64,000 nt of DNA from a virus (lineage: Duplodnaviria > Caudoviricetes): IMG/VR virus record IMGVR_UViG_3300033072_000683, positions 18,751 through 82,750 of that record. One strand, written 5' to 3'. A program made the translations under genes and the position numbers. A model generated the notes under the pieces. That model was not told where the DNA came from and searched no databases. It saw only the letters and a list, made by a program, of their open reading frames with translations. Positions within the stretch are counted from its first letter, which is position 1. The number at the start of each line of letters is the position of its first letter. Shown here in pieces: positions 1-64,000 of this stretch.

Positions 1-2
1 GA

Positions 3-128
3 GCAGAACAAATTGATTTCGAAAATGGTAACGGTCAACGCCAGGGCGGTGGGCAAGGAGGCGAGTTTGACCGTAACGAACTCCTGAAATATATTGTTAG
101 CAACAAATCAGAAAAATCTGATAAATAG
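3..128 (+). CDS. 3' end of a gene running in from the left edge (…FDRNELLKYIVSNKSEKSDK*)
   Basis: Open frame from nt 3 to TAG at 126-128, translated by hand. Confidence 0.55.
   Translation, partial: AEQIDFENGNGQRQGGGQGGEFDRNELLKYIVSNKSEKSDK
120..127 (+). promoter_or_regulatory. T4-type late promoter GATAAATA
   Basis: Recurrent motif just upstream of predicted structural genes; resembles T4 TATAAATA. Confidence 0.7.
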
Positions 129-151
129 TCATAACACTGGAGTTTACTATA

Positions 152-817
152 ATGGAAATGAAATCATTTGCATCTTACGTTGCAGAAACTAAAAAGGAAT
201 ACAAATATGTCCTTAAGTTTGCTGTAAATGATATGCCGGATAGCATGATTGATATTCTTGAAGCTTGCCTTACAAAGTATGAGCTCAAGGAAGCTTCGGC
301 ATTTAGAAAAACACCTATTCAAGAAAGCCCACTAGATTTCCCTAACATAAAGAATACTCCTGTATTCATTTGTGATGTAACACTTGGTTATCCAGGCTCT
401 CTTGATTTTTTAAGAACATACGTTTGCAATAACCTTGGTATTTCTCCAGGTCAGCTTGCAGTATATTCTGAAAACGATCCACGTCAAATCGAAACAGATT
501 TATTCCTAGAAAGATCAGCCCCTCAATTTAAGGAAGGCTATAAGACAAAGCTAGGAAGCGATTACGAAGAAACAGGCGACAAGAATATGTATGGTGAGAC
601 ATACAATGTTTCTTTCTTAAAAGAGCTTGATAAAGTTCGTAAGGAAAGAGAAACAGTCGTTGTTGAAAATCCACTAAGCAAAAAAGAAGATGTTGATCAT
701 TCTACACTTCCAGCTGGTTATGATGGTTTCAATGACCCTAAGAATTTAAAGAAGGATGATGTCGGATTCTTCGGTCGTATTAAGAGACCAAATCTACATA
801 AGGCAGGTATCAAATGA
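152..817 (+). CDS. hypothetical head-associated protein
   Basis: N-terminus MKSFASYVAE resembles the T4 internal-protein capsid-targeting sequence; late promoter upstream. Confidence 0.6.
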   Translation: MEMKSFASYVAETKKEYKYVLKFAVNDMPDSMIDILEACLTKYELKEASAFRKTPIQESPLDFPNIKNTPVFICDVTLGYPGSLDFLRTYVCNNLGISPGQLAVYSENDPRQIETDLFLERSAPQFKEGYKTKLGSDYEETGDKNMYGETYNVSFLKELDKVRKERETVVVENPLSKKEDVDHSTLPAGYDGFNDPKNLKKDDVGFFGRIKRPNLHKAGIK

Positions 818-2058
818 AAAGCATGCGTCAACTAATTAACCTCATGGAGAGTGTAGAGGCTGTTCCGGGATTGAACGAAAAGTCTAGTTCCGAAAAGCAA
901 GCACGTTTTATGGCTGCCGCTGCTCACGATCCGAAATTTGCCAAGAAGGCTGGTATCGAACAGGATGTAGCCAAGGAATTCAACAAGGCCGACACAGGTA
1001 CAGAACTTCTAAGCAAGGCAGCAAAGAATAAAGAAGAATCTTGCAGCATGGAAGAAGCTCACGTGGATACATGCCGTCAGACAAATGGTGCTCCTGCACG
1101 TGATGCATGTGCAATGGAAGGCGCCGATGAATCTGAAATTACCGATGATATGGTAAGAGCAGCATATCAGGCAAGACATGAAGCATTTGCTAAGGATCTT
1201 CCAAATAAGTATCAATTGGCTGATTATGCAAGTATGTTGGCGAATAAGCATGCACAACAGCAATCTATGAAGGCACACGGAAAGGGTTTCGATCCTATTT
1301 CCGGTAATCTTCTTCCTGAAGATCTAAACAACGGCTATGACGATGTTGAAATTGCTAGCGGCCAGGATTTCTTCCCTAATGGTGCAGATAGTCCTGTAGT
1401 CAAGGCAGTTGGCCCATCCGGCGCACGTCAAGGTGATAATCCAGAGCAAAAGAAGATGAAAGTTGCTGAGGAAGAACATCGCGAACTGGTGTATGCCTAC
1501 AGACAGTATTTGAAAGAGTCCGCTAAAGTGGCTCCAAAAAAAAAATTAAAGGAGAACCAGCAGGTTCTTTCTGACTTCGAAATTCAGGACTACGATCTAA
1601 GTTTCGATAGTAGTTCTGATTCCGCAGATATCAGCGGTTCAGTTTCAGCATCAGCTACAGTCCCGGGACTTGACGGCCAGCCAAAAGATATTGGATGGGA
1701 CGTATGGGTTGAGGCAACATGCGGCATTGGTTGGGAATCAGACGAATCACCAACTGGCTGGAATTACAAAACAGATAATCCAACCTACACTAGCTATACC
1801 TACGCTACCGGCGATAGCCTCGAATTTACTTCAATTACATTCAGCGACGGTGCAGTTTTCTACATTAACAACGAAGAATTGACATTGCAGGATGCGCAGC
1901 AACAAATTGATCCTGCTGTCTTGAAACTTCTTCTTGATCCAAAACTCTTTGAACCTACTGTTGGAAAGTTTGCCGATAGTAAGATTCAGGATATGGAGCC
2001 GCCCGAGCCTGACTTTGATGAACCCGACAGGGACGACTATTACGATAGTAGATATTAA
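814..2058 (+). CDS. hypothetical acidic virion/head protein, two-part, with an A10 tract at the junction
   Basis: 414-aa ORF, several L-x-E sites, composition changes after KKK. Confidence 0.6.
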   Translation: MKSMRQLINLMESVEAVPGLNEKSSSEKQARFMAAAAHDPKFAKKAGIEQDVAKEFNKADTGTELLSKAAKNKEESCSMEEAHVDTCRQTNGAPARDACAMEGADESEITDDMVRAAYQARHEAFAKDLPNKYQLADYASMLANKHAQQQSMKAHGKGFDPISGNLLPEDLNNGYDDVEIASGQDFFPNGADSPVVKAVGPSGARQGDNPEQKKMKVAEEEHRELVYAYRQYLKESAKVAPKKKLKENQQVLSDFEIQDYDLSFDSSSDSADISGSVSASATVPGLDGQPKDIGWDVWVEATCGIGWESDESPTGWNYKTDNPTYTSYTYATGDSLEFTSITFSDGAVFYINNEELTLQDAQQQIDPAVLKLLLDPKLFEPTVGKFADSKIQDMEPPEPDFDEPDRDDYYDSRY

Positions 2059-2060
2059 AT

Positions 2061-3635
2061 ATGGCGATTTATCAAGACGACAAACTGGTCAAGCGTGCCT
2101 ATAAAAAGGTTAGCTATACCAAGGAACAAATTGACGAATTAAAGGCATGTATGGACCCTGTAAACGGGCCCAGATACTTTATTACTAACTTCATGTATAT
2201 CCAGCACCCACGTTTGGGTAGACAGAAGATTGAGTTATTTGATTTCCAATACGAACTACTTGATAACTATCACAATTCTAGAAAATCAGTAAACATGATT
2301 AGCCGCCAGATGGGTAAGACCACTGTTGCGGCTGGTTATCTTCTTTGGTACGCTATGTTCGTTGATGATGCAACAATTCTAATTGCATCTAACAAATATG
2401 ACGGCGCACAGGAAATTATGCACCGTGTTCGATATGCATATGAATCTGTCCCGGATCATATTCGAGCAGGTGTTAAATCTTACAATAAACGTTCCATTGA
2501 CTTTGATAATGGATCGCGTATTCAGGCAACCACTACTACAGCAAACACTGGTCGTGGTATGTCCTTGTCTCTAGTTTACCTTGACGAATTTGCGTTCGTG
2601 GAACCAAATATTGCTAAGGAATTCTGGACTTCACTATCACCGACCTTGTCGACAGGTGGTAAGTGTATTATTACTTCAACTCCAAACACTGACGAAGATC
2701 AATTTGCTGATATTTGGTTCGGTGCTAATAAATTAGTCGACGCAAACGGAAATGAGACCGATGTTGGTGTGAACGGTTTTCGTCCGTATATTGCTACCTG
2801 GTCTGCTCACCCTGATCGCGATCAAGCATGGGCAGATTCAGAATTGGCAGCATTAGGTGAAGATAGATTCCTTCGCGAACACGAATGCCAGTTTATTACA
2901 TTTGAAGAAACACTTATCAATCCTGTTAAACTTGCTCAACTTAATTCTATTCAACCTATCAGAAAAACTGGACAGGTACGTTGGTATTCTGAAATTCGTT
3001 CAAACATGACATATGTTGTTTCTCTTGATCCTTCGTTGGGAACAGGCGGAGATAACGCAGCTATTCAAGTTATCGAATTACCGACTCTTGTTCAGGTTGC
3101 CGAATGGAGTAGCAATAGAGCACCTGTTGAAGAACAAGTTAAAATCATGCGTAAAATTCTTGAAGAATTATACGATAATGGAAAACCTGAAATTTATTGG
3201 TCAGTTGAAAGTAACACACTAGGCGAAGCTGCATTGGTAGTTATTCGTGATACTGGCGAAGAAAATTTCCCCGGAACAATGCTGCACGATCCAAAGAATA
3301 GATTGCAAGGCAAGACGGGACGCAGAGCAGGTTTCGTAACAACAAACAAGTCGAAACTCGAGGCTTGTGCAAAACTCAAATTCTTGATCGAGTCTGGCAA
3401 AATGAAGCTAAATTCAAGAGGTATTCTGTCTGAGCTAAAGGTGTTTGTTTCGAGAGGAAATACATTTGAAGCTCGAGAAGGACAGACTGACGATTTGATT
3501 ATGGCTATGATTCTTGCAGTTCGAATGACAGATTTTATTTCTACCTGGGACGATCAATCTCAAGCCGCTATCAATTCAAGTGTGGCAATCGACGACGATA
3601 GAAGCTTCGATGCGCCTCTGCCTGTTTTTATCTAA
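2061..3635 (+). CDS. terL: terminase large subunit (T4 gp17-like)
   Basis: Walker A SRQMGKT, GRG motif, Walker B YLDEFAF, nuclease acidic residues (SLDPS, DDLIMA). Confidence 0.95.
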   Translation: MAIYQDDKLVKRAYKKVSYTKEQIDELKACMDPVNGPRYFITNFMYIQHPRLGRQKIELFDFQYELLDNYHNSRKSVNMISRQMGKTTVAAGYLLWYAMFVDDATILIASNKYDGAQEIMHRVRYAYESVPDHIRAGVKSYNKRSIDFDNGSRIQATTTTANTGRGMSLSLVYLDEFAFVEPNIAKEFWTSLSPTLSTGGKCIITSTPNTDEDQFADIWFGANKLVDANGNETDVGVNGFRPYIATWSAHPDRDQAWADSELAALGEDRFLREHECQFITFEETLINPVKLAQLNSIQPIRKTGQVRWYSEIRSNMTYVVSLDPSLGTGGDNAAIQVIELPTLVQVAEWSSNRAPVEEQVKIMRKILEELYDNGKPEIYWSVESNTLGEAALVVIRDTGEENFPGTMLHDPKNRLQGKTGRRAGFVTTNKSKLEACAKLKFLIESGKMKLNSRGILSELKVFVSRGNTFEAREGQTDDLIMAMILAVRMTDFISTWDDQSQAAINSSVAIDDDRSFDAPLPVFI

Positions 3636-3640
3636 TTTCA

Positions 3641-3648
3641 GATAAATA
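3641..3648 (+). promoter_or_regulatory. late promoter GATAAATA
   Basis: Motif 20 nt upstream of ATG 3668. Confidence 0.7.
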
Positions 3649-3667
3649 AGAGAAAGAAGGATTCAAA

Positions 3668-4945
3668 ATGGTAGAAATTAACGAGTTAGCTCATAAGATT
3701 TTTTCTCTTCTGAAGGGTAACGGACTTCAGGTAAAAATCTTTGATGTTGAAGGCGCTGAAACTACCAATCCTGAAGACGGTCGTCGTTTCTTCGTTATGG
3801 CACCAAATATTATGGTTACAATTGACGAGGATGGCAACAATGTCGGGTTTAGTAAAGGTGCAGACGTCGGCGACGAAGTGGCCAGTGTGCAAAAAAGCAT
3901 TCGTAAATTAGCAGATGAATTCCTACTAAATTCGAGCATTAAGGTATTTGGCAAGTCAATTCAACCAAGAGATTTTGCATATCAAGCAAAGATTAAAAAG
4001 GCAGAAAATATGGGCGCATTACAAGAAAGTTTCAGCAAGATGTTTGGTTCACTAAGAACATCTCATCAAATGTTAGAAAATGTCAGAATTCTGGTAAAGC
4101 ATAAAGTACCTGTGGACGAGTCTGTACCAGGTGCAAGATCTCGCCATATTGCTGCAATTTTCCTAGAATGCAATGGAGAACGTTTCCGTTTTCCACATAA
4201 CTATCTCCCGGGTGCAAGAGCAATGGCACAACACCTTGCGCACGGTGGCTCCATGGGCGATAAGGTTGGTGCATATATTAATGAAAGCACTGGTCAGCTA
4301 TTGAAGCTTCAGTCCTTTAACCGTTATGTTACCACCAATAAACTAATTAATGAAGATAGCTCCGGTATTGTTGAAACGGTAAAGGAGAATATCGAGACAT
4401 TGCGTACAGAGCTAAGAAAGCTAACTGGCGTAAAAACATATGAAACAGTAAAGGCACGTATCGAAACATTTGAACGTGAAACACTTGCTGAAGATGATGT
4501 TTCCCAACTCAAGGATCTATTTACTATTCGCCGTTTTGACGAAAAGTTCGAGGAAGTGCTTCCTATCGTTAAACAATTGATTCAAGAGAAGGATACATAT
4601 CACAAGCGTATCGAAGAGGCTGCCGCAAATGTAGTCAGAGTTCGTCGCGAGGCTATAAATACTACACCGATTTTTGAATTCGCAAGCGAAAGTGCTCGCC
4701 TAGGATATAAGATCAGTGAACTTTCTCTACGTATTCTTGAAAACGAAGAACTTTCTTCCTTTGTTGGTAAGATTGGCAATAAGCTAGTCAAGGAAGGTCA
4801 GATTAATGATTTCGAGAAGGCTGTATTATCTCAAATCTTCGAGAACATCGAAGTAGTTGAGGCAGCTCAAGTAGAGAAAAAAGAGATCAAAGAGGCATTC
4901 GATTTCGATACATACTTTGATAAATATATTTACAAGTTTTTCTAA
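3668..4945 (+). CDS. hypothetical protein, probably virion/head associated
   Basis: 425-aa ORF with SD and late promoter; LQES/INES/IKEA sites. Confidence 0.65.
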   Translation: MVEINELAHKIFSLLKGNGLQVKIFDVEGAETTNPEDGRRFFVMAPNIMVTIDEDGNNVGFSKGADVGDEVASVQKSIRKLADEFLLNSSIKVFGKSIQPRDFAYQAKIKKAENMGALQESFSKMFGSLRTSHQMLENVRILVKHKVPVDESVPGARSRHIAAIFLECNGERFRFPHNYLPGARAMAQHLAHGGSMGDKVGAYINESTGQLLKLQSFNRYVTTNKLINEDSSGIVETVKENIETLRTELRKLTGVKTYETVKARIETFERETLAEDDVSQLKDLFTIRRFDEKFEEVLPIVKQLIQEKDTYHKRIEEAAANVVRVRREAINTTPIFEFASESARLGYKISELSLRILENEELSSFVGKIGNKLVKEGQINDFEKAVLSQIFENIEVVEAAQVEKKEIKEAFDFDTYFDKYIYKFF

Positions 4946-4955
4946 ACCGAAAAGC

Positions 4956-4984
4956 TTGACAGATACATAAGACTTTCGTACATT
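4956..4984 (+). promoter_or_regulatory. sigma70-type promoter TTGACA-N17-TACATT
   Basis: Near-consensus boxes upstream of the SSB gene. Confidence 0.75.
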
Positions 4985-5099
4985 AGTCGCTGTACGTTAG
5001 AAACACAGTTAGGGCGTGAAAGGGTTTAACGTGACCCAAGTAGGCTGCGACTCAGGGAAATAACGTTCTTTTTAAACTAAAGCATAGGATAAACATATC

Positions 5100-6158
5100 A
5101 TGTCAAAAACATTAGAAGAAATTCGCAAGAAGCTACAAGCACTAGACGCCCGCAAGGGTCCCGCAGGTTCCGGCGGTGGTGGAGATAAAACCACTTACCC
5201 ACACTGGAATATCCCAGAAGGAACATCCCTCTCAACTCGCTTACTCCCTGACGCAAATCCAGATAACACATTTTTCTGGGCAGAACGTCAAATCATTAAG
5301 CTTCCATTCCCTGGCATCAAGGGTCAAGACGAAAGCAAGCCCGTCATTGTTCAAGTTCCATGTATCGAAATGTGGGACGGTAAGAACACCTGCCCTATCC
5401 TGAACGAAGTTCGCCCATGGTGGAAAGACAAGTCTCTCGAAGATCTTGCACGCAAGTATTGGGTCAAGCGTACCTACTACATGCAAGGTTTCGTGAAGAA
5501 CGATCCGCTGAACGAATCTGATCCTCCAGAAAATCCAATTCGTAAGTTCATTATCGGTCCACAGATTTTCGCAATCATCAAGGCTGCGCTGATGGATCCC
5601 GAAATGGAACACAGCCCTGTTGATTATGTCAACGGTGTTGATTTCATTATCTCGAAGACCAGCAAGGGCGGATTCGCAGATTACGGTACATCGAAGTGGG
5701 CAAGAAAAGAGTCGAGCATCACAGCCGATATGCAAGAAGCCATTGAAAAGTATGGTCTTGTAGATCTATCCACATATCTGCCAAAGCGTCCAACTCCTGA
5801 ACAACTAGCTATCATCTATGAAATGTTCCAAGCATCTGTAGATGGTGAACTGTATGATCCGGAAGCATGGAGCCAGCACTACAAGCCATTCGGCTTCGAT
5901 GCAGGCGCCGGCGACGACGACGGCGGTGAAGGTCGTAGAGTATCGCGCTCTGCTCCTGTTTCTCGTCCAGCACCAGCACCAGCACCTGCACCTGCCCCTG
6001 TGGCACAGAAGCCGGTCGTTACAGAAACTGAAGACGAAGATCCACCTTTCGAGCCAGATCCTCCTAAGGCTACCACAGAAGCTAAGGATACCGGAAGTGC
6101 CACAGCAGGCAAGTCTCCGCAAGAAATCCTAGCAATGTTGCGTAACCGCAATAAGTAA
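5100..6158 (+). CDS. single-stranded DNA-binding protein (T4 gp32-like)
   Basis: gp32-like core (LLPD…FFW, CPI, KRTYY, DYGTSKW), acidic/Pro-Ala tail, position before UvsX. Confidence 0.85.
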   Translation: MSKTLEEIRKKLQALDARKGPAGSGGGGDKTTYPHWNIPEGTSLSTRLLPDANPDNTFFWAERQIIKLPFPGIKGQDESKPVIVQVPCIEMWDGKNTCPILNEVRPWWKDKSLEDLARKYWVKRTYYMQGFVKNDPLNESDPPENPIRKFIIGPQIFAIIKAALMDPEMEHSPVDYVNGVDFIISKTSKGGFADYGTSKWARKESSITADMQEAIEKYGLVDLSTYLPKRPTPEQLAIIYEMFQASVDGELYDPEAWSQHYKPFGFDAGAGDDDGGEGRRVSRSAPVSRPAPAPAPAPAPVAQKPVVTETEDEDPPFEPDPPKATTEAKDTGSATAGKSPQEILAMLRNRNK

Positions 6159-6214
6159 TTTCTAGACACGGGGCAGGTAAATACTGCCCCGACTAACTTA
6201 TTCAAGGAGAACCT

Positions 6215-7306
6215 ATGGCTAAGGCCTTTGACGTTTCAAAATTTCGTAAAAATCTAACTAAGAATATCACAGGTATTTCTACAGGATTCAATGATCCTGA
6301 TACCTGGATTAGCACAGGTTCGTATGGACTGAACTATCTCATTAGCGGCGACTTCTACAGAGGCGTTCCTATGGGTAAAGTCACTGTTTTTGCAGGCGAA
6401 TCCGGTGCAGGCAAGTCCTACATTGTGTCGGGCAATATCGCAAGAGCAGCACAAGAACAAGGCATTTACGTTGTTATGATTGACACCGAAAATGCACTTG
6501 ACGAAAAGTGGCTGCATACCCTAGGCGTTGATACTGATGAATCGAAGATGCTTCGCATTGGTGCGTCTATGGTTGACGAAGTAGCAAAGATCGTTCACGA
6601 CTTTGTTGCAGAATACAAACAAAATTATCTTGATCTACCACGTGCAGATCGTCCTAAGATTCTATTCATTGTTGACTCTATTGGTATGTTGCTAACACCA
6701 ACAGAAGTAGATCAGTTCAGCAAGGGCGATATGAAGGGCGACATGGGTCGTAAGGCAAAGCAATTGAAAGCTTTTGTCTCGAACTGTGTAAACATGTTCG
6801 GTGACTTGAACATCGGTATGGTTGTGACAAACCATACATATGCAAGCCAAGACATGTTCGACCCCGATGACAAGATCTCCGGTGGTTCTGGCTTTATCTT
6901 TGCTTCGAGTATCGTTGTTGCAATGAAGAAGTATAAACTGAAGGAAGATGAAGATGGTAACAAGACTTCAGAAGTAAATGGTATTCGTGCTACCTGCAAG
7001 GTTGTAAAGACACGTTATTCCAAGCCGTTTGAATCTATCAAGATTGATATTCCGTGGGAAACAGGTATGAATCCCGTCTCTGGTCTGTTCGATCTATTCG
7101 AAAAATCGGGCGTGCTCATTAAGGAAGGCAATCGTTACAGCTACACATGCAAGAGCACAGGTGAAGTCATGAAGTATTTCCGTAAGGAATGGAATGACTT
7201 TGAGAAAATGAAAGTGATTATGGATGAGTTCACCCAGGATGACCTACATGCGGTTATTACAGATGCTGAGGATGAACAACTTCCTAAGGCAGTAGTGGAG
7301 GCATAA
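6215..7306 (+). CDS. uvsX: RecA-like recombinase UvsX
   Basis: Walker A GESGAGKS, IDTENA, VDSIGML, ISGGSG. Confidence 0.95.
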   Translation: MAKAFDVSKFRKNLTKNITGISTGFNDPDTWISTGSYGLNYLISGDFYRGVPMGKVTVFAGESGAGKSYIVSGNIARAAQEQGIYVVMIDTENALDEKWLHTLGVDTDESKMLRIGASMVDEVAKIVHDFVAEYKQNYLDLPRADRPKILFIVDSIGMLLTPTEVDQFSKGDMKGDMGRKAKQLKAFVSNCVNMFGDLNIGMVVTNHTYASQDMFDPDDKISGGSGFIFASSIVVAMKKYKLKEDEDGNKTSEVNGIRATCKVVKTRYSKPFESIKIDIPWETGMNPVSGLFDLFEKSGVLIKEGNRYSYTCKSTGEVMKYFRKEWNDFEKMKVIMDEFTQDDLHAVITDAEDEQLPKAVVEA

Positions 7307-7307
7307 A

Positions 7308-7550
7308 ATGGTTAGCGAACATAACGAACTAATCATGGAATTGTGGGGAAGAATTAAAACCCACATTCAGCCAAAGGAGCGACTAGAAGTGGCCGATATT
7401 CTAATCGATGTTTTCGATGAGTTTGGCATGTTGGACGACAGCATTCTAAATGAAGACCTTGACAAAGAACTGAAGGCTGCTACAAAGAGCCGGTTGGCCG
7501 ATGACGAAATTGAAGATTACGAGGACGAGGATGACAGTTTTAGCTTCTGA
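7308..7550 (+). CDS. hypothetical acidic protein
   Basis: 80-aa ORF tightly coupled to uvsX. Confidence 0.6.
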   Translation: MVSEHNELIMELWGRIKTHIQPKERLEVADILIDVFDEFGMLDDSILNEDLDKELKAATKSRLADDEIEDYEDEDDSFSF

Positions 7551-7839
7551 CTTCGGACAAGAACTTCTTGGGGTTATAAAGAGCAAGGATGCTCAGCAAT
7601 CCCTTTCGAAAGTCCAGCAGTATAAAGAGAAAATGCGAGATACGACTGTGGGTGTTGACTACGTTACCTGGATTACTGAGCCTGCAAATCTGACCTTGGT
7701 ACATAAGACCTTGGCAGAAGACCTGGGCGTCCCTCCACGTTTACTAGCCATCAAGAGAGTTGCTATGTCTCGAACTCAGAAAGCGGTTTTATTGGTACAA
7801 GCTATCGAATTAGGAATTAAGAAAGTACACAAACTATGA
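7531..7839 (+). CDS. hypothetical protein
   Basis: ORF 7501..7839; ATG 7531 has GAGG SD. Confidence 0.55.
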   Translation: MTVLASDFGQELLGVIKSKDAQQSLSKVQQYKEKMRDTTVGVDYVTWITEPANLTLVHKTLAEDLGVPPRLLAIKRVAMSRTQKAVLLVQAIELGIKKVHKL

Positions 7840-8297
7840 GCAGTTGGTATTACAAGGTCACACAAGACCTTGCCAATGTGCCAGCTTTTATTGACTACTT
7901 CGAAAGTGAACTCGAGGAGGCTAGAAAAGAGCTGTCTCTAAAAGGCAAGACTCTTGAAAAGCATGCAGCCGAACTTCCTGGATTGGTTGAGTATAGATTT
8001 GCTCAACTCCAGGAAATCGAGGCTGTGCTAGAGTACCTAAACATAAAACTAAAACAAGAACGTTCTGCACAATTTAAGAAGTTTCTTGAAGCGTACAATA
8101 AGACGCTAACCTCTCGCGATGCTGAAAAGTATGTAGACGGTGTAAAGGAAGTTGTTGATTTGACAATGTTGAACAACGAAGTCGCTTTACTACGAAACAA
8201 ATTTCTTGGAGTCAGCAAGGGGTTCGAGGCTAAGAATTTCATGACTGGACATATCATTAAATTAAGGGTGGCTGGTCTAGATGACGCAGCAATTTAA
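7836..8297 (+). CDS. uvsY: recombination mediator UvsY
   Basis: Helical 153 aa with DAEKYVDG motif, between uvsX and uvsW. Confidence 0.8.
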   Translation: MSSWYYKVTQDLANVPAFIDYFESELEEARKELSLKGKTLEKHAAELPGLVEYRFAQLQEIEAVLEYLNIKLKQERSAQFKKFLEAYNKTLTSRDAEKYVDGVKEVVDLTMLNNEVALLRNKFLGVSKGFEAKNFMTGHIIKLRVAGLDDAAI

Positions 8298-9751
8298 TGG
8301 CAACCACAAAACTAATTATTCAAGATGAAGTAAACGTCAAGTTCGAAGGACTTGACGTTGTCACACGAAGAAAGCTTGTAGAGACAGTGGAATATTTTGT
8401 TCCATATGCAAGACATACTCCTGCTTACAAGCTAGGAAGATGGAATGGTAAAATTTCATTCTGTGATGTTGGGGCACGAACATATCTAAATCTTCTAGAT
8501 AGATTACTTCCGGTAGTTCAACAGAACGGATATGATATAGAAATCGATGATCAGCGAGAAGTACACGATTTTGTTTTTGAGGAAGTCGAAGAGGATTCTT
8601 ATTCCCACATTAAATGGCCTAAGGGGCACCCAAAGGCCGGAGAACCTATTGAAATTCGCGAACACCAGCTTGATGTTATCAATTCCTACCTAAACAATCT
8701 AACAGGTATCAACATTGCCCCTACAGGCGCTGGCAAGACAATTATTACGGCGATTTTAAGCCATAAAGTTCAACCGTATGGGCGAAGTATTGTCATCGTG
8801 CCTACTAAGGACTTGGTCACGCAAACCGAAGAAGATTACATCAACATGGGTCTTGATGTAGGTGTATTCTTCGGTGATAGAAAGGAGTATGGAAAAACCC
8901 ATACTATCTGTACATGGCAAAGCTTGGAAAGCCTATCCAAAAAGTCAAAGGAAGACGAGTCGGTAGATATCGAAGCCTTCTTCAGCGGCGTTATTTGCGT
9001 TATCGTAGACGAAGTACACAAAGCAAAGGCCGACGTCTTGCGCAAACTATTGTCGACCTACTTAGCGAATTGTCCGATACGCTGGGGACTGACTGGGACG
9101 ATGCCTGAGGAAGAATACGAGCAGGTTGCGGTTATGGCCTGTATCGGACCTATGCTTGGTGCTATTAAGACAAAAGAATTGCAAGATAAAGGTATTCTTG
9201 CTAACTTGCATGTCAATATTTGGCAATTGCAAGATCTTGGCGAAGCAGCATTCGACAATTATCAGACAGAGCTAAAATGGTTAACTTCTAATCCGCAAAG
9301 ATTGAAGTTCTTGGCTAAAGAGATTGAGGCCATGGCTGAGAACGGTAACACTCTTATTCTGGTAGATCGCGTACAAACTGGCGAAATGTTACAATCGCTT
9401 ATACCGGGCTCGATTTTTGTGTCCGGTAAAATGAAGTCAAAAGATCGTAAAGAAGAATATAAAGAAGTTCAAGAGGTAGACGGCAAGGTTATTATTGCCA
9501 CTTATGGTGTGGCGTCTACGGGCATCAACATTGTCCGTATTTTTAACCTAGTCTTGTTTGAAGCAGGCAAGAGCTTTGTTAGAGTAATTCAGAGTATCGG
9601 TAGAGGTATTCGTGTTGCACCGGACAAGGATTTTGTTAATGTGTATGATGTATGCTCGAACTGTAAATTCTCTAAGCGACACTTGACAAAGAGAAAGAAG
9701 TTCTACGATCAAGCGGAATATCCATACAAGGTAACAAAGGTGCAATATTGA
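8297..9751 (+). CDS. uvsW: SF2 DNA helicase UvsW
   Basis: APTGAGKT, VDEVH, GLTGT, QSIGRGIR. Confidence 0.92.
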   Translation: MATTKLIIQDEVNVKFEGLDVVTRRKLVETVEYFVPYARHTPAYKLGRWNGKISFCDVGARTYLNLLDRLLPVVQQNGYDIEIDDQREVHDFVFEEVEEDSYSHIKWPKGHPKAGEPIEIREHQLDVINSYLNNLTGINIAPTGAGKTIITAILSHKVQPYGRSIVIVPTKDLVTQTEEDYINMGLDVGVFFGDRKEYGKTHTICTWQSLESLSKKSKEDESVDIEAFFSGVICVIVDEVHKAKADVLRKLLSTYLANCPIRWGLTGTMPEEEYEQVAVMACIGPMLGAIKTKELQDKGILANLHVNIWQLQDLGEAAFDNYQTELKWLTSNPQRLKFLAKEIEAMAENGNTLILVDRVQTGEMLQSLIPGSIFVSGKMKSKDRKEEYKEVQEVDGKVIIATYGVASTGINIVRIFNLVLFEAGKSFVRVIQSIGRGIRVAPDKDFVNVYDVCSNCKFSKRHLTKRKKFYDQAEYPYKVTKVQY

Positions 9752-10110
9752 TAACAGTTGACACAAATATTTCGTGGGGATATTTGCCTTTATTAGAAAT
9801 ATTTGCAAAGGCAAACAGTCTTGTCCTAAAATTTGAAATGTATTATCACGAAATTGGCGATAGCGATGGTATTGTTATTGCTAGAGAACATACTCGTATT
9901 TCATATGAGGATGATTCTGATACTGCAATGGCTATTACTTGCCTATCAATTAAGCATCTTGGATTTGAAAATATGCTTTGTGATTATCTGATTCGTTGCA
10001 ATGTAGAACCAAAGATGATTCCAATCGGGAAATATGTCATGAGGAAGACACCCGAACAAATGGAAAAAGATTGGCAAGAACATAGAAAGAAAATAGGCCT
10101 AGCAAGATGA
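9748..10110 (+). CDS. hypothetical protein
   Basis: 120-aa ORF with 4-nt overlaps to neighbours. Confidence 0.55.
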   Translation: MITVDTNISWGYLPLLEIFAKANSLVLKFEMYYHEIGDSDGIVIAREHTRISYEDDSDTAMAITCLSIKHLGFENMLCDYLIRCNVEPKMIPIGKYVMRKTPEQMEKDWQEHRKKIGLAR

Positions 10111-10610
10111 ATATTCTTACAAACGAAAACCGAGCGTACAACCTTGATAAGATTCCCGACGAAGTTGAGGATATCAGATATTGTGTGCTTGATTATTCAG
10201 ATCCAAAAAATCCAGATTATTTCTTTATCCCGTTAATTTTCTTGGAGAGTTTTCACGCCCCAGCAGTAGTTTTGCGAGTAGGTGAATACACAGTACAGAT
10301 GCCGCTCGATTGGTCTATTCTTGTGTGCGATGAAGATTACAGTGACCTTGAAGTTATGCCACTTACAAGTTTGAACGATCGTGGATTTTATACTATGGCG
10401 TTCAATCCACTAAGACACATGGTACCAAGACCTCAAGAAGTTTATATCACAAATGTTTATCAAGATGTGAAATGGTTTTTCCCTAAGCTAAAGAACGGCA
10501 ACATCTTGGTAGTACCTGTAGAAGACAAGCCACATCCAAATTGTGTACTCTTCGTTAAGGAAGTGAGCAAATTGCCTGATGTAATTGATATTGGAGCACT
10601 CTTTGAGTAA
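10107..10610 (+). CDS. hypothetical protein
   Basis: 167-aa ORF in the replication operon. Confidence 0.65.
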   Translation: MNILTNENRAYNLDKIPDEVEDIRYCVLDYSDPKNPDYFFIPLIFLESFHAPAVVLRVGEYTVQMPLDWSILVCDEDYSDLEVMPLTSLNDRGFYTMAFNPLRHMVPRPQEVYITNVYQDVKWFFPKLKNGNILVVPVEDKPHPNCVLFVKEVSKLPDVIDIGALFE

Positions 10611-11157
10611 TTGGGTCGAAGACTTCTTTGCACTAAATCCTGACGCAGTTAAGGAAGAAGTTGATACAAAGAAGAAGAAAAAGGAAAGCACGCTAGGACT
10701 CGATAGAGAACTGCCTGCTATGGATTTCAGAAATCTAGAATTCTATGATAGTTTAACTCCCGAAGAAAAGAAAGAAATCAGCCTTTGGGTTCTAATGCGA
10801 TTTATGAGTTCATCTCAAGGTGATGCAATTCATCATCTGACAATGGTGAATGAGTTAGTCAACATGGACTTTAATGTTATTTCGAAGCATCCAGAATTAC
10901 AATGGAAATTACTTGCTATCTGTGGCACTAAGCGTAAGCAATATCATCCTTGGATTGCGCCACCGAAGGGCGTGAAGAAGAACAGGCTCGAAGAAGCAGT
11001 TCTTTCGCATTATCCGTTAATGAAAGATGATGAGCTAGAGCTCTTCTTGCAAGTAAATACCAAGCAAGAGTTAGAAGAATTTTTCAAAGATAACGGCTAT
11101 GACGACAAGGCAATCAAAGAATTATTTAAGAGTGGCGGTTCTAACAGGGGGGTTTGA
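10603..11157 (+). CDS. possible clamp-loader small subunit (gp62-like)
   Basis: TTG start with GGAG SD; LMRFMS…HPELQWKLL…QYHPWI pattern reminiscent of gp62. Confidence 0.5.
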   Translation: MSNWVEDFFALNPDAVKEEVDTKKKKKESTLGLDRELPAMDFRNLEFYDSLTPEEKKEISLWVLMRFMSSSQGDAIHHLTMVNELVNMDFNVISKHPELQWKLLAICGTKRKQYHPWIAPPKGVKKNRLEEAVLSHYPLMKDDELELFLQVNTKQELEEFFKDNGYDDKAIKELFKSGGSNRGV

Positions 11158-11566
11158 TCCTGTTACTCCGGGACATATAGAATATTTCAAAGATGCATCT
11201 GCAATCGCAGATGTTGTCCTTGTTTTTGCAAATTCAGATGCATGGCTTACTCGAAAAAAGGGTAAGCCATTTATGCAACAACCAGCAAGAATTGCTATTC
11301 TTGAGTCAATCAAGTATATTACAGCAGTCCTGCCTTTGACCGAGGTAGACGATGCTGATAACACATCTAATTCAGCCATCAAAATTTCTAGAATGATGTA
11401 TCCCGATGCAAGGATACTATTCATGAATGGTGGTGATAGAAATGCCGGAAATATCCCGGAAAGTGAAACAGCAGAAGCTTTTAACGTCGAGTTACTTTTT
11501 GGTGTAGGTGGAACAGATAAGAGATATTCTAGTTCCTGGTTTCTGAGAGATTGGAAAAATGCATAA
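11099..11566 (+). CDS. cytidylyltransferase-family (HIGH) nucleotidyltransferase
   Basis: GGFDPVTPGH motif, NSDAWLTRKKG, GGDR. Confidence 0.85.
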   Translation: MTTRQSKNYLRVAVLTGGFDPVTPGHIEYFKDASAIADVVLVFANSDAWLTRKKGKPFMQQPARIAILESIKYITAVLPLTEVDDADNTSNSAIKISRMMYPDARILFMNGGDRNAGNIPESETAEAFNVELLFGVGGTDKRYSSSWFLRDWKNA

Positions 11567-11903
11567 GGTAAAAAGACGTTGGGGTTCTTACGAAGTATTG
11601 GCAACGAAAGAAGGTTGTCTTATTAAGGAACTCATTATTGAACCGGGAAAGAGTATTAGCCTGCAATATCACAATTACAGGGATGAGCATTGGGTAATAC
11701 GTTCCGGGGTAGGTGCTGTACGAGTCGGTGAAAATATAATCAGAGCCGAAGCAGGATCGACGTTTTCAATCAAGGCAGGACAGATACATAAGATACTAAA
11801 TATTGGCCTAGAAGAACTTGTTTTGATAGAGGTACAACTTGGTAAAACCCTCAGCGAAGATGACATTATTAGACTCGAAGAAATCGATGAAACAAGATTA
11901 TGA
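11559..11903 (+). CDS. cupin, type II mannose-6-phosphate isomerase C-terminal-like
   Basis: RRWGSY, SLQYHNYRDEHW, LIEVQLG…EDDIIR as in the ManC cupin domain. Confidence 0.85.
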   Translation: MHKVKRRWGSYEVLATKEGCLIKELIIEPGKSISLQYHNYRDEHWVIRSGVGAVRVGENIIRAEAGSTFSIKAGQIHKILNIGLEELVLIEVQLGKTLSEDDIIRLEEIDETRL

Positions 11904-12567
11904 GTGCAAATTTTGTGGCGTAAGATTTCATAAAGAGTCAACATTAACCACGCATATGTGCGTCAAGAAAAGACGCCATGCAGATCTTAATTCGACAGGT
12001 TCTAGACTTGGGTTTAGAACCTTTCAGCGTTTTTACGAAAAAGCAACAAATTCAAAAACTCTAAAGACAACTGATGATTTCATTAACAGCACATATTACA
12101 TTGATTTTGTGAAGTTCGGAAATCACCTTGCACTTCTGAAACCAGTTCATACTGAAAAGTATATTGACTTTGTTATCATGAATGGTGTAAAGTTAAAGGA
12201 CTGGACAAAAGATTTTGTATATGAAACTTACATTGAGGACCTGGTAATGAAGGAGCCCGCTGTAAGTGCTACCGAAAGAACAATTGAAGAAATTATTGCT
12301 TGGTGCAGTGAAAACAAAGTCGAGTTTAAGGATTTCTTCGGCAAGGTAAATCCAAACGAAGCGGCATATCTTATTAAGACTGGAAAAATTAGTCCTTGGG
12401 TGTTATATCTTTCCAGCACCGGCGATGATCTAATGACACGGTTTAACGGAGATCACGCCAAAATGATTGGTACGATCATTGATCCGGGAAACTGGATGAG
12501 AAAATTTAAGAAACAAGAAGATGATGTTTCTTACATTAAAGAAATACTTGAGCAGGCCGGATTATGA
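11887..12567 (+). CDS. hypothetical protein with N-terminal Zn-finger (CxxC-x12-HxC)
   Basis: CKFCGVRFHKESTLTTHMC. Confidence 0.7.
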   Translation: MKQDYECKFCGVRFHKESTLTTHMCVKKRRHADLNSTGSRLGFRTFQRFYEKATNSKTLKTTDDFINSTYYIDFVKFGNHLALLKPVHTEKYIDFVIMNGVKLKDWTKDFVYETYIEDLVMKEPAVSATERTIEEIIAWCSENKVEFKDFFGKVNPNEAAYLIKTGKISPWVLYLSSTGDDLMTRFNGDHAKMIGTIIDPGNWMRKFKKQEDDVSYIKEILEQAGL

Positions 12568-12755
12568 TAGTAGTAGATCTGCTAGAATGGAATCTAAATG
12601 TTCCTATGTATTCGAAATGGTGCAATGAGAACAAAGTCCCTGTACTTCGAGTTTCGATGACAAAGTACAGAATGAAAGAATCTGATTATGTATTCTTTAA
12701 GATGAAATTTACTAAATCGGATTACAGTAAATTTAGAGTTTCATGCGATGAATGA
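12564..12755 (+). CDS. small hypothetical protein
   Basis: 63-aa ORF with ExDxxFF motif. Confidence 0.55.
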   Translation: MIVVDLLEWNLNVPMYSKWCNENKVPVLRVSMTKYRMKESDYVFFKMKFTKSDYSKFRVSCDE

Positions 12756-13054
12756 AAGACATATGTGTAAAACTTCTCAGTAAACATCCGTCGTGGAGTC
12801 CTAAGTACGACGAACAGATACAAGAATACAAATTGTGGATGAAGGAGCATCTTCCGGATGGTTCGTATTACATTCCGAGGAGAAAAGAACCTATAGTCTT
12901 TTTCCTAGAAGAACAAGATCTTATGTTGTTCACCATGTATTTTAGTAGAAGTTCATATCAACGCATAGGCAATGCCATAGACATGTCACGTGTTGAAAAA
13001 ATGTTAATAAGAGAAGTTCTTCTAGAAAGACAAAATGAAAAAAGTAACAACTGA
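12752..13054 (+). CDS. small hypothetical protein
   Basis: 100-aa ORF with EEQDLMLF motif. Confidence 0.55.
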   Translation: MKDICVKLLSKHPSWSPKYDEQIQEYKLWMKEHLPDGSYYIPRRKEPIVFFLEEQDLMLFTMYFSRSSYQRIGNAIDMSRVEKMLIREVLLERQNEKSNN

Positions 13055-13625
13055 TGTCGATATTGACTGCTTTGGTAGAGATAACATTCTGTCCGGAATG
13101 GAATCCATCTTTGGCAGAATTGATCGACCAGATGGAAGAGTGGAGAAGCATCCAACTGGGGTTTACTTCCAAAATATTCCTCGCGACCCTGTTACTAACA
13201 TGTCCACTCTTGATCACCGTATTGCTAATGATTATGGATACTTCAAGATAGACTTTCTGAATGTCAACATGTATGAAAAAATTCGTGACGAAAATCATTT
13301 GTTGGCATTATTGAATACTGAACCGCCCTGGGATTTCTTCCAGTACGAGGAAGTAACAGAACAGTTATTTCACCTCAAAGGGCATTCCGATTTACTGAAA
13401 AGATATAAGCCGCAGTCTGTAGAAGACTTGGCTATGATTCTTGCTATTGTTCGTCCTGCAAAGGCATACCTGCAAAGGCATGATTGGGACAGAATTAGGA
13501 AAGAGGTCTGGGTAAAGGAGGTAGGTGAGGAAGCCTATCAGTTTAAAAGATCTCACGCAATCAGCTATGCACTAGCTATCATTGTGAATCTTAATTTACT
13601 GATAGAAGAATTAGCTAAGGATTAA
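13035..13625 (+). CDS. miniature family C (DnaE-like) polymerase catalytic domain
   Basis: DVDID, KHPTG, KIDFL, RPA and FKRSHAISY match the ordered DnaE motifs in only 196 aa. Confidence 0.8.
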   Translation: MKKVTTDVDIDCFGRDNILSGMESIFGRIDRPDGRVEKHPTGVYFQNIPRDPVTNMSTLDHRIANDYGYFKIDFLNVNMYEKIRDENHLLALLNTEPPWDFFQYEEVTEQLFHLKGHSDLLKRYKPQSVEDLAMILAIVRPAKAYLQRHDWDRIRKEVWVKEVGEEAYQFKRSHAISYALAIIVNLNLLIEELAKD

Positions 13626-13993
13626 TCCTGCTTTCTTACCAACTGAATCTGGCGCTTTTTGATTCTCTTCTTCATTATGTTGTTCAGGCTTGTCACTGAA
13701 CCAAACATAATCTCGACGTCCTTATTAACGATGGTTTTTAGGCAATAGCGAAATGGAATCATTTGGCCTTGCATAAAAATGTTAATAGGTAGAAGTCTAT
13801 TACTTTCCCACCACCAGGTTTCCCCGTGTTCAAGGAAAAGCATTTTTTCATCCTGTGAACGGATGGAATCGTAATCGTAGAAGCTTATGATTCTGTCATC
13901 AGAATTCTGGATTATCCCGATATACTCGTGATTTTGAAACCGAATTCCGGTCAGAAAGGGGAATTTTTCGTTAATGTCGTCTAGATTAAACAT
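13622..13993 (-). CDS. hypothetical protein
   Basis: 123-aa minus-strand ORF with its own TATAAATA promoter. Confidence 0.7.
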   Translation of the reverse strand: MFNLDDINEKFPFLTGIRFQNHEYIGIIQNSDDRIISFYDYDSIRSQDEKMLFLEHGETWWWESNRLLPINIFMQGQMIPFRYCLKTIVNKDVEIMFGSVTSLNNIMKKRIKKRQIQLVRKQD

Positions 13994-14000
13994 ACCGTGT

Positions 14001-14008
14001 TATTTATA
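14001..14008 (-). promoter_or_regulatory. late promoter TATAAATA (minus strand)
   Basis: Exact T4 late consensus upstream of the 13993 start; divergent partner at 14049. Confidence 0.7.
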
Positions 14009-14048
14009 CTCTTTCGCCGTGGCTGGAACTTTTTTTGGTGCTTTGGGT

Positions 14049-14056
14049 GATAAATA
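14049..14056 (+). promoter_or_regulatory. late promoter GATAAATA
   Basis: Motif upstream of ATG 14075. Confidence 0.7.
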
Positions 14057-14074
14057 CAAGAAAGGCAGGTTAAA

Positions 14075-14944
14075 ATGGACGTAACTTTTCACAAATTGTA
14101 TCTTTATGACCACGTAAGGGAACTACTTCTGGTAGGTGATACATTCTGCCCATGTAAGGATAATGGACCTATGCACAAAAATCCGATAAAGGCACATAAG
14201 GGCGTTGATAACAAGATTATTTTCAGGGCCCTTCAACCAGATAGATCGCCAGCCACTGTTGATTGCGATCAACAAATTTATGCACGAATTGTCGATCCTA
14301 AAAATAGAAAGATTGTCCTAGAAAAACTTTGCCGCCTAGGCCCTGCAAAAGGGTTGATTACGTTGATTCTTGACGAGGGCGACATTGTTGATGTTCATGC
14401 CGGTCTTTACGAAATGGTTCTAATTAGAACAGAAAATTTCGTAGCAGGTGTAAATGATTATATTGTACAGAAGCCATTGTACTCGGACATGTACGATAAT
14501 ATTTCAATGGAAATTGAAATAACTGAGCAAGCATTCAAAGCTCCTTTGCAGCCTTTTGTTTTGAATCCCGAAGACTGGACATCAGACATTCTTATCCCTA
14601 CTTTTGGTCCACCTACACCTTGCTTCTATTCGCCTCGAATTCCCGGTGCAAGAGTACAGAACCATAAGGAATCGGTGCATACCTTCTCGACCTACACTCA
14701 AAACTTTACGGGTGTTCTCGAGATTTGGGGTTCTCTCGAAGAGACTCCGGATCCATATCTTAACCATGCAAGATGGTTCAAGATTTTTCCATCTACAATG
14801 TCTACAGATATTCAATTCTTTGCCTATACAGGTACACAGGCATGGACATTCTCTGCAGACTTCATGTGGTTGAAATTTAGATATTTCCCATCGACCGAAG
14901 TCCTTGATCCGGGCATTATGAAGAAGTTAATTGTTCGAACATAA
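14075..14944 (+). CDS. hypothetical beta-rich virion protein
   Basis: 289-aa ORF, late promoter. Confidence 0.6.
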   Translation: MDVTFHKLYLYDHVRELLLVGDTFCPCKDNGPMHKNPIKAHKGVDNKIIFRALQPDRSPATVDCDQQIYARIVDPKNRKIVLEKLCRLGPAKGLITLILDEGDIVDVHAGLYEMVLIRTENFVAGVNDYIVQKPLYSDMYDNISMEIEITEQAFKAPLQPFVLNPEDWTSDILIPTFGPPTPCFYSPRIPGARVQNHKESVHTFSTYTQNFTGVLEIWGSLEETPDPYLNHARWFKIFPSTMSTDIQFFAYTGTQAWTFSADFMWLKFRYFPSTEVLDPGIMKKLIVRT

Positions 14945-14945
14945 T

Positions 14946-14974
14946 TTGATTTTCGCTAGAGAATCTGTTATTAT
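14946..14974 (+). promoter_or_regulatory. sigma70-type promoter TTGATT-N17-TATTAT with TG extension
   Basis: Upstream of primase. Confidence 0.6.
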
Positions 14975-14980
14975 TGTTCA

Positions 14981-16045
14981 ATGATCATAGATGCCCTTAA
15001 AGATGCCATTCTTGCAAATATAGGAACGCTGAAGCAAGCCCCCAAAGGCTGGCATAAGCGCCATTGCATGCTGTGTCACACACAAGGACATGGCAGAGAT
15101 ACAAGAAATCGTTTTGGCATTCAATTTAATCCTAACTCTATTGCAGTGAATTGCTTTAACTGCGGATTTTCTGCTGGTTACACTGAAGGCAAAGAGTTGT
15201 CGAATGGCTTTAAGTTTTTCCTAAAACAAATCAATATTGATGATAAATTTATCAAGCAAATTGAATTTGAAATCTTCAAGCATACGAAAGACATTAAGGT
15301 AGTAAGGGAAGGTGACGAAGAGACCGCAGCAGATAGAGAGGCAAAATTAAAATCTCTCTTTCAGAAATGGAAACCAATAGATCTTCCAGAGGATTCGTTA
15401 CCTGTAACACAATGGCTTGAATATGGACTCGATGATCCCGATTTTATGCGTGTGGTTGAGTATGCTCTCAGCAGAAAATTGTACGATCTTGAAAATTTCT
15501 ATTGGTCGCCTTCAAAGCTATTCCAGGTAAATCAGCGTTTGATTATTCCGTATTTTTACCGTGGTAAAATTGTCGGATTTACCGCAAGATTGTCATACGA
15601 CACAGATGGCAAGAGCATACCAAAATACTATCAGCAATGCCCGACAGATTTTGTCTATAACCTAGACAATCAACAAGATTGGTCGCGTAAATACGTTATC
15701 GTCACAGAAGGTGTCCTTGATGGATACACTGTTGATGGTGTAAGTACGCTGGGCGAAATAGGTCAAGCGAAAGTAGATATTATCAACAGGTTACAAAAAC
15801 AGGTTATAGTTTGCCCTGACAGAGACAAGAAGGGGTGGGACCTTGTTGAGGTAGCAATAGAAAACAATTGGGCTGTATCTTTTCCTAGGTGGGATTCGAA
15901 CATCAAAGATGCGGCCAAGGCGGCCGAAAAGTACGGACGTCTTTTAACCACGTATTCCATTATCTCTTCAGCTGTTCATGGAAGAGACAAGATAACGTTA
16001 AAATGGAAAATGGAGCAGAATGAGCGATCAAGAAAACGCCAGTGA
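14981..16045 (+). CDS. DNA primase (gp61-like)
   Basis: Zn ribbon CMLC…CFNC, TOPRIM VTEGVLD and CPDRD. Confidence 0.88.
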   Translation: MIIDALKDAILANIGTLKQAPKGWHKRHCMLCHTQGHGRDTRNRFGIQFNPNSIAVNCFNCGFSAGYTEGKELSNGFKFFLKQINIDDKFIKQIEFEIFKHTKDIKVVREGDEETAADREAKLKSLFQKWKPIDLPEDSLPVTQWLEYGLDDPDFMRVVEYALSRKLYDLENFYWSPSKLFQVNQRLIIPYFYRGKIVGFTARLSYDTDGKSIPKYYQQCPTDFVYNLDNQQDWSRKYVIVTEGVLDGYTVDGVSTLGEIGQAKVDIINRLQKQVIVCPDRDKKGWDLVEVAIENNWAVSFPRWDSNIKDAAKAAEKYGRLLTTYSIISSAVHGRDKITLKWKMEQNERSRKRQ

Positions 16046-17465
16046 AATTAGCGATTACACAAAGGATATCGAAGACTTGTTTATCAATTTTATGGTAAGC
16101 AAGCCGGATCTCTTTGTCCGCTGCAAGGGTATTCTGAAGTCGGGTTATTTTGACGATAAGCAAAATAAGGATACTATTGCTTTCGTCGAAAATTATAGCA
16201 CTGATTTTACAAATATTCCGTCATTAGAACAGATCAAGGCAGTGACAGGTAAAGATATTTTCCTGATGCCGCTCGAGGCTGAAAAACATGATCAATGGTT
16301 TCTGAGAGAATTTGAAAGATTTTGCCGCCATAAGGCATTGAGAGATGCAATTCTGGCATCTCCTGATTTGTTAGATAAGGGTCGATATGGCGAAGTTGAA
16401 GCGACTATTAAGGCGGCGGTACAGATCGCCTTGGTTAAAGACCTTGGGACGGACTATTATGCAAATCCCAAGGAGCGTCTTGAAGCAATCCGCCAGGGCA
16501 AAGGTCAGGTATCGACGGGCTGGAAAACAGTAGATGAAAAACTCTACGGTGGTCTGAACAGAGGAGAAATTACAATCTTCGCTGGACAGTCGGGTGCAGG
16601 TAAATCTTTGTTCTTGCAGAATATGGCTGTAAGCTGGGCACAGGCTGGATTGAATGTAGTTTATCTATCCCTAGAACTTAGCGAAAAGCTCTGTGCTATG
16701 CGTATCGACGCAATGCACACTGGCTATGAGACCCGAGAGGTTATGAAGAACATCGACGATGTTCACATGAAGATTAGGGCGTCTCAGCAGAAAACACAAG
16801 GCATGCTTCGTATCAAGCAATTGCCAAACGGATGTACTGCCAACGATATTAGAGCGTACATTAAAGAATACGAAATTCATATTGGACGAAAAGTTGACGC
16901 TATTCTTGTTGACTATTTGGACTTGATGTTTCCTATGTCCAAGAAGATTTCAGCGGAAAACCTGTTCGTTAAGGACAAATATGTAACTGAAGAATTGCGT
17001 AACCTAGCAGTTGAACTTGATATTCTTTGCGTATCTGCTTCACAGCTGAATCGTGGTTCTTATGAAGAAATTGAATTTGACCCAAGTCACATTGCGGGCG
17101 GTATTTCCAAGGTAAACACTGCGGATAACGTTATTGGTATTTTCACAAGTGCTGCGATGAAGGAAGGTGGTAGATACCAGATTCAGTTCATGAAGACACG
17201 TTCTAGCTCTGGTGTTGGTTCTAAGGTCGATCTAGCATTTAACAATAAGAGTTTACGTATTTCCGATCTTGATGAAAATGATGATAATGCAATTACCGCT
17301 GCAAGCAAGAATATCTATGATACTCTTAAGAAGAAAAGTGTTGTAAAGTCTGGAGAAAAACTCGATCCGCAAACAGGCGAGATTACCTCTATGACACAAC
17401 AGGTGGCAAAAGTTGACCCACTTGAAGGTGCTGCCTCGCTAAGAGCCTTTCTTAAGAAAAGATAG
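16020..17465 (+). CDS. replicative DnaB-family helicase (gp41-like)
   Basis: GQSGAGKS, SLELSE, VDYLDL, SQLNR, MKTRSS. Confidence 0.92.
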   Translation: MSDQENASEISDYTKDIEDLFINFMVSKPDLFVRCKGILKSGYFDDKQNKDTIAFVENYSTDFTNIPSLEQIKAVTGKDIFLMPLEAEKHDQWFLREFERFCRHKALRDAILASPDLLDKGRYGEVEATIKAAVQIALVKDLGTDYYANPKERLEAIRQGKGQVSTGWKTVDEKLYGGLNRGEITIFAGQSGAGKSLFLQNMAVSWAQAGLNVVYLSLELSEKLCAMRIDAMHTGYETREVMKNIDDVHMKIRASQQKTQGMLRIKQLPNGCTANDIRAYIKEYEIHIGRKVDAILVDYLDLMFPMSKKISAENLFVKDKYVTEELRNLAVELDILCVSASQLNRGSYEEIEFDPSHIAGGISKVNTADNVIGIFTSAAMKEGGRYQIQFMKTRSSSGVGSKVDLAFNNKSLRISDLDENDDNAITAASKNIYDTLKKKSVVKSGEKLDPQTGEITSMTQQVAKVDPLEGAASLRAFLKKR

Positions 17466-17472
17466 ATAAATA
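17465..17472 (+). promoter_or_regulatory. late promoter GATAAATA
   Basis: Motif upstream of TTG 17497. Confidence 0.65.
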
Positions 17473-17496
17473 TGTAAAAGACTTGGAGACGAGAAA

Positions 17497-17778
17497 TTGA
17501 CCATTAGTCGTAGAAGTAGATCTATTCTAGAGGAAATTAGTTCCTATGTTCCTCAGAAAAGCAAGGAAGATCTGATTGAGGCAAGAGCGCAGCACATTAT
17601 AGTTTCGGCTATCAATTTGCTCGAGTCCATTGACGAAACATTTACTCCTGAAGAAGCTGATGCTCTGAAGAAACGCTTCGTCTCCAGCATTCGCGGTGCT
17701 GACCCAAATCGTTTTACTAGAATGGTAAAACGTATTAAGTTGGGCGAAAGTTCGGAAGACGACAGCGATGGACAGTAA
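17497..17778 (+). CDS. hypothetical protein
   Basis: 93-aa ORF, TTG start with GGAG SD. Confidence 0.65.
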   Translation: MTISRRSRSILEEISSYVPQKSKEDLIEARAQHIIVSAINLLESIDETFTPEEADALKKRFVSSIRGADPNRFTRMVKRIKLGESSEDDSDGQ

Positions 17779-19180
17779 ACAATTAATAAGACTCTGGATT
17801 CAGTACCTAAAGAGCCTGAAGATAGTAGAACTAAATTCAGGACCTGACGGTAAGCTTACCTACAACCGTCCAGTTACATTACAAGATATTGTTACCTTCC
17901 TTGAGGTAAAGACTGAATATACACTCGACGAAATTGGCGATGCTGTACGTTCGGTAATGATGAAAAGTCCTACATATGATGTTCCGCAGAATCCAGAACT
18001 AGGGCACGATAAGGATATTCCGCAAGGACAGGTAGCATTGCCCGGACAGGAAGTACCAAAGTTGCCAGGAAAGAAACCCGGCGGCGAACTCTCTACCTGG
18101 ATGCACAATGACATGACACCGGGCAATCCAGAAAAGCCTAAGACACCCGGAACCGGTGTAGCAGTTAGACAGCAAGGAGGAGTGGGCCCGGCAAGACAAC
18201 AGCGACCAGCAAATAATCAAGATGATAATGTTATTGATGCTGAGCCAGTAAACACCAAGGTAGGGCATGATCCTAATAGTGTCTCTGATGTTGAATACAG
18301 AGATGTTCCGCCGAAGGAAAAGAAAAAGGCCTGGTGGAAAAGAATGTTCAAGGAGGACATTACAGATAAACAGGGTCCTGGCATAGATGAAAAAGATGTT
18401 GAACAAATTTTCAATACTCTAACATCAAGTCCACCCGGAAGTTCGGCAAAGGACCAGGGAGCATCCGGAAAAGGTCAGAGAGCAACCCAATCGGCAAAAA
18501 CACCGAAAGGTAAAAATCCTGCACCGGCAGCATCTCCGGAAGAGCAACAGGCCAAGAAAGAGGAAGACTTGCGTAAGCTGAAGAGGCTTATTCGTGATGT
18601 CATGACTGATCCACAGCGTAAATCCCTCTGGAGAATGCTCAAAGATGAACCACTCACTGAAAGCGAAATTAATAAGGCTGATATTAAGGCCATTTTGCAG
18701 ACAGCCAGTGATACGAGAAATAAACCATCCGGTCTTGGCAGAGTATTTAAGGGACTAAGAAAGGATAAGATCGACGTTAACGATCTTCAACAAGCTTGGA
18801 AAGAAGCCGGATTTCCGGATGACACTCGTGACATTAAAAAGTTACTATTAGGCCACGGGTTCAGCGAGGACGATATTAAGAAAGTCTTCTCCCAGGTTTT
18901 TGGCACATATAAAAGGGGTAAGGAAGAAGAGCCTGATATCCCTCAACAAAGTGCAACAATGAATAAGATTGTGCAGTATGCAAAGAGCAACAATCTTGTT
19001 CCTGATTTAATTGCTTTCCTTGAAGATGAATACGGATTTAAAGAATCCGTACAGAGCGATAAGATGATGATTGAAGACATCAGACAATTGTTCACAGCCA
19101 TAGTCAAGGAAGAACGTTCTGGCAGAGCTGAACTCATTAAGAAATATGATAGAGATCAACTCGGCAGAACAAAGAAATGA
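17768..19180 (+). CDS. hypothetical head-associated protein
   Basis: 470 aa, low-complexity linkers, FKED/LTES/FKES sites. Confidence 0.6.
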   Translation: MDSKQLIRLWIQYLKSLKIVELNSGPDGKLTYNRPVTLQDIVTFLEVKTEYTLDEIGDAVRSVMMKSPTYDVPQNPELGHDKDIPQGQVALPGQEVPKLPGKKPGGELSTWMHNDMTPGNPEKPKTPGTGVAVRQQGGVGPARQQRPANNQDDNVIDAEPVNTKVGHDPNSVSDVEYRDVPPKEKKKAWWKRMFKEDITDKQGPGIDEKDVEQIFNTLTSSPPGSSAKDQGASGKGQRATQSAKTPKGKNPAPAASPEEQQAKKEEDLRKLKRLIRDVMTDPQRKSLWRMLKDEPLTESEINKADIKAILQTASDTRNKPSGLGRVFKGLRKDKIDVNDLQQAWKEAGFPDDTRDIKKLLLGHGFSEDDIKKVFSQVFGTYKRGKEEEPDIPQQSATMNKIVQYAKSNNLVPDLIAFLEDEYGFKESVQSDKMMIEDIRQLFTAIVKEERSGRAELIKKYDRDQLGRTKK

Positions 19181-20559
19181 ATTTAAGCGAAATTTCAAAG
19201 GGCATCACACACATAGAGGAACTTGACACTTCCGATTTCTTGCGTGTTCTGACTAATTTGGTTGAATACGAGGTTACTGAGAAGGTCGATGGTTCCCAGA
19301 TCTTGTTTGGAATCGACGATAAAGGATTCTATACTTCGCGAGAAACAAAGGGCGGTGATAGAGTTTATGCTGTCGAAGATTACAATATTCACTTTTCCAC
19401 AACCTATAGGCGTGCAGCTCATAAGTTATTGGAAAGTGTGTTGCCACAGCTGAAGGAAGCTGGTCTGAAGCCAGGTGACCAAGTTGAGGCCGAGGTACTC
19501 TACGGCGAACTTCCGAACGTAGTGCCCTACTCGGCGGATAGTAACTATCTAATCTTCTTGCGTACCACTGAGGGTAGTGTAAATATTGATCGTTTGAAGC
19601 AAAAGCTTGATGGTCATTCGCTTTCTGTCACTCTTAAGGCTCCGATAACAGAGGATGGCAAATCAGTTGTTCTGGTGGAAAAAGCTGACCACTGGACATT
19701 CTCTCGTGTACCTCAAATTTCAGTAGAATATGCCAGAGTGCAACGCCTGGTTGAAAAGAAGCTAAAGGTGATGAGGGCATATCTCCTTGAAGTTACCTAT
19801 GCCGGTATTCCCAATATGACAATTGAGAAGACGCCGCTGAATAGAATTCCAGCATGGTGTCCTCAATCTGATTGGAAAACTGTTAAAGAAGAACTAAAGG
19901 TCCACAAGGAGCGAGTCAAGTTCGAGTTGGACGAGATGAAGATGGAGATTAAAGAACTTCTCCTCGACCATTTTGTTCGAAAGTACAGTAGCATGTTTGG
20001 CCCCATTGAGGGTGGTTGGATCGAAGGCGTAGTTTTGAAGCATAGAGAAAACGGCTCTATGGTAAAAATTGTCGATAAAAAGACGTTTGGTGTGATACGG
20101 GAGTTCGCCTGGAAAATACGCAATGACCTGACTGATAGACCGCGTGGTGTGAACGACAATTACAGCTTTATGGGCGAAGTATCCGTTGGGCTTGCCACTG
20201 CCTTGGGCCATCCCGAGCTAGGTACTATTCAATGTAAAAAATACAGCAAACAGATGGTTCTTGAAGATATTTCGATTGGGAATATTAAAGAGTATATGCT
20301 ATCGTTCCTTGAGAAGAAGAAGGTTGAACTTGGGAACAAATTAGATAAATATGAAGAAGAAAAGCATAAACTCGTTCTTAAGGTCGTCGAAGGAACGTTC
20401 AAAGATACGTTCGTTTATGCGGACACGGGAATTGATAGACGGACGAGAGAAACATTCGCTTCGGTTTATGAGCAGATCCAGGTACTTATGGATAAAATTT
20501 CCACTGCTCAAAGCCAGGATGATTTAATACAGGCGATAGCAGGGCGTTACTTGACATGA
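19177..20559 (+). CDS. ATP-dependent RNA-ligase-like nucleotidyltransferase
   Basis: Motif I TEKVDGS, III VEAEVL, IV EGVVLK, V KIVDK. Confidence 0.75.
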   Translation: MNLSEISKGITHIEELDTSDFLRVLTNLVEYEVTEKVDGSQILFGIDDKGFYTSRETKGGDRVYAVEDYNIHFSTTYRRAAHKLLESVLPQLKEAGLKPGDQVEAEVLYGELPNVVPYSADSNYLIFLRTTEGSVNIDRLKQKLDGHSLSVTLKAPITEDGKSVVLVEKADHWTFSRVPQISVEYARVQRLVEKKLKVMRAYLLEVTYAGIPNMTIEKTPLNRIPAWCPQSDWKTVKEELKVHKERVKFELDEMKMEIKELLLDHFVRKYSSMFGPIEGGWIEGVVLKHRENGSMVKIVDKKTFGVIREFAWKIRNDLTDRPRGVNDNYSFMGEVSVGLATALGHPELGTIQCKKYSKQMVLEDISIGNIKEYMLSFLEKKKVELGNKLDKYEEEKHKLVLKVVEGTFKDTFVYADTGIDRRTRETFASVYEQIQVLMDKISTAQSQDDLIQAIAGRYLT

Positions 20560-20783
20560 GACTAGATGAGATTGTATCATTAAACACTGTTCTGAAATCA
20601 GACCAGTACATTAAGCTCTTACGAAGATTGAGAGCCAAAGCAATTGACGACCTAAATGTCCAACGTATCAAGAACAAAATCATTCAGTCTTGGAAAAAGG
20701 GCATGAAGAAGCGCAAACATTTTGACAGCCTTCTTGCCGAAATTGATACAAATGTGGATGCATTACTTCAAGAAGAAGATTAA
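20556..20783 (+). CDS. small basic hypothetical protein
   Basis: 75-aa ORF, MRLDEI start. Confidence 0.6.
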   Translation: MRLDEIVSLNTVLKSDQYIKLLRRLRAKAIDDLNVQRIKNKIIQSWKKGMKKRKHFDSLLAEIDTNVDALLQEED

Positions 20784-21661
20784 TGGATTTGAAATACAAG
20801 ACGCTTCCGGAAAGTGAAGCAGGAACCGCGGTGCAAGGCTGCGGAACTATACATATTTCTGAAATTCAACCCACTCTTACTAAATTATCTAATGATCTTG
20901 AGTTTCCGTTCGATCTGAACGATTATACTCTCGGTTCCACGGGTAAAAAAGAATACTCGGGTGACATTGATTTAGTCTTGGATGATAAATGGTGGGGGCA
21001 TGGCTCAAAGGCGCTGAAGGAAAATCTTGATGCACTTTTTGGAAAAGAAAATGTCAAAGTCTACGGGGCAATGGTTCATCTAAAATATCCTATTGTTGGT
21101 TATGATCCAACCAAAGATGAGAGAAAACCAAGAACCGGGTTTGTACAAATTGATTTCAATTTTGGAAATGCTGAGTGGGAAAAGTTCTATCACTTTAGCC
21201 CGGGTAGTGAGTCTGCCTATAAGGGCGCACATCGAAATCTTGCACTTGCAGCAATTACCTTTGCTGTAAATAAACTCGAGTCAAAAGAGAAAGACTCTTA
21301 CGATAGACCCGAATGGGAAGTTAGGTACAAGTGGAGTCCGAAAGGATTTGCAAGGGTACACAGAATATCTATGAAGGATATGAGATCTGGTGTCTGGATG
21401 AAAAAACGTTGCGATACCGTAATCGAAGGTCCTCATTTCGATCCTGCAGTAATTGCTAGGATTATATTCCCCGTGGATGGCACTGAAAAAGATCTTGAAA
21501 GTTTGGAAAATATCATGGCTGCGGTAAAGCGTAACTATGATAAAGACCAACAAGAAGCTATTTGGAAGCGTATGGCCTCCAATTTTAGCGACTGGAGAGA
21601 CGGAAAAGACTTCGAATATCCATCAGAAATAGATCAGTATTTCGTGGTAAATGATAAATAA
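20783..21661 (+). CDS. Pol-beta superfamily nucleotidyltransferase
   Basis: LGSTGKKEYSGDIDL (GS…DxD) plus third Asp in VQIDF. Confidence 0.75.
   Translation: MDLKYKTLPESEAGTAVQGCGTIHISEIQPTLTKLSNDLEFPFDLNDYTLGSTGKKEYSGDIDLVLDDKWWGHGSKALKENLDALFGKENVKVYGAMVHLKYPIVGYDPTKDERKPRTGFVQIDFNFGNAEWEKFYHFSPGSESAYKGAHRNLALAAITFAVNKLESKEKDSYDRPEWEVRYKWSPKGFARVHRISMKDMRSGVWMKKRCDTVIEGPHFDPAVIARIIFPVDGTEKDLESLENIMAAVKRNYDKDQQEAIWKRMASNFSDWRDGKDFEYPSEIDQYFVVNDK
21653..21660 (+). promoter_or_regulatory. late promoter GATAAATA
   Basis: Motif upstream of 21709. Confidence 0.7.
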
Positions 21662-21708
21662 GTTTATGAATAGGATTAACCTATCACAAATTTAAGGAGT
21701 GATTTATC

Positions 21709-22290
21709 ATGACACAAAAGATCAATGGTGCAGCCTACCCAGGTGTATGGGTTGAAAGAAAGGTTGCTTTCGTTAAGCTTGTTTTCAACAAGGACATCAA
21801 GGCACTTGCAGCAGCAGATTTGCACGTTCTTGGCACAGCTACTCCAGCTGGCGCAGGTACAGTTGCAGATTCCAGCTTCGCAGTTGTTGAGTCGGCTCTT
21901 GTTCAAGCTCTTAAGACACTAGAAACCAAGGCTACAGTTCTTGCAGTTTCCGAATATGACGCAACAGGCTTCGCAGTTGACGTTATGCTAGGCAACGCAG
22001 AAGGTTGGTTCTCGGATGCAGCTGGCGTTATCGCTACAGCTCTTCCAGTTATCGCAGCTCAAGCTAAGGTTACTACAGCTGGTGCAGCCCCAACAAACGT
22101 AGTTGGCGCAACAGTTGGTGTTAACGATGGTGCAGTTACATTTGACATGGCATTCGTATGGATGGATGGCACAATGGCAGCAGCAACATTCGCTAACGGC
22201 GCATTGGCACTTGGCCCAGGTGCAACATCTGGTGCATTCCCAATGAACAGCCCAACTGGTACACCGGGTTACTACCCACGTCCAGTCTAA
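21709..22290 (+). CDS. probable virion structural protein, paralogue 1 of 4
   Basis: Ala/Gly/Thr/Val-rich, strong SD, late promoter and terminator. Confidence 0.65.
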   Translation: MTQKINGAAYPGVWVERKVAFVKLVFNKDIKALAAADLHVLGTATPAGAGTVADSSFAVVESALVQALKTLETKATVLAVSEYDATGFAVDVMLGNAEGWFSDAAGVIATALPVIAAQAKVTTAGAAPTNVVGATVGVNDGAVTFDMAFVWMDGTMAAATFANGALALGPGATSGAFPMNSPTGTPGYYPRPV

Positions 22291-22311
22291 TCCACGGATT
22301 AGCGGAACAAG

Positions 22312-22333
22312 AAGCGGCTTCGGCCGCTTTTTT
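22312..22333 (+). terminator. intrinsic terminator
   Basis: AAGCGGC-TTCG-GCCGCTT followed by T run. Confidence 0.9.
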
Positions 22334-22356
22334 GTTGACTGAAAATCTTGTCTCTT

Positions 22357-22364
22357 GATAAATA
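22357..22364 (+). promoter_or_regulatory. late promoter GATAAATA
   Basis: Motif upstream of 22390. Confidence 0.7.
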
Positions 22365-22389
22365 TAGATAACTTGTAGGAGAATACAAA

Positions 22390-22962
22390 ATGGTTTTCAG
22401 AGTTAACGGTGGCATCATCAATGACCAAACATTGACTGGTGGCATGAGATTTTTCAAGATTACAGGCCCGTTTGCATGGACCGTTTCAAATGGTTCGGTC
22501 AACTTGCCAGTAGTTTTCAATGGTGGTGATCCTTTGATCACAAGTTATTTCGTAGTAGGTAACAATAGACCTGTTCCAAACAGTGCAGCTGAAATTGTTC
22601 TAAAAGAAATTAGCAAGAAGGCAGATATTGTCCTTGTAGGATTAATGCCTAATACATACGGTGCAACAACAGAACTTCATATTGGTGTTTCTGCTTCAGC
22701 GTTTGGTTGGGGCTCTGACGTTCCTGCATATGATGTTCCTCCAGCTAATGCGGACGAAGAACAATTGCCAACCTCCCCAACGGCAGCGGCAACACAAATG
22801 CAAGCAGCAATTCAAGCATTGCCAAATGCAACAGTTTATGTTTCTGTAGGTGCCCCAAACCCATTGACAGCACCTGTTACCGCAGTTGCAGCATTTGGTG
22901 CATGCACAGTAACAGAAGTTTCTTTCTCGCTAGGAACTGCTACATATTACAATTTGGCATAA
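22390..22962 (+). CDS. probable virion structural protein, paralogue 2 of 4
   Basis: Shares the N-terminal pattern and PVPNSAAEI with the next gene. Confidence 0.65.
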   Translation: MVFRVNGGIINDQTLTGGMRFFKITGPFAWTVSNGSVNLPVVFNGGDPLITSYFVVGNNRPVPNSAAEIVLKEISKKADIVLVGLMPNTYGATTELHIGVSASAFGWGSDVPAYDVPPANADEEQLPTSPTAAATQMQAAIQALPNATVYVSVGAPNPLTAPVTAVAAFGACTVTEVSFSLGTATYYNLA

Positions 22963-22980
22963 TTGTTTTCTAACCAAGAG

Positions 22981-23004
22981 AAGCGCCCTTGAGGCGCTTT
23001 TCTT
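22981..23004 (+). terminator. intrinsic terminator
   Basis: AAGCGCC-CTTGA-GGCGCTT-TTCTT. Confidence 0.8.
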
Positions 23005-23028
23005 ATGATCTCTTGTTCAGAAAATATT

Positions 23029-23036
23029 GATAAATA
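23029..23036 (+). promoter_or_regulatory. late promoter GATAAATA
   Basis: Motif upstream of 23060. Confidence 0.7.
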
Positions 23037-23059
23037 CAAGAAAACATAGGAAATGAACT

Positions 23060-23983
23060 ATGCCAGTAAGAACAACGGGCGGTGTATTTGATGAGCAGGT
23101 GTTGACCGGATCTCTGGCACATTATGTAGTGTGTGGAGCCGATTTCAGCGGTGCCATTAATAGCTATGGCCAACCAGTACCAAATTCGGCAGCAGAAATT
23201 ATTTTTACAAAAATTTCTGAAGGTGCCTACATCAATATCATGAATCCAAATGATTGTAACCTGTCTTTTGCATTAGAAGCAGGACGATCGATCTGGGATG
23301 AAATTTCTCTAACTGCAATGATTCATAGCCTTGGAACAGATGTGGGCGTGGATCATATCAACTGTACTCTTCTAACAGTTAAGAGAGTTCCGTATGTTTG
23401 GGGATGCGGAACCGGTGGGGTTGATACTTTCCTTGAACTTCTTGACACACCGGATTCATATGCTGGCGCAGCAGGATTTACAGTTGCGGTAAATGCAACC
23501 GAAGATGGTCTTATTTTTGTTCCAGCGTCTGCAGGTGCTAATGCATTTTCGTTTGTTGCATCTCCTTCGCAGCCAACAATTTCGGCAGTAGGTAGCGATA
23601 CACTTACAATTATCCCCGGACCGAATATCTATGTTACTACCAACGCTCTTGCAAAGAGTGTAACAATCAGTTCCGGTGCCGGTGTTGATTATATTCCTGT
23701 GCCCCCTGGCACAAACTTGCTTATCGGAACAAAATATTTCGTCACCGGGTCTGGCACGGTTTATCTTCCTCCTTTAACCGGATCGGGATATACAGCAGGT
23801 AGATCTGTAGCGGTAACCAAGGCAATCGGCTCTACGGTGTTCATTGATGTCGGTCATGTGTCTGACTCTATTTCGACCGACCTCGGCAGTACAAATTCAA
23901 TTGAATTTGATGCAACACAGGAATGTATTTTTGTAAACAACGGCGCCGGTGCATGGGAGCTTCAAGTTGGTTCGGCTAATTGA
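23060..23983 (+). CDS. probable virion structural protein, paralogue 3 of 4, with C-terminal fibre-like extension
   Basis: PVPNSAAEI; C-terminal LLDTPDSYAG…VAVNATEDGL segment typical of fibre proteins. Confidence 0.6.
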   Translation: MPVRTTGGVFDEQVLTGSLAHYVVCGADFSGAINSYGQPVPNSAAEIIFTKISEGAYINIMNPNDCNLSFALEAGRSIWDEISLTAMIHSLGTDVGVDHINCTLLTVKRVPYVWGCGTGGVDTFLELLDTPDSYAGAAGFTVAVNATEDGLIFVPASAGANAFSFVASPSQPTISAVGSDTLTIIPGPNIYVTTNALAKSVTISSGAGVDYIPVPPGTNLLIGTKYFVTGSGTVYLPPLTGSGYTAGRSVAVTKAIGSTVFIDVGHVSDSISTDLGSTNSIEFDATQECIFVNNGAGAWELQVGSAN

Positions 23984-23992
23984 TAAAACCCA

Positions 23993-24000
23993 GGTAAATA
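23993..24000 (+). promoter_or_regulatory. late promoter variant GGTAAATA
   Basis: Motif upstream of 24021. Confidence 0.55.
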
Positions 24001-24020
24001 GAACAAGATAAGGATTACAG

Positions 24021-24521
24021 ATGCCAAAACAAATTCATGGTGCCGCATCGGCAATGCAAAATTTGACAGCAGATTTGCAGTATTACGTCTGCTATGCATC
24101 TTCACCTGGTTGCTTTACTGACCCAAATCCAAATCCGCCACCTAGCCAAGAAATTGCACGTTTAGTGAATATTCAAGTTACAGGTAACCCACTAGATCAA
24201 AGTCAAAAAAACTTTGAGGTATTCTTAATGAGTATCGGCCTTAGAGCCATGCCTGTGGTACTTGCCGACCCTGTTGCAGTTCTTGAATTAGCCGACTATA
24301 CAGTTGAATTAGCAGGCGAAGGCTTTATCTGGAAATTTGCAGTAGAAAGAGGCGTACAATTTTTCAACTTTACACCTTACGGAACACCCGGTCCCGTAGG
24401 ACTTCTTGTCGACGATCTCGATGGTGTTGTTATCCCAAGTGGTGTAAGAATTACTACAGTTTCTGGAAGCCCGAGCGGTTGGGCCAAGAATGTAGCCTTT
24501 ACCAGGATGGATTCCATATGA
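24021..24521 (+). CDS. probable virion structural protein, paralogue 4 of 4
   Basis: MPKQIHGA…QNLTADLQYY N-terminus parallels the preceding genes. Confidence 0.6.
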   Translation: MPKQIHGAASAMQNLTADLQYYVCYASSPGCFTDPNPNPPPSQEIARLVNIQVTGNPLDQSQKNFEVFLMSIGLRAMPVVLADPVAVLELADYTVELAGEGFIWKFAVERGVQFFNFTPYGTPGPVGLLVDDLDGVVIPSGVRITTVSGSPSGWAKNVAFTRMDSI

Positions 24522-25282
24522 TTAAAAATGACCACATAATTCAAAGTATTGCCTACGGAGATGCAGTTAGGAAACTGGCTGAATTGAGAGGTATTGGTCT
24601 AACTGAAGCAAGACAAGAGATTAGCAGAATGGGCTTTAAGGAGTACCACACATTTGTGAACGAAGCAGGTGCAAATATTACACCCCCTTCGGGCAATCCG
24701 CTAGGGCCAACAACCCCTCAGGGACAAGCACAGAAGGCCCCTGCAGCATCGAAAGGTCCGCAACAAATTAAGTCAATCTGGCCGGGACAAGGAGCACCTG
24801 TTGAGGTAGGAATGACTGTCGGCCTTAAGGATCCTAAGGGTCTTCCAGTTCCTGGACAGGTATCTCAGGTAGATATGTCAGCAAATGGAGTTAAGGTTAA
24901 GAATCCAACTACTGGCAAAGATGAATGGATGAATACCGATGAGCTTCAGCCTTTTATGGCACAACAAGAACCAGGTACACCCGAACCCGGTGAACAGCAA
25001 GATCTTCAAAGACTAAGAGAGCTTGCAGGTATTCAAGAAAATTGCAGCGGTGGTGCAACAGGCGCCGGTGCTATAGCAATTGCTCCTGCTCCACTAGGTC
25101 GTATGAAGAAGCGTGAACCAGCAGAAGAAGCACTAAAGAAAGAATACACTCCACGAGAAGCTGCAAAAACAATTATAGGTGATACAAAGCCTAATCAAGC
25201 TTCGGGCGAATTGTCGGCAACACTTGCGGCAAATGGAAGAAAGACAGCAAGCAGAATCAACAACGGCATTAAGAGACGATAA
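24518..25282 (+). CDS. hypothetical head-associated protein with SH3/KOW-like segment
   Basis: ATGA overlap start; LTEA/VNEA/IQEN sites. Confidence 0.55.
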   Translation: MIKNDHIIQSIAYGDAVRKLAELRGIGLTEARQEISRMGFKEYHTFVNEAGANITPPSGNPLGPTTPQGQAQKAPAASKGPQQIKSIWPGQGAPVEVGMTVGLKDPKGLPVPGQVSQVDMSANGVKVKNPTTGKDEWMNTDELQPFMAQQEPGTPEPGEQQDLQRLRELAGIQENCSGGATGAGAIAIAPAPLGRMKKREPAEEALKKEYTPREAAKTIIGDTKPNQASGELSATLAANGRKTASRINNGIKRR

Positions 25283-25731
25283 TGAACAAGACTCTTCTTA
25301 TTGAAAAACTAGATAGGGCTACCGATAAGGCAGTTTCGGTTGCAATAGTGCGAGGTATTCCTTTGCCTGTTGCAAAGAGATCTACGCTCATCGGTAACAT
25401 TCTTGTTGAGAAAAATAAGAAGGGATTCTATAATGTCACATCCTTTGATGGCAGAATCTTGTTTGAGGATATTTTAGTTTTCGATGTAGCGGTTATTGTT
25501 GCCCAAAGATATAATGACGGCGAAATGTCTACCATTAAGAAAGTCTTGGCATTAGAAGAAAAATATGCCAAGCACCATGCCGATATGGTAAATTATTTGC
25601 ATTGTCTGAAGTCTGCCAAAAAGCAGAATGATGCAGAAAGAATGGCAATCCTTGAGGATAAATTCCAGGTATCTGAAATCCATGCTAAAAGCATTAGGGA
25701 CAGTATCTCCATTTTCAAGAGAACAAAATAG
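25282..25731 (+). CDS. hypothetical protein
   Basis: 149-aa ORF. Confidence 0.6.
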   Translation: MNKTLLIEKLDRATDKAVSVAIVRGIPLPVAKRSTLIGNILVEKNKKGFYNVTSFDGRILFEDILVFDVAVIVAQRYNDGEMSTIKKVLALEEKYAKHHADMVNYLHCLKSAKKQNDAERMAILEDKFQVSEIHAKSIRDSISIFKRTK

Positions 25732-25741
25732 CCAGTAGATT

Positions 25742-25749
25742 GATAAATA
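25742..25749 (+). promoter_or_regulatory. late promoter GATAAATA
   Basis: Motif upstream of 25781. Confidence 0.7.
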
Positions 25750-25780
25750 CTAGAAATACAATTTAACAGGAACTGTTTAT

Positions 25781-27151
25781 ATGCTTTTAAACGATATTGG
25801 TAAATCACCTGATGCCACTTTCAGAAAGATAAATCAGCACCTTGAGTCGAATTACGGTTTTAAGATTTCCGAAGACGTTAGTGATAAAGATTTGGTCATG
25901 ATTATGGAGCAAATTGAAGAGGAAATTACCGAATTAAAGATTAAGGGTGATGATGCTAAGGCTTCTCCGGAAATTTCAAAGAGATTGCTTGTACTCGAAG
26001 GCATCAGAAATCTCCGCGAATTCGCAATGATGCAATTTCAGTCTCCAAAATTGAATGCAGTTATCAAGAATCTTACAGACTTTGTAGTCGAAACATTCGA
26101 GATCACAGGCATGCAGCAAGGAGATTTTGAAGCAGCGGTACAGCGAGCAATGGATGAATATCGTTCAAGCAGATATCGCTTCCCCGATGATGTAATTGAA
26201 AATCGTGTTCGCCAAGAAGCAATGCAAAGAATTCAAGCAGCAAATAACATTCCTACCACAGAACCAGCAATGACTTTCCCTATGATGGAAGATGATCTAG
26301 CAGCTGAAGAAGATGATGAAGCATCTGTAGGAGAAATTGAGGAAGGTGCTTGGGATGATATCGGAAGAGCAAAGCGCCCATCGGCAAGAGGTGGTCACCC
26401 AGGCGAAGTTCCGAACACCCCTCAGGCACAACATGCTTTGAAGGCTCTAAATAATCCATCTTTGTCATTGGCTCCCCAGAAAGATGACGAACAAATCCCT
26501 ATGGTTCGTGATAAGCACGGTCGTATGGTACCAGACCCATTTGCAGCACAAGCGGCTGCCCGTAGAAAAGGAATAGTAATGAAAGAAAATCTAGTAAAGC
26601 GTCTAAGAACTCTTCTTGAGACAGAAGTCAGCCAAGCCGAAGTTATGATGGCAGCTAAGGGTTTTGCTCAAGAATTACAAGAAATGATTGAAAAGATTGG
26701 TCGTTTGTCCAACGAAGATCTACCACCTGTAACTGACCAAATGCGTGAAACATATGGATCGGATTCATCGATGGCATTCCAGACACAAATTTCTGGTGCC
26801 CTACAAAGTGTTATGGATTCTCTGTATGCAGCTAAGGCTCAAGTTGATGATGCAGTTTCTAATATGGCTGCTACAGGTCAGGTTGGTGCAGCGGTTGACA
26901 TGGACAAGGATCTAGCTATGGGCGGTGACCCAATGGCCGAGCCTGAAATGGCGATGGACCCAGATCTTGACAATATCGAAGCAGATCTTGATGCAGAAGC
27001 AGGCGACGAATTCGGCGCTGTTGACGGCGAAGAGCCACTAGGCCGTGCTAAGAAGATGGAATCGGTTGAAACCATGAAGCGCAAGATTAGCGAAATGCAA
27101 CGTCTTGTTGACAAGGCTCGTAAGCTAAGAGAAGCATCTGCTAGAAGATAA
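25781..27151 (+). CDS. acidic helical protein, possible prohead core/scaffold
   Basis: 456 aa, D/E/M-rich, coiled-coil-like, many x-x-E sites, late promoter. Confidence 0.55.
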   Translation: MLLNDIGKSPDATFRKINQHLESNYGFKISEDVSDKDLVMIMEQIEEEITELKIKGDDAKASPEISKRLLVLEGIRNLREFAMMQFQSPKLNAVIKNLTDFVVETFEITGMQQGDFEAAVQRAMDEYRSSRYRFPDDVIENRVRQEAMQRIQAANNIPTTEPAMTFPMMEDDLAAEEDDEASVGEIEEGAWDDIGRAKRPSARGGHPGEVPNTPQAQHALKALNNPSLSLAPQKDDEQIPMVRDKHGRMVPDPFAAQAAARRKGIVMKENLVKRLRTLLETEVSQAEVMMAAKGFAQELQEMIEKIGRLSNEDLPPVTDQMRETYGSDSSMAFQTQISGALQSVMDSLYAAKAQVDDAVSNMAATGQVGAAVDMDKDLAMGGDPMAEPEMAMDPDLDNIEADLDAEAGDEFGAVDGEEPLGRAKKMESVETMKRKISEMQRLVDKARKLREASARR

Positions 27152-27474
27152 TGAGAGCAAGAGAACTACTTGACGAGAATTACAACACCAATCTTGAAGC
27201 AGATCTAAGTAATTTACTCGTCGGAGCTAAGGGCGCAGGCGCTGAAGAAATTAACACACAAGATGTGGTAGTTCAGCTTCAGGGTATGGGCTATTCTGTC
27301 GATGAGAATAGTATCATGACCCTGCTAAGTAGAAATCCAATGGTTCTTAATGCTACACCCTCGTCGATTAGATTTACCAGCCCCGAAGGCGTGAATCCCG
27401 GTCAAGGTGCTTCGGGTAAAGATGCAGCCGCACAGGTTTCGTCTATGGCTCAGAAAGCCACAAAAATAGGATAA
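27151..27474 (+). CDS. hypothetical protein
   Basis: 107-aa ORF, MRARELLDE start. Confidence 0.6.
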   Translation: MRARELLDENYNTNLEADLSNLLVGAKGAGAEEINTQDVVVQLQGMGYSVDENSIMTLLSRNPMVLNATPSSIRFTSPEGVNPGQGASGKDAAAQVSSMAQKATKIG

Positions 27475-27478
27475 GATA

Positions 27479-28651
27479 ATGTCAGATTGCTGCACACCCG
27501 GCACAGGTTTTCCAAATTCGAGTTTAATGCAACAATTGGCATTAAACCATCCTGTAATTTGGGAAGAAATTTGCATGATTCAGCAAGCAATTCTTGCTGC
27601 TTCAAGTCAGTGCCAGGTCGGTGGTGGCCAAATGTGTACAACAGTTGGTGGTACTACTCCGATGACATTTGTGACAGGTGTTGAGAGTGTTACCGTTGTT
27701 AATGGTGGCTCTGGTTATTTCGCAGATACTCCGTCTATCTATTTTGAGCCTCCTGTCGGTGTTACTCCATCTGTTATTGCTACAGGTACAGTTTCGACAA
27801 ACGGTGGCAATATTATCGGCATCACAATTACCAATCCGGGTGCAGGATATCAGCCAGTTCCTGCAACAATGAGTGTTACATCTATTGGTGGTTTCGGTGC
27901 AATACTCGATCCTCTAGTGAATGCTGCCGGGGAAATTGTCGGTGTAAATATCGTCAATGCCGGATCAGGCTACACGACAGCAGACACCGTGACAGCAGCC
28001 AGAGCAGTTGTGCCAAATCCTGCATATGTAAATGCTACATTCGCAATTACAAGCGTGAGCATTACCGGACAAATTTTGAACGTTGCTGTTCTAAATCCTG
28101 GATCGGGATATCAGAATAGTGTTACAGAAGCTAAGATTGTTTCCACATTAAATCCTTTAGTTCCATATCCACTTGGAACAGGATTCTATGGAACAGTATT
28201 AACTGATAATCTAGGTGGAGTTACTGGTGTAGTTGTCGATAATACTGGTTCGGGATATTCTACATATCTTCCTTACCTTGTTATCACAGATCCCGGCACA
28301 GGTGCAGAAACAACAGTAACCCTTAGCGGAACATCTGTTGCATCTATCACAGTTAACGAACCAGGAACACAATATACCACTGGCGCAACAGGCACAGTTT
28401 TCAACCCATTGACAGCAGCATTGCCTAATCCGCCAGCTACTCCAGCAGTAGTTACAATCAACACCATGCAGAATACCTTTGGTACAAATCCTAACTTGTA
28501 TTACCAGGTATGGGCAGGTACTGCAAGCAATAAACAAATCGAACTTCAATTGAATCAAGTGTTGTCTTATTTTACAGGATTAGGCTACACTATCAAGATT
28601 CAAACAAACCCGGATACAGGTTCCACTATTCAGTGGAAAATCTGCTGGTAA
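27479..28651 (+). CDS. virion structural protein with repeated (V/I)xNxG(S/A)GY motifs
   Basis: Six repeats (VVNGGSGY, ITNPGAGY, IVNAGSGY, VLNPGSGY, VDNTGSGY, VNEPGTQY). Confidence 0.7.
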   Translation: MSDCCTPGTGFPNSSLMQQLALNHPVIWEEICMIQQAILAASSQCQVGGGQMCTTVGGTTPMTFVTGVESVTVVNGGSGYFADTPSIYFEPPVGVTPSVIATGTVSTNGGNIIGITITNPGAGYQPVPATMSVTSIGGFGAILDPLVNAAGEIVGVNIVNAGSGYTTADTVTAARAVVPNPAYVNATFAITSVSITGQILNVAVLNPGSGYQNSVTEAKIVSTLNPLVPYPLGTGFYGTVLTDNLGGVTGVVVDNTGSGYSTYLPYLVITDPGTGAETTVTLSGTSVASITVNEPGTQYTTGATGTVFNPLTAALPNPPATPAVVTINTMQNTFGTNPNLYYQVWAGTASNKQIELQLNQVLSYFTGLGYTIKIQTNPDTGSTIQWKICW

Positions 28652-28655
28652 TGCA

Positions 28656-28684
28656 TTGACTCGTGATACTCTTTATGTTACAAT
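28656..28684 (+). promoter_or_regulatory. sigma70-type promoter TTGACT-N17-TACAAT
   Basis: Near consensus, upstream of the exonuclease. Confidence 0.75.
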
Positions 28685-28690
28685 TCGTCA

Positions 28691-29356
28691 ATGCAGATAA
28701 TCAATAAGTTCGAATACAAACCACTTCAAAGGACAGAGGGAGAAGGAGGACGTCGCTACATTGTCGGCGAAGGTCGTCCCTTACCTAGTGTCACAACAAT
28801 TCTATCTAAAACCAAAGACATGACCCATATAAAAGAATGGGTTGCAAGAGTTGGTGAAGAAGAAGCAAACAAAATCAAGACAGAAGCCAGCGGTCTCGGC
28901 AATGGCATGCACAAGAATCTAGAAAACTATATTCTTGGCAATGAGATGGGTGGCTCGTTCATGGCTAAGACATTAGCCAATGTAATCATTAAGCATGGGT
29001 TGCCAAAGGTTAATGAAGTATGGGGCACAGAAGTTGCCTTATACGCTAAGGAACTCTATGCTGGCACAACCGACCTTATTGGTGTTCATGATGGTAAACC
29101 ATCTATCATGGACTTTAAGAATAGTCTCCGTGACAAGAAAAAAGAGTGGATCGAAGATTATTTCATGCAATTGGCTGCATATGCAATGGCCCATAACGAA
29201 ATGTATGGTACTGACATTAATCGAGGTGTTGTCATGATTGCAACACGAGAAGCTAAATATCAGGAATTCATTATCGAAGGGGACGAATTTACACATTATC
29301 AAAAGATGTGGGCTGAGAAATTATGCGTCTATTATGATCGATACGGTCGAGACTAA
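28691..29356 (+). CDS. PD-(D/E)XK exonuclease
   Basis: LPSVTTIL, GTTDLIG, IMDFK, QLAAY. Confidence 0.85.
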   Translation: MQIINKFEYKPLQRTEGEGGRRYIVGEGRPLPSVTTILSKTKDMTHIKEWVARVGEEEANKIKTEASGLGNGMHKNLENYILGNEMGGSFMAKTLANVIIKHGLPKVNEVWGTEVALYAKELYAGTTDLIGVHDGKPSIMDFKNSLRDKKKEWIEDYFMQLAAYAMAHNEMYGTDINRGVVMIATREAKYQEFIIEGDEFTHYQKMWAEKLCVYYDRYGRD

Positions 29357-29379
29357 ATAAGTTCACAGAGGGAAAGAAT

Positions 29380-30453
29380 ATGGCAGCACCAGTAGTAGTT
29401 TCAAGAATTCAAAATAGAAGAGGAACACAGGATCAATTTGAAGCATTGTATCCTGCTGAATACATCTCGGCCTCGGGGGCAAGTTCCTCAGGCGTCACTG
29501 TGACAGTTGCATCTACTGTCGGTGTTTATCAATATGCCAAGCCTTTTGTGCAGAGCGGAACAGGACAGTTTGCTCCAGGTACACAGGTTGTTTCTGTCGA
29601 CTCCCCTACACAATTCACTGTTAATCTTCCACCCGTTGTGCCTCTGTCTGGCGCAACAGTTAAAATTTCGAAGTATAACGGTACAGGCGGTTGCCCAATT
29701 TCTGAATATCCTAATATTCTCCTGACCGGTGAATTAGCATTATGCACTGACTCAAAGAGAATGTTTATGGGTAGCGTTAATGGCGAATACATTGAAATTT
29801 CTCCAGCATTTACTGATGGTATTTTCCTTTCGCCGCTAACTGTTACTTTGAATCCTACACCTACATATACAGTTATTCCTCAACTAACATATCAAGCAAC
29901 ACCATTTTTCAATTTGTTGTATGATATTACTGACGTTACAAGTCCGGACTGGAACGTAGTTGGCACAGGTTATTCACGTAGTGGAACTATGAAAATCACT
30001 GCAACAAATGATTTTGTTCCTATTCCTAATCCTCCCTTTCCGCCAATTACTTCTGTGAGTCTAGTCGACGACGGAGTAGATATTAATTTATATTCAATGA
30101 AGGCAGTTTTATCTGCTTCGGTTTCTTCAGGTGCGGTTTCCGGTATTACTGTAATTAGACCCGGCGCCGGATATTTCGGTCCTACACCAAATATTATTAT
30201 TGATCCGCCGCCGGCAGGAACTCAGGCCACAGCAGTACCTACCGTTTCCTCTGGCCAGGTCTCTTCAGTTGGTGTTACACTAGGTGGTTCGGGGTATTCG
30301 ACACCACCTAATGTATATATTGACCCACCGGTTGATATAAACATTAGCTTCACCGCAGCCTATAATGGTGCTAATATTGAAATTTCGTATAAGCACGATT
30401 TTCCGGGCACTCTTACACTAAGTTCAAGCACAATTCGTTGGTTACCTTTCTAA
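29380..30453 (+). CDS. virion structural protein (tail/baseplate-associated)
   Basis: IQNRRGT…LLTGELALCTDSKRMFMG head plus GAGY/GSGY repeats. Confidence 0.65.
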   Translation: MAAPVVVSRIQNRRGTQDQFEALYPAEYISASGASSSGVTVTVASTVGVYQYAKPFVQSGTGQFAPGTQVVSVDSPTQFTVNLPPVVPLSGATVKISKYNGTGGCPISEYPNILLTGELALCTDSKRMFMGSVNGEYIEISPAFTDGIFLSPLTVTLNPTPTYTVIPQLTYQATPFFNLLYDITDVTSPDWNVVGTGYSRSGTMKITATNDFVPIPNPPFPPITSVSLVDDGVDINLYSMKAVLSASVSSGAVSGITVIRPGAGYFGPTPNIIIDPPPAGTQATAVPTVSSGQVSSVGVTLGGSGYSTPPNVYIDPPVDINISFTAAYNGANIEISYKHDFPGTLTLSSSTIRWLPF

Positions 30454-30462
30454 GAGGATAAC

Positions 30463-30900
30463 ATGATTTGGAATGGAGTTTCTAATGAGGAACGCCTTCG
30501 TCTTTGGAAAAATCTAAGAAAAGATATCAAAGATGAGGATTTCCAACAACAGCTTTCAAGTATTGCCAAATTTTATGCGGCAATGCCTTTTGGTGCCAGG
30601 ACGCTAGACTATTACAGTCCTTCGGATTGGCCGACACCGTGGGAAATTTTATTTCACGGTACCTTTTGCAAAAGTTCGATAAGTCTTTTGATCTTCTACA
30701 CAGTCTTGATGGTTGCACCCAATCACAAGTTTGAAATTCATCTTGTTGACGATAATGGCGAAATTTATCTATTGCCGGTATTTGATGACCAGTTTGTTTT
30801 AAACTACGAGTTGGGTGTGGTAAGTAACTATCTAGATATTAAAAAAGATCTTCAAATTCTTCAAGTCTTCCCTCAGGGACGTATAAAAACAATTACATAG
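30463..30900 (+). CDS. hypothetical protein, transglutaminase-like/BTLCP-like fold possible
   Basis: DWPTPWEILFHGTFC resembles the BTLCP W-x-TP-x-E…GDC motif. Confidence 0.45.
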   Translation: MIWNGVSNEERLRLWKNLRKDIKDEDFQQQLSSIAKFYAAMPFGARTLDYYSPSDWPTPWEILFHGTFCKSSISLLIFYTVLMVAPNHKFEIHLVDDNGEIYLLPVFDDQFVLNYELGVVSNYLDIKKDLQILQVFPQGRIKTIT

Positions 30901-30913
30901 AGAGAAAAGTTAT

Positions 30914-33124
30914 ATGGCAAGTAAAGAGATTATGGTAGAAAAGCGTGATGGTACAAAAGAACCATACGATGTTTCTAAAATCAAGAAATCAATTCACATG
31001 GCAGCTGAGGGGCAAGACGTAAATCCACTTGAGCTTGAGTCAAAATTTGATCAATTTCTAAAGAATGGTATTAAGACACGAGACATTCAATTGAATGTTA
31101 TTCAGCATGCTATTCAATTGGCAACACCACAAGCCCCCGATTGGGTGAACGTTGCTGGCCGCGCCCTTGCAATGGATGAATGGGCAAATTTTCCTTTACG
31201 TGGAAAATCTTTTAAGGAAGTAGTACATTATAATGTCGAGAAGGGTTTCTATACAAAAGATCTTCTCGACATTTATTCTGACGACAATCTTGAAGAACTC
31301 GGTGCCGCCATTAAGATGAGCTGTGACCTCGACTATAGCTATGCCAGCCTGATTACTGCAAAGAAGAAGTACCTTGGTAAATTCGAACTGAATCAGCATA
31401 TGCACATGGTAAATGCAATGCGTTTTGGCCAGAACGAGCCGAGCGAGACCAGAATCAAGTTTGTTAAGGAAGTGTATAATGCACTTTCTCAGCGCAAAAT
31501 CTCTCTAGCTACTCCATTCCTTGCGAATCTTCGCAAAGGAGGAAACGTAGCATCCTGCTTCATTATCGCCGTTGAAGATGATATTGATAGCATTTTTGAT
31601 AATGTCAAACGAGTTGCTCTTATTTCTAAGAATGGCGGTGGTTTGGGAATTTTCCTTGGATATCTACGTGCTAAGGGATCCGATGTTAACGGTTACACAA
31701 ACGCTGCTGGAACAGTTGTTCAATGGATTAAGATTCTAAACGATACTCTTGTTGCGGTTAATCAGGGCGGTAAGAGAGCAGGTGCAGGAACAATTGCACT
31801 TCCTATCTGGCATAACGACGTTCTTGACTTCTTGGATATGCAGACAGAACACGGCGACCCAAGAATGAAGGCATATGATATTTTCCCTCAGATCTGTGTC
31901 CCTGATATTTTTATGGAAAGAGATGCAAACAGAGAGCCCTGGGTAACATTCTGCCCGTTTGAGGTAAAGAAGAAGCTCGGCATTGATGTTCGTGGTCTAC
32001 ACGGACAGGCATTTACTGAAGCCTATCTAAGAATTGAAAAGGCGGCCGAAAACGGAACCTTAGCAATTACACGTAAGTTTGATAATGCACGCGATCTAAT
32101 GAAAATCATTATGCGTGTTCAATTCGAAACAGGATTGCCATATATTGCGTTTACAGATACAATCAACGAATACAATCCTAACAAGGGTGACGACAATGGA
32201 CACGTTGGCATTCCGTGCGTAAATCTTTGCACCGAATCCTTCTCTAACGTCAAGCCAGACGAATTGGGTCACGTATGTAATCTAGCCTCCATTGTTCTAG
32301 GTAATATCAAGGATTTCAAGGAGCTAGCGAAGATTTCGTCCTTAACAACAAAAATTCTTGATTATGGGATTAGTTTAACAAATGCGCCTGACAAGATTAC
32401 TGCTGAACACAACAATCGTTATCGCACTATTGGTATTGGTCTACAAGGCCTACACGATCACCTCGCTAGAGAATATCTCAACTTTCGAGACCTGGACTAC
32501 ATCAGAGAAATTGCTGAGTGTGTTGAATACAATGCTGCACTCGCCAGCGTCGAACTCGCCAAGAGATTCGGCTCATTTGGTGCATTCGACAAGTCAGAGT
32601 GGAAAAACGGAAATAGAGTTGCAAAATTCAAAGAGCACGCCTCCGGAAAATACGACTGGGAATTCTTGCAAGAACAAATCAACTTGTACGGAATCAGAAA
32701 CAGTCAATTGACAAGTCCTGCTCCTAATACCAGCACCTCGATTTACATGGATTCGAGCGCAAGCGTTTTACCTGTTTATGATGCATTCTTCTCTGAAGAC
32801 AATAAGAACGGTAAATTGGTTGTTGTTGCTAAGTATCTGAAGGACAATCCTCTGGCATATGGCAAGACATTCCCGAAGCATACCGCTACTGAAATTATTG
32901 ATGTAGTGTCTGAATTGCAGAAGTTCATTGACACCGGTTGCTCTATGGAGTTAATATTTGACCAACGTAAAGAGAACTTTAATGCAAAAGAGCTCTACGA
33001 TGCAATTCATTATGCTCATAAGAAAGGCATCAAGGCAATTTATTACATCAGAGCCATCAAGAAAAACGCAAAGGTTGATGAGCCCATGAAGGCAGAGGAA
33101 AACTGTGTCGCATGTGCAGGATAA
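30914..33124 (+). CDS. nrdA: class Ia ribonucleotide reductase alpha subunit
   Basis: ATP cone VEKRDG, ASCF, NLCTE, PAPNTS, C-terminal CVAC. Confidence 0.95.
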   Translation: MASKEIMVEKRDGTKEPYDVSKIKKSIHMAAEGQDVNPLELESKFDQFLKNGIKTRDIQLNVIQHAIQLATPQAPDWVNVAGRALAMDEWANFPLRGKSFKEVVHYNVEKGFYTKDLLDIYSDDNLEELGAAIKMSCDLDYSYASLITAKKKYLGKFELNQHMHMVNAMRFGQNEPSETRIKFVKEVYNALSQRKISLATPFLANLRKGGNVASCFIIAVEDDIDSIFDNVKRVALISKNGGGLGIFLGYLRAKGSDVNGYTNAAGTVVQWIKILNDTLVAVNQGGKRAGAGTIALPIWHNDVLDFLDMQTEHGDPRMKAYDIFPQICVPDIFMERDANREPWVTFCPFEVKKKLGIDVRGLHGQAFTEAYLRIEKAAENGTLAITRKFDNARDLMKIIMRVQFETGLPYIAFTDTINEYNPNKGDDNGHVGIPCVNLCTESFSNVKPDELGHVCNLASIVLGNIKDFKELAKISSLTTKILDYGISLTNAPDKITAEHNNRYRTIGIGLQGLHDHLAREYLNFRDLDYIREIAECVEYNAALASVELAKRFGSFGAFDKSEWKNGNRVAKFKEHASGKYDWEFLQEQINLYGIRNSQLTSPAPNTSTSIYMDSSASVLPVYDAFFSEDNKNGKLVVVAKYLKDNPLAYGKTFPKHTATEIIDVVSELQKFIDTGCSMELIFDQRKENFNAKELYDAIHYAHKKGIKAIYYIRAIKKNAKVDEPMKAEENCVACAG

Positions 33125-33284
33125 ACAAATAACGAAATTAGTCGTTACAAAAAGATATTGGGATACCCTTACTGAAGAACAGCAGAAAGAAATGCGCGAG
33201 TTCTACAGCGGGTATCCAGGAATGTTCAAATTATACGTCGAGGAAATAGATGACGACCGAACTGACACACAAGAAAGTATTTAA
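33114..33284 (+). CDS. small ORF between nrdA and nrdB (56 aa)
   Basis: GTG-started frame VQDKQITKLVVTKRYWDTL… fills the gap; not in the ORF track. Confidence 0.4.
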   Translation: MQDKQITKLVVTKRYWDTLTEEQQKEMREFYSGYPGMFKLYVEEIDDDRTDTQESI

Positions 33285-34269
33285 TGAATTAGGAGACGAC
33301 TCCACAACAGCACGTAGTCTTATTAATGGTAACGCCACTGGTATTCTTAACCTAAACAGTGTTAAATATCAATGGGCGCCAAAGTTGTATAAGATTATGG
33401 TAAACAACTTCTGGATCCCTGAAAAAATTTCTTTGGTAGATGACAAGGTTACTATCAAGGAACTAACTAAGGACGAAATGGATGCATTTAAGAACACTCT
33501 TTCGTTCTTAATTGCTTTAGATAGTATGCAGGTTGCCAATCTGCCAAATATTGCAGATTATATTACTGCACCCGAAGTTAGTGGTTTGTTTACAATTCAA
33601 GCATTTCAAGAACTGATTCACTCTCAGTCATATCAATATCTTCTACAAGAACTGTTTCCAAACATTGAACGTGAAGATATTTATAACCACTGGAGAAACA
33701 ATCCGTTACTGCTAAAGCGCAATAGATTCATTGCTGGGCAATACCAGAAGTTCAACGACGACAAGTCAATGGAAAACTTCAAGATTGCTATTGCAGCAGA
33801 CTATGCACTTGAAGGCATTTATTTCTATAACGGATTCCAGTTCTTCTATCAGCTGGCGGCTCGCAATAAGGTCGCAAACGTTGCTAAAATGATCAAATAT
33901 ATTGAGAACGACGAGGTAACTCATGTCAATATGTTTGCTAATCTGATTAGAGAAACATTTGATCTGGATAACGCCAGTGATAGACAAATTCTACTCGATA
34001 ACATTGTTGAGGCAGCTGAGCAAGAGATTGAGTGGGGTAAGGAAATTTACGGTGATAGAATTCTCGGAATTTCTCAACAAAGCACAGAGGATTACGTTAA
34101 GTACCTCACAAACCAAAGAACTAAAATTATCGGCCTTGGCACAGTGTACAAGGGTTATACCAAGAACCCATATGAATACCTAAACGCAGAGAAGAGGGAA
34201 AACTTCTTCGAAACTAAGGTAACAGAGTACAGCCGTTCTGAAGCCGTAGACGGATGGGACGATTTCTAA
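33250..34269 (+). CDS. nrdB: ribonucleotide reductase beta subunit
   Basis: FWIPE, QELIHSQSY, LEGIYFYNGF, DEVTH, NFFE. Confidence 0.95.
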   Translation: MTTELTHKKVFNELGDDSTTARSLINGNATGILNLNSVKYQWAPKLYKIMVNNFWIPEKISLVDDKVTIKELTKDEMDAFKNTLSFLIALDSMQVANLPNIADYITAPEVSGLFTIQAFQELIHSQSYQYLLQELFPNIEREDIYNHWRNNPLLLKRNRFIAGQYQKFNDDKSMENFKIAIAADYALEGIYFYNGFQFFYQLAARNKVANVAKMIKYIENDEVTHVNMFANLIRETFDLDNASDRQILLDNIVEAAEQEIEWGKEIYGDRILGISQQSTEDYVKYLTNQRTKIIGLGTVYKGYTKNPYEYLNAEKRENFFETKVTEYSRSEAVDGWDDF

Positions 34270-34580
34270 TGCTACTACAAAAACAGACACTACCATATAT
34301 TCGCGTTTTCAAACTCGTCACAGGTGAAGAAATTATCACCAAGGTGACAGCCGAGGACGAAAAGCAATACACCATCGAAAAACCATTGCAAATGGGTATG
34401 ACGCAGAGAGGCTTGCAATTTGCACCTACTGTGATTATGATGGACCCGGACAAGGCAGTTGATTTGCCTAAGGATAAGGTTGTATTGCAAGGCCCGGCCA
34501 TGCCCGAGGTTGAGAGCCAATACGAATCCATTACCACCGGAATTGCGCTACCACAGAAAAGCTCAATCCTAAAAGCTTAA
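34269..34580 (+). CDS. hypothetical protein, Sm-like fold possible
   Basis: FKLVTGEEII…IEKP pattern. Confidence 0.55.
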   Translation: MLLQKQTLPYIRVFKLVTGEEIITKVTAEDEKQYTIEKPLQMGMTQRGLQFAPTVIMMDPDKAVDLPKDKVVLQGPAMPEVESQYESITTGIALPQKSSILKA

Positions 34581-34597
34581 ACACACAAGGAAAAATC

Positions 34598-34798
34598 ATG
34601 CCAACAAGAACTGCACCAAGAACACCGTACGAAATCAGACTAGAATTGCTACAATTGGCATTCGATGTACTGAAGGCAAAGCATGCAGCAGCAGGCGTTG
34701 CAAACGGTAACAACCAAACAACTTCTCCAACCACTGAAGAAGTTATTGCTGAAGCCGATAAGATGAACGCATTCGTCTCCAAAGCCAATCAGCATTAA
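34598..34798 (+). CDS. small hypothetical protein
   Basis: 66 aa, strong SD. Confidence 0.65.
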   Translation: MPTRTAPRTPYEIRLELLQLAFDVLKAKHAAAGVANGNNQTTSPTTEEVIAEADKMNAFVSKANQH

Positions 34799-34827
34799 TT
34801 GACAATCCGGCTAGGTGTTGCTAATAT
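34799..34827 (+). promoter_or_regulatory. sigma70-type promoter TTGACA-N17-TAATAT
   Basis: Near consensus. Confidence 0.7.
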
Positions 34828-34834
34828 AGCACTG

Positions 34835-35614
34835 ATGCCGGATTCTCACATGCGTAAGATTTTCAAAAGACTCTCCCACTGGTTACATTTCCAACCTCCT
34901 GGTGCGATGACATCAAAGGGGTGGAGACTCTTTAGAAAAGAGTTTCGTGAGAAAGCCCCTATACGTTATTGGATCACCAATGACTTTAGGCACAAGGTTA
35001 CACTTCCGATCCGTTGGAAATACGAGGCAGTGCGAGACTGGATTCGTTACCGTACATACGACAGATACCATGTGGTCAACACAGGATTACCTCCGGGATA
35101 TTACGGTGCGGAAAAGCAATTGTTGCATTCGAGCTTCAATATTCTAAAAGACTTTGTTGAAGTAGAATTAGCTTGGATGCACTATATGTGGTCCGATGAA
35201 AGAAAGAACGCAAGTTGGTGTGAAAAGCATCTTCCGTTCTATCGTTTCTTTAAACCTTTTCGCAGTCGCGAACACGGTCTAGCCCATTTGAATTGGGCTG
35301 CAACACTGGATGACCCAAATCTTCCACCGCACGAAAGATGTGATCATCAGGCAGTAAGTGCAAGAGAGATCAGAGAATTGTACCTCTGGTGGGTCGACAC
35401 AGTTCCTGCAAGAAAAGAAGTTGATGGCGGCACCTACGATCATCAAGGTTGTGATATGGGTCCTCTTGATGACGATTTTAATCACGATGCGGAAGACTAT
35501 AAGAAATTCCGCGAAGCAATGGACGCCAACGAAAAACTATCCGAAGAATGGAACGAAGAGGACACTCAGATGTTCATCCGTTTGGTAAAAGTCAGAGCAC
35601 ATCTATGGACATAA
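34835..35614 (+). CDS. hypothetical Trp-rich protein
   Basis: ORF 34799..35614; true start probably ATG 34835 or 34850. Confidence 0.6.
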   Translation: MPDSHMRKIFKRLSHWLHFQPPGAMTSKGWRLFRKEFREKAPIRYWITNDFRHKVTLPIRWKYEAVRDWIRYRTYDRYHVVNTGLPPGYYGAEKQLLHSSFNILKDFVEVELAWMHYMWSDERKNASWCEKHLPFYRFFKPFRSREHGLAHLNWAATLDDPNLPPHERCDHQAVSAREIRELYLWWVDTVPARKEVDGGTYDHQGCDMGPLDDDFNHDAEDYKKFREAMDANEKLSEEWNEEDTQMFIRLVKVRAHLWT

Positions 35615-35973
35615 GCCTGGAAAAAGATATGAAGGCGGATCCGCAAATTATTTCGCTTTGCGGTGAAGAAGAAGTTGCCAGAGATTTCTACAGGGCATTA
35701 TGTAATATGCGCTGGAGAAAAACTGATTATCGAGCCGAGGATGAGCAAATTATTGATAGGCTCAAAGGTGAGGATCCGGATGTCTGGAGTTGCTCGTGGC
35801 GTTATGCCGGGGGTATAATTGCAGATATACGCAATGACCACCACGGTAAAAACGAAGATTACATGGATTTCTATTGCTCCGGCAATGAAGGTAATGTAAC
35901 CGAATTAGTAGATAAACATTTTGAAAGATTGGGCTGGCAACAGCATCCATGGCCCGATGATGACAGATTATGA
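35605..35973 (+). CDS. hypothetical protein
   Basis: Coupled ORF, MDISLEK start. Confidence 0.6.
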   Translation: MDISLEKDMKADPQIISLCGEEEVARDFYRALCNMRWRKTDYRAEDEQIIDRLKGEDPDVWSCSWRYAGGIIADIRNDHHGKNEDYMDFYCSGNEGNVTELVDKHFERLGWQQHPWPDDDRL

Positions 35974-36737
35974 CACACACATTGGAAAAACATGTTAGAG
36001 ATAATTTTGACGGTATGCTTGTCATTGCTGACCTTCACGGTGACTATGAATCCTATGCTCGTGCTGCAAGCTTTGCCGAAAATAATGGATTATTTCTTCT
36101 CTCGCTTGGTGACTTAGTCGACCGAGGTCCCTCCCCTTTTGAGGTTGTTTCCGACATGCATAGACGCATGGTTGCCGGCACGGCAGGCCTCTGCATCGGT
36201 AATCACGACGATAAGTTCCGCAGATACTATAGAGGTTCGAAGGTAAGCTTCTCGCTTGATGCTCGCAGGACTATGGAGTCGGTGGGCGAAGAGCGTATGA
36301 ATGACTTCCTTAGGATGTACACCGAGATGATCGAAATGCCTGTGCTTTCGGGCATGTATCATATCTTTGGCGACTATATCTTTGTGCATGCTGCAAGCCA
36401 TCCATGCATGTGGGAAAATACAGAACGATTTGGCGATACCGCACGTTCTAGAGCTTTGTTTGGCGAAACAAACGGTGAAACCTACGACGACGGATATCCG
36501 GTACGTTTGTACAATTGGGTTGATGAAATTCCAATAGGTAGAACTGTTGTGGTTGGCCATGACAAAATGGCTGTGTTCAATGTTCCTTTGATGTCTCCGC
36601 TTACTAGGCTAAATGCAAACGGGGGCAAGGCGATCTTTATGGACACAGGTTGCGGTAAGGGCGGTTTCCTTACCGGGGCTGTATTTGTAAATCACAAAGG
36701 AAAATTTCGTCTCGAATCCTTCGAGGAGTTCAAATGA
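35970..36737 (+). CDS. calcineurin-like phosphoesterase, Pnkp phosphatase-domain type
   Basis: DLHG, GDLVDRG, GNHD, HA, ALFGETNGE…GYPVR…W, VVVGH. Confidence 0.85.
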   Translation: MTHTLEKHVRDNFDGMLVIADLHGDYESYARAASFAENNGLFLLSLGDLVDRGPSPFEVVSDMHRRMVAGTAGLCIGNHDDKFRRYYRGSKVSFSLDARRTMESVGEERMNDFLRMYTEMIEMPVLSGMYHIFGDYIFVHAASHPCMWENTERFGDTARSRALFGETNGETYDDGYPVRLYNWVDEIPIGRTVVVGHDKMAVFNVPLMSPLTRLNANGGKAIFMDTGCGKGGFLTGAVFVNHKGKFRLESFEEFK

Positions 36738-37321
36738 TTAAGGGTAAGCTGGAACCGTTTTTTGAAACCGGAACCGAAGGGACCATCTGGTCTGTCTACG
36801 AGGACGGCAAGGAAGGGTATGACGGTCTTCACTGTCTTGAATATGGCGACTTCTTGAGGATCTTCGATCCCGAGGACAACACAAAGGTAATTTGGGAAGG
36901 TCGGATAGATTACGATTGGGACATTAACTTTCGTTCCTATCCGATGAACCCAAAGTACGGCCAACAGGAAGTTCTTGGCTTCTGGGTCCACGGAATTCAA
37001 AAGGATGTTAAGCCTGAAGATTGGGGTACATGGTTCTTTAAGCAATATCCTGCAGAGATGGAAAGATCCAACATTGGTCACTTCTATCCTTTGAAGAGTT
37101 CTAGCATTGCTGCATATTGCTGGAAAGGAGATGGCGGCCTCTACAACGAAGGCACAGCCGGTGACCTTATCGTAAAATTTAAGAACGGTGGATACTACAG
37201 ATACAAGGATGTTCCTCCTAGTGTGTTTTGGGAGTTTGAACGTGCCGAGTCTCACGGAAAGTATTTCTACAAAAACATAAAAGACAAATACGTCACGGAG
37301 AAGATAGAATTAGATGGATAA
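36734..37321 (+). CDS. protein with C-terminal KTSC domain
   Basis: SSSI…LIVKFKNGGYYRYKDVP…AESHGKYF. Confidence 0.75.
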   Translation: MIKGKLEPFFETGTEGTIWSVYEDGKEGYDGLHCLEYGDFLRIFDPEDNTKVIWEGRIDYDWDINFRSYPMNPKYGQQEVLGFWVHGIQKDVKPEDWGTWFFKQYPAEMERSNIGHFYPLKSSSIAAYCWKGDGGLYNEGTAGDLIVKFKNGGYYRYKDVPPSVFWEFERAESHGKYFYKNIKDKYVTEKIELDG

Positions 37322-37745
37322 AGGCATAATTGGTATTACAGCCGGTAGTTTCGACCTAACACACGCCGGCCACTTTCTAATGTTTGAAGAGTGTAAAGGT
37401 CAATGCGATTATCTAATCGTATGCTTACAAACAAACCCCAACCTTGACAGGCCAGATAAAAATATTCCTGTTCAAAGTACACATGAACGCTACCTCCAGG
37501 TTCGTACCTGCAAATATGTGGATGAGGTAGTGGTTTACGAGACTGAGCAAGACCTCTACAATCTGCTTTGTTCTATTAAGTTTGACAAAAGATTCATTGG
37601 TGCCGATTGGGAAGGAAAACCGTACACAGGGTTTGATATTCCGGGAATGGCACAGAAGGTTATATTTAACTCAAGGAATCACGGATTTTCGACAAGTAAT
37701 TTACGCAAGAGGGTATATGAAGCCGAAAGAGCAAAACTTGGATAA
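37314..37745 (+). CDS. glycerol-3-phosphate cytidylyltransferase-like (TagD family)
   Basis: GSFDLTHAGH, ER…KYVDEV, GADW, RNHGFSTS. Confidence 0.88.
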   Translation: MDKGIIGITAGSFDLTHAGHFLMFEECKGQCDYLIVCLQTNPNLDRPDKNIPVQSTHERYLQVRTCKYVDEVVVYETEQDLYNLLCSIKFDKRFIGADWEGKPYTGFDIPGMAQKVIFNSRNHGFSTSNLRKRVYEAERAKLG

Positions 37746-37866
37746 GCCGAAGGGTGTTCCGGAACCTGTAGCAATTCCAGAAGATGAAAACTTTGATGAT
37801 TATCTCGAATGGACTGCTGAGGAAGAAGAAGCATTCCTAAAGATTCTCAACGAAGATAACGAATGA
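37717..37866 (+). CDS. small acidic hypothetical protein
   Basis: 3' part of ORF 37582..37866; start uncertain. Confidence 0.4.
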   Translation: MKPKEQNLDKPKGVPEPVAIPEDENFDDYLEWTAEEEEAFLKILNEDNE

Positions 37867-38006
37867 TTGCTTTCCTACTGATACTATTGGGTCTTTTTCT
37901 TGCACCGATAGTAGCAGCATCGCCTTTCTATTTTTATTACGAACACAAAGATAAAAAGGAAAGAGAAGCCGTGTTGATTGTTCAGAAACTGCGCGGATAT
38001 AAATGA
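37863..38006 (+). CDS. small membrane protein (47 aa)
   Basis: MIAFLLILLGLFLAPIVAA… translated by hand; ATGA overlaps on both sides. Confidence 0.6.
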   Translation: MIAFLLILLGLFLAPIVAASPFYFYYEHKDKKEREAVLIVQKLRGYK

Positions 38007-38347
38007 AGATTCTAAAATTTATTGGTTGGTGGTGGACTAGTCTTGGCACCGTCAATCAATGGGGCATTGGTATATCGTCAACACTGGTGACGTCTCTTAT
38101 CGGAGCATTTCTTTTTGGTCCGAAATTTCTTCTGGCAATTCTATCTCTTGCGCTGATGTTCCTGTTTTGCATAATGATCTATGCAATTTATAGGCTGGTC
38201 GAACAGAAGTGGAGTGAGTACAATCAGTATCTTGATTCTGAGCAACAAGAGGTGGTAGATAGATTGCGCGGATATACAGGCGGTATAGATCCTCCCACTG
38301 CATCGGAGCTTCTTGCAAAAATTCGTAAGCGTCAAGGTAAAGTTTGA
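38003..38347 (+). CDS. two-TM membrane protein
   Basis: Two hydrophobic segments, basic C-terminus. Confidence 0.65.
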   Translation: MKILKFIGWWWTSLGTVNQWGIGISSTLVTSLIGAFLFGPKFLLAILSLALMFLFCIMIYAIYRLVEQKWSEYNQYLDSEQQEVVDRLRGYTGGIDPPTASELLAKIRKRQGKV

Positions 38348-38371
38348 CCTAAAACACACAAGCCTTACACT
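38344..38371 (+). promoter_or_regulatory. sigma70-type promoter TTGACC-N16-TACACT, followed by late-type CTAAATA
   Basis: Upstream of the NMNAT-Nudix gene. Confidence 0.6.
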
Positions 38372-38431
38372 AAAGGCTAAATACTTACAGCAGAGAGACT
38401 GCTAACTTCAATAACTATTTGGGAGCCAAAT

Positions 38432-39487
38432 ATGTCCAAACGATTCAAGAGGGCCATCCTCATTGGCCGATTCGAACCAGCCCACAACGGGCACCTCGCT
38501 AACTTCCTACAAGGCTTTGAGATTGCTGACGAAGTAATCATCCTTCTGGGTAGTTCTTTCCAACCTCGCACGCCCAAGAATCCTTTTACTTGGCAAGAAC
38601 GAGATGAAATGATTGCCGATGCTATCACTGCGGCAGCACCTGGGAAGGTGTTTTCAATTCTTCCGATTCCTGACTTCAAGTACAGCAACAATGCCTGGAT
38701 TGCTGAAGTTCAGCGAGTTGTTCGCGAGCATGAACCCGATATTGATGACAAGGATATTGCTATCCTTGGTTACGATAAGGATGATTCCAGTTGGTACAAC
38801 CATGCTTTCCCTGAGTGGACTTTTGTTCCGCTGAAGGGCTTTGTCGAATTCGGTTCCAAGCCGATTGACGCTACCAAGGTGCGTGAACTGTTCTTTGAAG
38901 GTCACCTCGATTTCATGCGCAGTGCCGTTCCGGAGCCTGTCTTCAAGTATATGCAGAATTGGGCCAAGACCCCTGCATACCAACAAATGGTGGAAGAATA
39001 TGTCTTCTACAAGGATTACCACAAGAAGTGGGATCCCGCTCCTTTTGTGCCTATCTTCCAGACTACTGACGCAGTGGTTATTCAAGGTGGTCACATTCTT
39101 CTTATCGAGCGAGGTCACTCGCCCGGTAAGGGACTTTGGGCACTGCCCGGTGGCTTCCTGAATCCTCGCGAGACTATCGAAGATTGCATGGTCCGCGAAC
39201 TGTTGGAAGAAACCAAAATCAAGGTCCCCGAGATTGTCCTGCGTAAATCGATTACCTATCACAAGGTCTTTGATCATCCGGATCGCGACCTGCGTGGTCG
39301 CACTATCACGCAGGCATATCTGGTTGAGCTGACCGGCGGTGACGGCAAGCTTCCAAAGGTGAAGGGAGCCGACGATGCCAAGAAAGCCGAATGGTTCAAA
39401 CTTTCCGAAATTGATACCATGGGCGAGATGATCTACGCAGATCACCAACACATTATCCAAACGCTGGTAGCCCGCGCAAGGAAGTGA
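38432..39487 (+). CDS. bifunctional NMN adenylyltransferase / ADP-ribose pyrophosphatase (NadM-Nudix, NatV-like)
   Basis: GRFEPAHNGH, RTPKNPF, Nudix box GGFLNPRET…RELLEET, DHQHII. Confidence 0.92.
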   Translation: MSKRFKRAILIGRFEPAHNGHLANFLQGFEIADEVIILLGSSFQPRTPKNPFTWQERDEMIADAITAAAPGKVFSILPIPDFKYSNNAWIAEVQRVVREHEPDIDDKDIAILGYDKDDSSWYNHAFPEWTFVPLKGFVEFGSKPIDATKVRELFFEGHLDFMRSAVPEPVFKYMQNWAKTPAYQQMVEEYVFYKDYHKKWDPAPFVPIFQTTDAVVIQGGHILLIERGHSPGKGLWALPGGFLNPRETIEDCMVRELLEETKIKVPEIVLRKSITYHKVFDHPDRDLRGRTITQAYLVELTGGDGKLPKVKGADDAKKAEWFKLSEIDTMGEMIYADHQHIIQTLVARARK

Positions 39488-39488
39488 T

Positions 39489-39725
39489 ATGTGGTATGTC
39501 GCGATTGAGCGTATCAATGGGAGATACAAGTTTGCCGAAATTGTCGACAAACTGCAAATTCGCGGCTTCGAAGATAGAGTGGAATATTCCGAGGGCGGCT
39601 GGCAAGATTATATGTTGCATACAGTCTTGCCACACCTGAAGTTTGATTGCGAAGACGACGCCTTAGCATATGTTCTTGCATTTGGCGGAGAGGTTAGTAA
39701 AGAATTACCGATAAGGCTAACATAA
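39489..39725 (+). CDS. small hypothetical protein
   Basis: 78 aa, FDCEDDALAYVLAF motif. Confidence 0.6.
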   Translation: MWYVAIERINGRYKFAEIVDKLQIRGFEDRVEYSEGGWQDYMLHTVLPHLKFDCEDDALAYVLAFGGEVSKELPIRLT

Positions 39726-39735
39726 GGAGTTTATT

Positions 39736-40062
39736 ATGCCTTGCAGAGATTATATGGATGACAACAGACCCGACCCTCAGGTCGGTGTCTTGAAGGACCG
39801 TTGCAACAAGCTTTCGCGCATTGCGTGTAAGGCATTGGAACATATCGAGAAGTCCGGAGACGGACTTGAGATTCTGATCCTTCAGGATCCGGAAATTCAA
39901 GAATGGTGGACTGCTCATAAGGAAGCAGATCGCCAACAACGGGAAGAAGAAGCACGACGTCGAGCGGCTGCGGCTGAAAAACGTCGCCTGGCAAAAATTA
40001 AGGAAGAAACGCTTGCGACTTTGACCCCGGATCAGATTAAGGCGCTTGGTCTGAAGAAGTGA
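39736..40062 (+). CDS. hypothetical protein
   Basis: 108 aa, strong SD. Confidence 0.65.
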   Translation: MPCRDYMDDNRPDPQVGVLKDRCNKLSRIACKALEHIEKSGDGLEILILQDPEIQEWWTAHKEADRQQREEEARRRAAAAEKRRLAKIKEETLATLTPDQIKALGLKK

Positions 40063-40304
40063 TTTATTTCGTTTATTCGGACACAGTACAGAAACATGCA
40101 GGCTTTCCGGAAATTGGGTCAATCAACAAGAATTCCAAATTTGCTGATTTAAGATTCAAAGAGAAAGCAATGGCAGAATCTATATTCACTTTCGAAAACG
40201 GAAAGACAGTTTATATGAAGAACAGACATGATGCACTACCAAATGGATATCAGTTTTCCGAAGAGGAAAGATTGGTAATTGTGCTGAAGGCTGTTCCTCT
40301 ATAA
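40059..40304 (+). CDS. small hypothetical protein
   Basis: 81 aa, GTG start. Confidence 0.55.
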   Translation: MIYFVYSDTVQKHAGFPEIGSINKNSKFADLRFKEKAMAESIFTFENGKTVYMKNRHDALPNGYQFSEEERLVIVLKAVPL

Positions 40305-40354
40305 GAAAGTCCTAACAGGGAGTTAGGCATTTAACTGATAAGGAGTTTATCATC

Positions 40355-41737
40355 ATGAAATTTGCAAAGAACATCATTCTCAACAGCGATAGTTACAAGT
40401 ACAGCCAGTGGGTGCAATATCCTATGGGCACCGAATACGTTTACTCGTACATCGAGTCCCGCGGCGGCGAATACGACAAGCTGGTTTTTATCGGCCTCCA
40501 AGCTTTCCTTCGTGAGTACATGACCACACCGGTTACCAAAGCAATGGTTGACCAGGCGGAAATGATTCTGAAGGCGCATGGTGAGCCGTTTAACCGCGAA
40601 GGTTGGGACTATATCGTGCGTGAGCACGGTGGCCGTCTCCCTGTCGAAATCAAGTCCGTGGACGAGGGTTCGGTAATGCGTCTGAAGAACGTGCTTGTTT
40701 CGATTGTCAACACTGATCCGAAGTGCTACTGGCTGACCAGCTTCTTGGAAACTGCCCTGCTTCGCGCAATCTGGTATCCTACCACTGTGTGCAGCAACAG
40801 CTACCATAGCAAGGAAATCATCCAAGAATTCCTGAACCGCAATGGCGATCCTTCGCTCATTGACTTCAAGTTGCATGATTTCGGTGCTCGCGGAGTGTCG
40901 AGCCTGGAAAGTGCTGCATTGGGTGGTATGGCACACCTGGTTAACTTCATGGGCACCGACACTGTGTCGGGAATCATGGCTGCGATGGAATACTACGACG
41001 CACAAGTCTGTGGTTTCAGCATTCCTGCCATGGAGCACAGTACCGTTACCAGCTGGGGTCGTGAGAACGAAGTTGAAGCATATCGCAACATGCTGAAGCA
41101 CTATGGTAAGCCTGGTGCCTTGCTTGCTTGCGTGAGCGACAGCTATGACATCTACAAGGCTTGCGAGAAGTGGGGAACTGAGCTGAAGCAGGAAGTGATC
41201 GATAGTGGCGCGGTGGTTGTTGTCCGTCCGGACAGCGGCGATCCTGTTCAAGTCGTGAACGATTGCCTGCGAATCCTTGATAAGCACTACGGCCACACTG
41301 TGAATGCCAAGGGCTACAAGGTGCTGAACAACGTTCGCATCATCCAAGGTGACGGTATCAATCATCAAATGATTCGTGCCATCCTGACGGTGATGGATCT
41401 GAACGGCTACAGCGCCGACAACGTAGCTTTCGGTCAAGGCGGTGCGCTGCTCCAACAAATCAACCGCGACACACTTCAGTTCGCTATGAAGTGCTCGGCC
41501 GCCAAGATTGCTGGTAAGTGGGTGGAAGTGTATAAGGATCCTGTTACGTCTTCGATGAAGAAGAGCAAGAAGGGCCGTTTGATGCTCGTCACCGGACCGA
41601 ATGGTGAATTTGTTACCAAGAACCTGGAATTTGGCACCGAAATCGATCTGCTGAAGACCCGCTTCATGGATGGCAAGCTCTACAACGAGACCACATTCGA
41701 TCAGGTTCGTGCGTTGGCTAAGGAGACTGTTCGCTAA
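40355..41737 (+). CDS. nadV: nicotinamide phosphoribosyltransferase
   Basis: SDSYKYSQ, HDFGARG, PAMEHS, SDSYD, RPDSGDP, IQGDG, FGQGGALLQ. Confidence 0.93.
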   Translation: MKFAKNIILNSDSYKYSQWVQYPMGTEYVYSYIESRGGEYDKLVFIGLQAFLREYMTTPVTKAMVDQAEMILKAHGEPFNREGWDYIVREHGGRLPVEIKSVDEGSVMRLKNVLVSIVNTDPKCYWLTSFLETALLRAIWYPTTVCSNSYHSKEIIQEFLNRNGDPSLIDFKLHDFGARGVSSLESAALGGMAHLVNFMGTDTVSGIMAAMEYYDAQVCGFSIPAMEHSTVTSWGRENEVEAYRNMLKHYGKPGALLACVSDSYDIYKACEKWGTELKQEVIDSGAVVVVRPDSGDPVQVVNDCLRILDKHYGHTVNAKGYKVLNNVRIIQGDGINHQMIRAILTVMDLNGYSADNVAFGQGGALLQQINRDTLQFAMKCSAAKIAGKWVEVYKDPVTSSMKKSKKGRLMLVTGPNGEFVTKNLEFGTEIDLLKTRFMDGKLYNETTFDQVRALAKETVR

Positions 41738-41761
41738 ATATCCCCGTGCAAACGGAGGATA
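41734..41761 (+). promoter_or_regulatory. late promoter CTAAATA overlapping an SD-sequestering GCAA-tetraloop hairpin
   Basis: TATCCCCGT-GCAA-ACGGAGGATA (one bulged A). Confidence 0.65.
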
Positions 41762-41763
41762 AC

Positions 41764-42858
41764 ATGACAAAAGTAGCAGTATTAGGTGCAGGACAAATCG
41801 GCAGAGCAGTTTACAAAATTCTAACTACACTGCGCGAGGAGTCCGACACCTATGATTTGGAAGCTTTTGTTGTTGATTCCAGACGAGACAGCATCTCTGA
41901 ACTGACATATGGGTCCCACTTTCTAGTGGACCTTATGGAAGTAGATGTAGCAGATTTGGTCAAACTATTGACCGAACAGAAGGTAACGCATGTCATAAAT
42001 GCGTTACCTTTCTTTTTGAATGAAAAAGCGGCATCTGCAGCCGCTCAGGCAAATTGCCATTATATTGACTTCACTGAAGATGATAAGATGGCAGATCGTG
42101 TTCAAGAAATCTTTAAAGGCAAAGGTCTTCATTGTGCTGTAAAATGTGGACTTGCACCGGGCTTTATCAACTATGTTGGATACAACCTAGTTGGCAAAAT
42201 TGATACACCTGACTCACTATTGATTAGCGTAGGTGCATTGCCGAGAATGGTTTCTTATGGCGCAAATGAACCAGAGCATTCGTATAATCTAACCTGGAGT
42301 GTGGATGGACTTGTCAACGAGTACATTCGTCCTTGCAGAATTAGAAGAAGGGGTGTAGAAGAGGAAGTTGCCCCTCTAACGGGACAAGTTAAGGTTGTTC
42401 TAGACGGAACTGAGTATGAAGCAGCCTACACTTCAGGCGGTGTGGGAAGTCTCGTCCGTGACCTTAAGGATGTTCCTAATGTCTGCTATATGACATTGAG
42501 ATATCCGGGCCATTACCGCTTTGTTAGGGGAGTGGTGCAGGATAAGCTAAACGACTTTGAGAAGATTAAGAAAGTTTTCTTAAAGAAGTTCCCATTCACT
42601 GATGACGATGTTATTGTGGTGTATGCTGACGCCCAAGGTGTCAATAATGGTCAACTGACAAGGAGATCATACTACAATAAGTTCTACGGTGTAGATGGTT
42701 TGACTGGAATTCAGGCAACAACCGCCGGCTCGGGAGTGGCTATGTTGGAATTAATGCTTACAGGAAAGGTAAACGGACTTGTAACACATTCTACAGTAAG
42801 CCTGGAAGAATTCTGTAATACAGAAGCCTTCAAACGATACTATAAGACCGGTAAGTGA
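41764..42858 (+). CDS. saccharopine/lysine-6-dehydrogenase family oxidoreductase
   Basis: VLGAGQIG, VINALPF, HYIDFT, CGLAPG, YNLTWSVDGLVNEY, TLRYPGH. Confidence 0.85.
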   Translation: MTKVAVLGAGQIGRAVYKILTTLREESDTYDLEAFVVDSRRDSISELTYGSHFLVDLMEVDVADLVKLLTEQKVTHVINALPFFLNEKAASAAAQANCHYIDFTEDDKMADRVQEIFKGKGLHCAVKCGLAPGFINYVGYNLVGKIDTPDSLLISVGALPRMVSYGANEPEHSYNLTWSVDGLVNEYIRPCRIRRRGVEEEVAPLTGQVKVVLDGTEYEAAYTSGGVGSLVRDLKDVPNVCYMTLRYPGHYRFVRGVVQDKLNDFEKIKKVFLKKFPFTDDDVIVVYADAQGVNNGQLTRRSYYNKFYGVDGLTGIQATTAGSGVAMLELMLTGKVNGLVTHSTVSLEEFCNTEAFKRYYKTGK

Positions 42859-42881
42859 AAAGGGCCCTTCGGGGCCCTTTT
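42858..42881. terminator. bidirectional intrinsic terminator between convergent genes
   Basis: AAAAGGGCCC-TTCG-GGGCCCTTTT. Confidence 0.92.
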
Positions 42882-44653
42882 CATAGTCCTGCGTAAATCT
42901 TAAAGTGTCTTGGTGGCATACCATGCTTTCTAACATAGAAATCGAATGCCCACTTTACACCATGTGTATCGATGGTATCTTTGACTAGGTCACTGAGCCT
43001 TACGTCGCCCTTGCCCCAAGTCGATGACTTAGGAGCTTTTGCGTATTTTTGTGGATCTCCCTGCCAAGGACCCTGGTAAACTTCGTCGACTTCTCTATTG
43101 TGTGCAACAGTGAGTCCGGGCTTACCCATCTTAACCATATCGCCCTTACCCTGTACAACACCCTGGAAGATTAGAGGAAATGCTGCGGTATCATTGTCGA
43201 TAGGTTCTTTTCCACCTAATAGATATCTTCCGTTAGGTTGTAAACCAAGTGAATTAGCTTCATTTGCAGATAGACCTACCATCGGTAATCCAGTTGTGGT
43301 AGCAGTCATCTTGTGCTTTTGATTTCTAATATGAGTTCTCTTGAATCCGTTTTGTGGTTCAGTAGAAACATAGATCATCGGGGTATTACCATTCTTATCA
43401 AACATGATATAGAGTGTTTCTCCACCCGGGGCAAATTCTCTTGCAAAATCAACGTTGAAGTCAATTGTTACGTTGGAACTAGCTTGTTGCTTGGTGCCAC
43501 CGCCAGACTTAATCCATTCTTCTGCATCTGCTACAGCATCCTTGTCCGACATGGATTCGCCACGCTTAACTTCTTCGTGCTTCTTATTCAATACAAGCCA
43601 GGTTACCTTATCGCCTGGGTTTGATGCTGGACGGTAACGAATTGTCCAACCGTGGAACGGAATATCCTTTACTGGCTTTTTCTTAGCAGCCTGGTCGTCT
43701 GCGTGTTGGCGCTGAAGTATGGATGAAAAATCATCTTCCTCGAGGAAGCCCGATAGTCTTTCCTCGTATGTAGCACCATGATGGCGTGTATTAATTTGAC
43801 CGTATTTTGGTTTGTTTCCAGAACGATCGCCAGTTTTTGCATCAATCTTATCGCCGGCCTGCTTAAATCCTACAACCGACTTAGCAAGTTTTCTTAATGG
43901 GCGAGTTTGTACAGCACCGGGCGATGTTACCGCTTTACGGTATTTTTGCATTGTGTCGACACTCAATTCGTCGGTGCGTCTTGCTTCATTCCACATAGCC
44001 ATAACTTCGTCAAGAACCTTTTCGTAGCTTACGTCCTGTGCTGGTGCAGAACGATTAATTCCGCCCATACCGCCATCGGATAGTTTCTCAACAACAGTTA
44101 CATTGTCTATTGGTGCTCTCATTAGACGACCATCTTCGGTTCTGAATAGAACAGCAGTAAATCCATTATGTGGTTCAATCCTTTCAACCTTGCCAGTCAT
44201 TTGCATCTTTTTGGTACGAACGGTATCGCCAATCTCCGGCATTTCACTAGCATCTTCGTCAAGGCTTGCATTCATGTCGGCATCGTATTGTCTCTTCATT
44301 TCGTCGTAATAATCATAGATATCCTTGAAGCCATTTTTCTGTGCAGCCTTATCAAGAATTTCTCCAATTTTGTAGTCTGTGATTCCTTGCTTCTGCAACC
44401 ATGGTCCTAGCCAATCGATAGGGTCTCCATCGGGGAAGATATTTGCGACAACCTCCTCGACTTTTCTCCAGACTGTGTCTAAATCCAATGCTGGCTTCTT
44501 TGGTGCTGCAGGAGCAGGTGCCGGCTTCTGTGGCTTTGCATAGGATTGAGACCATGCATCTCGGCCAGCAGTATCGGATGTCTTAAATCTCTTTTCAACT
44601 CCATCAAGGGATTTAGCAACCCAATTACCTTCTGAAATCTGATCTAGTTTCAT
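42881..44653 (-). CDS. modular acidic head/internal protein
   Basis: 590 aa, MKLDQISE start, modules separated by LDE/LEE/VDE, own late promoter. Confidence 0.65.
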   Translation of the reverse strand: MKLDQISEGNWVAKSLDGVEKRFKTSDTAGRDAWSQSYAKPQKPAPAPAAPKKPALDLDTVWRKVEEVVANIFPDGDPIDWLGPWLQKQGITDYKIGEILDKAAQKNGFKDIYDYYDEMKRQYDADMNASLDEDASEMPEIGDTVRTKKMQMTGKVERIEPHNGFTAVLFRTEDGRLMRAPIDNVTVVEKLSDGGMGGINRSAPAQDVSYEKVLDEVMAMWNEARRTDELSVDTMQKYRKAVTSPGAVQTRPLRKLAKSVVGFKQAGDKIDAKTGDRSGNKPKYGQINTRHHGATYEERLSGFLEEDDFSSILQRQHADDQAAKKKPVKDIPFHGWTIRYRPASNPGDKVTWLVLNKKHEEVKRGESMSDKDAVADAEEWIKSGGGTKQQASSNVTIDFNVDFAREFAPGGETLYIMFDKNGNTPMIYVSTEPQNGFKRTHIRNQKHKMTATTTGLPMVGLSANEANSLGLQPNGRYLLGGKEPIDNDTAAFPLIFQGVVQGKGDMVKMGKPGLTVAHNREVDEVYQGPWQGDPQKYAKAPKSSTWGKGDVRLSDLVKDTIDTHGVKWAFDFYVRKHGMPPRHFKIYAGL

Positions 44654-44677
44654 TGTATGAATCCTTTTCGTTTATGC

Positions 44678-44685
44678 TATTTATC
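44678..44685 (-). promoter_or_regulatory. late promoter GATAAATA (minus strand)
   Basis: tatttatc on +, upstream of 44653. Confidence 0.7.
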
Positions 44686-44691
44686 CAGAGT

Positions 44692-44720
44692 TTGACATTT
44701 GACTTCACTTTGTATATAAT
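44692..44720 (+). promoter_or_regulatory. perfect sigma70 promoter TTGACA-N17-TATAAT
   Basis: Exact consensus; late-type CTAAATA follows at 44736. Confidence 0.85.
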
Positions 44721-44789
44721 GAACAAACTATTGGGCTAAATACTTTCCTGTTGGAATTTCCAATAGATACAATTTAGGAGAAAGTTACG

Positions 44790-45329
44790 ATGATAACAGC
44801 AAAACTTCTCCTTGCGTATCTTCTACAGACAGTTAATATCACCGGTGTAGACATAGACACCAGTAAGATCGATCTCGAACAGGCATACTGCCTAGCCAAG
44901 AACGTATATTACGAAGCAGGTGGAGAAGATATTCAAGGTCAATTTGCGGTTGCGTCAGTTACCCTAAATCGTGCTAATGATTCACGATTTCCTACTACAG
45001 TTTGTGATGTTGTCAAACAAACAACAATCTCGAATGTAAGTAAAAAGATTGTCTGTCAGTTCTCATGGTATTGCGAGGCAGATAAGAAGGGTAAGGATAT
45101 TCCTGTTAGAAACAAGGATGGCAGTATTAACCAATCAGTGGTTGATAGATTCCAGGTAGCAAGTATTGTTGCTATCACGGCCATGGCCGGAGAGGTTCCG
45201 GATGCTTCTGGCGGGGCAACCCACTTCCATAATCCTAGTGTTGTCAAACCAGCTTGGTCTAAGACACTGAAAAGGACTAAGCGTGTAGGCAACCACGATT
45301 TTTACAGATTGCCTCCTCCAACGGAGTAA
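44790..45329 (+). CDS. cell wall hydrolase, SleB/Hydrolase_2 family
   Basis: CLAKNVYYEAGGE, VASVTLNR, QFSW, GATHFH, VGNHDFY; hydrophobic N-terminus. Confidence 0.9.
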   Translation: MITAKLLLAYLLQTVNITGVDIDTSKIDLEQAYCLAKNVYYEAGGEDIQGQFAVASVTLNRANDSRFPTTVCDVVKQTTISNVSKKIVCQFSWYCEADKKGKDIPVRNKDGSINQSVVDRFQVASIVAITAMAGEVPDASGGATHFHNPSVVKPAWSKTLKRTKRVGNHDFYRLPPPTE

Positions 45330-45335
45330 CACAGA

Positions 45336-45358
45336 GGGGCCTTCGTGGCCCCGTTTTT
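45336..45358 (+). terminator. intrinsic terminator
   Basis: GGGGCC-TTCGT-GGCCCC-GTTTTT. Confidence 0.8.
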
Positions 45359-45604
45359 ATGAGCAATTGGCGAAATGATCCCGGCATGATAAAGAGTGTC
45401 GTTTATAAGAGAAGATTTGCTTATCTTCCAACGACTTGTCTTTGTGGGACCAGGGTTTGGTTGAAATTTTATTACAAGCGATTTGAACTATGGAGTCATC
45501 GCACAAATAAGATTTTTGACGATTCGATAGATTTCCATAGCGACTACATTGGCAATATTACCGAAGAGGAATATGTAGTCAGAAAGTTGTCTGAAACGCT
45601 TTGA
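45359..45604 (+). CDS. small hypothetical protein
   Basis: 81-aa ORF. Confidence 0.55.
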   Translation: MSNWRNDPGMIKSVVYKRRFAYLPTTCLCGTRVWLKFYYKRFELWSHRTNKIFDDSIDFHSDYIGNITEEEYVVRKLSETL

Positions 45605-45629
45605 CTTTTTCATAACTATGCCGTAGCAT
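45601..45629 (+). promoter_or_regulatory. sigma70-type promoter TTGACT-N17-TAGCAT inside a hairpin
   Basis: Upstream of thyA. Confidence 0.65.
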
Positions 45630-45648
45630 AGTGAAAAGGACAAGGCGC

Positions 45649-46512
45649 ATGCAGAATTATATTGACCTCATAAAAGACGTACTAGAGAATGGTACAAATA
45701 AGCCCGACAGAACTGATGTCGGAGAATCAAGAGCCGTTTTTGGCCGCCTACTTCGCTGGGATCTAAGCGAAGGTTTCCCAATAATCACAACAAGAAAAGT
45801 TCCTCTGCGCATCGCATTTGAGGAAACAATGTTCTTCCTCCGTGGTGAGACAAACACCAAACTTCTTGAAGGAAAGAAAATTAATATCTGGAAGAAAAAC
45901 ACTACCAGAGAATTTCTTGACGGGCGTGGACTACATCATTTGCCTGAGGGCGACATGGGCAAAGGATATGGTTATCAATGGCGTCATTGGGAAACTGAAA
46001 ATAAAGAAACTGATCAAATTGCAGATCTTCTAACGGGTCTAAGAAAAGATCCGTTTGGTCGTCGCCATGTGGTCACAGGTTGGAATCCAGGGCAGCTGAA
46101 CCTGATGGCTCTTCCACCGTGCCACATGCTGCACATGTATTCCGTTGAGGGTAATTTTACCACCGATGGATGCAAACTGAATAACTGTTTCGTGATGCGT
46201 AGTAATGATGTTCCTTACGGTCTGCCATTCAACATCATGGGTTATGCACTTCTAAATCACATTTTTGCAAAGCACCTGGGACTTGAGCCGGGCGAACTTG
46301 TTTATATGGGATGGGATGTACACATTTATAAGAATCAAATCGAGATGTGTAAGGAGCTTGTTAAGCGCGAACCACGCCCACTACCTAAGCTAGTAATCAA
46401 GAAGGATTTGCCTACACTTCAAGATATCATGGACCTGCAATGGTCCGATATTGAGTTGATTGGATATGATCCTTATCCTGACTTTGCAGACAAACCGGAT
46501 ATGGCAACATAA
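45649..46512 (+). CDS. thyA: thymidylate synthase
   Basis: RRHVV.GWNP, LPPCH, RSND…GLPFN (Asn kept, dUMP-specific type). Confidence 0.93.
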   Translation: MQNYIDLIKDVLENGTNKPDRTDVGESRAVFGRLLRWDLSEGFPIITTRKVPLRIAFEETMFFLRGETNTKLLEGKKINIWKKNTTREFLDGRGLHHLPEGDMGKGYGYQWRHWETENKETDQIADLLTGLRKDPFGRRHVVTGWNPGQLNLMALPPCHMLHMYSVEGNFTTDGCKLNNCFVMRSNDVPYGLPFNIMGYALLNHIFAKHLGLEPGELVYMGWDVHIYKNQIEMCKELVKREPRPLPKLVIKKDLPTLQDIMDLQWSDIELIGYDPYPDFADKPDMAT

Positions 46513-46850
46513 TGTTTTCAACAGGACCGATAATGTTTAACAGCGAACAAATGGAAAAGCTACGCATGATTGATCAATTCTTTGATGCATTCAGCGTAGA
46601 GGATTTTAAAGAACTTGTAGAGAGGGAAGAAATTGTTGCAAGACTGAAGGGTAAGCCGACAACAAATAATCCTTTGACAAATTTAGTTCTTCAACATCAA
46701 ACCATGAATAGTCAAATTATGACTCTGCAGGGAGAGTTGGCTTCTCTTAAGTACGATGTTCAACAAATCGTTAAGGCCCTAGTAAAGCCATACGAATATT
46801 CAGCCTCGAGCGATATGAACGCTCTAAAATCGAAGCACAACGTCTATTGA
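46512..46850 (+). CDS. hypothetical coiled-coil protein
   Basis: 112-aa ORF. Confidence 0.55.
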   Translation: MFSTGPIMFNSEQMEKLRMIDQFFDAFSVEDFKELVEREEIVARLKGKPTTNNPLTNLVLQHQTMNSQIMTLQGELASLKYDVQQIVKALVKPYEYSASSDMNALKSKHNVY

Positions 46851-46852
46851 GG

Positions 46853-46860
46853 GATAAATA
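46853..46860 (+). promoter_or_regulatory. late promoter GATAAATA
   Basis: Upstream of folE. Confidence 0.65.
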
Positions 46861-46922
46861 CTTTTGTCACACAACGGTGACAAATTTCAAAACTCAATAT
46901 CCGCGTTAGGAAGGATTCATAT

Positions 46923-47594
46923 ATGTCATACAATAAAACAAAAACTGACCCCGAATTGGGTCGCCAAGTACACGAGCATTTGGTTAAGTGCGGTGTAGAA
47001 ACTCCAACTTTTGATACAAAGCTAGATCGCAAGGATAAGATTGATCTTATCGAAAAGCATTTTGCTGTAATCATGGAAACACTAGGGCTAGATCTTTCAG
47101 ACGACAGCCTGATGGAAACCCCGAAGCGTGTTGCCAAGATGTATGTTAATGAAGTATTTTGGGGGTTGGATTACGAGGCATTCCCGAAATGCACAGCAGT
47201 CGACAACAAAATGAAGTACGATGAAATGGTTGTTGAGCGTAACGTAAACGTTCAATCTAACTGCGAACATCACTTTGTCATTATCGACGGCCTTGCAACA
47301 GTTGCCTACATTCCAAACAAGAAGGTACTTGGCCTAAGCAAGATTAACCGAATTGTTGAATATTTCTCCAAGAGACCACAAATTCAGGAACGACTAACCG
47401 AGCAGGTCTATCATGCTCTGCAATATATTCTAGAAACAGACAATATTGCGGTTGTTATCAGCGCACAACATTTCTGCGTAAAGAGCAGAGGTGTTGAGGA
47501 TACAGGTTCGAGCACGGTTACAAGTAAGTTGGGCGGTGTGTTCAAGACCGACAACAATGTTAGAACTGAATTTATGAGATTGGTAGCAGTATGA
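46923..47594 (+). CDS. folE: GTP cyclohydrolase I
   Basis: ETPKRVAKMY, CEHH, GLSK..R, RPQIQERL, H.C…RG. Confidence 0.95.
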   Translation: MSYNKTKTDPELGRQVHEHLVKCGVETPTFDTKLDRKDKIDLIEKHFAVIMETLGLDLSDDSLMETPKRVAKMYVNEVFWGLDYEAFPKCTAVDNKMKYDEMVVERNVNVQSNCEHHFVIIDGLATVAYIPNKKVLGLSKINRIVEYFSKRPQIQERLTEQVYHALQYILETDNIAVVISAQHFCVKSRGVEDTGSSTVTSKLGGVFKTDNNVRTEFMRLVAV

Positions 47595-47956
47595 ACGAAG
47601 ATGATACATTTCGTGCTTTGGTAAAATTACCTTTTGACGAAGTGTATCAGAAGGTCGAGGAAGCATTCAAGGACAGTAATCAAGGTATTTCGCCTGTCTA
47701 TAAATTAGGTACAGTTGTAGTCGAGAGACGAACATACTATAATCCCATGGTGGTCAGGCATTATACCTTGATGAGAATTCTTGAAAAGTGTCATTGGACA
47801 TTTGACGAATTTGCACTTGCCTGCGAGAAAAAAGCAATTGTCGAACAAGTAAAAGAATACAACGATAATTTAGAATTTCCGAAAGAACTTATTGATAGGG
47901 CGCGGCAATTCTTTCCCGATCTAAAATTCACACCTGCAAAACTCGAATTGGAGTAA
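47591..47956 (+). CDS. hypothetical protein
   Basis: 121-aa ORF between folE and queD. Confidence 0.55.
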   Translation: MNEDDTFRALVKLPFDEVYQKVEEAFKDSNQGISPVYKLGTVVVERRTYYNPMVVRHYTLMRILEKCHWTFDEFALACEKKAIVEQVKEYNDNLEFPKELIDRARQFFPDLKFTPAKLELE

Positions 47957-47959
47957 AAT

Positions 47960-48463
47960 ATGGAACAAGTTAGTTACAAATATACAAGTACAAAAGAATA
48001 CCACAATGCATTTCCTTGCGCATACAGACAATGGCGTGCAGATTCGCATTGCAATTTGATTCATGGATATAGCTTCTCAATGAAGTTCTACTTTGGAACA
48101 AACGATCTTGATGTTCGTAATTGGGCTGCCGATTACGGCGGCTTGAAAGAGTTGAAGGGTATCCTCGAAGGTATGTTCGATCATACACTTTTGGTTGCTG
48201 CCGATGATCCGGAACTGGAAATGTTTAAGGAATTGGAGAAGCGTAAGATGGCAAAGCTTACAATTCTTCCAAAATTGGGATGCGAAGGACTTGCTGATAT
48301 GCTCTATAAGTATATCAACGGTGTCTATATCCCCGACATGTGGGGCGAAGGCGAAGCAAAGAGACTTTGGTGCTACAAAGTTGAAGTTAGAGAAACTATT
48401 TCTAATATGGCTTTCCGCGAAGGCCACAGGGAATGGAACGAAGATCTACTTCTTGAGTTCTGA
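47960..48463 (+). CDS. queD: 6-carboxy-tetrahydropterin synthase / PTPS family
   Basis: CNLIHGYS, DYGGLK, FDHTLL, EGLA, VRET. Confidence 0.88.
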   Translation: MEQVSYKYTSTKEYHNAFPCAYRQWRADSHCNLIHGYSFSMKFYFGTNDLDVRNWAADYGGLKELKGILEGMFDHTLLVAADDPELEMFKELEKRKMAKLTILPKLGCEGLADMLYKYINGVYIPDMWGEGEAKRLWCYKVEVRETISNMAFREGHREWNEDLLLEF

Positions 48464-48465
48464 TT

Positions 48466-48732
48466 ATGTCCAAGGTAGAGAAAGTAGTAAAACCTTCCGA
48501 AGGATTGGTAGGGTTCTTACATACAGTCGAATATGATAAGGACTCGATTCTTGTCTTTCAGTTGCCGAGAGAAACAAAAATGCTAAGTGATAATTATGTG
48601 CAAGGAGCACTAAAATCACTTAGAGAAATTCTACCGGACGGTAAGAAGGCTATTGTTATTGGTGCTCATGTAAATATCTATTCAATTGCCGGAGAGGAAG
48701 CAACCGCTCTTATTTTGAAGGGATTGATCTGA
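48466..48732 (+). CDS. small hypothetical protein
   Basis: 88-aa ORF. Confidence 0.55.
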   Translation: MSKVEKVVKPSEGLVGFLHTVEYDKDSILVFQLPRETKMLSDNYVQGALKSLREILPDGKKAIVIGAHVNIYSIAGEEATALILKGLI

Positions 48733-48745
48733 AGCTAAATAATAG

Positions 48746-50389
48746 ATGCCCTTAGCTATTTTAACTCTACTCTCAGCCTTATCTTTGGCTGCCGTTGCTG
48801 GTTGGTTTTCGATTGTCGGTTTTATGGCAATCTATGCCGGCGCACCGATGTATGCACTTATCATGGGTGTCGTTACAGAATGCGCTAAATTGGTAACCAC
48901 AAGTTGGCTCTACCGAAACTGGAAATACGCAGGCTGGGGATTAAAGGCTCCTCTACTATATTTTACGATTGCGCTGATGACTGCTACCAGTATCGGCGTT
49001 TTCGGCTTTCTTTCAAAGGCTCACATCGAGCAAGGTGCAGATAAGATTGACAACTCTGCAAAGATTGAAAGCTTAAACTATCAAATCAATCGTGAGAAAG
49101 GTATCATTGCTGATAACGAAAAGGTTATTGCTCAACTTGATACCACCGTGAACTCCCTACTTGGAAAAGATCGTGCTGACAGAGCACTTGCAGTTAGAAA
49201 GAGTCAGATGGCTCAACGTAAACAATTGCAGGATGATAGTGCAGCAGCACAGAAAAGAATCGACGAACTGAGCAAAGAAAAGTTTACACTCGAATCCGAA
49301 GTTAGAAAACTTCAACTCGATGTAGGTCCCATCCGTTATATTGCCGAATTAATCTATGGCGTAGAAGAAAATGCCAATAAGAATATTGAGGCAGCGGTAA
49401 GAATCTTTACCTTGTTGATAGTCTCGACACTTGACCCTCTTGCCGTTATATTGTTGATTGCGGCAAATCATACTCTTTTAAGGTTGCGACGTGAGAAAGA
49501 AGAAGCAAAAATTCAGAAGTCGCCCAACATCCTTCCAGAAGTTAATGAACCGCCATCATTCGCCGATAACAAAATCGGAAGTGAAGAGATTAAGGTTTAT
49601 ACTGAGAATGGTCCCGAACATGGCATTCCTTTTACGGAGAGAAATCCTCAGGAAGAAAAAACCTTTCCTCAGACGATTTTTCCGGAAATTGTTGAACCTG
49701 TAAATGAAGACAAAGAAAACTTGGTTCTTGCTGAGGTCGAAACCACTAGGGTCGATGCGCCGGTCTCCGTCGCTGATGAAGAAGTTTCGACGGATTCGTC
49801 TAAAGAAGAAAGTAACACTGTCCTTCCCGAACGTGAGTCTGAAACCAGCGTGGAAGAGGCATTACCGCCCGGAATGTTAGATGAGATTAAAAACACAACA
49901 TTGGCGAAATTTCTCGCTTCCAGAGGAACTGCACCGGTCCCCGTCGTTCGTTCACCGAGCATTACACTCGTATCAAGGGAAGAAATACAAGCCCCTGCCG
50001 AGCCCGCCGAGGAAATTCCCGCAGTGGAAGAGAAAAAGGAAATTCATAATAGTCAGGGGTCGGTAACACCTTGGGCACAACAAGAAACAGTGCTAAGAGA
50101 ACTCTTAGGAACTACACCACATTTTACTCCAGTAAGAATTAATGAAGAAAACAAAGCTCACAACATGGAAGAATCGGCGAGACCGAAAGAAGGTGTTGAA
50201 GCTGCGACGCAGACCGGGCTACAGGAAGAGAGTACCGTTGAAAAGGTACATACCGAAACATCGTCCCAAGATCAAACAACGGAAAACATTGCGACGGAAA
50301 CTGATGTCGGGAATAATAGGGATACCAATAGTGCCGCGGATAAGTATCCAAAAGCCCTAGGTTGGATCAACGAGTTCAGAGGTAATTGA
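48746..50389 (+). CDS. multi-TM coiled-coil membrane protein with long acidic disordered tail
   Basis: Three N-terminal TM segments, coiled coil, fourth TM (DPLAVILL). Confidence 0.7.
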   Translation: MPLAILTLLSALSLAAVAGWFSIVGFMAIYAGAPMYALIMGVVTECAKLVTTSWLYRNWKYAGWGLKAPLLYFTIALMTATSIGVFGFLSKAHIEQGADKIDNSAKIESLNYQINREKGIIADNEKVIAQLDTTVNSLLGKDRADRALAVRKSQMAQRKQLQDDSAAAQKRIDELSKEKFTLESEVRKLQLDVGPIRYIAELIYGVEENANKNIEAAVRIFTLLIVSTLDPLAVILLIAANHTLLRLRREKEEAKIQKSPNILPEVNEPPSFADNKIGSEEIKVYTENGPEHGIPFTERNPQEEKTFPQTIFPEIVEPVNEDKENLVLAEVETTRVDAPVSVADEEVSTDSSKEESNTVLPERESETSVEEALPPGMLDEIKNTTLAKFLASRGTAPVPVVRSPSITLVSREEIQAPAEPAEEIPAVEEKKEIHNSQGSVTPWAQQETVLRELLGTTPHFTPVRINEENKAHNMEESARPKEGVEAATQTGLQEESTVEKVHTETSSQDQTTENIATETDVGNNRDTNSAADKYPKALGWINEFRGN

Positions 50390-50390
50390 T

Positions 50391-51632
50391 ATGAGTGAAG
50401 ATACAGGCGTAAAGAAGATCATTAACTGCTCATTCTGCGGTAAAGGAAGGCACCAAGTAGAACAGATGATCGAGGGTCCTGTTCTTAATGGAAGCAATAT
50501 CTACATATGCAATGAATGTGTAGATGTAACATACGAAATTCTTCATACCGACGAGGATGAAGTAAAGACTCCGAAGAAAAAGAAAGAAAAAATTCTAACA
50601 CCGGAGCAAATTAAAGCTCATCTTGACGAATATATTATTTCACAGGATGATGCAAAGAAAGCAATTTCTGTTGCTGTCTATAATCATTATAAGCGCATCT
50701 TCAATAAAGACAAGAAAGATGCTACAGAAATTGAAAAATCAAATTTGTTGATGGTTGGACCTAGTGGTAGTGGCAAGACACTTACCATTAAGACAATTGC
50801 CAAACTGTTCGATCTACCTTATGTGATTGCTGATGCAACATCATTAACCGAAGCAGGATATGTGGGTGAGGATGTTGATAGTCTTGTAAAGAAACTTATC
50901 CACAATGCCGGCGACGATCTCGAAAGAGCACAGCACGGCATTATCTTTATCGACGAGATTGATAAGAAAAGTAAGAAGAATGAGTCTGCAACGGTAAGCC
51001 GTGATGTGTCGGGCGAAGGCGTTCAACAATCTTTACTAAAACTCATTGAAGGGACAGTATTAAAGATTGACGATGATATGGGCGATACCGTCGACTTTGA
51101 TACAAAAGACATCCTATTCATTTGCAGTGGTGCATTCGTCGGTCTAGACGATATCATAAGAAAGAACAGAAGCAAGACTGCTATCGGCATCAACGCCACA
51201 TTAAACACCAAAACCTCGTTTTCCCAAACAGTCAAATCGGCTACACCTGAAGACTTTATCAAATACGGTCTAATTCCTGAATTCGTTGGCCGTTGCCCTG
51301 TTGTAGTGGTGTTTGATGATCTAACAAATGATATGATTCTTCGTGTTCTAAAAGAGCCAAAGAACAGTATTGTCAGCCAGTTTAAGTCGCTTTTCAAATA
51401 TGAAGGCGTTACTTTGGACTTTGACGATAAATACCTACTGAATGTAGCTGACGAATGTCTGAAGCAGAAGATCGGTGCAAGAGGGTTGCGTGCGATTATG
51501 GAAAAGCATCTTCAGGAAACACAGTTTGTCCTACCAAGACTAGCAAAGGAAGGAGTCAACAAGATTTTTGTTGATGCAAATGGTACAATTAAACATGTTT
51601 ACAAGGCAAAGAAACGAGCACACAATGAGTAG
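50391..51632 (+). CDS. clpX: ClpX AAA+ unfoldase
   Basis: Zn domain CSFC…CNEC, GPSGSGKT, GYVG, DEID, RDVSGEGVQQ, GARGLR. Confidence 0.93.
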   Translation: MSEDTGVKKIINCSFCGKGRHQVEQMIEGPVLNGSNIYICNECVDVTYEILHTDEDEVKTPKKKKEKILTPEQIKAHLDEYIISQDDAKKAISVAVYNHYKRIFNKDKKDATEIEKSNLLMVGPSGSGKTLTIKTIAKLFDLPYVIADATSLTEAGYVGEDVDSLVKKLIHNAGDDLERAQHGIIFIDEIDKKSKKNESATVSRDVSGEGVQQSLLKLIEGTVLKIDDDMGDTVDFDTKDILFICSGAFVGLDDIIRKNRSKTAIGINATLNTKTSFSQTVKSATPEDFIKYGLIPEFVGRCPVVVVFDDLTNDMILRVLKEPKNSIVSQFKSLFKYEGVTLDFDDKYLLNVADECLKQKIGARGLRAIMEKHLQETQFVLPRLAKEGVNKIFVDANGTIKHVYKAKKRAHNE

Positions 51633-51882
51633 ATATAGAGATGGCAGAAAGCCGCGAGGCTTAACGGTTGAAGTCAGAAACGATGACTTCGGTAGAGCAC
51701 TACGTACTTTCAGTAAGAAAGTGCAAGATTCGGGAATCCTGAAAGAAGTAAGGGACCGAATGGCCTACGAACCACCTGCTGTTGAAAGGCAAAGACTCAA
51801 GAAGCAGGCTCGTAAGCGTTGGGAGCGCACAGTCGAAGAAATGATTGCCATGGGACATTGGCATAAAGACAAGCGTTACTAA
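51625..51882 (+). CDS. rpsU: ribosomal protein bS21
   Basis: VEVRNDDFGRALRTFSKKVQDSGILKEVRDRMAYEPP…KQARKR. Confidence 0.85.
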   Translation: MSRYRDGRKPRGLTVEVRNDDFGRALRTFSKKVQDSGILKEVRDRMAYEPPAVERQRLKKQARKRWERTVEEMIAMGHWHKDKRY

Positions 51883-51895
51883 TTTTGCAATATCG

Positions 51896-51938
51896 TTGAC
51901 TCTTGCACACAAGCCCGCTATAATGCGGGCTTTCGTTT
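51896..51938 (+). promoter_or_regulatory. sigma70 promoter TTGACT-N17-TATAAT whose -10 box is the loop of a terminator-like hairpin
   Basis: AAGCCCGC-TATAAT-GCGGGCTT-TCGTTT. Confidence 0.8.
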
Positions 51939-52106
51939 ATCCGAACTTGACTTTTGTAACAGAATGCATTACAGTACGATTATGCGCTGACACAGAGACA
52001 CTTGTAGTCTGGTGCATCGGACTACAAATGTTCGTCAGTTCTTTGTGTATATAAGCTAGATGGGCTAGTTTGGTACAACGAGTTTGATCAAATCAAGGAA
52101 AAACAA

Positions 52107-53032
52107 ATGAAAAAGACTTTTATTGCAATGGCCGCTATGCTGGTCGCTGACGCCGCCTTTGCTACGCAACCGGTAGCGTCGTTGGCAATGCCTCGTCGCA
52201 AGTTGCTGGTGGTACCAGCTCGTTCTCGGTTGTGAACGGTGTGAACGGCATGGCTGCTCATGGTTCTGTAGCTACCGCTGAAAACTGCACCACGGTTGTT
52301 GGTATTTCTCGTCCCGGTACCGATGGTGCTATCGCTGGCACCGGTGCTGTTACTGTCGGTAGGACCTTTACTGCTGTTGGCGGTGTTGGTTCTGGCAGTG
52401 CTTATGCCGGCGCCCAACAATTTGGTATGGGCACTGTTACCTCGACGGCAAATGTTGCTGGTAATGCAACCGGTCAGGTTGTTGCAACCTCGACTGTTGC
52501 TACCGGTACCTTCTCTACTGCAAGCTTGGATGGTGCAGGCTCGGCTGTTAGCGGTTCGATGGGCGGTGCAGCCAACGTGTCGTATGCACTTGCCGGTTCC
52601 AACGCTATCCCCGGCGGTGTTTCGGTTCGTACCGAAGGCATGACAGCCGGTGTTGATGGTGTCAAGACTTTCAGCAATTCGGTTGTTGGCAATGCCACAG
52701 TCGATGCTGGAGGCACCCTGACCGTCGGCGAAACCACCGGTGTCGGTTCGTTCCAGAGCGGTTCGTTCAGTGCCAATATCGTCCGCAATTTCACTGTTAC
52801 AACCAACGGTGTTGGTGGCCCTAGCGGCTGTGTCGGTGGCAGTAGCTCTTGCGGTAATGGCGGCGGTGACGACGGTGGCGACGGTGGCGACAAGCCGAAG
52901 GGACCGAAGGGCAACAATGGCTACGGCAATGGAGATCAGGGCGCACCTGGTAACAGTGGCGGAAATAACAATGCCGAAAACGGTTCCCAAGGCGGAAATG
53001 GTTCGAACGGCAAGCCACGCAAGCCTAACTAA
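52107..53032 (+). pseudogene. secreted Gly/Ala/Ser/Thr-rich protein, frameshifted after the signal peptide
   Basis: MKKTFIAMAAMLVADAAFA frame stops at 52235; the body (TGSVVGNASSQ…) is one base out of frame near 52165. Confidence 0.65.
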
Positions 53033-53040
53033 AAAGGATT

Positions 53041-53064
53041 GAATGGGGCAATTTTGCCCCATTC
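53041..53064 (+). terminator. hairpin after the secreted-protein gene (no clear U-tract)
   Basis: GAATGGGGCAA-TT-TTGCCCCATTC. Confidence 0.55.
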
Positions 53065-53082
53065 CTACACAAAGGAAAACAC

Positions 53083-53736
53083 ATGAAGAAGATTTTCGTA
53101 ATTGCTTCAATGTTGGTTGGTGTGTCTGCTTTTGCACAGACCACCACTCAGTCAACAAGTTGCCCGAATGGCGCAACAACCTGTGCAGGTGCCACATCTG
53201 CTTCGGGGTCTAGTGCTTCAAACCAGGGCCAAGGAAACGGTAACAACCTTACCGCTCCTGTAACTGTAACGATCACTCAACCTGCTGCCGAACAACGTGA
53301 ACTGACACGCTCGATTGTGGAAACTACCGGTCGTTAAGAAATTGTGCAATCTGGTACTACTACACTGAAGAATGTGCCATCGGTAAACGGTCCTCCGCTG
53401 GTTTCGTCTAACGATACCTGCATGGGCTCGGCCTCGGGTGCGGTAAACGGTCCTGGGTTCGGTATTGCTCTTGGCAAGACCTACAAGGATGATAACTGCA
53501 TTATGCTAAAGAATAGCCGTGAACTCTGGAATATGGGTATGAAGGCTGCTGCATTGGCATTGATGTGTAAGGATGCAGATAACCGCGAAGCTCTTGAGCT
53601 CACTGGTTTCACCTGCCCGCAGACTGCAAAGGCACAAGCTGACGTAAAGAAGTCCGCTGCGGTTCAATCCCCGGAATACACCGATCCTATTGTTCGTGCT
53701 CGTTTGGGACTTCCACCTCTAGAAGCAGCTAAATAA
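53083..53736 (+). pseudogene. secreted Cys-containing protein split by an in-frame TAA (53335-53337)
   Basis: ORFs 53083..53337 and 53344..53736 are in the same frame; the second has no clear SD. Confidence 0.65.
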
Positions 53737-53761
53737 GCCGACTAACACCTAAGGAGGCTTT

Positions 53762-54187
53762 ATGAAGAAATTGATTCTAGCAGTAACCCTTGCAGGTATT
53801 GCAGGAATTGTATCCGCGCAGGATGTTACAGTGTCGAGAGAAAATCTTGGCTCTGGAACCCCGGGATTTACGGGTCTGGAAAATACTACCCAATGGGATA
53901 ATAATATTTTCCATGCACCACAGTATATGCCTGGCTATCCGACTGCTGCTGTTCTATATCCTCGCGTGGTAGAAGTGCCTTGCGAAAGAAAGGACGGTAA
54001 GTTGGAGTGCAAAGGATACAATTGGCTGCCTAAACTCGGCCGTGGAGAATATTTGATGATTAAGCCGGTGGTAATCGAAGCTCAAAAGCCACAGATTATT
54101 ACTAACACAGTCATCAAAGAAGTTCCGGGGCCCGAGCGTATCCGAGAAGTGTACATTGAAGTACCTGTGAAGAAGAAAGGCGAATAA
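53762..54187 (+). CDS. secreted/periplasmic hypothetical protein
   Basis: Sec signal MKKLILAVTLAGIAGIVSA, Cys pair. Confidence 0.75.
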   Translation: MKKLILAVTLAGIAGIVSAQDVTVSRENLGSGTPGFTGLENTTQWDNNIFHAPQYMPGYPTAAVLYPRVVEVPCERKDGKLECKGYNWLPKLGRGEYLMIKPVVIEAQKPQIITNTVIKEVPGPERIREVYIEVPVKKKGE

Positions 54188-54197
54188 TTCGCAACAC

Positions 54198-54224
54198 AAA
54201 AGGCTGGCTAATAACCAGCCTTTT
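54198..54224. terminator. intrinsic terminator (possibly bidirectional)
   Basis: AAAAGGCTGG-CTAATAA-CCAGCCTTTT. Confidence 0.8.
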
Positions 54225-54232
54225 CTACGAAC

Positions 54233-54598
54233 ATGACATCCGTAATTGTTTCAATTGCATTAGCTACAATCTGCTTTACTTATCAAGGAACGGAAGAGTG
54301 CCATCCTGTGTTGTTAGGCAAAAATATTCCTACTCCTGTTGGAGAGTTTGACATGCGTAAGCGGCTAACAAAGGACCCGGGATATGGTGGAGATGTTATA
54401 CAATTCCACCAAAATAAAGACATGGTCTTTGCGATACACCGCGTGTGGCTGCTAAAGCCCGAACAGCGTCGTATTGACCGGTTAAAGAGTTCAAATATTC
54501 AAGATAGATATATTAGTTCCGGGTGTATTAATCTTATGCCCGAAATATATGACAGGTTAATGGATTGCTGCATTGACCAGAAATTAGTTGTCAGATAA
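54233..54598 (+). CDS. minimal L,D-transpeptidase (YkuD-like) domain
   Basis: PTPVGEF, FAIH, ISSGCINL; hydrophobic N-terminus. Confidence 0.7.
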   Translation: MTSVIVSIALATICFTYQGTEECHPVLLGKNIPTPVGEFDMRKRLTKDPGYGGDVIQFHQNKDMVFAIHRVWLLKPEQRRIDRLKSSNIQDRYISSGCINLMPEIYDRLMDCCIDQKLVVR

Positions 54599-54614
54599 TT
54601 TCTTTAAGTAGGAG

Positions 54615-54649
54615 CATAAATATGCGAAACACAGGAGGTTTCGCATATG
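54615..54649 (+). promoter_or_regulatory. late promoter CATAAATA overlapping an 11-bp hairpin covering SD and ATG
   Basis: ATATGCGAAAC-ACAGGAG-GTTTCGCATAT. Confidence 0.8.
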
Positions 54650-55648
54650 AAGAAACGTGCTCTTATCGTAGGCATCAACTATGTCGGTACAGGTAACGAC
54701 TTAAAGGGATGCATCAATGATGCTAATAATGTAAACGAGTTTCTAAAATCTCAAGGGTTCGATGATATAAAACTCGTTCTTGAACAAGAAGCTACTACTG
54801 CCGGTATTAAAGCTGGGCTTGAATGGCTTGTCTCGGGCGCACAACCCGGCGATATGTTATATTTCCACTATAGTGGTCATGGTTCACAGCTTCCGTCTAA
54901 GATTGAAACAGATGGTTTTGAAGAAATCATCTGTCCGTTTGACCTTAATTGGAGAGATAAGGTAATTACCGATGACACTCTAAGGCAAATTTTCAATAAA
55001 GTCCCCGGTGGAGTTAATACGACATTATTCCTGGATTGTTGTCATTCAGGAACTATGTTAGACCAGACACAATCTTTGGCTGAAACAAGAGACCTACAAG
55101 CGAAACCAAAGAAAACAAGAAAGAAAAAAGATTCTCGCTATCTAAAGCCGCCTGCAAGTGTATTAAAGAAGCTTGCTGACCGTGAATTGGTAGATTGGCA
55201 GACATCAAAGGATGTTAATAAAGATGCTCTATTGATTGCAGGGTGTCAAGAAAATCAAACTTCCGCCGATGCATTCATCGATGGTACATATCAGGGCGCC
55301 GCTACCGCATCTATGCTAAAAATTATGAAATCTTCGCCGGGACAAACATATAAGAGTTTGGTTGAAGAGATGCGAGATTTCATGAAGAGAAATGGATATA
55401 GTCAAATTCCCGACCTCGATGGTTCGCCTGCACTTTATGATACTAAATTCTTGCAACCTTTCTTTACGGAGGTGCCACCAGTTGCGGAAGAGATTGTTTC
55501 TCCGGAGCCGGTAGTGGTTGAACCACCTGCTCAAGATCCTGTAGAATTGCCTGTAACACAAGACGATAGCAAAAAAGATTCCAATAAGACATTAATTATT
55601 GCTGCCGTTGTTGTTGCTTTAATTCTGTTCGTTCTTTTTGCTGGTTAA
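54647..55648 (+). CDS. metacaspase (peptidase C14) with C-terminal membrane anchor
   Basis: ALIVGINY, LKGCINDA, HYSGHG (His), DCCHSG (Cys), Pro-rich linker, terminal TM helix. Confidence 0.92.
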   Translation: MKKRALIVGINYVGTGNDLKGCINDANNVNEFLKSQGFDDIKLVLEQEATTAGIKAGLEWLVSGAQPGDMLYFHYSGHGSQLPSKIETDGFEEIICPFDLNWRDKVITDDTLRQIFNKVPGGVNTTLFLDCCHSGTMLDQTQSLAETRDLQAKPKKTRKKKDSRYLKPPASVLKKLADRELVDWQTSKDVNKDALLIAGCQENQTSADAFIDGTYQGAATASMLKIMKSSPGQTYKSLVEEMRDFMKRNGYSQIPDLDGSPALYDTKFLQPFFTEVPPVAEEIVSPEPVVVEPPAQDPVELPVTQDDSKKDSNKTLIIAAVVVALILFVLFAG

Positions 55649-55658
55649 AAAGAACGAC

Positions 55659-55666
55659 GGTAAATA
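55659..55666 (+). promoter_or_regulatory. late promoter variant GGTAAATA
   Basis: Immediately upstream of the sHsp leader. Confidence 0.55.
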
Positions 55667-55670
55667 GTTT

Positions 55671-55749
55671 TGCAGCACGCTCATGGTGAGGTGCTGCATT
55701 TAGCGGTGTTATCCGCATTTTAACTTGCTTAAAAAGGAGTAAAACTATG
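55671..55749 (+). ncRNA. ROSE-like RNA thermometer in the sHsp 5' UTR
   Basis: Two upstream hairpins, then ACUUGCUU pairing AAGGAGU with a bulged G (UYGCU motif). Confidence 0.75.
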
Positions 55750-56157
55750 CCAAGAACTGACTTTGACCGCCTCTTTGACAGACTAGAGGCCCTAACCGTT
55801 GGATTCGGTCCTGTTTTCCGCGAATTCAGGCTCGAAAATTCCAATTACCCTCCACACAATATCGTAAAGGTAAATGATAATGAGTTCTACCTTGAGCTTG
55901 CTATTGCCGGCTTCAAGAAGGACGAAATCAGCATGGAGGAACACCAAGGTCAACTCACCATTCGTGGTGACAAGGCAGAGCAAGAGGGACAAGAGTATCA
56001 ATTCCGTGGAATTGCTGCACGTTCCTTCTCAAAGAGCTTCCGTATTGCTGAATATTTTGAGGTAAAGGAAGCATCACTCGAGGATGGTATCTTGACAGTC
56101 CACTTTGTCAAGAATGTCCCCGAAGAAGCAAAGCCAAAGTTGATTGCGATCAAGTAA
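55747..56157 (+). CDS. small heat-shock protein (IbpA-like)
   Basis: YPPHNI, LAIAGF, RGIAARSF, ASLEDGILTV. Confidence 0.93.
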   Translation: MPRTDFDRLFDRLEALTVGFGPVFREFRLENSNYPPHNIVKVNDNEFYLELAIAGFKKDEISMEEHQGQLTIRGDKAEQEGQEYQFRGIAARSFSKSFRIAEYFEVKEASLEDGILTVHFVKNVPEEAKPKLIAIK

Positions 56158-56207
56158 TTGACTAAGGGCCCTGGGCAGTGTATAATTAAACATACACATG
56201 CCCAGGG
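56158..56207 (+). promoter_or_regulatory. sigma70 promoter TTGACT-N17-TATAAT inside a 15-bp inverted repeat
   Basis: CCCTGGGCA-GTGTAT…ATACAC-A-TGCCCAGGG. Confidence 0.8.
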
Positions 56208-56214
56208 ATTCAAT

Positions 56215-56520
56215 ATGCCAGACACACAAGTAATTGAGCGAATCGAGGAAAAAATCGAGGTTAAGCCTCCGATGATGTACAAGGTTCTCCTTCATAACGA
56301 TGACACCACTACCATGGACTTCGTTATGCATGTCCTTACAACAATTTTCCATCGTACCGCCGAAGAAGCAATTGAAGTAACCATGTTCATTCATCATAAT
56401 GGGCAAGGCATTGCTGGATCTCCATACACCAAAGAGATTGCCGAAGAGAAAACTCTGGAAACATTGAGCCTTGCTCGTGCTAACGGGTTCCCACTTGTAG
56501 CAACCTTTGAGGAACTATAA
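56215..56520 (+). CDS. clpS: N-degron adaptor ClpS
   Basis: PPMMYKVLLHNDDTTTMDFV, IHHNG, YTKEIAE. Confidence 0.92.
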   Translation: MPDTQVIERIEEKIEVKPPMMYKVLLHNDDTTTMDFVMHVLTTIFHRTAEEAIEVTMFIHHNGQGIAGSPYTKEIAEEKTLETLSLARANGFPLVATFEEL

Positions 56521-56521
56521 C

Positions 56522-56548
56522 AATAAATATCTCGTAGATGATACGAGA
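56522..56548 (+). promoter_or_regulatory. late promoter AATAAATA abutting hairpin TCTCGTA-GATGA-TACGAGA
   Basis: Upstream of ATG 56554. Confidence 0.55.
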
Positions 56549-56553
56549 AATAG

Positions 56554-57600
56554 ATGTCTTCAAACTTAATCCCAATCAAATCCTTCCTAGGAAAATACTA
56601 CTCAGAAATTCTGTACTGCTGTCTACAAGACAAGTATAAAAATACAGGTCTGGAAAAATTTCTGGAGCAGCGTTTTACCATCCAAGGAAATAAGACACAA
56701 ATGATTGTGGATCCTGGTATGCAGGGTCTGGTCATGATTGTGTCCGGTAACGAAATTCACATCAGCAAGGAATTGTATGATCATCCTAATGTGATCATTG
56801 CAAATTCCCTTGAAAATCAGGATAGTCAACAGACAAATCCTAAGAGTCTCTATGAACCCGAGACATTTCAAACTCTTGCTTATCTAATCTGTCAAAATAT
56901 TACCACTCTTACCATTGTGGGTGAGATTGAAGAACCTATCTACGTTAGGTATAAGGCAGATTACGAAACCTTCTACAGCTCAATTGTTACTTTCGAACTC
57001 AACGACGAAGCAGAAGCCGAGATTGTTGAAGAAGTCGAAAGCTTCTCTGCGCTGAATGCGGTGACAAACTATATTCTTCACCCATTCTCGAAGCTAAAGC
57101 TAACTACATTCTATCAAAATAATATTGCCGGTATTTCTTTTCTCTACAGGAACATTTTTGCTAGAGAAAGGACAGAATTTACCCATGTTGTAATGGGTAG
57201 AGGATCGTCTGAGGTAATTGATGAAACTAAGATTAGGCACTCCAGTGCATCTAAATCTGAGTTCATGGGCATTATTAATTCTGCCGGTAGAAAATTTCAT
57301 TCCATTCTTGCAGTCGAGCCAGCTGCCCAGGATTACAACATCTCAGTCGATTATAGAAACATTCTATACGGCAGCAATCCGGATATTTCTTTCTTCCCGG
57401 TAATTCTTGGTCAGCAACCTGCTAATAATGGTGCGAATCTTGAGATTTCGAATATTTCACTTGACGATATTCCTCCCGATGTGAAAGATGCAGAGCTCAA
57501 GAATTATATCTCTCCAATTGTTGATAGAGCAATACTGGAGAGGATGGTAGGAGTGAAGAGGTTCTACGATAACAAGACAAAGTTCCTCCACTTTCCATAA
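56554..57600 (+). CDS. divergent SufD/SufBD-like beta-helix protein
   Basis: EPIYVRY…IVTFELNDEAEAEIVEE…NAVTNYIL spacing resembles the SufD core. Confidence 0.5.
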   Translation: MSSNLIPIKSFLGKYYSEILYCCLQDKYKNTGLEKFLEQRFTIQGNKTQMIVDPGMQGLVMIVSGNEIHISKELYDHPNVIIANSLENQDSQQTNPKSLYEPETFQTLAYLICQNITTLTIVGEIEEPIYVRYKADYETFYSSIVTFELNDEAEAEIVEEVESFSALNAVTNYILHPFSKLKLTTFYQNNIAGISFLYRNIFARERTEFTHVVMGRGSSEVIDETKIRHSSASKSEFMGIINSAGRKFHSILAVEPAAQDYNISVDYRNILYGSNPDISFFPVILGQQPANNGANLEISNISLDDIPPDVKDAELKNYISPIVDRAILERMVGVKRFYDNKTKFLHFP

Positions 57601-57603
57601 ATA
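57596..57603 (+). promoter_or_regulatory. late promoter CATAAATA
   Basis: Upstream of 57628. Confidence 0.6.
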
Positions 57604-57627
57604 ACTATATCAACCGAGGATTTTACC

Positions 57628-57957
57628 ATGTTTAACACGACCGACATTCTATCACTTGGCACAGAATATACAGTTGCCGATCAGAAAGGAAATATTCTAA
57701 AGCAAATCCAAGTAATTCCGCACACTGAAATTCTTGAAGCCGCAATTGGCCCATATTCTCCCGAGCATGGTACATATTCCGAATATCTCGAAAAGTCTAT
57801 CGCAGCATTGACTGGCTTTGATGGTATTGATCCGCTTAAGGTACTTTGGTACGCAACATTCGACGAAGAGATTATTCTGTCTGATGTTATCGAATATGCT
57901 GTCAAGCATGGATACGATAAAATCATCATCGAACATCTTGAAGAAACCGACGAATAA
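57628..57957 (+). CDS. hypothetical acidic protein
   Basis: 109-aa ORF with SD. Confidence 0.6.
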   Translation: MFNTTDILSLGTEYTVADQKGNILKQIQVIPHTEILEAAIGPYSPEHGTYSEYLEKSIAALTGFDGIDPLKVLWYATFDEEIILSDVIEYAVKHGYDKIIIEHLEETDE

Positions 57958-57972
57958 AGCTAAAATTACTAG

Positions 57973-58112
57973 GCCCTATTAGCTCAGAAAAACGGTGGGT
58001 CTCTTGACACAAGGTGGCGCCGCCGGCTCAATATTCGCCTAGTTACACTGTAGAGAGCAACCGGTACTTAACCGGTAGGTCGGTGGTTTGAAGTGTTACA
58101 CCATGGGGCACC
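57973..58112 (+). tRNA. atypical tRNA-Lys(CTT)-like RNA with expanded D-loop and T-loop
   Basis: Acceptor GCCCTAT/ATGGGGC, D-stem GCTC/GAGC, anticodon stem ACCGG/CCGGT, loop TACTTAA, variable AGGTC, GGTG/CACC T-stem. Confidence 0.7.
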
Positions 58113-58125
58113 GAATAAGGATGCC

Positions 58126-58317
58126 ATGGAAAAAGAAGAAGAAAAAAGTGTAATATGCCAGTGGATTGGGGAAGGCGAAGGATGCAGACATCCTGCTATG
58201 TACAATAAATCCTACTGCGAAGTACACCATGACAGAATGTATGTAGTCATGCCACCCGAGATGGCAGACTACATTATCGAGAAGGAGCTTAAATCAGATT
58301 TGCATAATGCCGATTGA
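58126..58317 (+). CDS. small Cys/His protein resembling the GcrA C-terminal domain
   Basis: CQW…C…YCEVHH…Y. Confidence 0.55.
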   Translation: MEKEEEKSVICQWIGEGEGCRHPAMYNKSYCEVHHDRMYVVMPPEMADYIIEKELKSDLHNAD

Positions 58318-58342
58318 CATGTCCGTCATCATTTAATATACT
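58314..58342 (+). promoter_or_regulatory. sigma70-type promoter TTGACA-N17-TATACT
   Basis: Upstream of DNA ligase. Confidence 0.78.
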
Positions 58343-58362
58343 ATTGATTACAAAGGACACAT

Positions 58363-59739
58363 ATGAACATTCTGCAAATTCTTGATCACCTTGGTTCCGA
58401 TACAAAGCGCGGCCACAAACTGGCTGTGCTGGAACAACACAAGGATAATGAACTCTTCATGCGTGTCGTGAAGTTGGCGCTTGATCCTTATGTCAACTTT
58501 TACATTAAGAAGATTCCGGATCACACTTTCCGGTTCCTCGAAGGAGAAGGCGATGCACACAAGACCCTCGACTGGGCACTGGATGCACTATCCAAGCTCT
58601 CGACTAGAGAACTCACTGGTAACGCAGCTATTGAGCATCTTTCTAACGTGCTTAGTGAGCTTTCCACTGATGACGCTACTGTTATTAAGCGCATTATTGG
58701 TAAAGATCTGCGCTGTGGTGTGGCGGATGGTATCGTCAATGCTGTCGTAGCAGACTTCATTCCCACCTACCCATGTCTCCTTGCTCGTCCCTACGACGAG
58801 AAGAACATCAAGAACATCAAATTCCCGGCATTTAGCCAATTGAAGGCCGACGGCCTGCGAGCCAATGCATTGGTTGAGGCTGGAAAAGTTACACTTTGCG
58901 GACGCAGTGGTCGAGATATCGATCTGCTCGGTGAGTTGGACAGGGATGTTCTGCTCCTTGCTGAACAATATGGCAAGGTTGATATGTTCTTTGACGGTGA
59001 ATTTGTGGTTGTTGATGCAAACGAGAACATCATTGATCGCAAAACCGGCAATGGTATTATCAACAAGGCTATTAAGGGAACAATCAGCAAAGAAGAAGCG
59101 GCTCGAATTCGTTTCCAAGTGTGGGATGCCTTCCCGCTTGCTGAATTCTACAAGCTCAAATCTAGGCACAATTACGATGTTCGCTTTAATGCGCTCATCG
59201 GTGCAATGAACAACGTCAAGAAGGGTGTAGATACTACTGCACACATTCTGACTCACGGCCCTTTCCGTATCCGTCCTATTCCATACAAGATTGTGAATAG
59301 CCTGACGGAGGCTGTGGAGCATTTCGAGTTGCTCCTTAGCCAAAGTCACGAAGGCACCATCCTTAAGAATTACGAAGCAGTCTGGGAAGACACGCGAAGT
59401 AAGCATCTGGTAAAGATGAAAGCTGAGAAAGATTGTGATCTTGAAATCATTGGTTGGAACCCCGGCACCGGTCAATTCGAAGGCATGGTGGGCAGTCTTG
59501 TCTGCGCAAGTTCCGACAGACTCGTTGAAGTTTCCATTAGTGGCTTTGATGTGCCCACTCGAAAGTGGATTACCGATAACATCGACAGCCTGATTGGCAA
59601 AATTGTGACTGTGCTGTATAATGAGCGCATTAAGAGTAAGGAAAAGGGTCGCGAGAACGTTGATTCATTGTTCCTTCCTCGTTATGTGGAGTTCCGCAAC
59701 GACAAAACCGTTGCAAATAGCAGCAAGGAAATCAAATGA
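58363..59739 (+). CDS. ATP-dependent DNA ligase (T4 gp30-like)
   Basis: QLKADG, FDGEF, VWDAF, EGTILK, KMKAE, FLPRY. Confidence 0.93.
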   Translation: MNILQILDHLGSDTKRGHKLAVLEQHKDNELFMRVVKLALDPYVNFYIKKIPDHTFRFLEGEGDAHKTLDWALDALSKLSTRELTGNAAIEHLSNVLSELSTDDATVIKRIIGKDLRCGVADGIVNAVVADFIPTYPCLLARPYDEKNIKNIKFPAFSQLKADGLRANALVEAGKVTLCGRSGRDIDLLGELDRDVLLLAEQYGKVDMFFDGEFVVVDANENIIDRKTGNGIINKAIKGTISKEEAARIRFQVWDAFPLAEFYKLKSRHNYDVRFNALIGAMNNVKKGVDTTAHILTHGPFRIRPIPYKIVNSLTEAVEHFELLLSQSHEGTILKNYEAVWEDTRSKHLVKMKAEKDCDLEIIGWNPGTGQFEGMVGSLVCASSDRLVEVSISGFDVPTRKWITDNIDSLIGKIVTVLYNERIKSKEKGRENVDSLFLPRYVEFRNDKTVANSSKEIK

Positions 59740-59894
59740 GCACTGAAAGACTGTTTTTGGGCGTGGTGGCAGTTGCCATTCTTTGTTTCACCGGGTTGAT
59801 TGCTCAATGTAGTCACCGTGTCGGCGAATGCAAGAAAGAAGCAATCAAAGCCGGCATTAAGGCCGAGGAAGTTCGGAACATCTGCAGGGAATAA
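59736..59894 (+). CDS. 52-aa single-TM protein with Cys pair
   Basis: Hand translation; paralogue of the next ORF. Confidence 0.65.
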   Translation: MSTERLFLGVVAVAILCFTGLIAQCSHRVGECKKEAIKAGIKAEEVRNICRE

Positions 59895-59896
59895 AA

Positions 59897-60049
59897 ATGC
59901 AAGAACGCTATCTAATGATCATTATGGTTGTTTTCTTTGTTACCATGTTTGGTGGTATGGCAATTGAAAATTACCAAAAGAGTCAATGTAAGCAGGCCGC
60001 CATTCAAGCTGGTAAGTCTGCAGACGAAATCAACAAAATCTGCATGTAA
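59897..60049 (+). CDS. 50-aa single-TM protein with Cys pair
   Basis: Hand translation; CKQAAIQAGKSADEINKIC aligns with the previous ORF. Confidence 0.65.
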   Translation: MQERYLMIIMVVFFVTMFGGMAIENYQKSQCKQAAIQAGKSADEINKICM

Positions 60050-60079
60050 TGGTAGCTCCCGGGCTACCGGGAGTTAATC

Positions 60080-61105
60080 ATGGAACCTAAACTACTAACA
60101 AGAGAAGCATTCCGCGAAGGGGTATTCGCCAGGGATGGCTTCAAATGTGTCTTCTGCGATAAGCCGGCAGTTGATGCGCACCACATCATGGAGCGCAGAC
60201 TCTGGCCCGACGGTGGGTATTACCTGGAAAATGGTGCATCTGTGTGCGAGGAACATCACCTCGCATGCGAGCGCACTCTGATTTCAGTTGAGGACGTTCG
60301 TCACGCCTGTGGTATTACCAAAATCATCGTGCCGCCGCACCTTTATGACGATCACATTTTCGATAAATGGGGTAATCCTGTACTCGAAGATGGTCGCAGA
60401 GGAAAGGGAGAACTCTTCTATGATGAATCTGTTCAAAAGGTTCTAAAGGAAGGGGGAGTTCTCGACTTGTTTACCTCTCGTGTGAAGTATCCACGGACTA
60501 ACCATCTACCCTGGAGTCCGGGCGTCAACGATGATGACCGCGTTATGCAGGATCTGTCACATTTCGTAGGGAAACGTGTTATTGCTTCTAAGAAGATGGA
60601 TGGGGAAAATACAACCATGTATTACGACCACATCCACGCCAGAAGCATTGATAGCAAAGGTGGCGCAGACCGTGCGTGGGTCAAGCAGTTCTGGTCCGGT
60701 ATCGCACACGACATCCCCGTAGATTGGCGGATTTGTGGCGAGAACCTGTGGGCAGAGCACTCGATTCACTACACAGACCTGCCCTCATACTTCCTTGGTT
60801 TTTCAGTATGGGATGAGCGTAATGTTTGCCTAAGCTGGGACGATACTCTTCAATATTTTGATCTGCTAGGTATTTCCCATGTGCCTGTAATTTACGACGG
60901 CATTTGGGACGAGGGTGCAATTCGCGCCTTGGAAAAAGATCTTGTGTGGGCAAAGGATGAAGGGTATGTTGTCCGTTTAGCTGAAAGCTTCACATACGGT
61001 CAATTTAGAAATAGTATTGCGAAATATGTCCGTAAAGGTCATGTGCAGACTACTAAGCATTGGAGAGCAGGGAGAACTTTCACTCCCAATGAACTCAAAA
61101 AATAA
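60080..61105 (+). CDS. HNH-domain / RNA ligase fusion
   Basis: CVFC…DAHH…NGASVCEEHH; KYPRT.HLP, KKMDGEN, EGYVVR, AKYVR. Confidence 0.8.
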   Translation: MEPKLLTREAFREGVFARDGFKCVFCDKPAVDAHHIMERRLWPDGGYYLENGASVCEEHHLACERTLISVEDVRHACGITKIIVPPHLYDDHIFDKWGNPVLEDGRRGKGELFYDESVQKVLKEGGVLDLFTSRVKYPRTNHLPWSPGVNDDDRVMQDLSHFVGKRVIASKKMDGENTTMYYDHIHARSIDSKGGADRAWVKQFWSGIAHDIPVDWRICGENLWAEHSIHYTDLPSYFLGFSVWDERNVCLSWDDTLQYFDLLGISHVPVIYDGIWDEGAIRALEKDLVWAKDEGYVVRLAESFTYGQFRNSIAKYVRKGHVQTTKHWRAGRTFTPNELKK

Positions 61106-61122
61106 TCCAACTGACTGACTTG

Positions 61123-61147
61123 AAGGCGCCGCAGGGCGCCTTTTTTT
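61123..61147 (+). terminator. intrinsic terminator
   Basis: AAGGCGCC-GCAG-GGCGCC-T7. Confidence 0.9.
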
Positions 61148-61171
61148 ATGGCCTGAAAGACCTCTAGCCTT

Positions 61172-61179
61172 GATAAATA
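61172..61179 (+). promoter_or_regulatory. late promoter GATAAATA
   Basis: Upstream of 61207. Confidence 0.7.
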
Positions 61180-61206
61180 AGTATATTGAATACTAGGGGT
61201 TTCTAA

Positions 61207-61785
61207 ATGTCAGACATGAAGAAATGGATAAAACTAATGGAAAGCGTCCATCCCGTTGTTGCCACACCTCCAATTGGTAGAAGCTTCGAACGAGATGCTA
61301 CCGTAGTTCTTGGTCCAAAAGTCGGCGGTGGCGTCGGTAGATTCGTTGAATTTACTGCTGAAGGCAACGCAATGATTGACGTTAAGGGTGTTGTGAAGGA
61401 ATATGCAGAAGGTGATTTTGCAATTCCCGAGAGAGATTTAGCTAACGGCAATGATTGGTTTCATATGTCTGTTGTTGATGGCACACCCGGAACACAAAAC
61501 GATAAGCCAGAATTTCGTCCAGGTGATCTAATTAAGATTGCTGACGTGTATGGTGCGGTCATTGGCCCAGGTTTTGGTGTTTTTGTCGGTTATGGAACAA
61601 CAGGTGAAGATTGCATCGTGTTGTTTGATGGTAAGCAAATTGTGGTTCCAGTTGAAAATGTTGCATCTGTGTTAGAACAGGATGCAAAAGATAATTTTGG
61701 CGAAATGGACAATGACGGTAATTTATCACCCATGTCCTTTGGATCCGACAATGTAGTTAAGACTGTCGAAATAGTAAAAAATTAG
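61207..61785 (+). CDS. head-associated protein with two SH3/KOW-like modules
   Basis: MKKWIKLMES start; two similar beta modules. Confidence 0.55.
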   Translation: MSDMKKWIKLMESVHPVVATPPIGRSFERDATVVLGPKVGGGVGRFVEFTAEGNAMIDVKGVVKEYAEGDFAIPERDLANGNDWFHMSVVDGTPGTQNDKPEFRPGDLIKIADVYGAVIGPGFGVFVGYGTTGEDCIVLFDGKQIVVPVENVASVLEQDAKDNFGEMDNDGNLSPMSFGSDNVVKTVEIVKN

Positions 61786-61794
61786 GAGCCAGCA

Positions 61795-63204
61795 ATGGAT
61801 CAAAGAGACGAATTTAGCAAATGGTTAGGAGCAGTTGAAGAAGCACTTAGATCAGAAGGTCAGGTTGTTGAAGATGTTCCGCCTGTAACAAATGAATGTG
61901 GTTGTGGATCATGGGATTGCCCTGTCTGCTTCCCAGATCAAAATGAAATGCCGGGAATGCACGGTGCCCTAGACGGACTCGGAGGCGCAAATGTTGCAGC
62001 TGACCCAATGGCCATGGCAATGCCTATGGATCCTATGGCGCAAATGGGCGGTATGCCGCAAGTTTGCGCATCTTGCGGTGGTTCGCTAGATGACGGACAC
62101 ATGCACGAGCCTAACGTGGTTGTTGGCGGTATTGACGGACTCGAAGAAGTGTCTCCAATGGACGACGATATGGGTGCAGACGAAATGATGCAAGCCCCAA
62201 TGGAAGAAGAACCCATGGAAGCACCGGGAGAATCTCTACCACGTTCCAGCGACGGTAGAGGCGTAAAGCTTGGTGACATTGTTCAACATACCGAATATAG
62301 AAAGGTTGGGCAAGATTCCCCACTAACTCACGGCGAAGATAATCTTTCCGAAGTTGATGAGTTCGGAATGGACGATGAAGAACCAGATTGGGATGCAGAT
62401 CCTATGGCGGTTAGAGATTATCACAATACTATGGCAGGTTCTCCACAATCCGAGGGAGATGTTGAAGCTGCCCTAGATATGATTTCTACCATCAAGTATA
62501 TGCAGCAAATGGGGTTGAGCAAAGCATCTCGTGATTATTCAGAACAAGAAATGGCAAATATGGGTCTGCCTCAATTGAAGCAGGTTCATCAAGAAGTAAC
62601 CGGTACAATGGCAGAGGAACGTATTATGAACATGGAAAATGTTGACCCAGATGTAGCAGCAATGCTCAAAACACTTCAAGGCTACGATAAAATGGTAGCT
62701 GAGAGCAAGAAAAAGAAGCCTGACTTTAAGGATGTAGATAAGGACGGCGATAAGAAGGAACCTTGGACAAAGGCCGAGAAGGATAAGAAGGAAGTCGACG
62801 AAGCAACTCGAGTTCTTGGAAAGGGAGGTTTCCCAGCAAACCAAAGTGAACGTGATGCTCTTGCAAAGGACGCTAAGTCTGGTAAGGCTCAGGTAGCAAA
62901 GAATGTTCCTGGAAAGATTGACATGCCGGGTTCGGGTAAGGGTGTTAAGGACTACGATCCTTTCAGTGAATCAGTTAATGAGTCCGACGACGACAAGAAT
63001 CCTTGGGAAAAGAAAGCAGACGCTAAGAAAGACGGCGACAAGGTTACCAAGACTCATAAGGGTGGAACTGTTACAAAGACTGATACCGGTCTAGTACACA
63101 AGAGCGCCAAGTACGGAAACCAAAAGGACGAAGTTAAGGAATCTGCTGAAGTAGATCCAGAAGTCCTAGAATGGATGGCACGTCTAGCTAAGGTTGCAAG
63201 ATAA
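61795..63204 (+). CDS. acidic low-complexity head/internal protein
   Basis: 469 aa, VAES/VNES/VKES sites, D/K-rich repeats. Confidence 0.6.
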   Translation: MDQRDEFSKWLGAVEEALRSEGQVVEDVPPVTNECGCGSWDCPVCFPDQNEMPGMHGALDGLGGANVAADPMAMAMPMDPMAQMGGMPQVCASCGGSLDDGHMHEPNVVVGGIDGLEEVSPMDDDMGADEMMQAPMEEEPMEAPGESLPRSSDGRGVKLGDIVQHTEYRKVGQDSPLTHGEDNLSEVDEFGMDDEEPDWDADPMAVRDYHNTMAGSPQSEGDVEAALDMISTIKYMQQMGLSKASRDYSEQEMANMGLPQLKQVHQEVTGTMAEERIMNMENVDPDVAAMLKTLQGYDKMVAESKKKKPDFKDVDKDGDKKEPWTKAEKDKKEVDEATRVLGKGGFPANQSERDALAKDAKSGKAQVAKNVPGKIDMPGSGKGVKDYDPFSESVNESDDDKNPWEKKADAKKDGDKVTKTHKGGTVTKTDTGLVHKSAKYGNQKDEVKESAEVDPEVLEWMARLAKVAR

Positions 63205-63404
63205 TGAAAATTACTGAAGTAGCATCAAAAGATATTCTAGCTGAATTATCTACCGAATTACTTGGTAGATATAAAACTGCCGCAGGGGCTGATGCTCGTG
63301 CAGCCGATAAGCAAGGAGATTATGCTACCGGTAATAAGCGTTTTAGTGGAATTGTGAAGGCAACAAAGAAGCAGTTCGACAACGACGCTAAGAAAAGAAA
63401 ATAA
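63204..63404 (+). CDS. small basic head-associated protein
   Basis: MKITEV start, LAELSTELLGRY module. Confidence 0.6.
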   Translation: MKITEVASKDILAELSTELLGRYKTAAGADARAADKQGDYATGNKRFSGIVKATKKQFDNDAKKRK

Positions 63405-63426
63405 GCCAGTTTTTTCTCCAGAAAAC

Positions 63427-63471
63427 TTGACCCTCCTGTAAGTAATAGTTATACTGTTATTTACGTAGGGT
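63427..63471 (+). promoter_or_regulatory. sigma70 promoter TTGACC-N17-TATACT inside a long hairpin covering the SD
   Basis: GTAAGTAATAG/CTGTTATTTAC plus ACCCT/AGGGT. Confidence 0.78.
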
Positions 63472-63476
63472 TTCTT

Positions 63477-64000
63477 ATGAACCGCAAAGAAGAATTTTTA
63501 CAAAAATGTTTGGTACTGGACACAGAAACCAACTCTGATGATTACAAAATTGCCGAAATTGTCGAATCTGGCTTTGTAATTAGAGAAAACGAAGATTGGA
63601 CAATTTTCCAAGAGCTTCACAAACCTATCGATCGTCCAATTCCACCGAAAGTTGAATCTATCTGCTATATCACAAACGAAATGGTAGCAGACAAGGAACC
63701 GTTTATTGACAACCGAGAAGTATTTCAGGCAGTTGTTGACGGTTACTCCGATGGATTCCTAGTAGCACACAATCATTTCTTTGATATGCGTGTACTAGGT
63801 AATCACGGTATTGATACAAATAACCATACCTGGATCTGCACATGGAGAATGGCAAAGAAGCTATTCAATGGAGTCGCAGAAGTCGAGGAAACAAATCTCC
63901 CATATCTGCGTTTTGCACTCAAACTTGATGTGCCTATTGAAATGTTGTGCCACCGCGCAGGCAACGACTCTTTCATGACTGGCAGATTGCTAGAATTCTT
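63477..64000 (+). CDS. DEDDh 3'-5' exonuclease (DnaQ/ExoX-like), truncated by window end
   Basis: LDTET, VAHNHFFD, CHRAGND by hand translation. Confidence 0.88.
   Translation, partial: MNRKEEFLQKCLVLDTETNSDDYKIAEIVESGFVIRENEDWTIFQELHKPIDRPIPPKVESICYITNEMVADKEPFIDNREVFQAVVDGYSDGFLVAHNHFFDMRVLGNHGIDTNNHTWICTWRMAKKLFNGVAEVEETNLPYLRFALKLDVPIEMLCHRAGNDSFMTGRLLEF

Follow-up and report, generated by a model that had tools for sequence, protein, structure and literature searches.

Does a promoter that lies inside an inverted repeat, with the RBS of its gene in the downstream arm, determine from which transcripts that gene can be translated? The question is raised by a 64,000-nt stretch of DNA (the window), which belongs to an 82.7-kb fragment of an uncultured jumbo phage; complete relatives of this phage measure 362-385 kb. 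An earlier note on this DNA listed 12 inverted repeats, all of which are present where it placed them, and proposed that they form a window-wide system of promoter-gated translation. Based on our analysis, we believe that a subset of the genes probably carries a translational lock keyed by the gene's own promoter, of the T4 e/soc/49/I-TevI type. This RNA-level reading is supported for eight genes (g221, g254, thyA, clpS, exo, sdh, the caspase-like gene and g348), given their arm placement, covariation and G.U excess, and falls away at 51911-51932, 38361-38378 and 44742-44785.

We calculated ddG, the cost of opening the RBS in the long RNA versus the RNA from the gene's own promoter, using start sites that are predicted only and set 7 nt after the -10. 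The -10-to-ATG spacing peaks at exactly 6 nt (42 promoters), which would fix the start site at this offset. The z scores of the sigma70-type sites compare the fold with 300 dinucleotide shuffles, and orthologues were taken from IMG/VR relatives with protein identities of 55-90%. On T4, the same ddG pipeline recovered e (13.9) and I-TevII (10.1) as positive controls; soc scores only 1.7, so the pipeline misses some true cases.

Table 1. Promoter-associated hairpins in the window, with fold significance, RBS opening cost and occurrence of the lock in orthologues.
Feature	Coordinates	Strand	Layout	Hairpin	z	ddG (kcal/mol)	Lock in orthologues
clpS	56158..56217	+	TTGACT-N17-TATAAT promoter	56169-56207	-4.3	13.8	85% of 34
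DNA polymerase exonuclease-subunit gene (exo)	63427..63479	+	TTGACC-N17-TATACT promoter in roughly 17-bp hairpin	63430-63471	-4.4	8.5	76% of 17
thyA	45601..45651	+	TTGACT-N17-TAGCAT promoter	45605-45639	-4.6	12.3	90% of 10
g254 (function unassigned)	34799..34852	+	TTGACA-N17-TAATAT promoter inside ATCCGGC.../...GCCGGAT hairpin	34805-34843	-3.8	13.7	9/9 (100%)
g221 (PD-(D/E)XK-type exonuclease, phrog_298)	28653..28693	+	leaderless, ATG 6 nt after -10 TACAAT	28654-28693	-3.7	10.0	
caspase-like protease gene	54617..54649	+	TAAATA late promoter overlapping left arm of 11-bp hairpin	54620-54648	-7.7	11.0	88% of 8
g348	56524..56556	+	TAAATA late promoter directly followed by 7-bp hairpin TCTCGTA/TACGAGA	56530-56548	-3.9	7.9	79% of 29
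saccharopine-dehydrogenase-like gene (sdh)	41735..41766	+	TAAATA overlapping NAMPT stop codon	41739-41761	-4.6	9.9	67% of 9
DNA ligase	58314..58365	+	TTGACA-N17-TATACT promoter, weak two-helix hairpin	58320-58359	-0.3	3.0	54% of 26
NMNAT-Nudix gene (nadR)	38344..38384	+	sigma70-like promoter, -10 TACACT as loop of AGCCTT/AAGGCT	38361-38378	-4.3	0.6	
cell-wall hydrolase gene (hyd)	44692..44792	+	perfect sigma70 promoter followed by TAAATA (44737) and the hairpin	44742-44785	-2.1	1.1	
intrinsic terminator behind S21-like gene	51896..51938	+	8-bp GC-rich stem, T tract	51911-51932	-4.9		

The window has 11 sigma70-like intergenic promoters. Strong hairpins centred on the -10 are found at five of them (g221, g254, thyA, clpS and exo; z -3.7 to -4.6), each with the SD or AUG in its right arm; two more promoters have short hairpins and one a weak hairpin, so that the claim that most sigma70-type promoters lie in hairpins is only just fair. 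No such hairpin was found at the sigma70-like promoters at 4957, 44692 and 51947 (3/11). The same layout occurs at three TAAATA late promoters (sdh, caspase and g348). In all eight locked genes the SD and/or the start codon is paired, judging from MFE structures and opening energies, with z scores from -3.7 to -7.7 and ddG values of about 8-14 kcal/mol, and the left arm precedes the predicted start site, occupying either the spacer of the promoter or the motif itself. Median ddG is 5.95 kcal/mol for sigma70-headed genes (n=12) and 0.55 for promoter-less genes (n=62; Mann-Whitney p=7e-5), which bears out the proposed enrichment. To call the architecture window-wide was an overstatement, as the hairpins are gene-specific: in the contig about 5/12 sigma70-headed genes and only about 4-7/25 TAAATA-headed genes are locked, and in a complete relative the lock is found at about 30% of each promoter class.

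No 50-nt fold anywhere in the window is more stable than the clpS hairpin (MFE -27.1 kcal/mol); its left arm falls within the spacer, while its right arm, TGCCCAGGG, lies over the SD and is followed by the ATG at 56215. At thyA the arms are CTTTTTCA/TGAAAAGG plus CTATGC/GCATAG, with the SD AAAGGA in the right arm. The exo SD, which is GGAG-type in relatives, is also in the right arm, and at g221 the -35 region pairs with the ATG-containing GTCAATG. For the late-type genes, the SD is in the right arm at g348 and inside the hairpin TATCCCCG/CGGAGGATA at sdh, while the caspase hairpin has the SD in its loop and the AUG in its right arm.

This arrangement suggests how such a lock might work. In the sigma70 genes, the DNA between -35 and -10 would double as a complement to the SD/AUG region about 25-40 nt downstream, and in the late genes TAAATA and the next 5-10 bases would pair with that region. 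Putative read-through RNA from the upstream gene would contain both arms with no intervening terminator, and a 7-18-bp hairpin would then bury the ribosome site; at clpS, thyA, g254, exo, g348 and sdh we found no terminator-like site in the stretch from the upstream stop codon to the hairpin. RNA from the gene's own promoter would start in the loop or in the right arm, lack the left arm, and so be open to ribosomes. The leaderless genes of the same phages, with the ATG 6 nt after the -10, would reach the same outcome by another route.

The hairpins of the locked genes are kept in 67-100% of orthologues, and the lock is nearly absent (0-8% of orthologues) at the other promoter-headed genes nadR, hyd, g223, g109 and g136. 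L049 and L090 have the same layout as g221. The thyA stems differ in sequence between orthologues, whole stems have been replaced in L006, L035, L040 and L075, and the inner stem of g254 has been wholly replaced in L040, L042 and L075, some relatives being leaderless at this gene. Compensatory changes on both sides are seen in 6/7 outer pairs at clpS, and 5/11 pairs are compensatory at caspase. The observed covariation was reached by 0/500 shuffles at clpS, 1/500 at caspase and 0/500 at g348, counts that are not probabilities because the sequences are related, and it collapsed when the registers were slid.

In a set of 464 unique promoter-like sites from the phage family, the centres of base pairing show a sharp peak at the -10 hexamer. 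Centring this exact, with the hexamer itself forming the loop in several cases, is what one might expect if the repeats acted as DNA, either as cruciforms or single-strand hairpins that expose or conceal the -10 and in this way tune the promoter with supercoiling or replication, or as operators for a dimeric repressor. We regard this as hardly credible, because a DNA palindrome predicts equal numbers of G.T and A.C mismatches, and the sense strand has 159 interior G.U versus 11 A.C, as the note had argued from G-U pairs. The sense strand is also the more stable one in 103/145 cases. Arm sequences vary between promoters and orthologues, differing everywhere, which leaves no common protein site, and the -10-centred geometry follows from short 5' leaders combined with fixed -35/-10 hexamers.

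An RNA hairpin could still be present in every transcript if the true start sites were upstream of it. It would then be a constitutive repressor opened in trans by a helicase, S21-modified ribosomes, temperature or a small RNA. The phage encodes a homologue of ribosomal protein S21, and other leaders in the window, such as those of nadR and g223, contain internal SD hairpins. We nevertheless consider this explanation very improbable. The promoter motifs stand at a fixed hairpin register in the window and in the orthologues; in dozens of orthologues they match the sigma70 consensus at 10-12/12 positions, and where the hairpin is lost they are lost too; the leaderless spacing peak indicates that they are used as promoters.

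A third possibility is that the hairpins work for the RNA of the preceding gene, as pause sites, weak terminators, sites of RNase III-type processing or stabilisers of the 3' end, and that they overlap the next promoter only for want of intergenic space, SD masking being a by-product. The repeat at 51911-51932, which the note counted among its promoter-in-hairpin cases, is an ordinary textbook terminator with a sigma70-like TATAAT as its loop and no ORF close behind, and it is not conserved in relatives. A GC-rich stem directly followed by a U tract was found only there and, loosely, at exo, where the hairpin is followed by a U-rich tail (TTTCTT in most relatives); because of this tail the exo hairpin may also be a partial terminator. 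In the terms of known terminators that overlap the next promoter, 51911-51932 fits fully and exo partly. The hairpins at nadR and at 6169-6191, which have a promoter motif in the loop, also speak for a function in the upstream RNA, since they are off the RBS and yet stable, conserved or highly significant. We still think that this explanation is unlikely for the locked genes. The U tract is missing at clpS, thyA, g254, caspase, g348 and sdh, whose stems exceed the canonical GC-rich, T-tract terminators of the window in both length and AU content. Unlike intrinsic terminators, the other hairpins of the locked genes lack both a U tract and a stem with a GC-rich base, and the RBS is part of all of them: the SD/AUG sits in the right arm in each of these families, although the stems differ in sequence. 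Orthologues without the promoter also lack the hairpin, and some of them have a canonical terminator instead.

Three other hairpins from the note's list fit less well or not at all. No RBS pairing was found at nadR, hyd or 51911-51932 in MFE structures and opening energies. At nadR the RBS is untouched, and ddG is at least 5 in 0% of 19 orthologues, so that this hairpin is not an RBS mask; its right arm abuts TAAATA at 38378, and in close relatives its stem shows covariation (CTTTA/TAAAG to CTCTA/TAGAG). The SD pairing proposed for hyd is not conserved, the outer pairing being present in 8% of 24 relatives, where conservation is limited to the inner stem, which lies where the late RNA is predicted to begin. 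The ligase hairpin is a weak case: the loop of its inner stem is the -10, its outer stem TGTCC/GGACA touches the SD, and its fold is not significant alone, but in relatives the short stem with the -10 in its loop covaries and the family median ddG is 5.6. Given that the -10-loop hairpins of nadR and, in part, ligase covary without covering the RBS, some promoter hairpins must have another role.

Position relative to the upstream gene bears on a further explanation, translational coupling, in which the RBS would stay shut until the left arm is melted by a ribosome completing the upstream gene, so that read-through RNA would be translated, but only in step with that gene. We counted as reachable a left arm in the upstream ORF or no more than about 11 nt from its stop codon. 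The left arm begins directly after the stop codon at thyA and 2 nt after it at sdh and g221, all within this roughly 11-nt reach, which makes coupling a rival at thyA and, through ribosomes terminating on NAMPT, at sdh, and might let read-through RNA be opened at g221 as well; g254 is borderline. Similar ddG values also occur at promoter-less genes with overlapping stop and start codons (-384, 17768 and 19177). At clpS, exo, caspase and g348, however, the left arm lies 9-26 nt past the stop codon, further in relatives, and is out of reach. Coupling also leaves unexplained why the promoter is always inside the hairpin and why the two are lost jointly, and as a general account we judge it quite improbable.

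If the promoter-keyed lock is real, its likely use would be to separate in time the early-type and late-type genes that are interleaved on one strand, and untranslated read-through RNA may fall prey to Rho or nucleases. We tentatively entertain a wider version, though we rather doubt it, in which, with few terminators among the interleaved genes, the temporal programme is enforced largely at translation and any gene placed after a unit of the opposite class is insulated by a promoter-nested RBS lock or by leaderlessness. Were this true, a gene would be read only from its own-promoter RNA in both temporal directions, and the phage would follow a "translational insulator" grammar of general scope, to which its ribosomal protein S21 might contribute. 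In the relative G001 the association of locks with early/late junctions is only suggestive (12/21 versus 14/63, p=0.004; p=0.035 without leaderless genes; rank test not significant).

In T4, the late promoters of e, soc, 49 and I-TevI (also I-TevII, and mobE of Aeh1) are nested in the 5'-arm DNA of an RBS-sequestering hairpin (Uzan and Miller 2010, PMC3014915). The T4 genes e, soc, 49 and I-TevI are alike with the genes described here in that the SD/AUG is buried in upstream-derived RNA, while their own promoter, in the left arm or loop, gives open transcripts. With the same folding script, T4 49 and I-TevII have the layout of caspase, g348 and sdh. Relatives of the phage encode a gp55-type late sigma (phrog_12791, 4.7e-78) and carry the TAAATA motif, in keeping with the late-promoter reading. 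The phage studied here is only distantly related to T4, has a size of about 365 kb and encodes nearly all its genes on a single strand; its density of locked genes, about 8-9 in 35 kb, is higher than in T4.

To our knowledge, all published promoter-nested RBS hairpins involve gp55-dependent late promoters. A putative promoter of this kind (TAAATA) is found at caspase, g348 and sdh, whereas five of the best cases here (g221, g254, thyA, clpS and exo) have sigma70-type -35/-10 promoters, which makes them a variant of the T4-type hairpin whose gate would favour expression in the early or host-polymerase phase over late expression. The idea that an early-gene version is peculiar to this phage did not survive a comparison with T4 in the same pipeline. 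At T4 regB, denV, nrdC.8 and e.8 the early-promoter spacer pairs with the SD in a -10-centred hairpin (ddG 7.5-13.2 kcal/mol), exactly the layout of clpS, thyA and exo in different genes with no sequence relation; these hairpins are not described in the T4 reviews consulted. About 5/31 sigma70-headed genes have it in the 76 kb of T4 examined, versus 5/12 in the phage contig here.

A sigma70 precedent is the fold-back inhibition of IS10/IS50, reportedly described by Davis, Simons and Kleckner in 1985, in which an extra 5' segment of RNA from outside is said to pair with the transposase RBS; the sigma70 promoter reportedly lies inside the element, and its own RNA lacks the RBS-pairing segment. 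There a single gene is involved, and the purpose is to guard a transposon against promoters outside it, with no temporal programme. What we describe is thus not a new system but a variant of the known T4 mechanism, whose layout here is frequent and occurs at early-type as well as late-type promoters.

About eight genes of the region carry a conserved RNA-level feature, a promoter hairpin that buries the Shine-Dalgarno sequence (SD) or AUG in RNA arriving from upstream and that loses its left arm in RNA predicted to start at the gene's own promoter. With start sites that are predicted, it is best explained by promoter-gated translation of the T4 kind, which would serve both sigma70-like (early-type) and TAAATA (T4-like late-type) promoters at high density.

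The window covers the final 64 kb of a virus record 82,750 bases long, and the + strand carries nearly all of its genes. Those in or near the finding encode ribonucleotide reductase, an NMNAT-Nudix enzyme (nadR), NAMPT, a saccharopine-dehydrogenase-like protein (sdh), a cell-wall hydrolase, thymidylate synthase, a ClpX-like ATPase, a ribosomal protein S21 homologue, a caspase-like protease, Hsp20, ClpS, DNA ligase, RNA ligase, and a DNA polymerase exonuclease subunit (exo). Nucleotide searches of GenBank phages gave no close match, only distant jumbo phages, and scanning the window against Rfam and for tRNAs yielded no hits. Many syntenic relatives are found in IMG/VR, four of them complete genomes of 362-385 kb with terminal repeats. 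The complete relatives carry the gene for a late sigma factor of the gp55 type (phrog_12791, E 4.7e-78), and 23 of the 47 TAAATA occurrences on the contig + strand lie no more than 60 nt ahead of a called gene start (27 after restoring starts misplaced by automatic start-codon refinement; hand-checked starts were used instead), so it is reasonable to read TAAATA as a putative T4-like late promoter.

All twelve inverted repeats listed in the earlier note are present, but its claim that most sigma70 promoters sit inside such repeats stands only in part. When the 11 sigma70-like intergenic promoters of the window were each folded from -35 to ATG, five had hairpins centred on the -10 hexamer with z-scores of -3.7 to -4.6 (the PD-(D/E)XK-type exonuclease gene g221, and g254, thyA, clpS, and exo), while the rest were short, weak, or lacking: nadR (z -4.3) and the site at 51911 (z -4.9) have short stems whose loop is the -10 hexamer, the ligase hairpin is weak (z -0.3), and the promoters at 4957, 44692, and 51947 gave no such hairpin. 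In an MFE scan, no 50-nt fold of the whole window is more stable than the clpS hairpin; the raw scan (193 windows, mainly GC-rich coding sequence) is good for ranking only. At the late promoters, the hairpins at 41739 (z -4.6), 54620 (z -7.7), and 56530 (z -3.9) are significant, and the one at 44742 is borderline (z -2.1).

For each gene on the contig's + strand, we took the opening cost as the free energy needed to release positions -14 to +4 around the start codon from pairing, and compared a long RNA (from -120) with the predicted own-promoter RNA, assumed to start 7 nt downstream of the -10 or 6 nt downstream of TAAATA; ddG is the cost in the long RNA minus that in the own-promoter RNA. 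The assumed offset is not arbitrary, because the -10-to-ATG distance peaks sharply at exactly 6 nt (42 of 464 unique promoter-like sites of the phage family, in 11 orthologous groups), and these 42 sites are leaderless mRNAs whose first nucleotide is the A of the ATG. Such genes are a common feature of the family, as in the relatives L049, L090, L037, L039, L046, and L127. Among the sigma70 genes, ddG was 10.0 kcal/mol for g221, 13.7 for g254, 12.3 for thyA, 13.8 for clpS, and 8.5 for exo, and among the late genes 9.9 for sdh, 11.0 for caspase, and 7.9 for g348; low values were found for nadR (0.6), hydrolase (1.1), and ligase (3.0). Promoter-less genes with a mock start 25 nt upstream had a median of 0.55, and against this background both sigma70-headed (Mann-Whitney p = 7e-5) and TAAATA-headed genes (p = 0.005) stood out. 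The left arm at thyA, sdh, and g221 starts immediately behind the stop codon of the preceding gene, so a terminating ribosome could open it, and such translational coupling is a live rival at these three genes; it is not one at clpS, exo, caspase, and g348.

Upstream of clpS, the hairpin is present in every relative that has the promoter motif (TTGAC-N17-TAnnnT), with the left arm within the spacer and a GGGGA-type SD at the end of the right arm. Both arms change in concert, and in two relatives (L006 and L035) their sequences are wholly different. The same promoter-hairpin conservation is seen for exo, g254, thyA, caspase, and g348. Promoter-less orthologues of clpS, exo, and thyA lack the hairpin too, and three orthologues of this set with a degenerate -35 retain it. 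Six of seven clpS pairs are altered on both sides, a result reached by 0/500 shuffles, and compensatory changes were likewise found for caspase (5/11 pairs; 1/500 shuffles) and g348 (0/500 shuffles); pairing collapses once the partner column is slid. In MAFFT/RNAalifold alignments of the full clpS and exo regions the outer stem alone aligned, and since the inner stems differ in length, each orthologue was scored by its own fold. A ddG of at least 5 was found in 85% of clpS (n=34), 76% of exo (n=17), 90% of thyA (n=10), 100% of g254 (n=9), 88% of caspase (n=8), 79% of g348 (n=29), 67% of sdh (n=9), and 54% of ligase orthologues (n=26), and in 0-8% of those of nadR, hydrolase, g223, g109, and g136, despite their promoters. 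As these shares differ between promoter-headed genes, the feature is gene-specific and inherited; the window-wide architecture of the earlier note thus narrows to five sigma70 and three late genes with strong ddG.

Enrichment over controls was also evident family-wide. The distribution of pair centres has its maximum over the -10 hexamer (2.5-2.7 expected pairs per 4-nt bin, compared with ~1.1 in shifted windows), and 130 sites have at least nine -10-centred pairs, versus 54 with flanks shuffled and 33-41 off-centre. These counts use a tightened measure, as a looser one of pairs centred on the -10 barely distinguished real from shuffled sequence.

A DNA palindrome or protein operator is expected to be symmetric between strands. 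In the sense strand of 146 hairpins centred on the -10 we counted 159 interior G.U pairs and 11 A.C mismatches, versus 80 and 33 when the opposite strand was folded, and the sense strand was more stable in 103/145. This excess supports the view that the G-U pairs favour RNA structure over DNA; MFE differences between strands over 106-nt windows were uninformative (the same 1.5 kcal offset everywhere), and the interior G.U versus A.C count was decisive. Because both arms are co-transcribed only in RNA from upstream, the selected function must lie in read-through RNA.

On the main strand of the complete relative G001, ddG is at least 5 in ~30% of each of 49 sigma70-type and 45 TAAATA-type promoter-gene pairs. 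Locks occur at 12/21 junctions where the promoter class changes versus 14/63 where it stays the same (Fisher one-sided p = 0.004; p = 0.035 minus leaderless genes; the rank test was not significant). In the window, all sigma70-headed genes that follow a late-headed unit are locked or leaderless (g221, thyA, clpS, exo) or partly locked (ligase), which fits temporal insulation but is not proof of it.

Several sites have other readings. The hairpin at 51911, which the earlier note had included, was rejected as a translation gate: no ORF follows closely, a T tract is present, and the hairpin is not conserved in relatives. With its GC-rich 8-bp stem behind the S21-like gene, it is a terminator with a chance -10-like loop. 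The segment just downstream may encode a small RNA, because relatives keep a promoter and a GCACTAACACA-type start. The nadR promoter hairpin covaries and ends at the predicted early-transcript start, 50 nt before the SD. For hydrolase, a T4-lysozyme-like arrangement was rejected as a conserved feature, since the inner stem alone is kept in relatives; this stem sits where the late RNA is predicted to begin. The hydrolase and g223 stem-loops look more like 5' stabilising hairpins than RBS locks.

Other features of the window, with window positions
Position	Feature	Observation
4946-5099	sigma70-like promoter (TTGACA-N17-TACATT)	then ~110 nt without ORF, before gene at 5100; may be a structured leader or small RNA
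6169-6191	TAAATA as loop of 8-bp GC-rich hairpin	z -6.3; gene follows at 6215, SD not reached
28679-28693	g221	leaderless
38389-38434	NMNAT-Nudix leader	hairpin with conserved loop motif AGAGAC / GATAGAC and covarying stem, down to 37% protein identity; second part an SD hairpin, also covarying; no Rfam match
44748-44770	hydrolase stem-loop	conserved, covarying, at predicted late-transcript 5' end
46855-46890	g223 stem-loop, loop ACAANGG	conserved, covarying, at predicted late-transcript 5' end
51574-51882 (+)	S21 homologue (phrog_21469, E 1e-12)	overlaps end of ClpX-like gene; terminator next
51911-51932	terminator	
51947-52087	second sigma70-like promoter	then ~110 nt, stable hairpin, T-rich end, no ORF

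If promoter-gated translation is confirmed, giant phages could pack differently timed genes head-to-tail on one strand without terminators, a few complementary bases in the promoter spacer being enough to silence unwanted translation of read-through RNA. Temporal classes based on phage transcriptomes would need rethinking, because the presence of an RNA would not mean that protein is made. Such hairpins would also be a source of compact, portable insulators for building synthetic operons, and the covarying families of clpS, exo, thyA, caspase, and g348 are a ready-made natural mutant series.

In T4, early read-through RNA hides the SD or AUG of e, soc, 49, and I-TevI in a hairpin, and the late promoters lie in the DNA for the 5' strand of that hairpin (PMC3014915). 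Our script recovered e (ddG 13.9) and I-TevII (10.1) and gave only 1.7 for soc, so it is conservative. The earlier note inferred that the arrangement is extended to early genes in the present phage; this version is not unique to it: in the T4 segments (L181, T4 1-50000; L186, T4 50001-76000), the early promoters of regB (13.1), denV (7.5), nrdC.8 (13.2), and e.8 (7.8) have -10-centred hairpins burying the SD, like those described here. The T4 reviews consulted make no mention of this sigma70-promoter version at the four genes. If the promoter-gated model holds, the T4 lysozyme paradigm would no longer be confined to a few late genes but would take in host-polymerase promoters, including those of regB and denV in T4 itself. 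The logic of the promoter-gated lock also matches that of the fold-back inhibition known from IS10 and IS50.

Follow-up and report, generated by a model that had tools for sequence, protein, structure and literature searches.

A candidate cis-regulatory mRNA element shared by the NAD-salvage genes nadM-Nudix and nadV of phages and bacteria

Do the two NAD-salvage genes of a single phage carry copies of the same leader RNA and, if so, what might read it? A preliminary description of the locus had proposed that both genes are preceded by the same two-hairpin leader. The comparisons reported here support the view that the two leaders are copies of one conserved, structured, cis-acting mRNA element that is specific to the two genes; the element is widespread and uncatalogued, occurring in many phages and some bacteria and almost exclusively at nadV and nadM-Nudix.

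The NAD-salvage locus and its two leaders

The window, by which we mean the whole stretch of DNA that was analysed, comprises 64,000 nt of virus IMGVR_UViG_3300033072_000683:18751-82750 (full record 82.7 kb), and all coordinates count from its start. Its nadM-Nudix and nadV genes constitute a NARP2-type NAD+ reconstitution pair. NARP2 (nadV plus nadM-Nudix) has recently been recognised as a phage counter-defence against NAD+-depleting immunity; it consumes PRPP and overproduces NAD+, and the KVP40 operon is toxic in E. coli (bioRxiv 10.1101/2024.02.11.579819). The genes and the features of their leaders are as follows.

38344..38371, + strand: putative sigma-70-like promoter of the nadM-Nudix leader (TTGACC, 16 nt, TACACT), from a consensus scan, with the same arrangement in relatives
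38377..38383, + strand: CTAAATA, which resembles a T4 late promoter and lies 5 nt ahead of hairpin 1, recurrent in nadM leaders
38389..38403, + strand: nadM-Nudix leader hairpin 1, AGCAG / AGAGA / CTGCT, 5 bp, pentaloop AGAGA at 38394-38398 (sequence, RNAfold, covariation in relatives)
38404..38415, + strand: nadM-Nudix leader linker, A/U-rich, ending in TAAC at 38412-38415 (sequence)
38416..38432, + strand: nadM-Nudix leader hairpin 2, TATTTGG / GAG / CCAAATA, 7 bp, GAG triloop (sequence, RNAfold)
38432..39487, + strand: nadM-Nudix, a natV-type bifunctional NMN adenylyltransferase-Nudix of 351 aa (Pfam CTP_transf_like, E 1.3e-8; NUDIX, E 1.2e-21)
40311..40327, + strand: nadV leader hairpin 1, CCTAAC / AGGGA / GTTAGG, 6 bp, loop at 40317-40321 (sequence, RNAfold)
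40329..40335, + strand: nadV leader linker ATTTAAC, with TAAC at 40332-40335; (A)UUUAAC is kept in many nadV leaders
40336..40352, + strand: nadV leader hairpin 2, TGATAA / GGAGT / TTATCA, whose loop holds the Shine–Dalgarno sequence (SD) and which ends 2 nt short of the ATG at 40355 (sequence, RNAfold)
40355..41737, + strand: nadV, nicotinamide phosphoribosyltransferase (NAMPT) of 460 aa (Pfam NAMPT_N, E 2.2e-31; NAPRTase, E 1.2e-60)

Re-reading of the sequence found the hairpins, loops and TAAC positions of the preliminary description to be exact, and RNAfold predicts the same hairpins at both leaders, with unremarkable z-scores (-0.2 to -2.5). The SD is partly paired in hairpin 2 of nadM-Nudix, the last A of the stem being the A of the ATG at 38432. 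Hairpin 1 of nadV can be extended by a G40309–C40328 pair across a bulged T (U), giving a span of 40309..40328 that begins 5 nt past the stop codon of an ORF at 40059-40304.

Hairpin 1 ends at a narrowly distributed distance from the AUG, with a median of 26 nt in both families, and the predicted promoters would have transcription begin at the base of this hairpin (within a few nt). TAAATA ends 3–9 nt before hairpin 1 in 22 of 33 nadM leaders; CTAAATA may be a late promoter, to judge by its likeness to that of T4 (TATAAATA), and GATAAATA-like motifs recur ahead of many genes of the window. A -35-like reading of the loop itself (TAGAC/TTGAC) was rejected, there being no -10 at the right distance and the SD lying only ~20 nt away. 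No plus-strand terminator-like site (a G+C-rich hairpin with a U tract) was found at either window leader, and a U run follows hairpin 1 only in some Variovorax nadM leaders. Even when nadM and nadV are adjacent, as in L036 and Variovorax, each gene keeps its own copy of the leader.

Structure and specificity of the leader family

Taken singly, each half of the motif is weak evidence, because hairpins with ANNGA loops and hairpins with the SD in the loop both occur at background rates: with a minimum stem of 5 bp, the 82.7 kb contain 27 hairpins with ANNGA loops, against 21.9 expected in shuffled sequence, and SD-in-loop hairpins precede 8 of 100 genes of this phage. Since hairpins of the second type also stand before unrelated genes, the design may in part reflect nothing more than the ribosome-binding-site style of the phage. 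A generic promoter-leader of this phage was also considered and rejected; many of its genes do have a GATAAATA-type promoter with a hairpin, but in the 82.7-kb record, as in a 385-kb relative, the full two-hairpin descriptor picks out the two NAD genes alone.

The family was defined from ~70 nadV and nadM-Nudix leaders of IMG/VR phages and Proteobacteria. Hairpin 1 has a covarying stem of 5–9 bp and a pentaloop, (A/G)NNGA, usually closed by G-C; AUAGA is the commonest form, GUUGA is found in Variovorax, and ANNGA in the clade of the window phage, in which loop positions 2-3 vary freely. It is followed by an unstructured, A/U-rich, G-poor linker and by hairpin 2, in or at whose loop the SD appears as G-GAG-Y and whose end adjoins or overlaps the AUG. 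Stem length, mismatches and linker are all variable, and few nucleotides are conserved outside one terminal loop and the SD. The pentaloop postulated earlier is real, with the correction that its consensus is (A/G)NNGA, dominated by AUAGA, and not AGRGA; the TAACT junction, also said to be kept, turns out to be enriched rather than universal or defining, UAAC occurring in 19 of 70 linkers (27%) where 7.8 would be expected.

Across the 70 leaders, drawn from both genes and from phages as well as bacteria, 87.8% pairing was found compared with 54.4% after shuffling and at most 54% in slid controls, and there were 280 double-change cells against 88 shuffled. Helix 2 is paired at 93%, with double changes in four of its five pairs, in agreement with the earlier proposal that an SD-bearing second hairpin is conserved. 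Within 21 nadV leaders the pairing amounts to 96% (77% shuffled), with 47 double-change cells versus 11.8; hairpin 2 covariants in relatives of the window nadV leader include GAUAA/UUAUC, UUUAA/UUAAA, AAUAAA/UUUAUU and GUAAA/UUUAC, and hairpin 2 of nadM in two relatives (L072/L009) shows a compensatory additional base pair. Unconstrained folding returned a hairpin with a 5-nt NNNGA loop in 27 of 53 nadV and 21 of 38 nadM leaders, as against 0–1 in shifted controls. Moreover, the loop type matches between the two leaders of one genome, AUAGA being paired with AUAGA in phages and GUUGA with GUUGA in Variovorax and Casimicrobium.

Specificity was assessed with three covariance models: R1, which is nadV-specific and includes the window row, R2, and R3, built from nadM leaders of other genomes only. 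R2 recovers just the two leaders in the window, at 33.8 bits (nadM, 38387-38434) and 31.6 bits (nadV), the next match scoring 16; R1 gives the window nadV leader 63.4 bits, with that row in its training set. R1, the more specific of these two models, also yields one strong match per genome in five phage genomes of 229–385 kb, and in a 3.7-Mb MAG covariance-model matches are confined to its two NAD leaders. A search of 529 kb of phage loci gave 74 matches at E<=0.5, every one of them on the gene strand and at the start of nadM, of nadV or of an ORF translationally coupled to nadM; 150 unrelated genomes gave no covariance-model match. Searched with R2, two whole 7-Mb Variovorax genomes gave no match at E<=10, though the same leaders score ~30 bits when their loci are searched directly, so that this whole-genome result is limited by the prefilter of the search or by the size of the genomes. 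R3 detects ~32 nadV leaders and nothing else; built without the window, it scores the window nadM leader at 37.8 bits (E 1.7e-5) and the window nadV leader at 18.5 bits (E 0.13), the latter tied with a probable false minus-strand match.

The covariation over 70 leaders, the specificity of R2 and the detection of ~32 nadV leaders by the nadM-trained R3 together bear out the claim that both NAD genes carry the same leader. Two outcomes named at the outset as refuting the proposal did not occur: the motif is present upstream of many nadV and nadM homologues of phages and bacteria, and it was not found before unrelated genes in genome descriptor scans, the 529 kb of loci or the 150 other genomes. 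These comparisons establish the motif at the level of sequence, together with its structure, specificity and position.

The distribution has limits. In the cultured phages RsoM2USA, BUDD, ValKK3 and IME-SM1, hairpin 1 either carries a different loop or is lacking, so that the AUAGA loop is not required everywhere; a search for the AUAGA form in RsoM2USA, BUDD, ACP17, Mx1, IME-SM1, ValKK3 and LPCS28 gave degenerate versions only, or none, and many bacterial nadV genes are without the motif.

Candidate readers and rival explanations

We favour, with a probability of roughly 0.55, a translational operator in which initiation is gated by hairpin 2 while hairpin 1 serves for recognition, most likely by a protein. 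Hairpin 2 would have to melt before the 30S subunit could pair with the SD, and the basal rate of initiation would be low for this reason; hairpin 1 would act as a sequence-specific recognition site, occupancy of which alters 30S access or the life of the mRNA. With gating by hairpin 2 and occupancy of hairpin 1 on both leaders, both enzymes would therefore be throttled together. We infer translational control and its direction, as well as the nature of the reader, for which the simplest candidate would be one of the two enzymes acting in feedback. No evident RNA-binding domain was found in NadM-Nudix or NadV by Pfam domain assignment. Comparison of the neighbourhoods of phage and bacterial loci revealed no conserved third gene beside the pair, which leaves the enzymes, a metabolite or universal machinery as readers; a third linked gene as regulator was rejected, given that the small ORFs between nadM and nadV are conserved no further than the close clade and do not occur in the bacterial loci. 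In Variovorax the NAD genes have an AlkZ-like glycosylase and a phosphatase as neighbours.

Very few nucleotides are conserved beyond one loop and the SD, a pattern closer to that of an operator recognised by a protein than to that of a classical aptamer. Autogenous translational operators are known from T4/RB69 gene 43, the MS2 coat protein and E. coli thrS, and IRE/IRP1 provides a precedent for a moonlighting enzyme. Like them, the leader is small, portable and gene-specific, combines a variable stem with a sequence-specific loop in a short hairpin beside or around the SD and AUG, and when occupied would block initiation; unlike them, it divides recognition and the SD between two hairpins, is carried by two different enzyme genes, has only a candidate reader, and resembles none of them in sequence. 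In CsrA/RsmA leaders, too, an upstream hairpin loop lies ~20–30 nt from a second one at the SD, and GGA is required in both. The loop layout here is alike and the loop of hairpin 2 does contain GGA, but only 5 of 70 leaders, among them the window nadV leader (AGGGA), have it in the loop of hairpin 1.

Two further foldings were tried and rejected. A pseudoknot or kissing interaction between the loop of hairpin 1 and the 3' arm of hairpin 2 could form in some clades (AUAGA with UCUAU or UUUAU), but shows no covariation, since loop positions 2-3 change within the window clade against a constant hairpin 2. The linker UUUAAC could instead pair with the 3' arm of hairpin 1 in the window leader (GUUAG with UUAAC), but not in relatives with an altered stem, such as L008.

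It is unlikely, in our view, that the leader is an expression element with no effector, in which hairpin 1 would be a 5'-terminal stem-loop protecting against 5'-end-dependent decay, the linker a standby site or enhancer, and hairpin 2 a means of tuning initiation, NAD status going unsensed. That transcription is predicted to begin no more than a few nt from hairpin 1 is consistent with this, as are the hairpins just after GATAAATA-type promoters, and the SD-in-loop hairpins, of other window genes; the linker, A/U-rich, G-poor and often containing UUAAC, resembles in the latter the epsilon enhancer of T7 gene 10 (UUAACUUUA). However, a stabiliser needs no fixed loop, and the pentaloop is still AUAGA in dozens of distant phages whose stems have diverged to saturation; nor would such an element account for a loop type that is identical on both genes of a genome, for restriction to two genes per genome, or for the retention of their own copy by second genes of operons.

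A minimal riboswitch, in which the pentaloop, with or without the SD triloop, binds NAD+, NMN, nicotinamide, ADP-ribose or PRPP and shifts the stability of the SD hairpin, likewise seems to us unlikely. A ligand sensor would be expected to be a self-contained element that moves with its genes between phages and different bacterial classes and sits on exactly one pathway's genes, as this one does. The guanidine-II (mini-ykkC) riboswitch is a precedent for tandem small hairpins with conservation confined to loops and closing pairs, with a variable linker and the second hairpin near the SD. Its loops are identical (ACGR) and kiss each other, whereas those of the leader differ (AUAGA/ANNGA versus GAG), are not complementary, and include one that varies between lineages. 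Further against a riboswitch are the very small number of conserved nucleotides, the freedom of loop positions 2-3 in the window clade and the AUAGA/GUUGA switch across lineages, the variable stem length, mismatches and linker, and the want of a junction or internal loop that could form a pocket. The NAD+-I (nadA) and NAD+-II (pnuC) riboswitches are likewise cis-regulatory 5' leaders on NAD-metabolism genes, and class II also involves the SD, but architecture, conserved nucleotides and genes (nadV and nadM-Nudix, not nadA or pnuC) all differ. The dissimilarity to NAD riboswitches, already put forward in the preliminary description, was confirmed by an Rfam 15 search, which gave no NAD+-I or NAD+-II match and, at the gathering score, no match of any kind in the window, riboswitches included; three related loci had none at E<=1, and at E<=10 the region 38200-40500 had only four sub-threshold matches (three snoRNA, one sRNA). 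A literature search likewise found nothing published on a nadV riboswitch or motif, or on NARP2 regulation.

We give very little weight to other RNA roles, namely an endoribonuclease processing site, a small-RNA target or nut/rrn-like antitermination by a boxB-like hairpin and a boxA-like GCAAUUUAAC. Leaders inside operons could be processing sites, and in several clades hairpin 1 of nadV is followed by GGCA(A)UUUAAC, which resembles boxA (GCUCUUUAACAA), the shorter GCA(A)UUUAAC occurring in many nadV leaders; yet neither the nadM leaders nor the bacterial copies contain this boxA-like string, UAAC is present in only 27% of linkers, and the variation of loop positions 2-3, with no compensating partner, argues against base-pairing with a small RNA.

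Chance resemblance, suggested by the chance frequency of each hairpin type within the window, and a DNA-level operator are refuted as far as sequence analysis goes, by the specificity of the covariance models, their detection of one gene family from the other, and the position of all matches on the sense strand at gene starts. NrtR is indeed a known regulator of nadM-nadV and prs-nadV operons, and its sites, which are 21-bp palindromes in DNA whose arms and GT-N7-AC core are conserved (Rodionov et al., 2008, PMC2330246), resemble the leader in being inverted repeats upstream of the same genes; no such 21-bp palindrome is present in the window leaders, the arms of which covary freely about a fixed asymmetric loop, a signature of RNA rather than of a palindromic protein site.

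Significance for NAD salvage

More tentatively, at rather less than even odds, we suggest that the element is a portable sensor of NAD status, whether as a minimal loop-based riboswitch or as an operator read by a moonlighting NadM-Nudix or NadV in the manner of IRP1. It would throttle the costly, PRPP-consuming NARP2 pathway in phages and bacteria alike, and phages would release it upon defence-driven depletion of NAD+.

A leader specific to the two genes offers a direct handle on the regulation of NARP2, which carries a metabolic cost and is toxic when overexpressed. The element is only ~50 nt long, easily mutated and easily fused to reporters, and it occurs in culturable Variovorax, in which genetics is possible. 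If the reader were a metabolite, the leader would represent a new and unusually small riboswitch class; if it were one of the enzymes, a new case of enzyme-mediated translational feedback. Either way, the motif merits an Rfam entry, which would improve the annotation of NAD-salvage loci in phages and bacteria.

Two hairpin leaders in an NAD-salvage locus

The window belongs to an 82.7-kb IMG/VR phage fragment with an estimated completeness of about 21%, and its plus strand carries almost all of its genes. NadM-Nudix and NadV form an NAD+ reconstitution pair of the NARP2 type (bioRxiv 10.1101/2024.02.11.579819). Reading of the sequence found two hairpins and a TAAC in both leaders, exactly at the positions proposed in the preliminary description, and RNAfold predicts the same hairpins in both, with energies that are not unusual.

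Features of the two leaders and their genes (plus strand)
38344-38371, sigma-70-like promoter of the nadM leader (TTGACC, 16 nt, TACACT)
38377-38383, CTAAATA motif before the nadM leader
38389-38403, nadM-Nudix leader hairpin 1, loop AGAGA
38412-38415, nadM-Nudix leader TAAC
38416-38432, nadM-Nudix leader hairpin 2, GAG triloop, A of the AUG inside the stem
38432, nadM-Nudix ATG
38432-39487, ORF, bifunctional NMN adenylyltransferase-Nudix protein of the NadM-Nudix/NatV type
40311-40327, nadV leader hairpin 1, loop AGGGA
40332-40335, nadV leader TAAC
40336-40352, nadV leader hairpin 2, GGAGU loop
40355, nadV ATG
40355-41737, ORF, NadV, nicotinamide phosphoribosyltransferase

A saccharopine-dehydrogenase-family gene (41746-42858; Pfam Sacchrp_dh_NADP/_C) lies directly 3' of nadV, as it does in some 14 related phage loci. 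A small conserved ORF of 108 aa (MPC..., 39736-40062) that matched no Pfam family separates the NAD genes; it has relatives in 12 related loci and a more distant look-alike upstream of nadM in the related locus L034 (1448-1801). Its leader (39692-39738) has a covarying hairpin with the Shine-Dalgarno sequence (SD) in the loop, without hairpin 1, and is the third-best match in the window (16 bits) to a covariance model of leaders of both NAD genes.

Covariation and loop conservation among relatives

NadV relatives (identity down to 28%) are encoded at 70 IMG/VR loci, in about 45 of which NadM-Nudix lies upstream of nadV on the same strand; their leaders repeat the design of the window's, and the motif is present before many homologues of both genes. 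Nearly every stem position has changed with pairing kept, and hairpin 2, which is never without the SD, has a covarying stem (GAUAA/UUAUC, UUUAA/UUAAA, UAGA/UCUA, UUGAAA/UUUCAA and others). In an alignment of 21 nadV leaders 96% of cells were paired (77% when shuffled), with 47 double-change cells against 11.8 expected; for 70 phage and bacterial leaders of both genes the values were 87.8% (54.4% when shuffled) and 280 against 88, and slid controls all remained at or below 54% paired. Since loops had been picked by an NNNGA pattern, circularity was checked by unconstrained folding of the region -72 to -14 of every dereplicated leader, with regions inside genes as controls: an NNNGA pentaloop hairpin appeared in 27 of 53 nadV and 21 of 38 nadM leaders, and in 0-1 of the control regions.

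The AGRGA pentaloop and TAACT junction first described as kept need restating. The former holds for the window (AGAGA and AGGGA), whereas the hairpin 1 loop is AUAGA with a G-C closing pair in most lineages, and the clade of the window itself shows the looser form A-N-N-G-A. Linkers contain UAAC more often than expected (19/70 versus 7.8), but this string does not define the motif; it may stem from an A/U-rich enhancer or, in some nadV clades, from a boxA-like sequence.

Among bacterial isolates, the genomes of many Variovorax species, of Casimicrobium, other Burkholderiales and Algicola carry the motif before both genes, with a GUUGA, or GCUGA or GUCGA, loop; the AUAGA form is present on several MAG contigs, some of which may be phage-derived. 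Loop type matches between a genome's two leaders (AUAGA with AUAGA, GUUGA with GUUGA). The motif is missing before many further nadV genes of bacteria. Among the cultured phages checked (RsoM2USA, BUDD, IME-SM1, ValKK3, ACP17, LPCS28) the SD hairpin is mostly kept, and in several of them hairpin 1 carries another loop; cultured phage Mx1 has neither hairpin. In Variovorax nadM leaders (L130, L135 and other loci, about 1770-1841) hairpin 1 is G+C-rich with a GUUGA loop and resembles an intrinsic terminator or attenuator, because a run of 5-6 U, doubling as the 5' arm of hairpin 2, follows it in some of them; phage copies show no such resemblance.

Specificity of the element

Evidence for a shared motif from the window's genome alone is weak. 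Shuffled sequence yields ANNGA-loop hairpins of 5 bp or more just as often (82.7-kb record and two related 333-385 kb genomes), and 8 of the roughly 100 window genes have an SD-in-loop hairpin (5 bp or more) before them, so that this style of ribosome-binding site is not unique to the NAD genes. The longest (54615-54650, 11 bp, ATG in the stem) precedes the gene 54647-55648. The full descriptor (hairpin 1, short linker, SD hairpin with 6 bp or more, and start codon) matched only the two NAD genes in the 82.7-kb record and a 385-kb relative.

A covariance model of nadV leaders gave a single strong match in each of five related phages, whose genomes measure 229-385 kb. The model of both genes matched the window only at 38387-38434 (33.8 bits) and 40310-40354 (31.6 bits), the next match reaching 16 bits. 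In 529 kb of phage loci it gave 74 matches at E<=0.5, every one of them on the strand of the gene. They stand immediately before nadV or nadM, with two exceptions before short ORFs translationally coupled to nadM (about 45 codons in locus L154, region 1611-1800; 106 aa in L034, region 2322-2687), whose stops overlap the nadM start (ATGGTAA, ATGA). Checked against unrelated genes, matches were confined to nadM/nadV starts or these nadM-coupled ORFs. The L034 protein has no Pfam match; the L154 ORF is followed by a hairpin and U7 tract resembling a terminator. In a 3.7-Mb Methylococcaceae MAG the two NAD leaders are the only matches, and 150 further genomes of its class gave none.

A third model, built solely from the nadM leaders of other genomes, detected about 32 nadV leaders (E<0.5) and no unrelated sequence. 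It scores the window's nadM leader at 37.8 bits and its nadV leader at 18.5 bits (E 0.13), tying with a probable false positive inside a plus-strand gene (14532-14592 (-), 18.5 bits, E 0.13); the nadV copy, with its C-G closing pair and AGGGA loop, therefore appears to be a divergent member.

A candidate translational operator

The nadM leader is preceded by the sigma-70-like promoter and by the CTAAATA motif, which resembles a T4 late promoter. In most phage leaders of relatives, promoters of these kinds end 3-11 nt short of hairpin 1, which is therefore predicted to lie at the extreme 5' end of the mRNA; the median spacing between hairpin 1 and the AUG is 26 nt in both families. A AAAGGCTAAATAC string 3' of the nadM promoter -10 box is kept in close relatives, and a further hairpin (AGCCTT/ACACTA/AAGGCT, 38361-38378) overlaps that box. 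A recurring GATAAATA / CTAAATAC motif, often with a hairpin directly after it, stands 20-45 nt before many window start codons (for example of genes at 22390, 23060, 25781, 44790, 46923, 61207 and 42881-44653(-)); its likeness to promoters of the T4 late type (TATAAATA) would point to a late sigma system of the gp55 kind in the phage.

Rfam 15 gave no match for the leaders, NAD+ riboswitch classes included, in agreement with the earlier remark that they fit no NAD riboswitch consensus. CsrA requires GGA in both loops, whereas GGA occurs in the hairpin 1 loop of 5/70 leaders; in tandem hairpins of the guanidine-II type the two loops are identical and kiss, whereas those of the leader differ. 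The NrtR operator is a DNA palindrome of 21 bp that has a GT-N7-AC core (PMC2330246), whereas the leader arms covary freely around a conserved asymmetric loop, which marks the element as RNA. There is no sense-strand terminator at the window's two leaders.

Judged from sequence, the leader has the anatomy of a translational operator. Hairpin 2 would be a structured ribosome-binding site that must open for initiation, and hairpin 1 a separate hairpin recognised by a protein or other macromolecule, since conservation of the loop only is the usual mark of such recognition. No third gene is linked to the pair in the neighbourhoods of relatives, including the Variovorax locus (no phage genes, no adjoining regulator), and the element moves with nadM/nadV across host classes, which leaves as candidate readers one of the two enzymes, a metabolite or universal machinery. 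We favour reading by a protein (probability about 0.4-0.5), one candidate being NadM-Nudix or NadV itself, acting in feedback. An effector-less stability and translation element, ranked second, seems unlikely, and a minimal riboswitch, ranked third, less probable still. Whichever factor reads the leader, coordinated limitation of both genes would be biologically sensible, since NARP2 drains PRPP, overproduces NAD+ and was toxic in E. coli (bioRxiv 10.1101/2024.02.11.579819).
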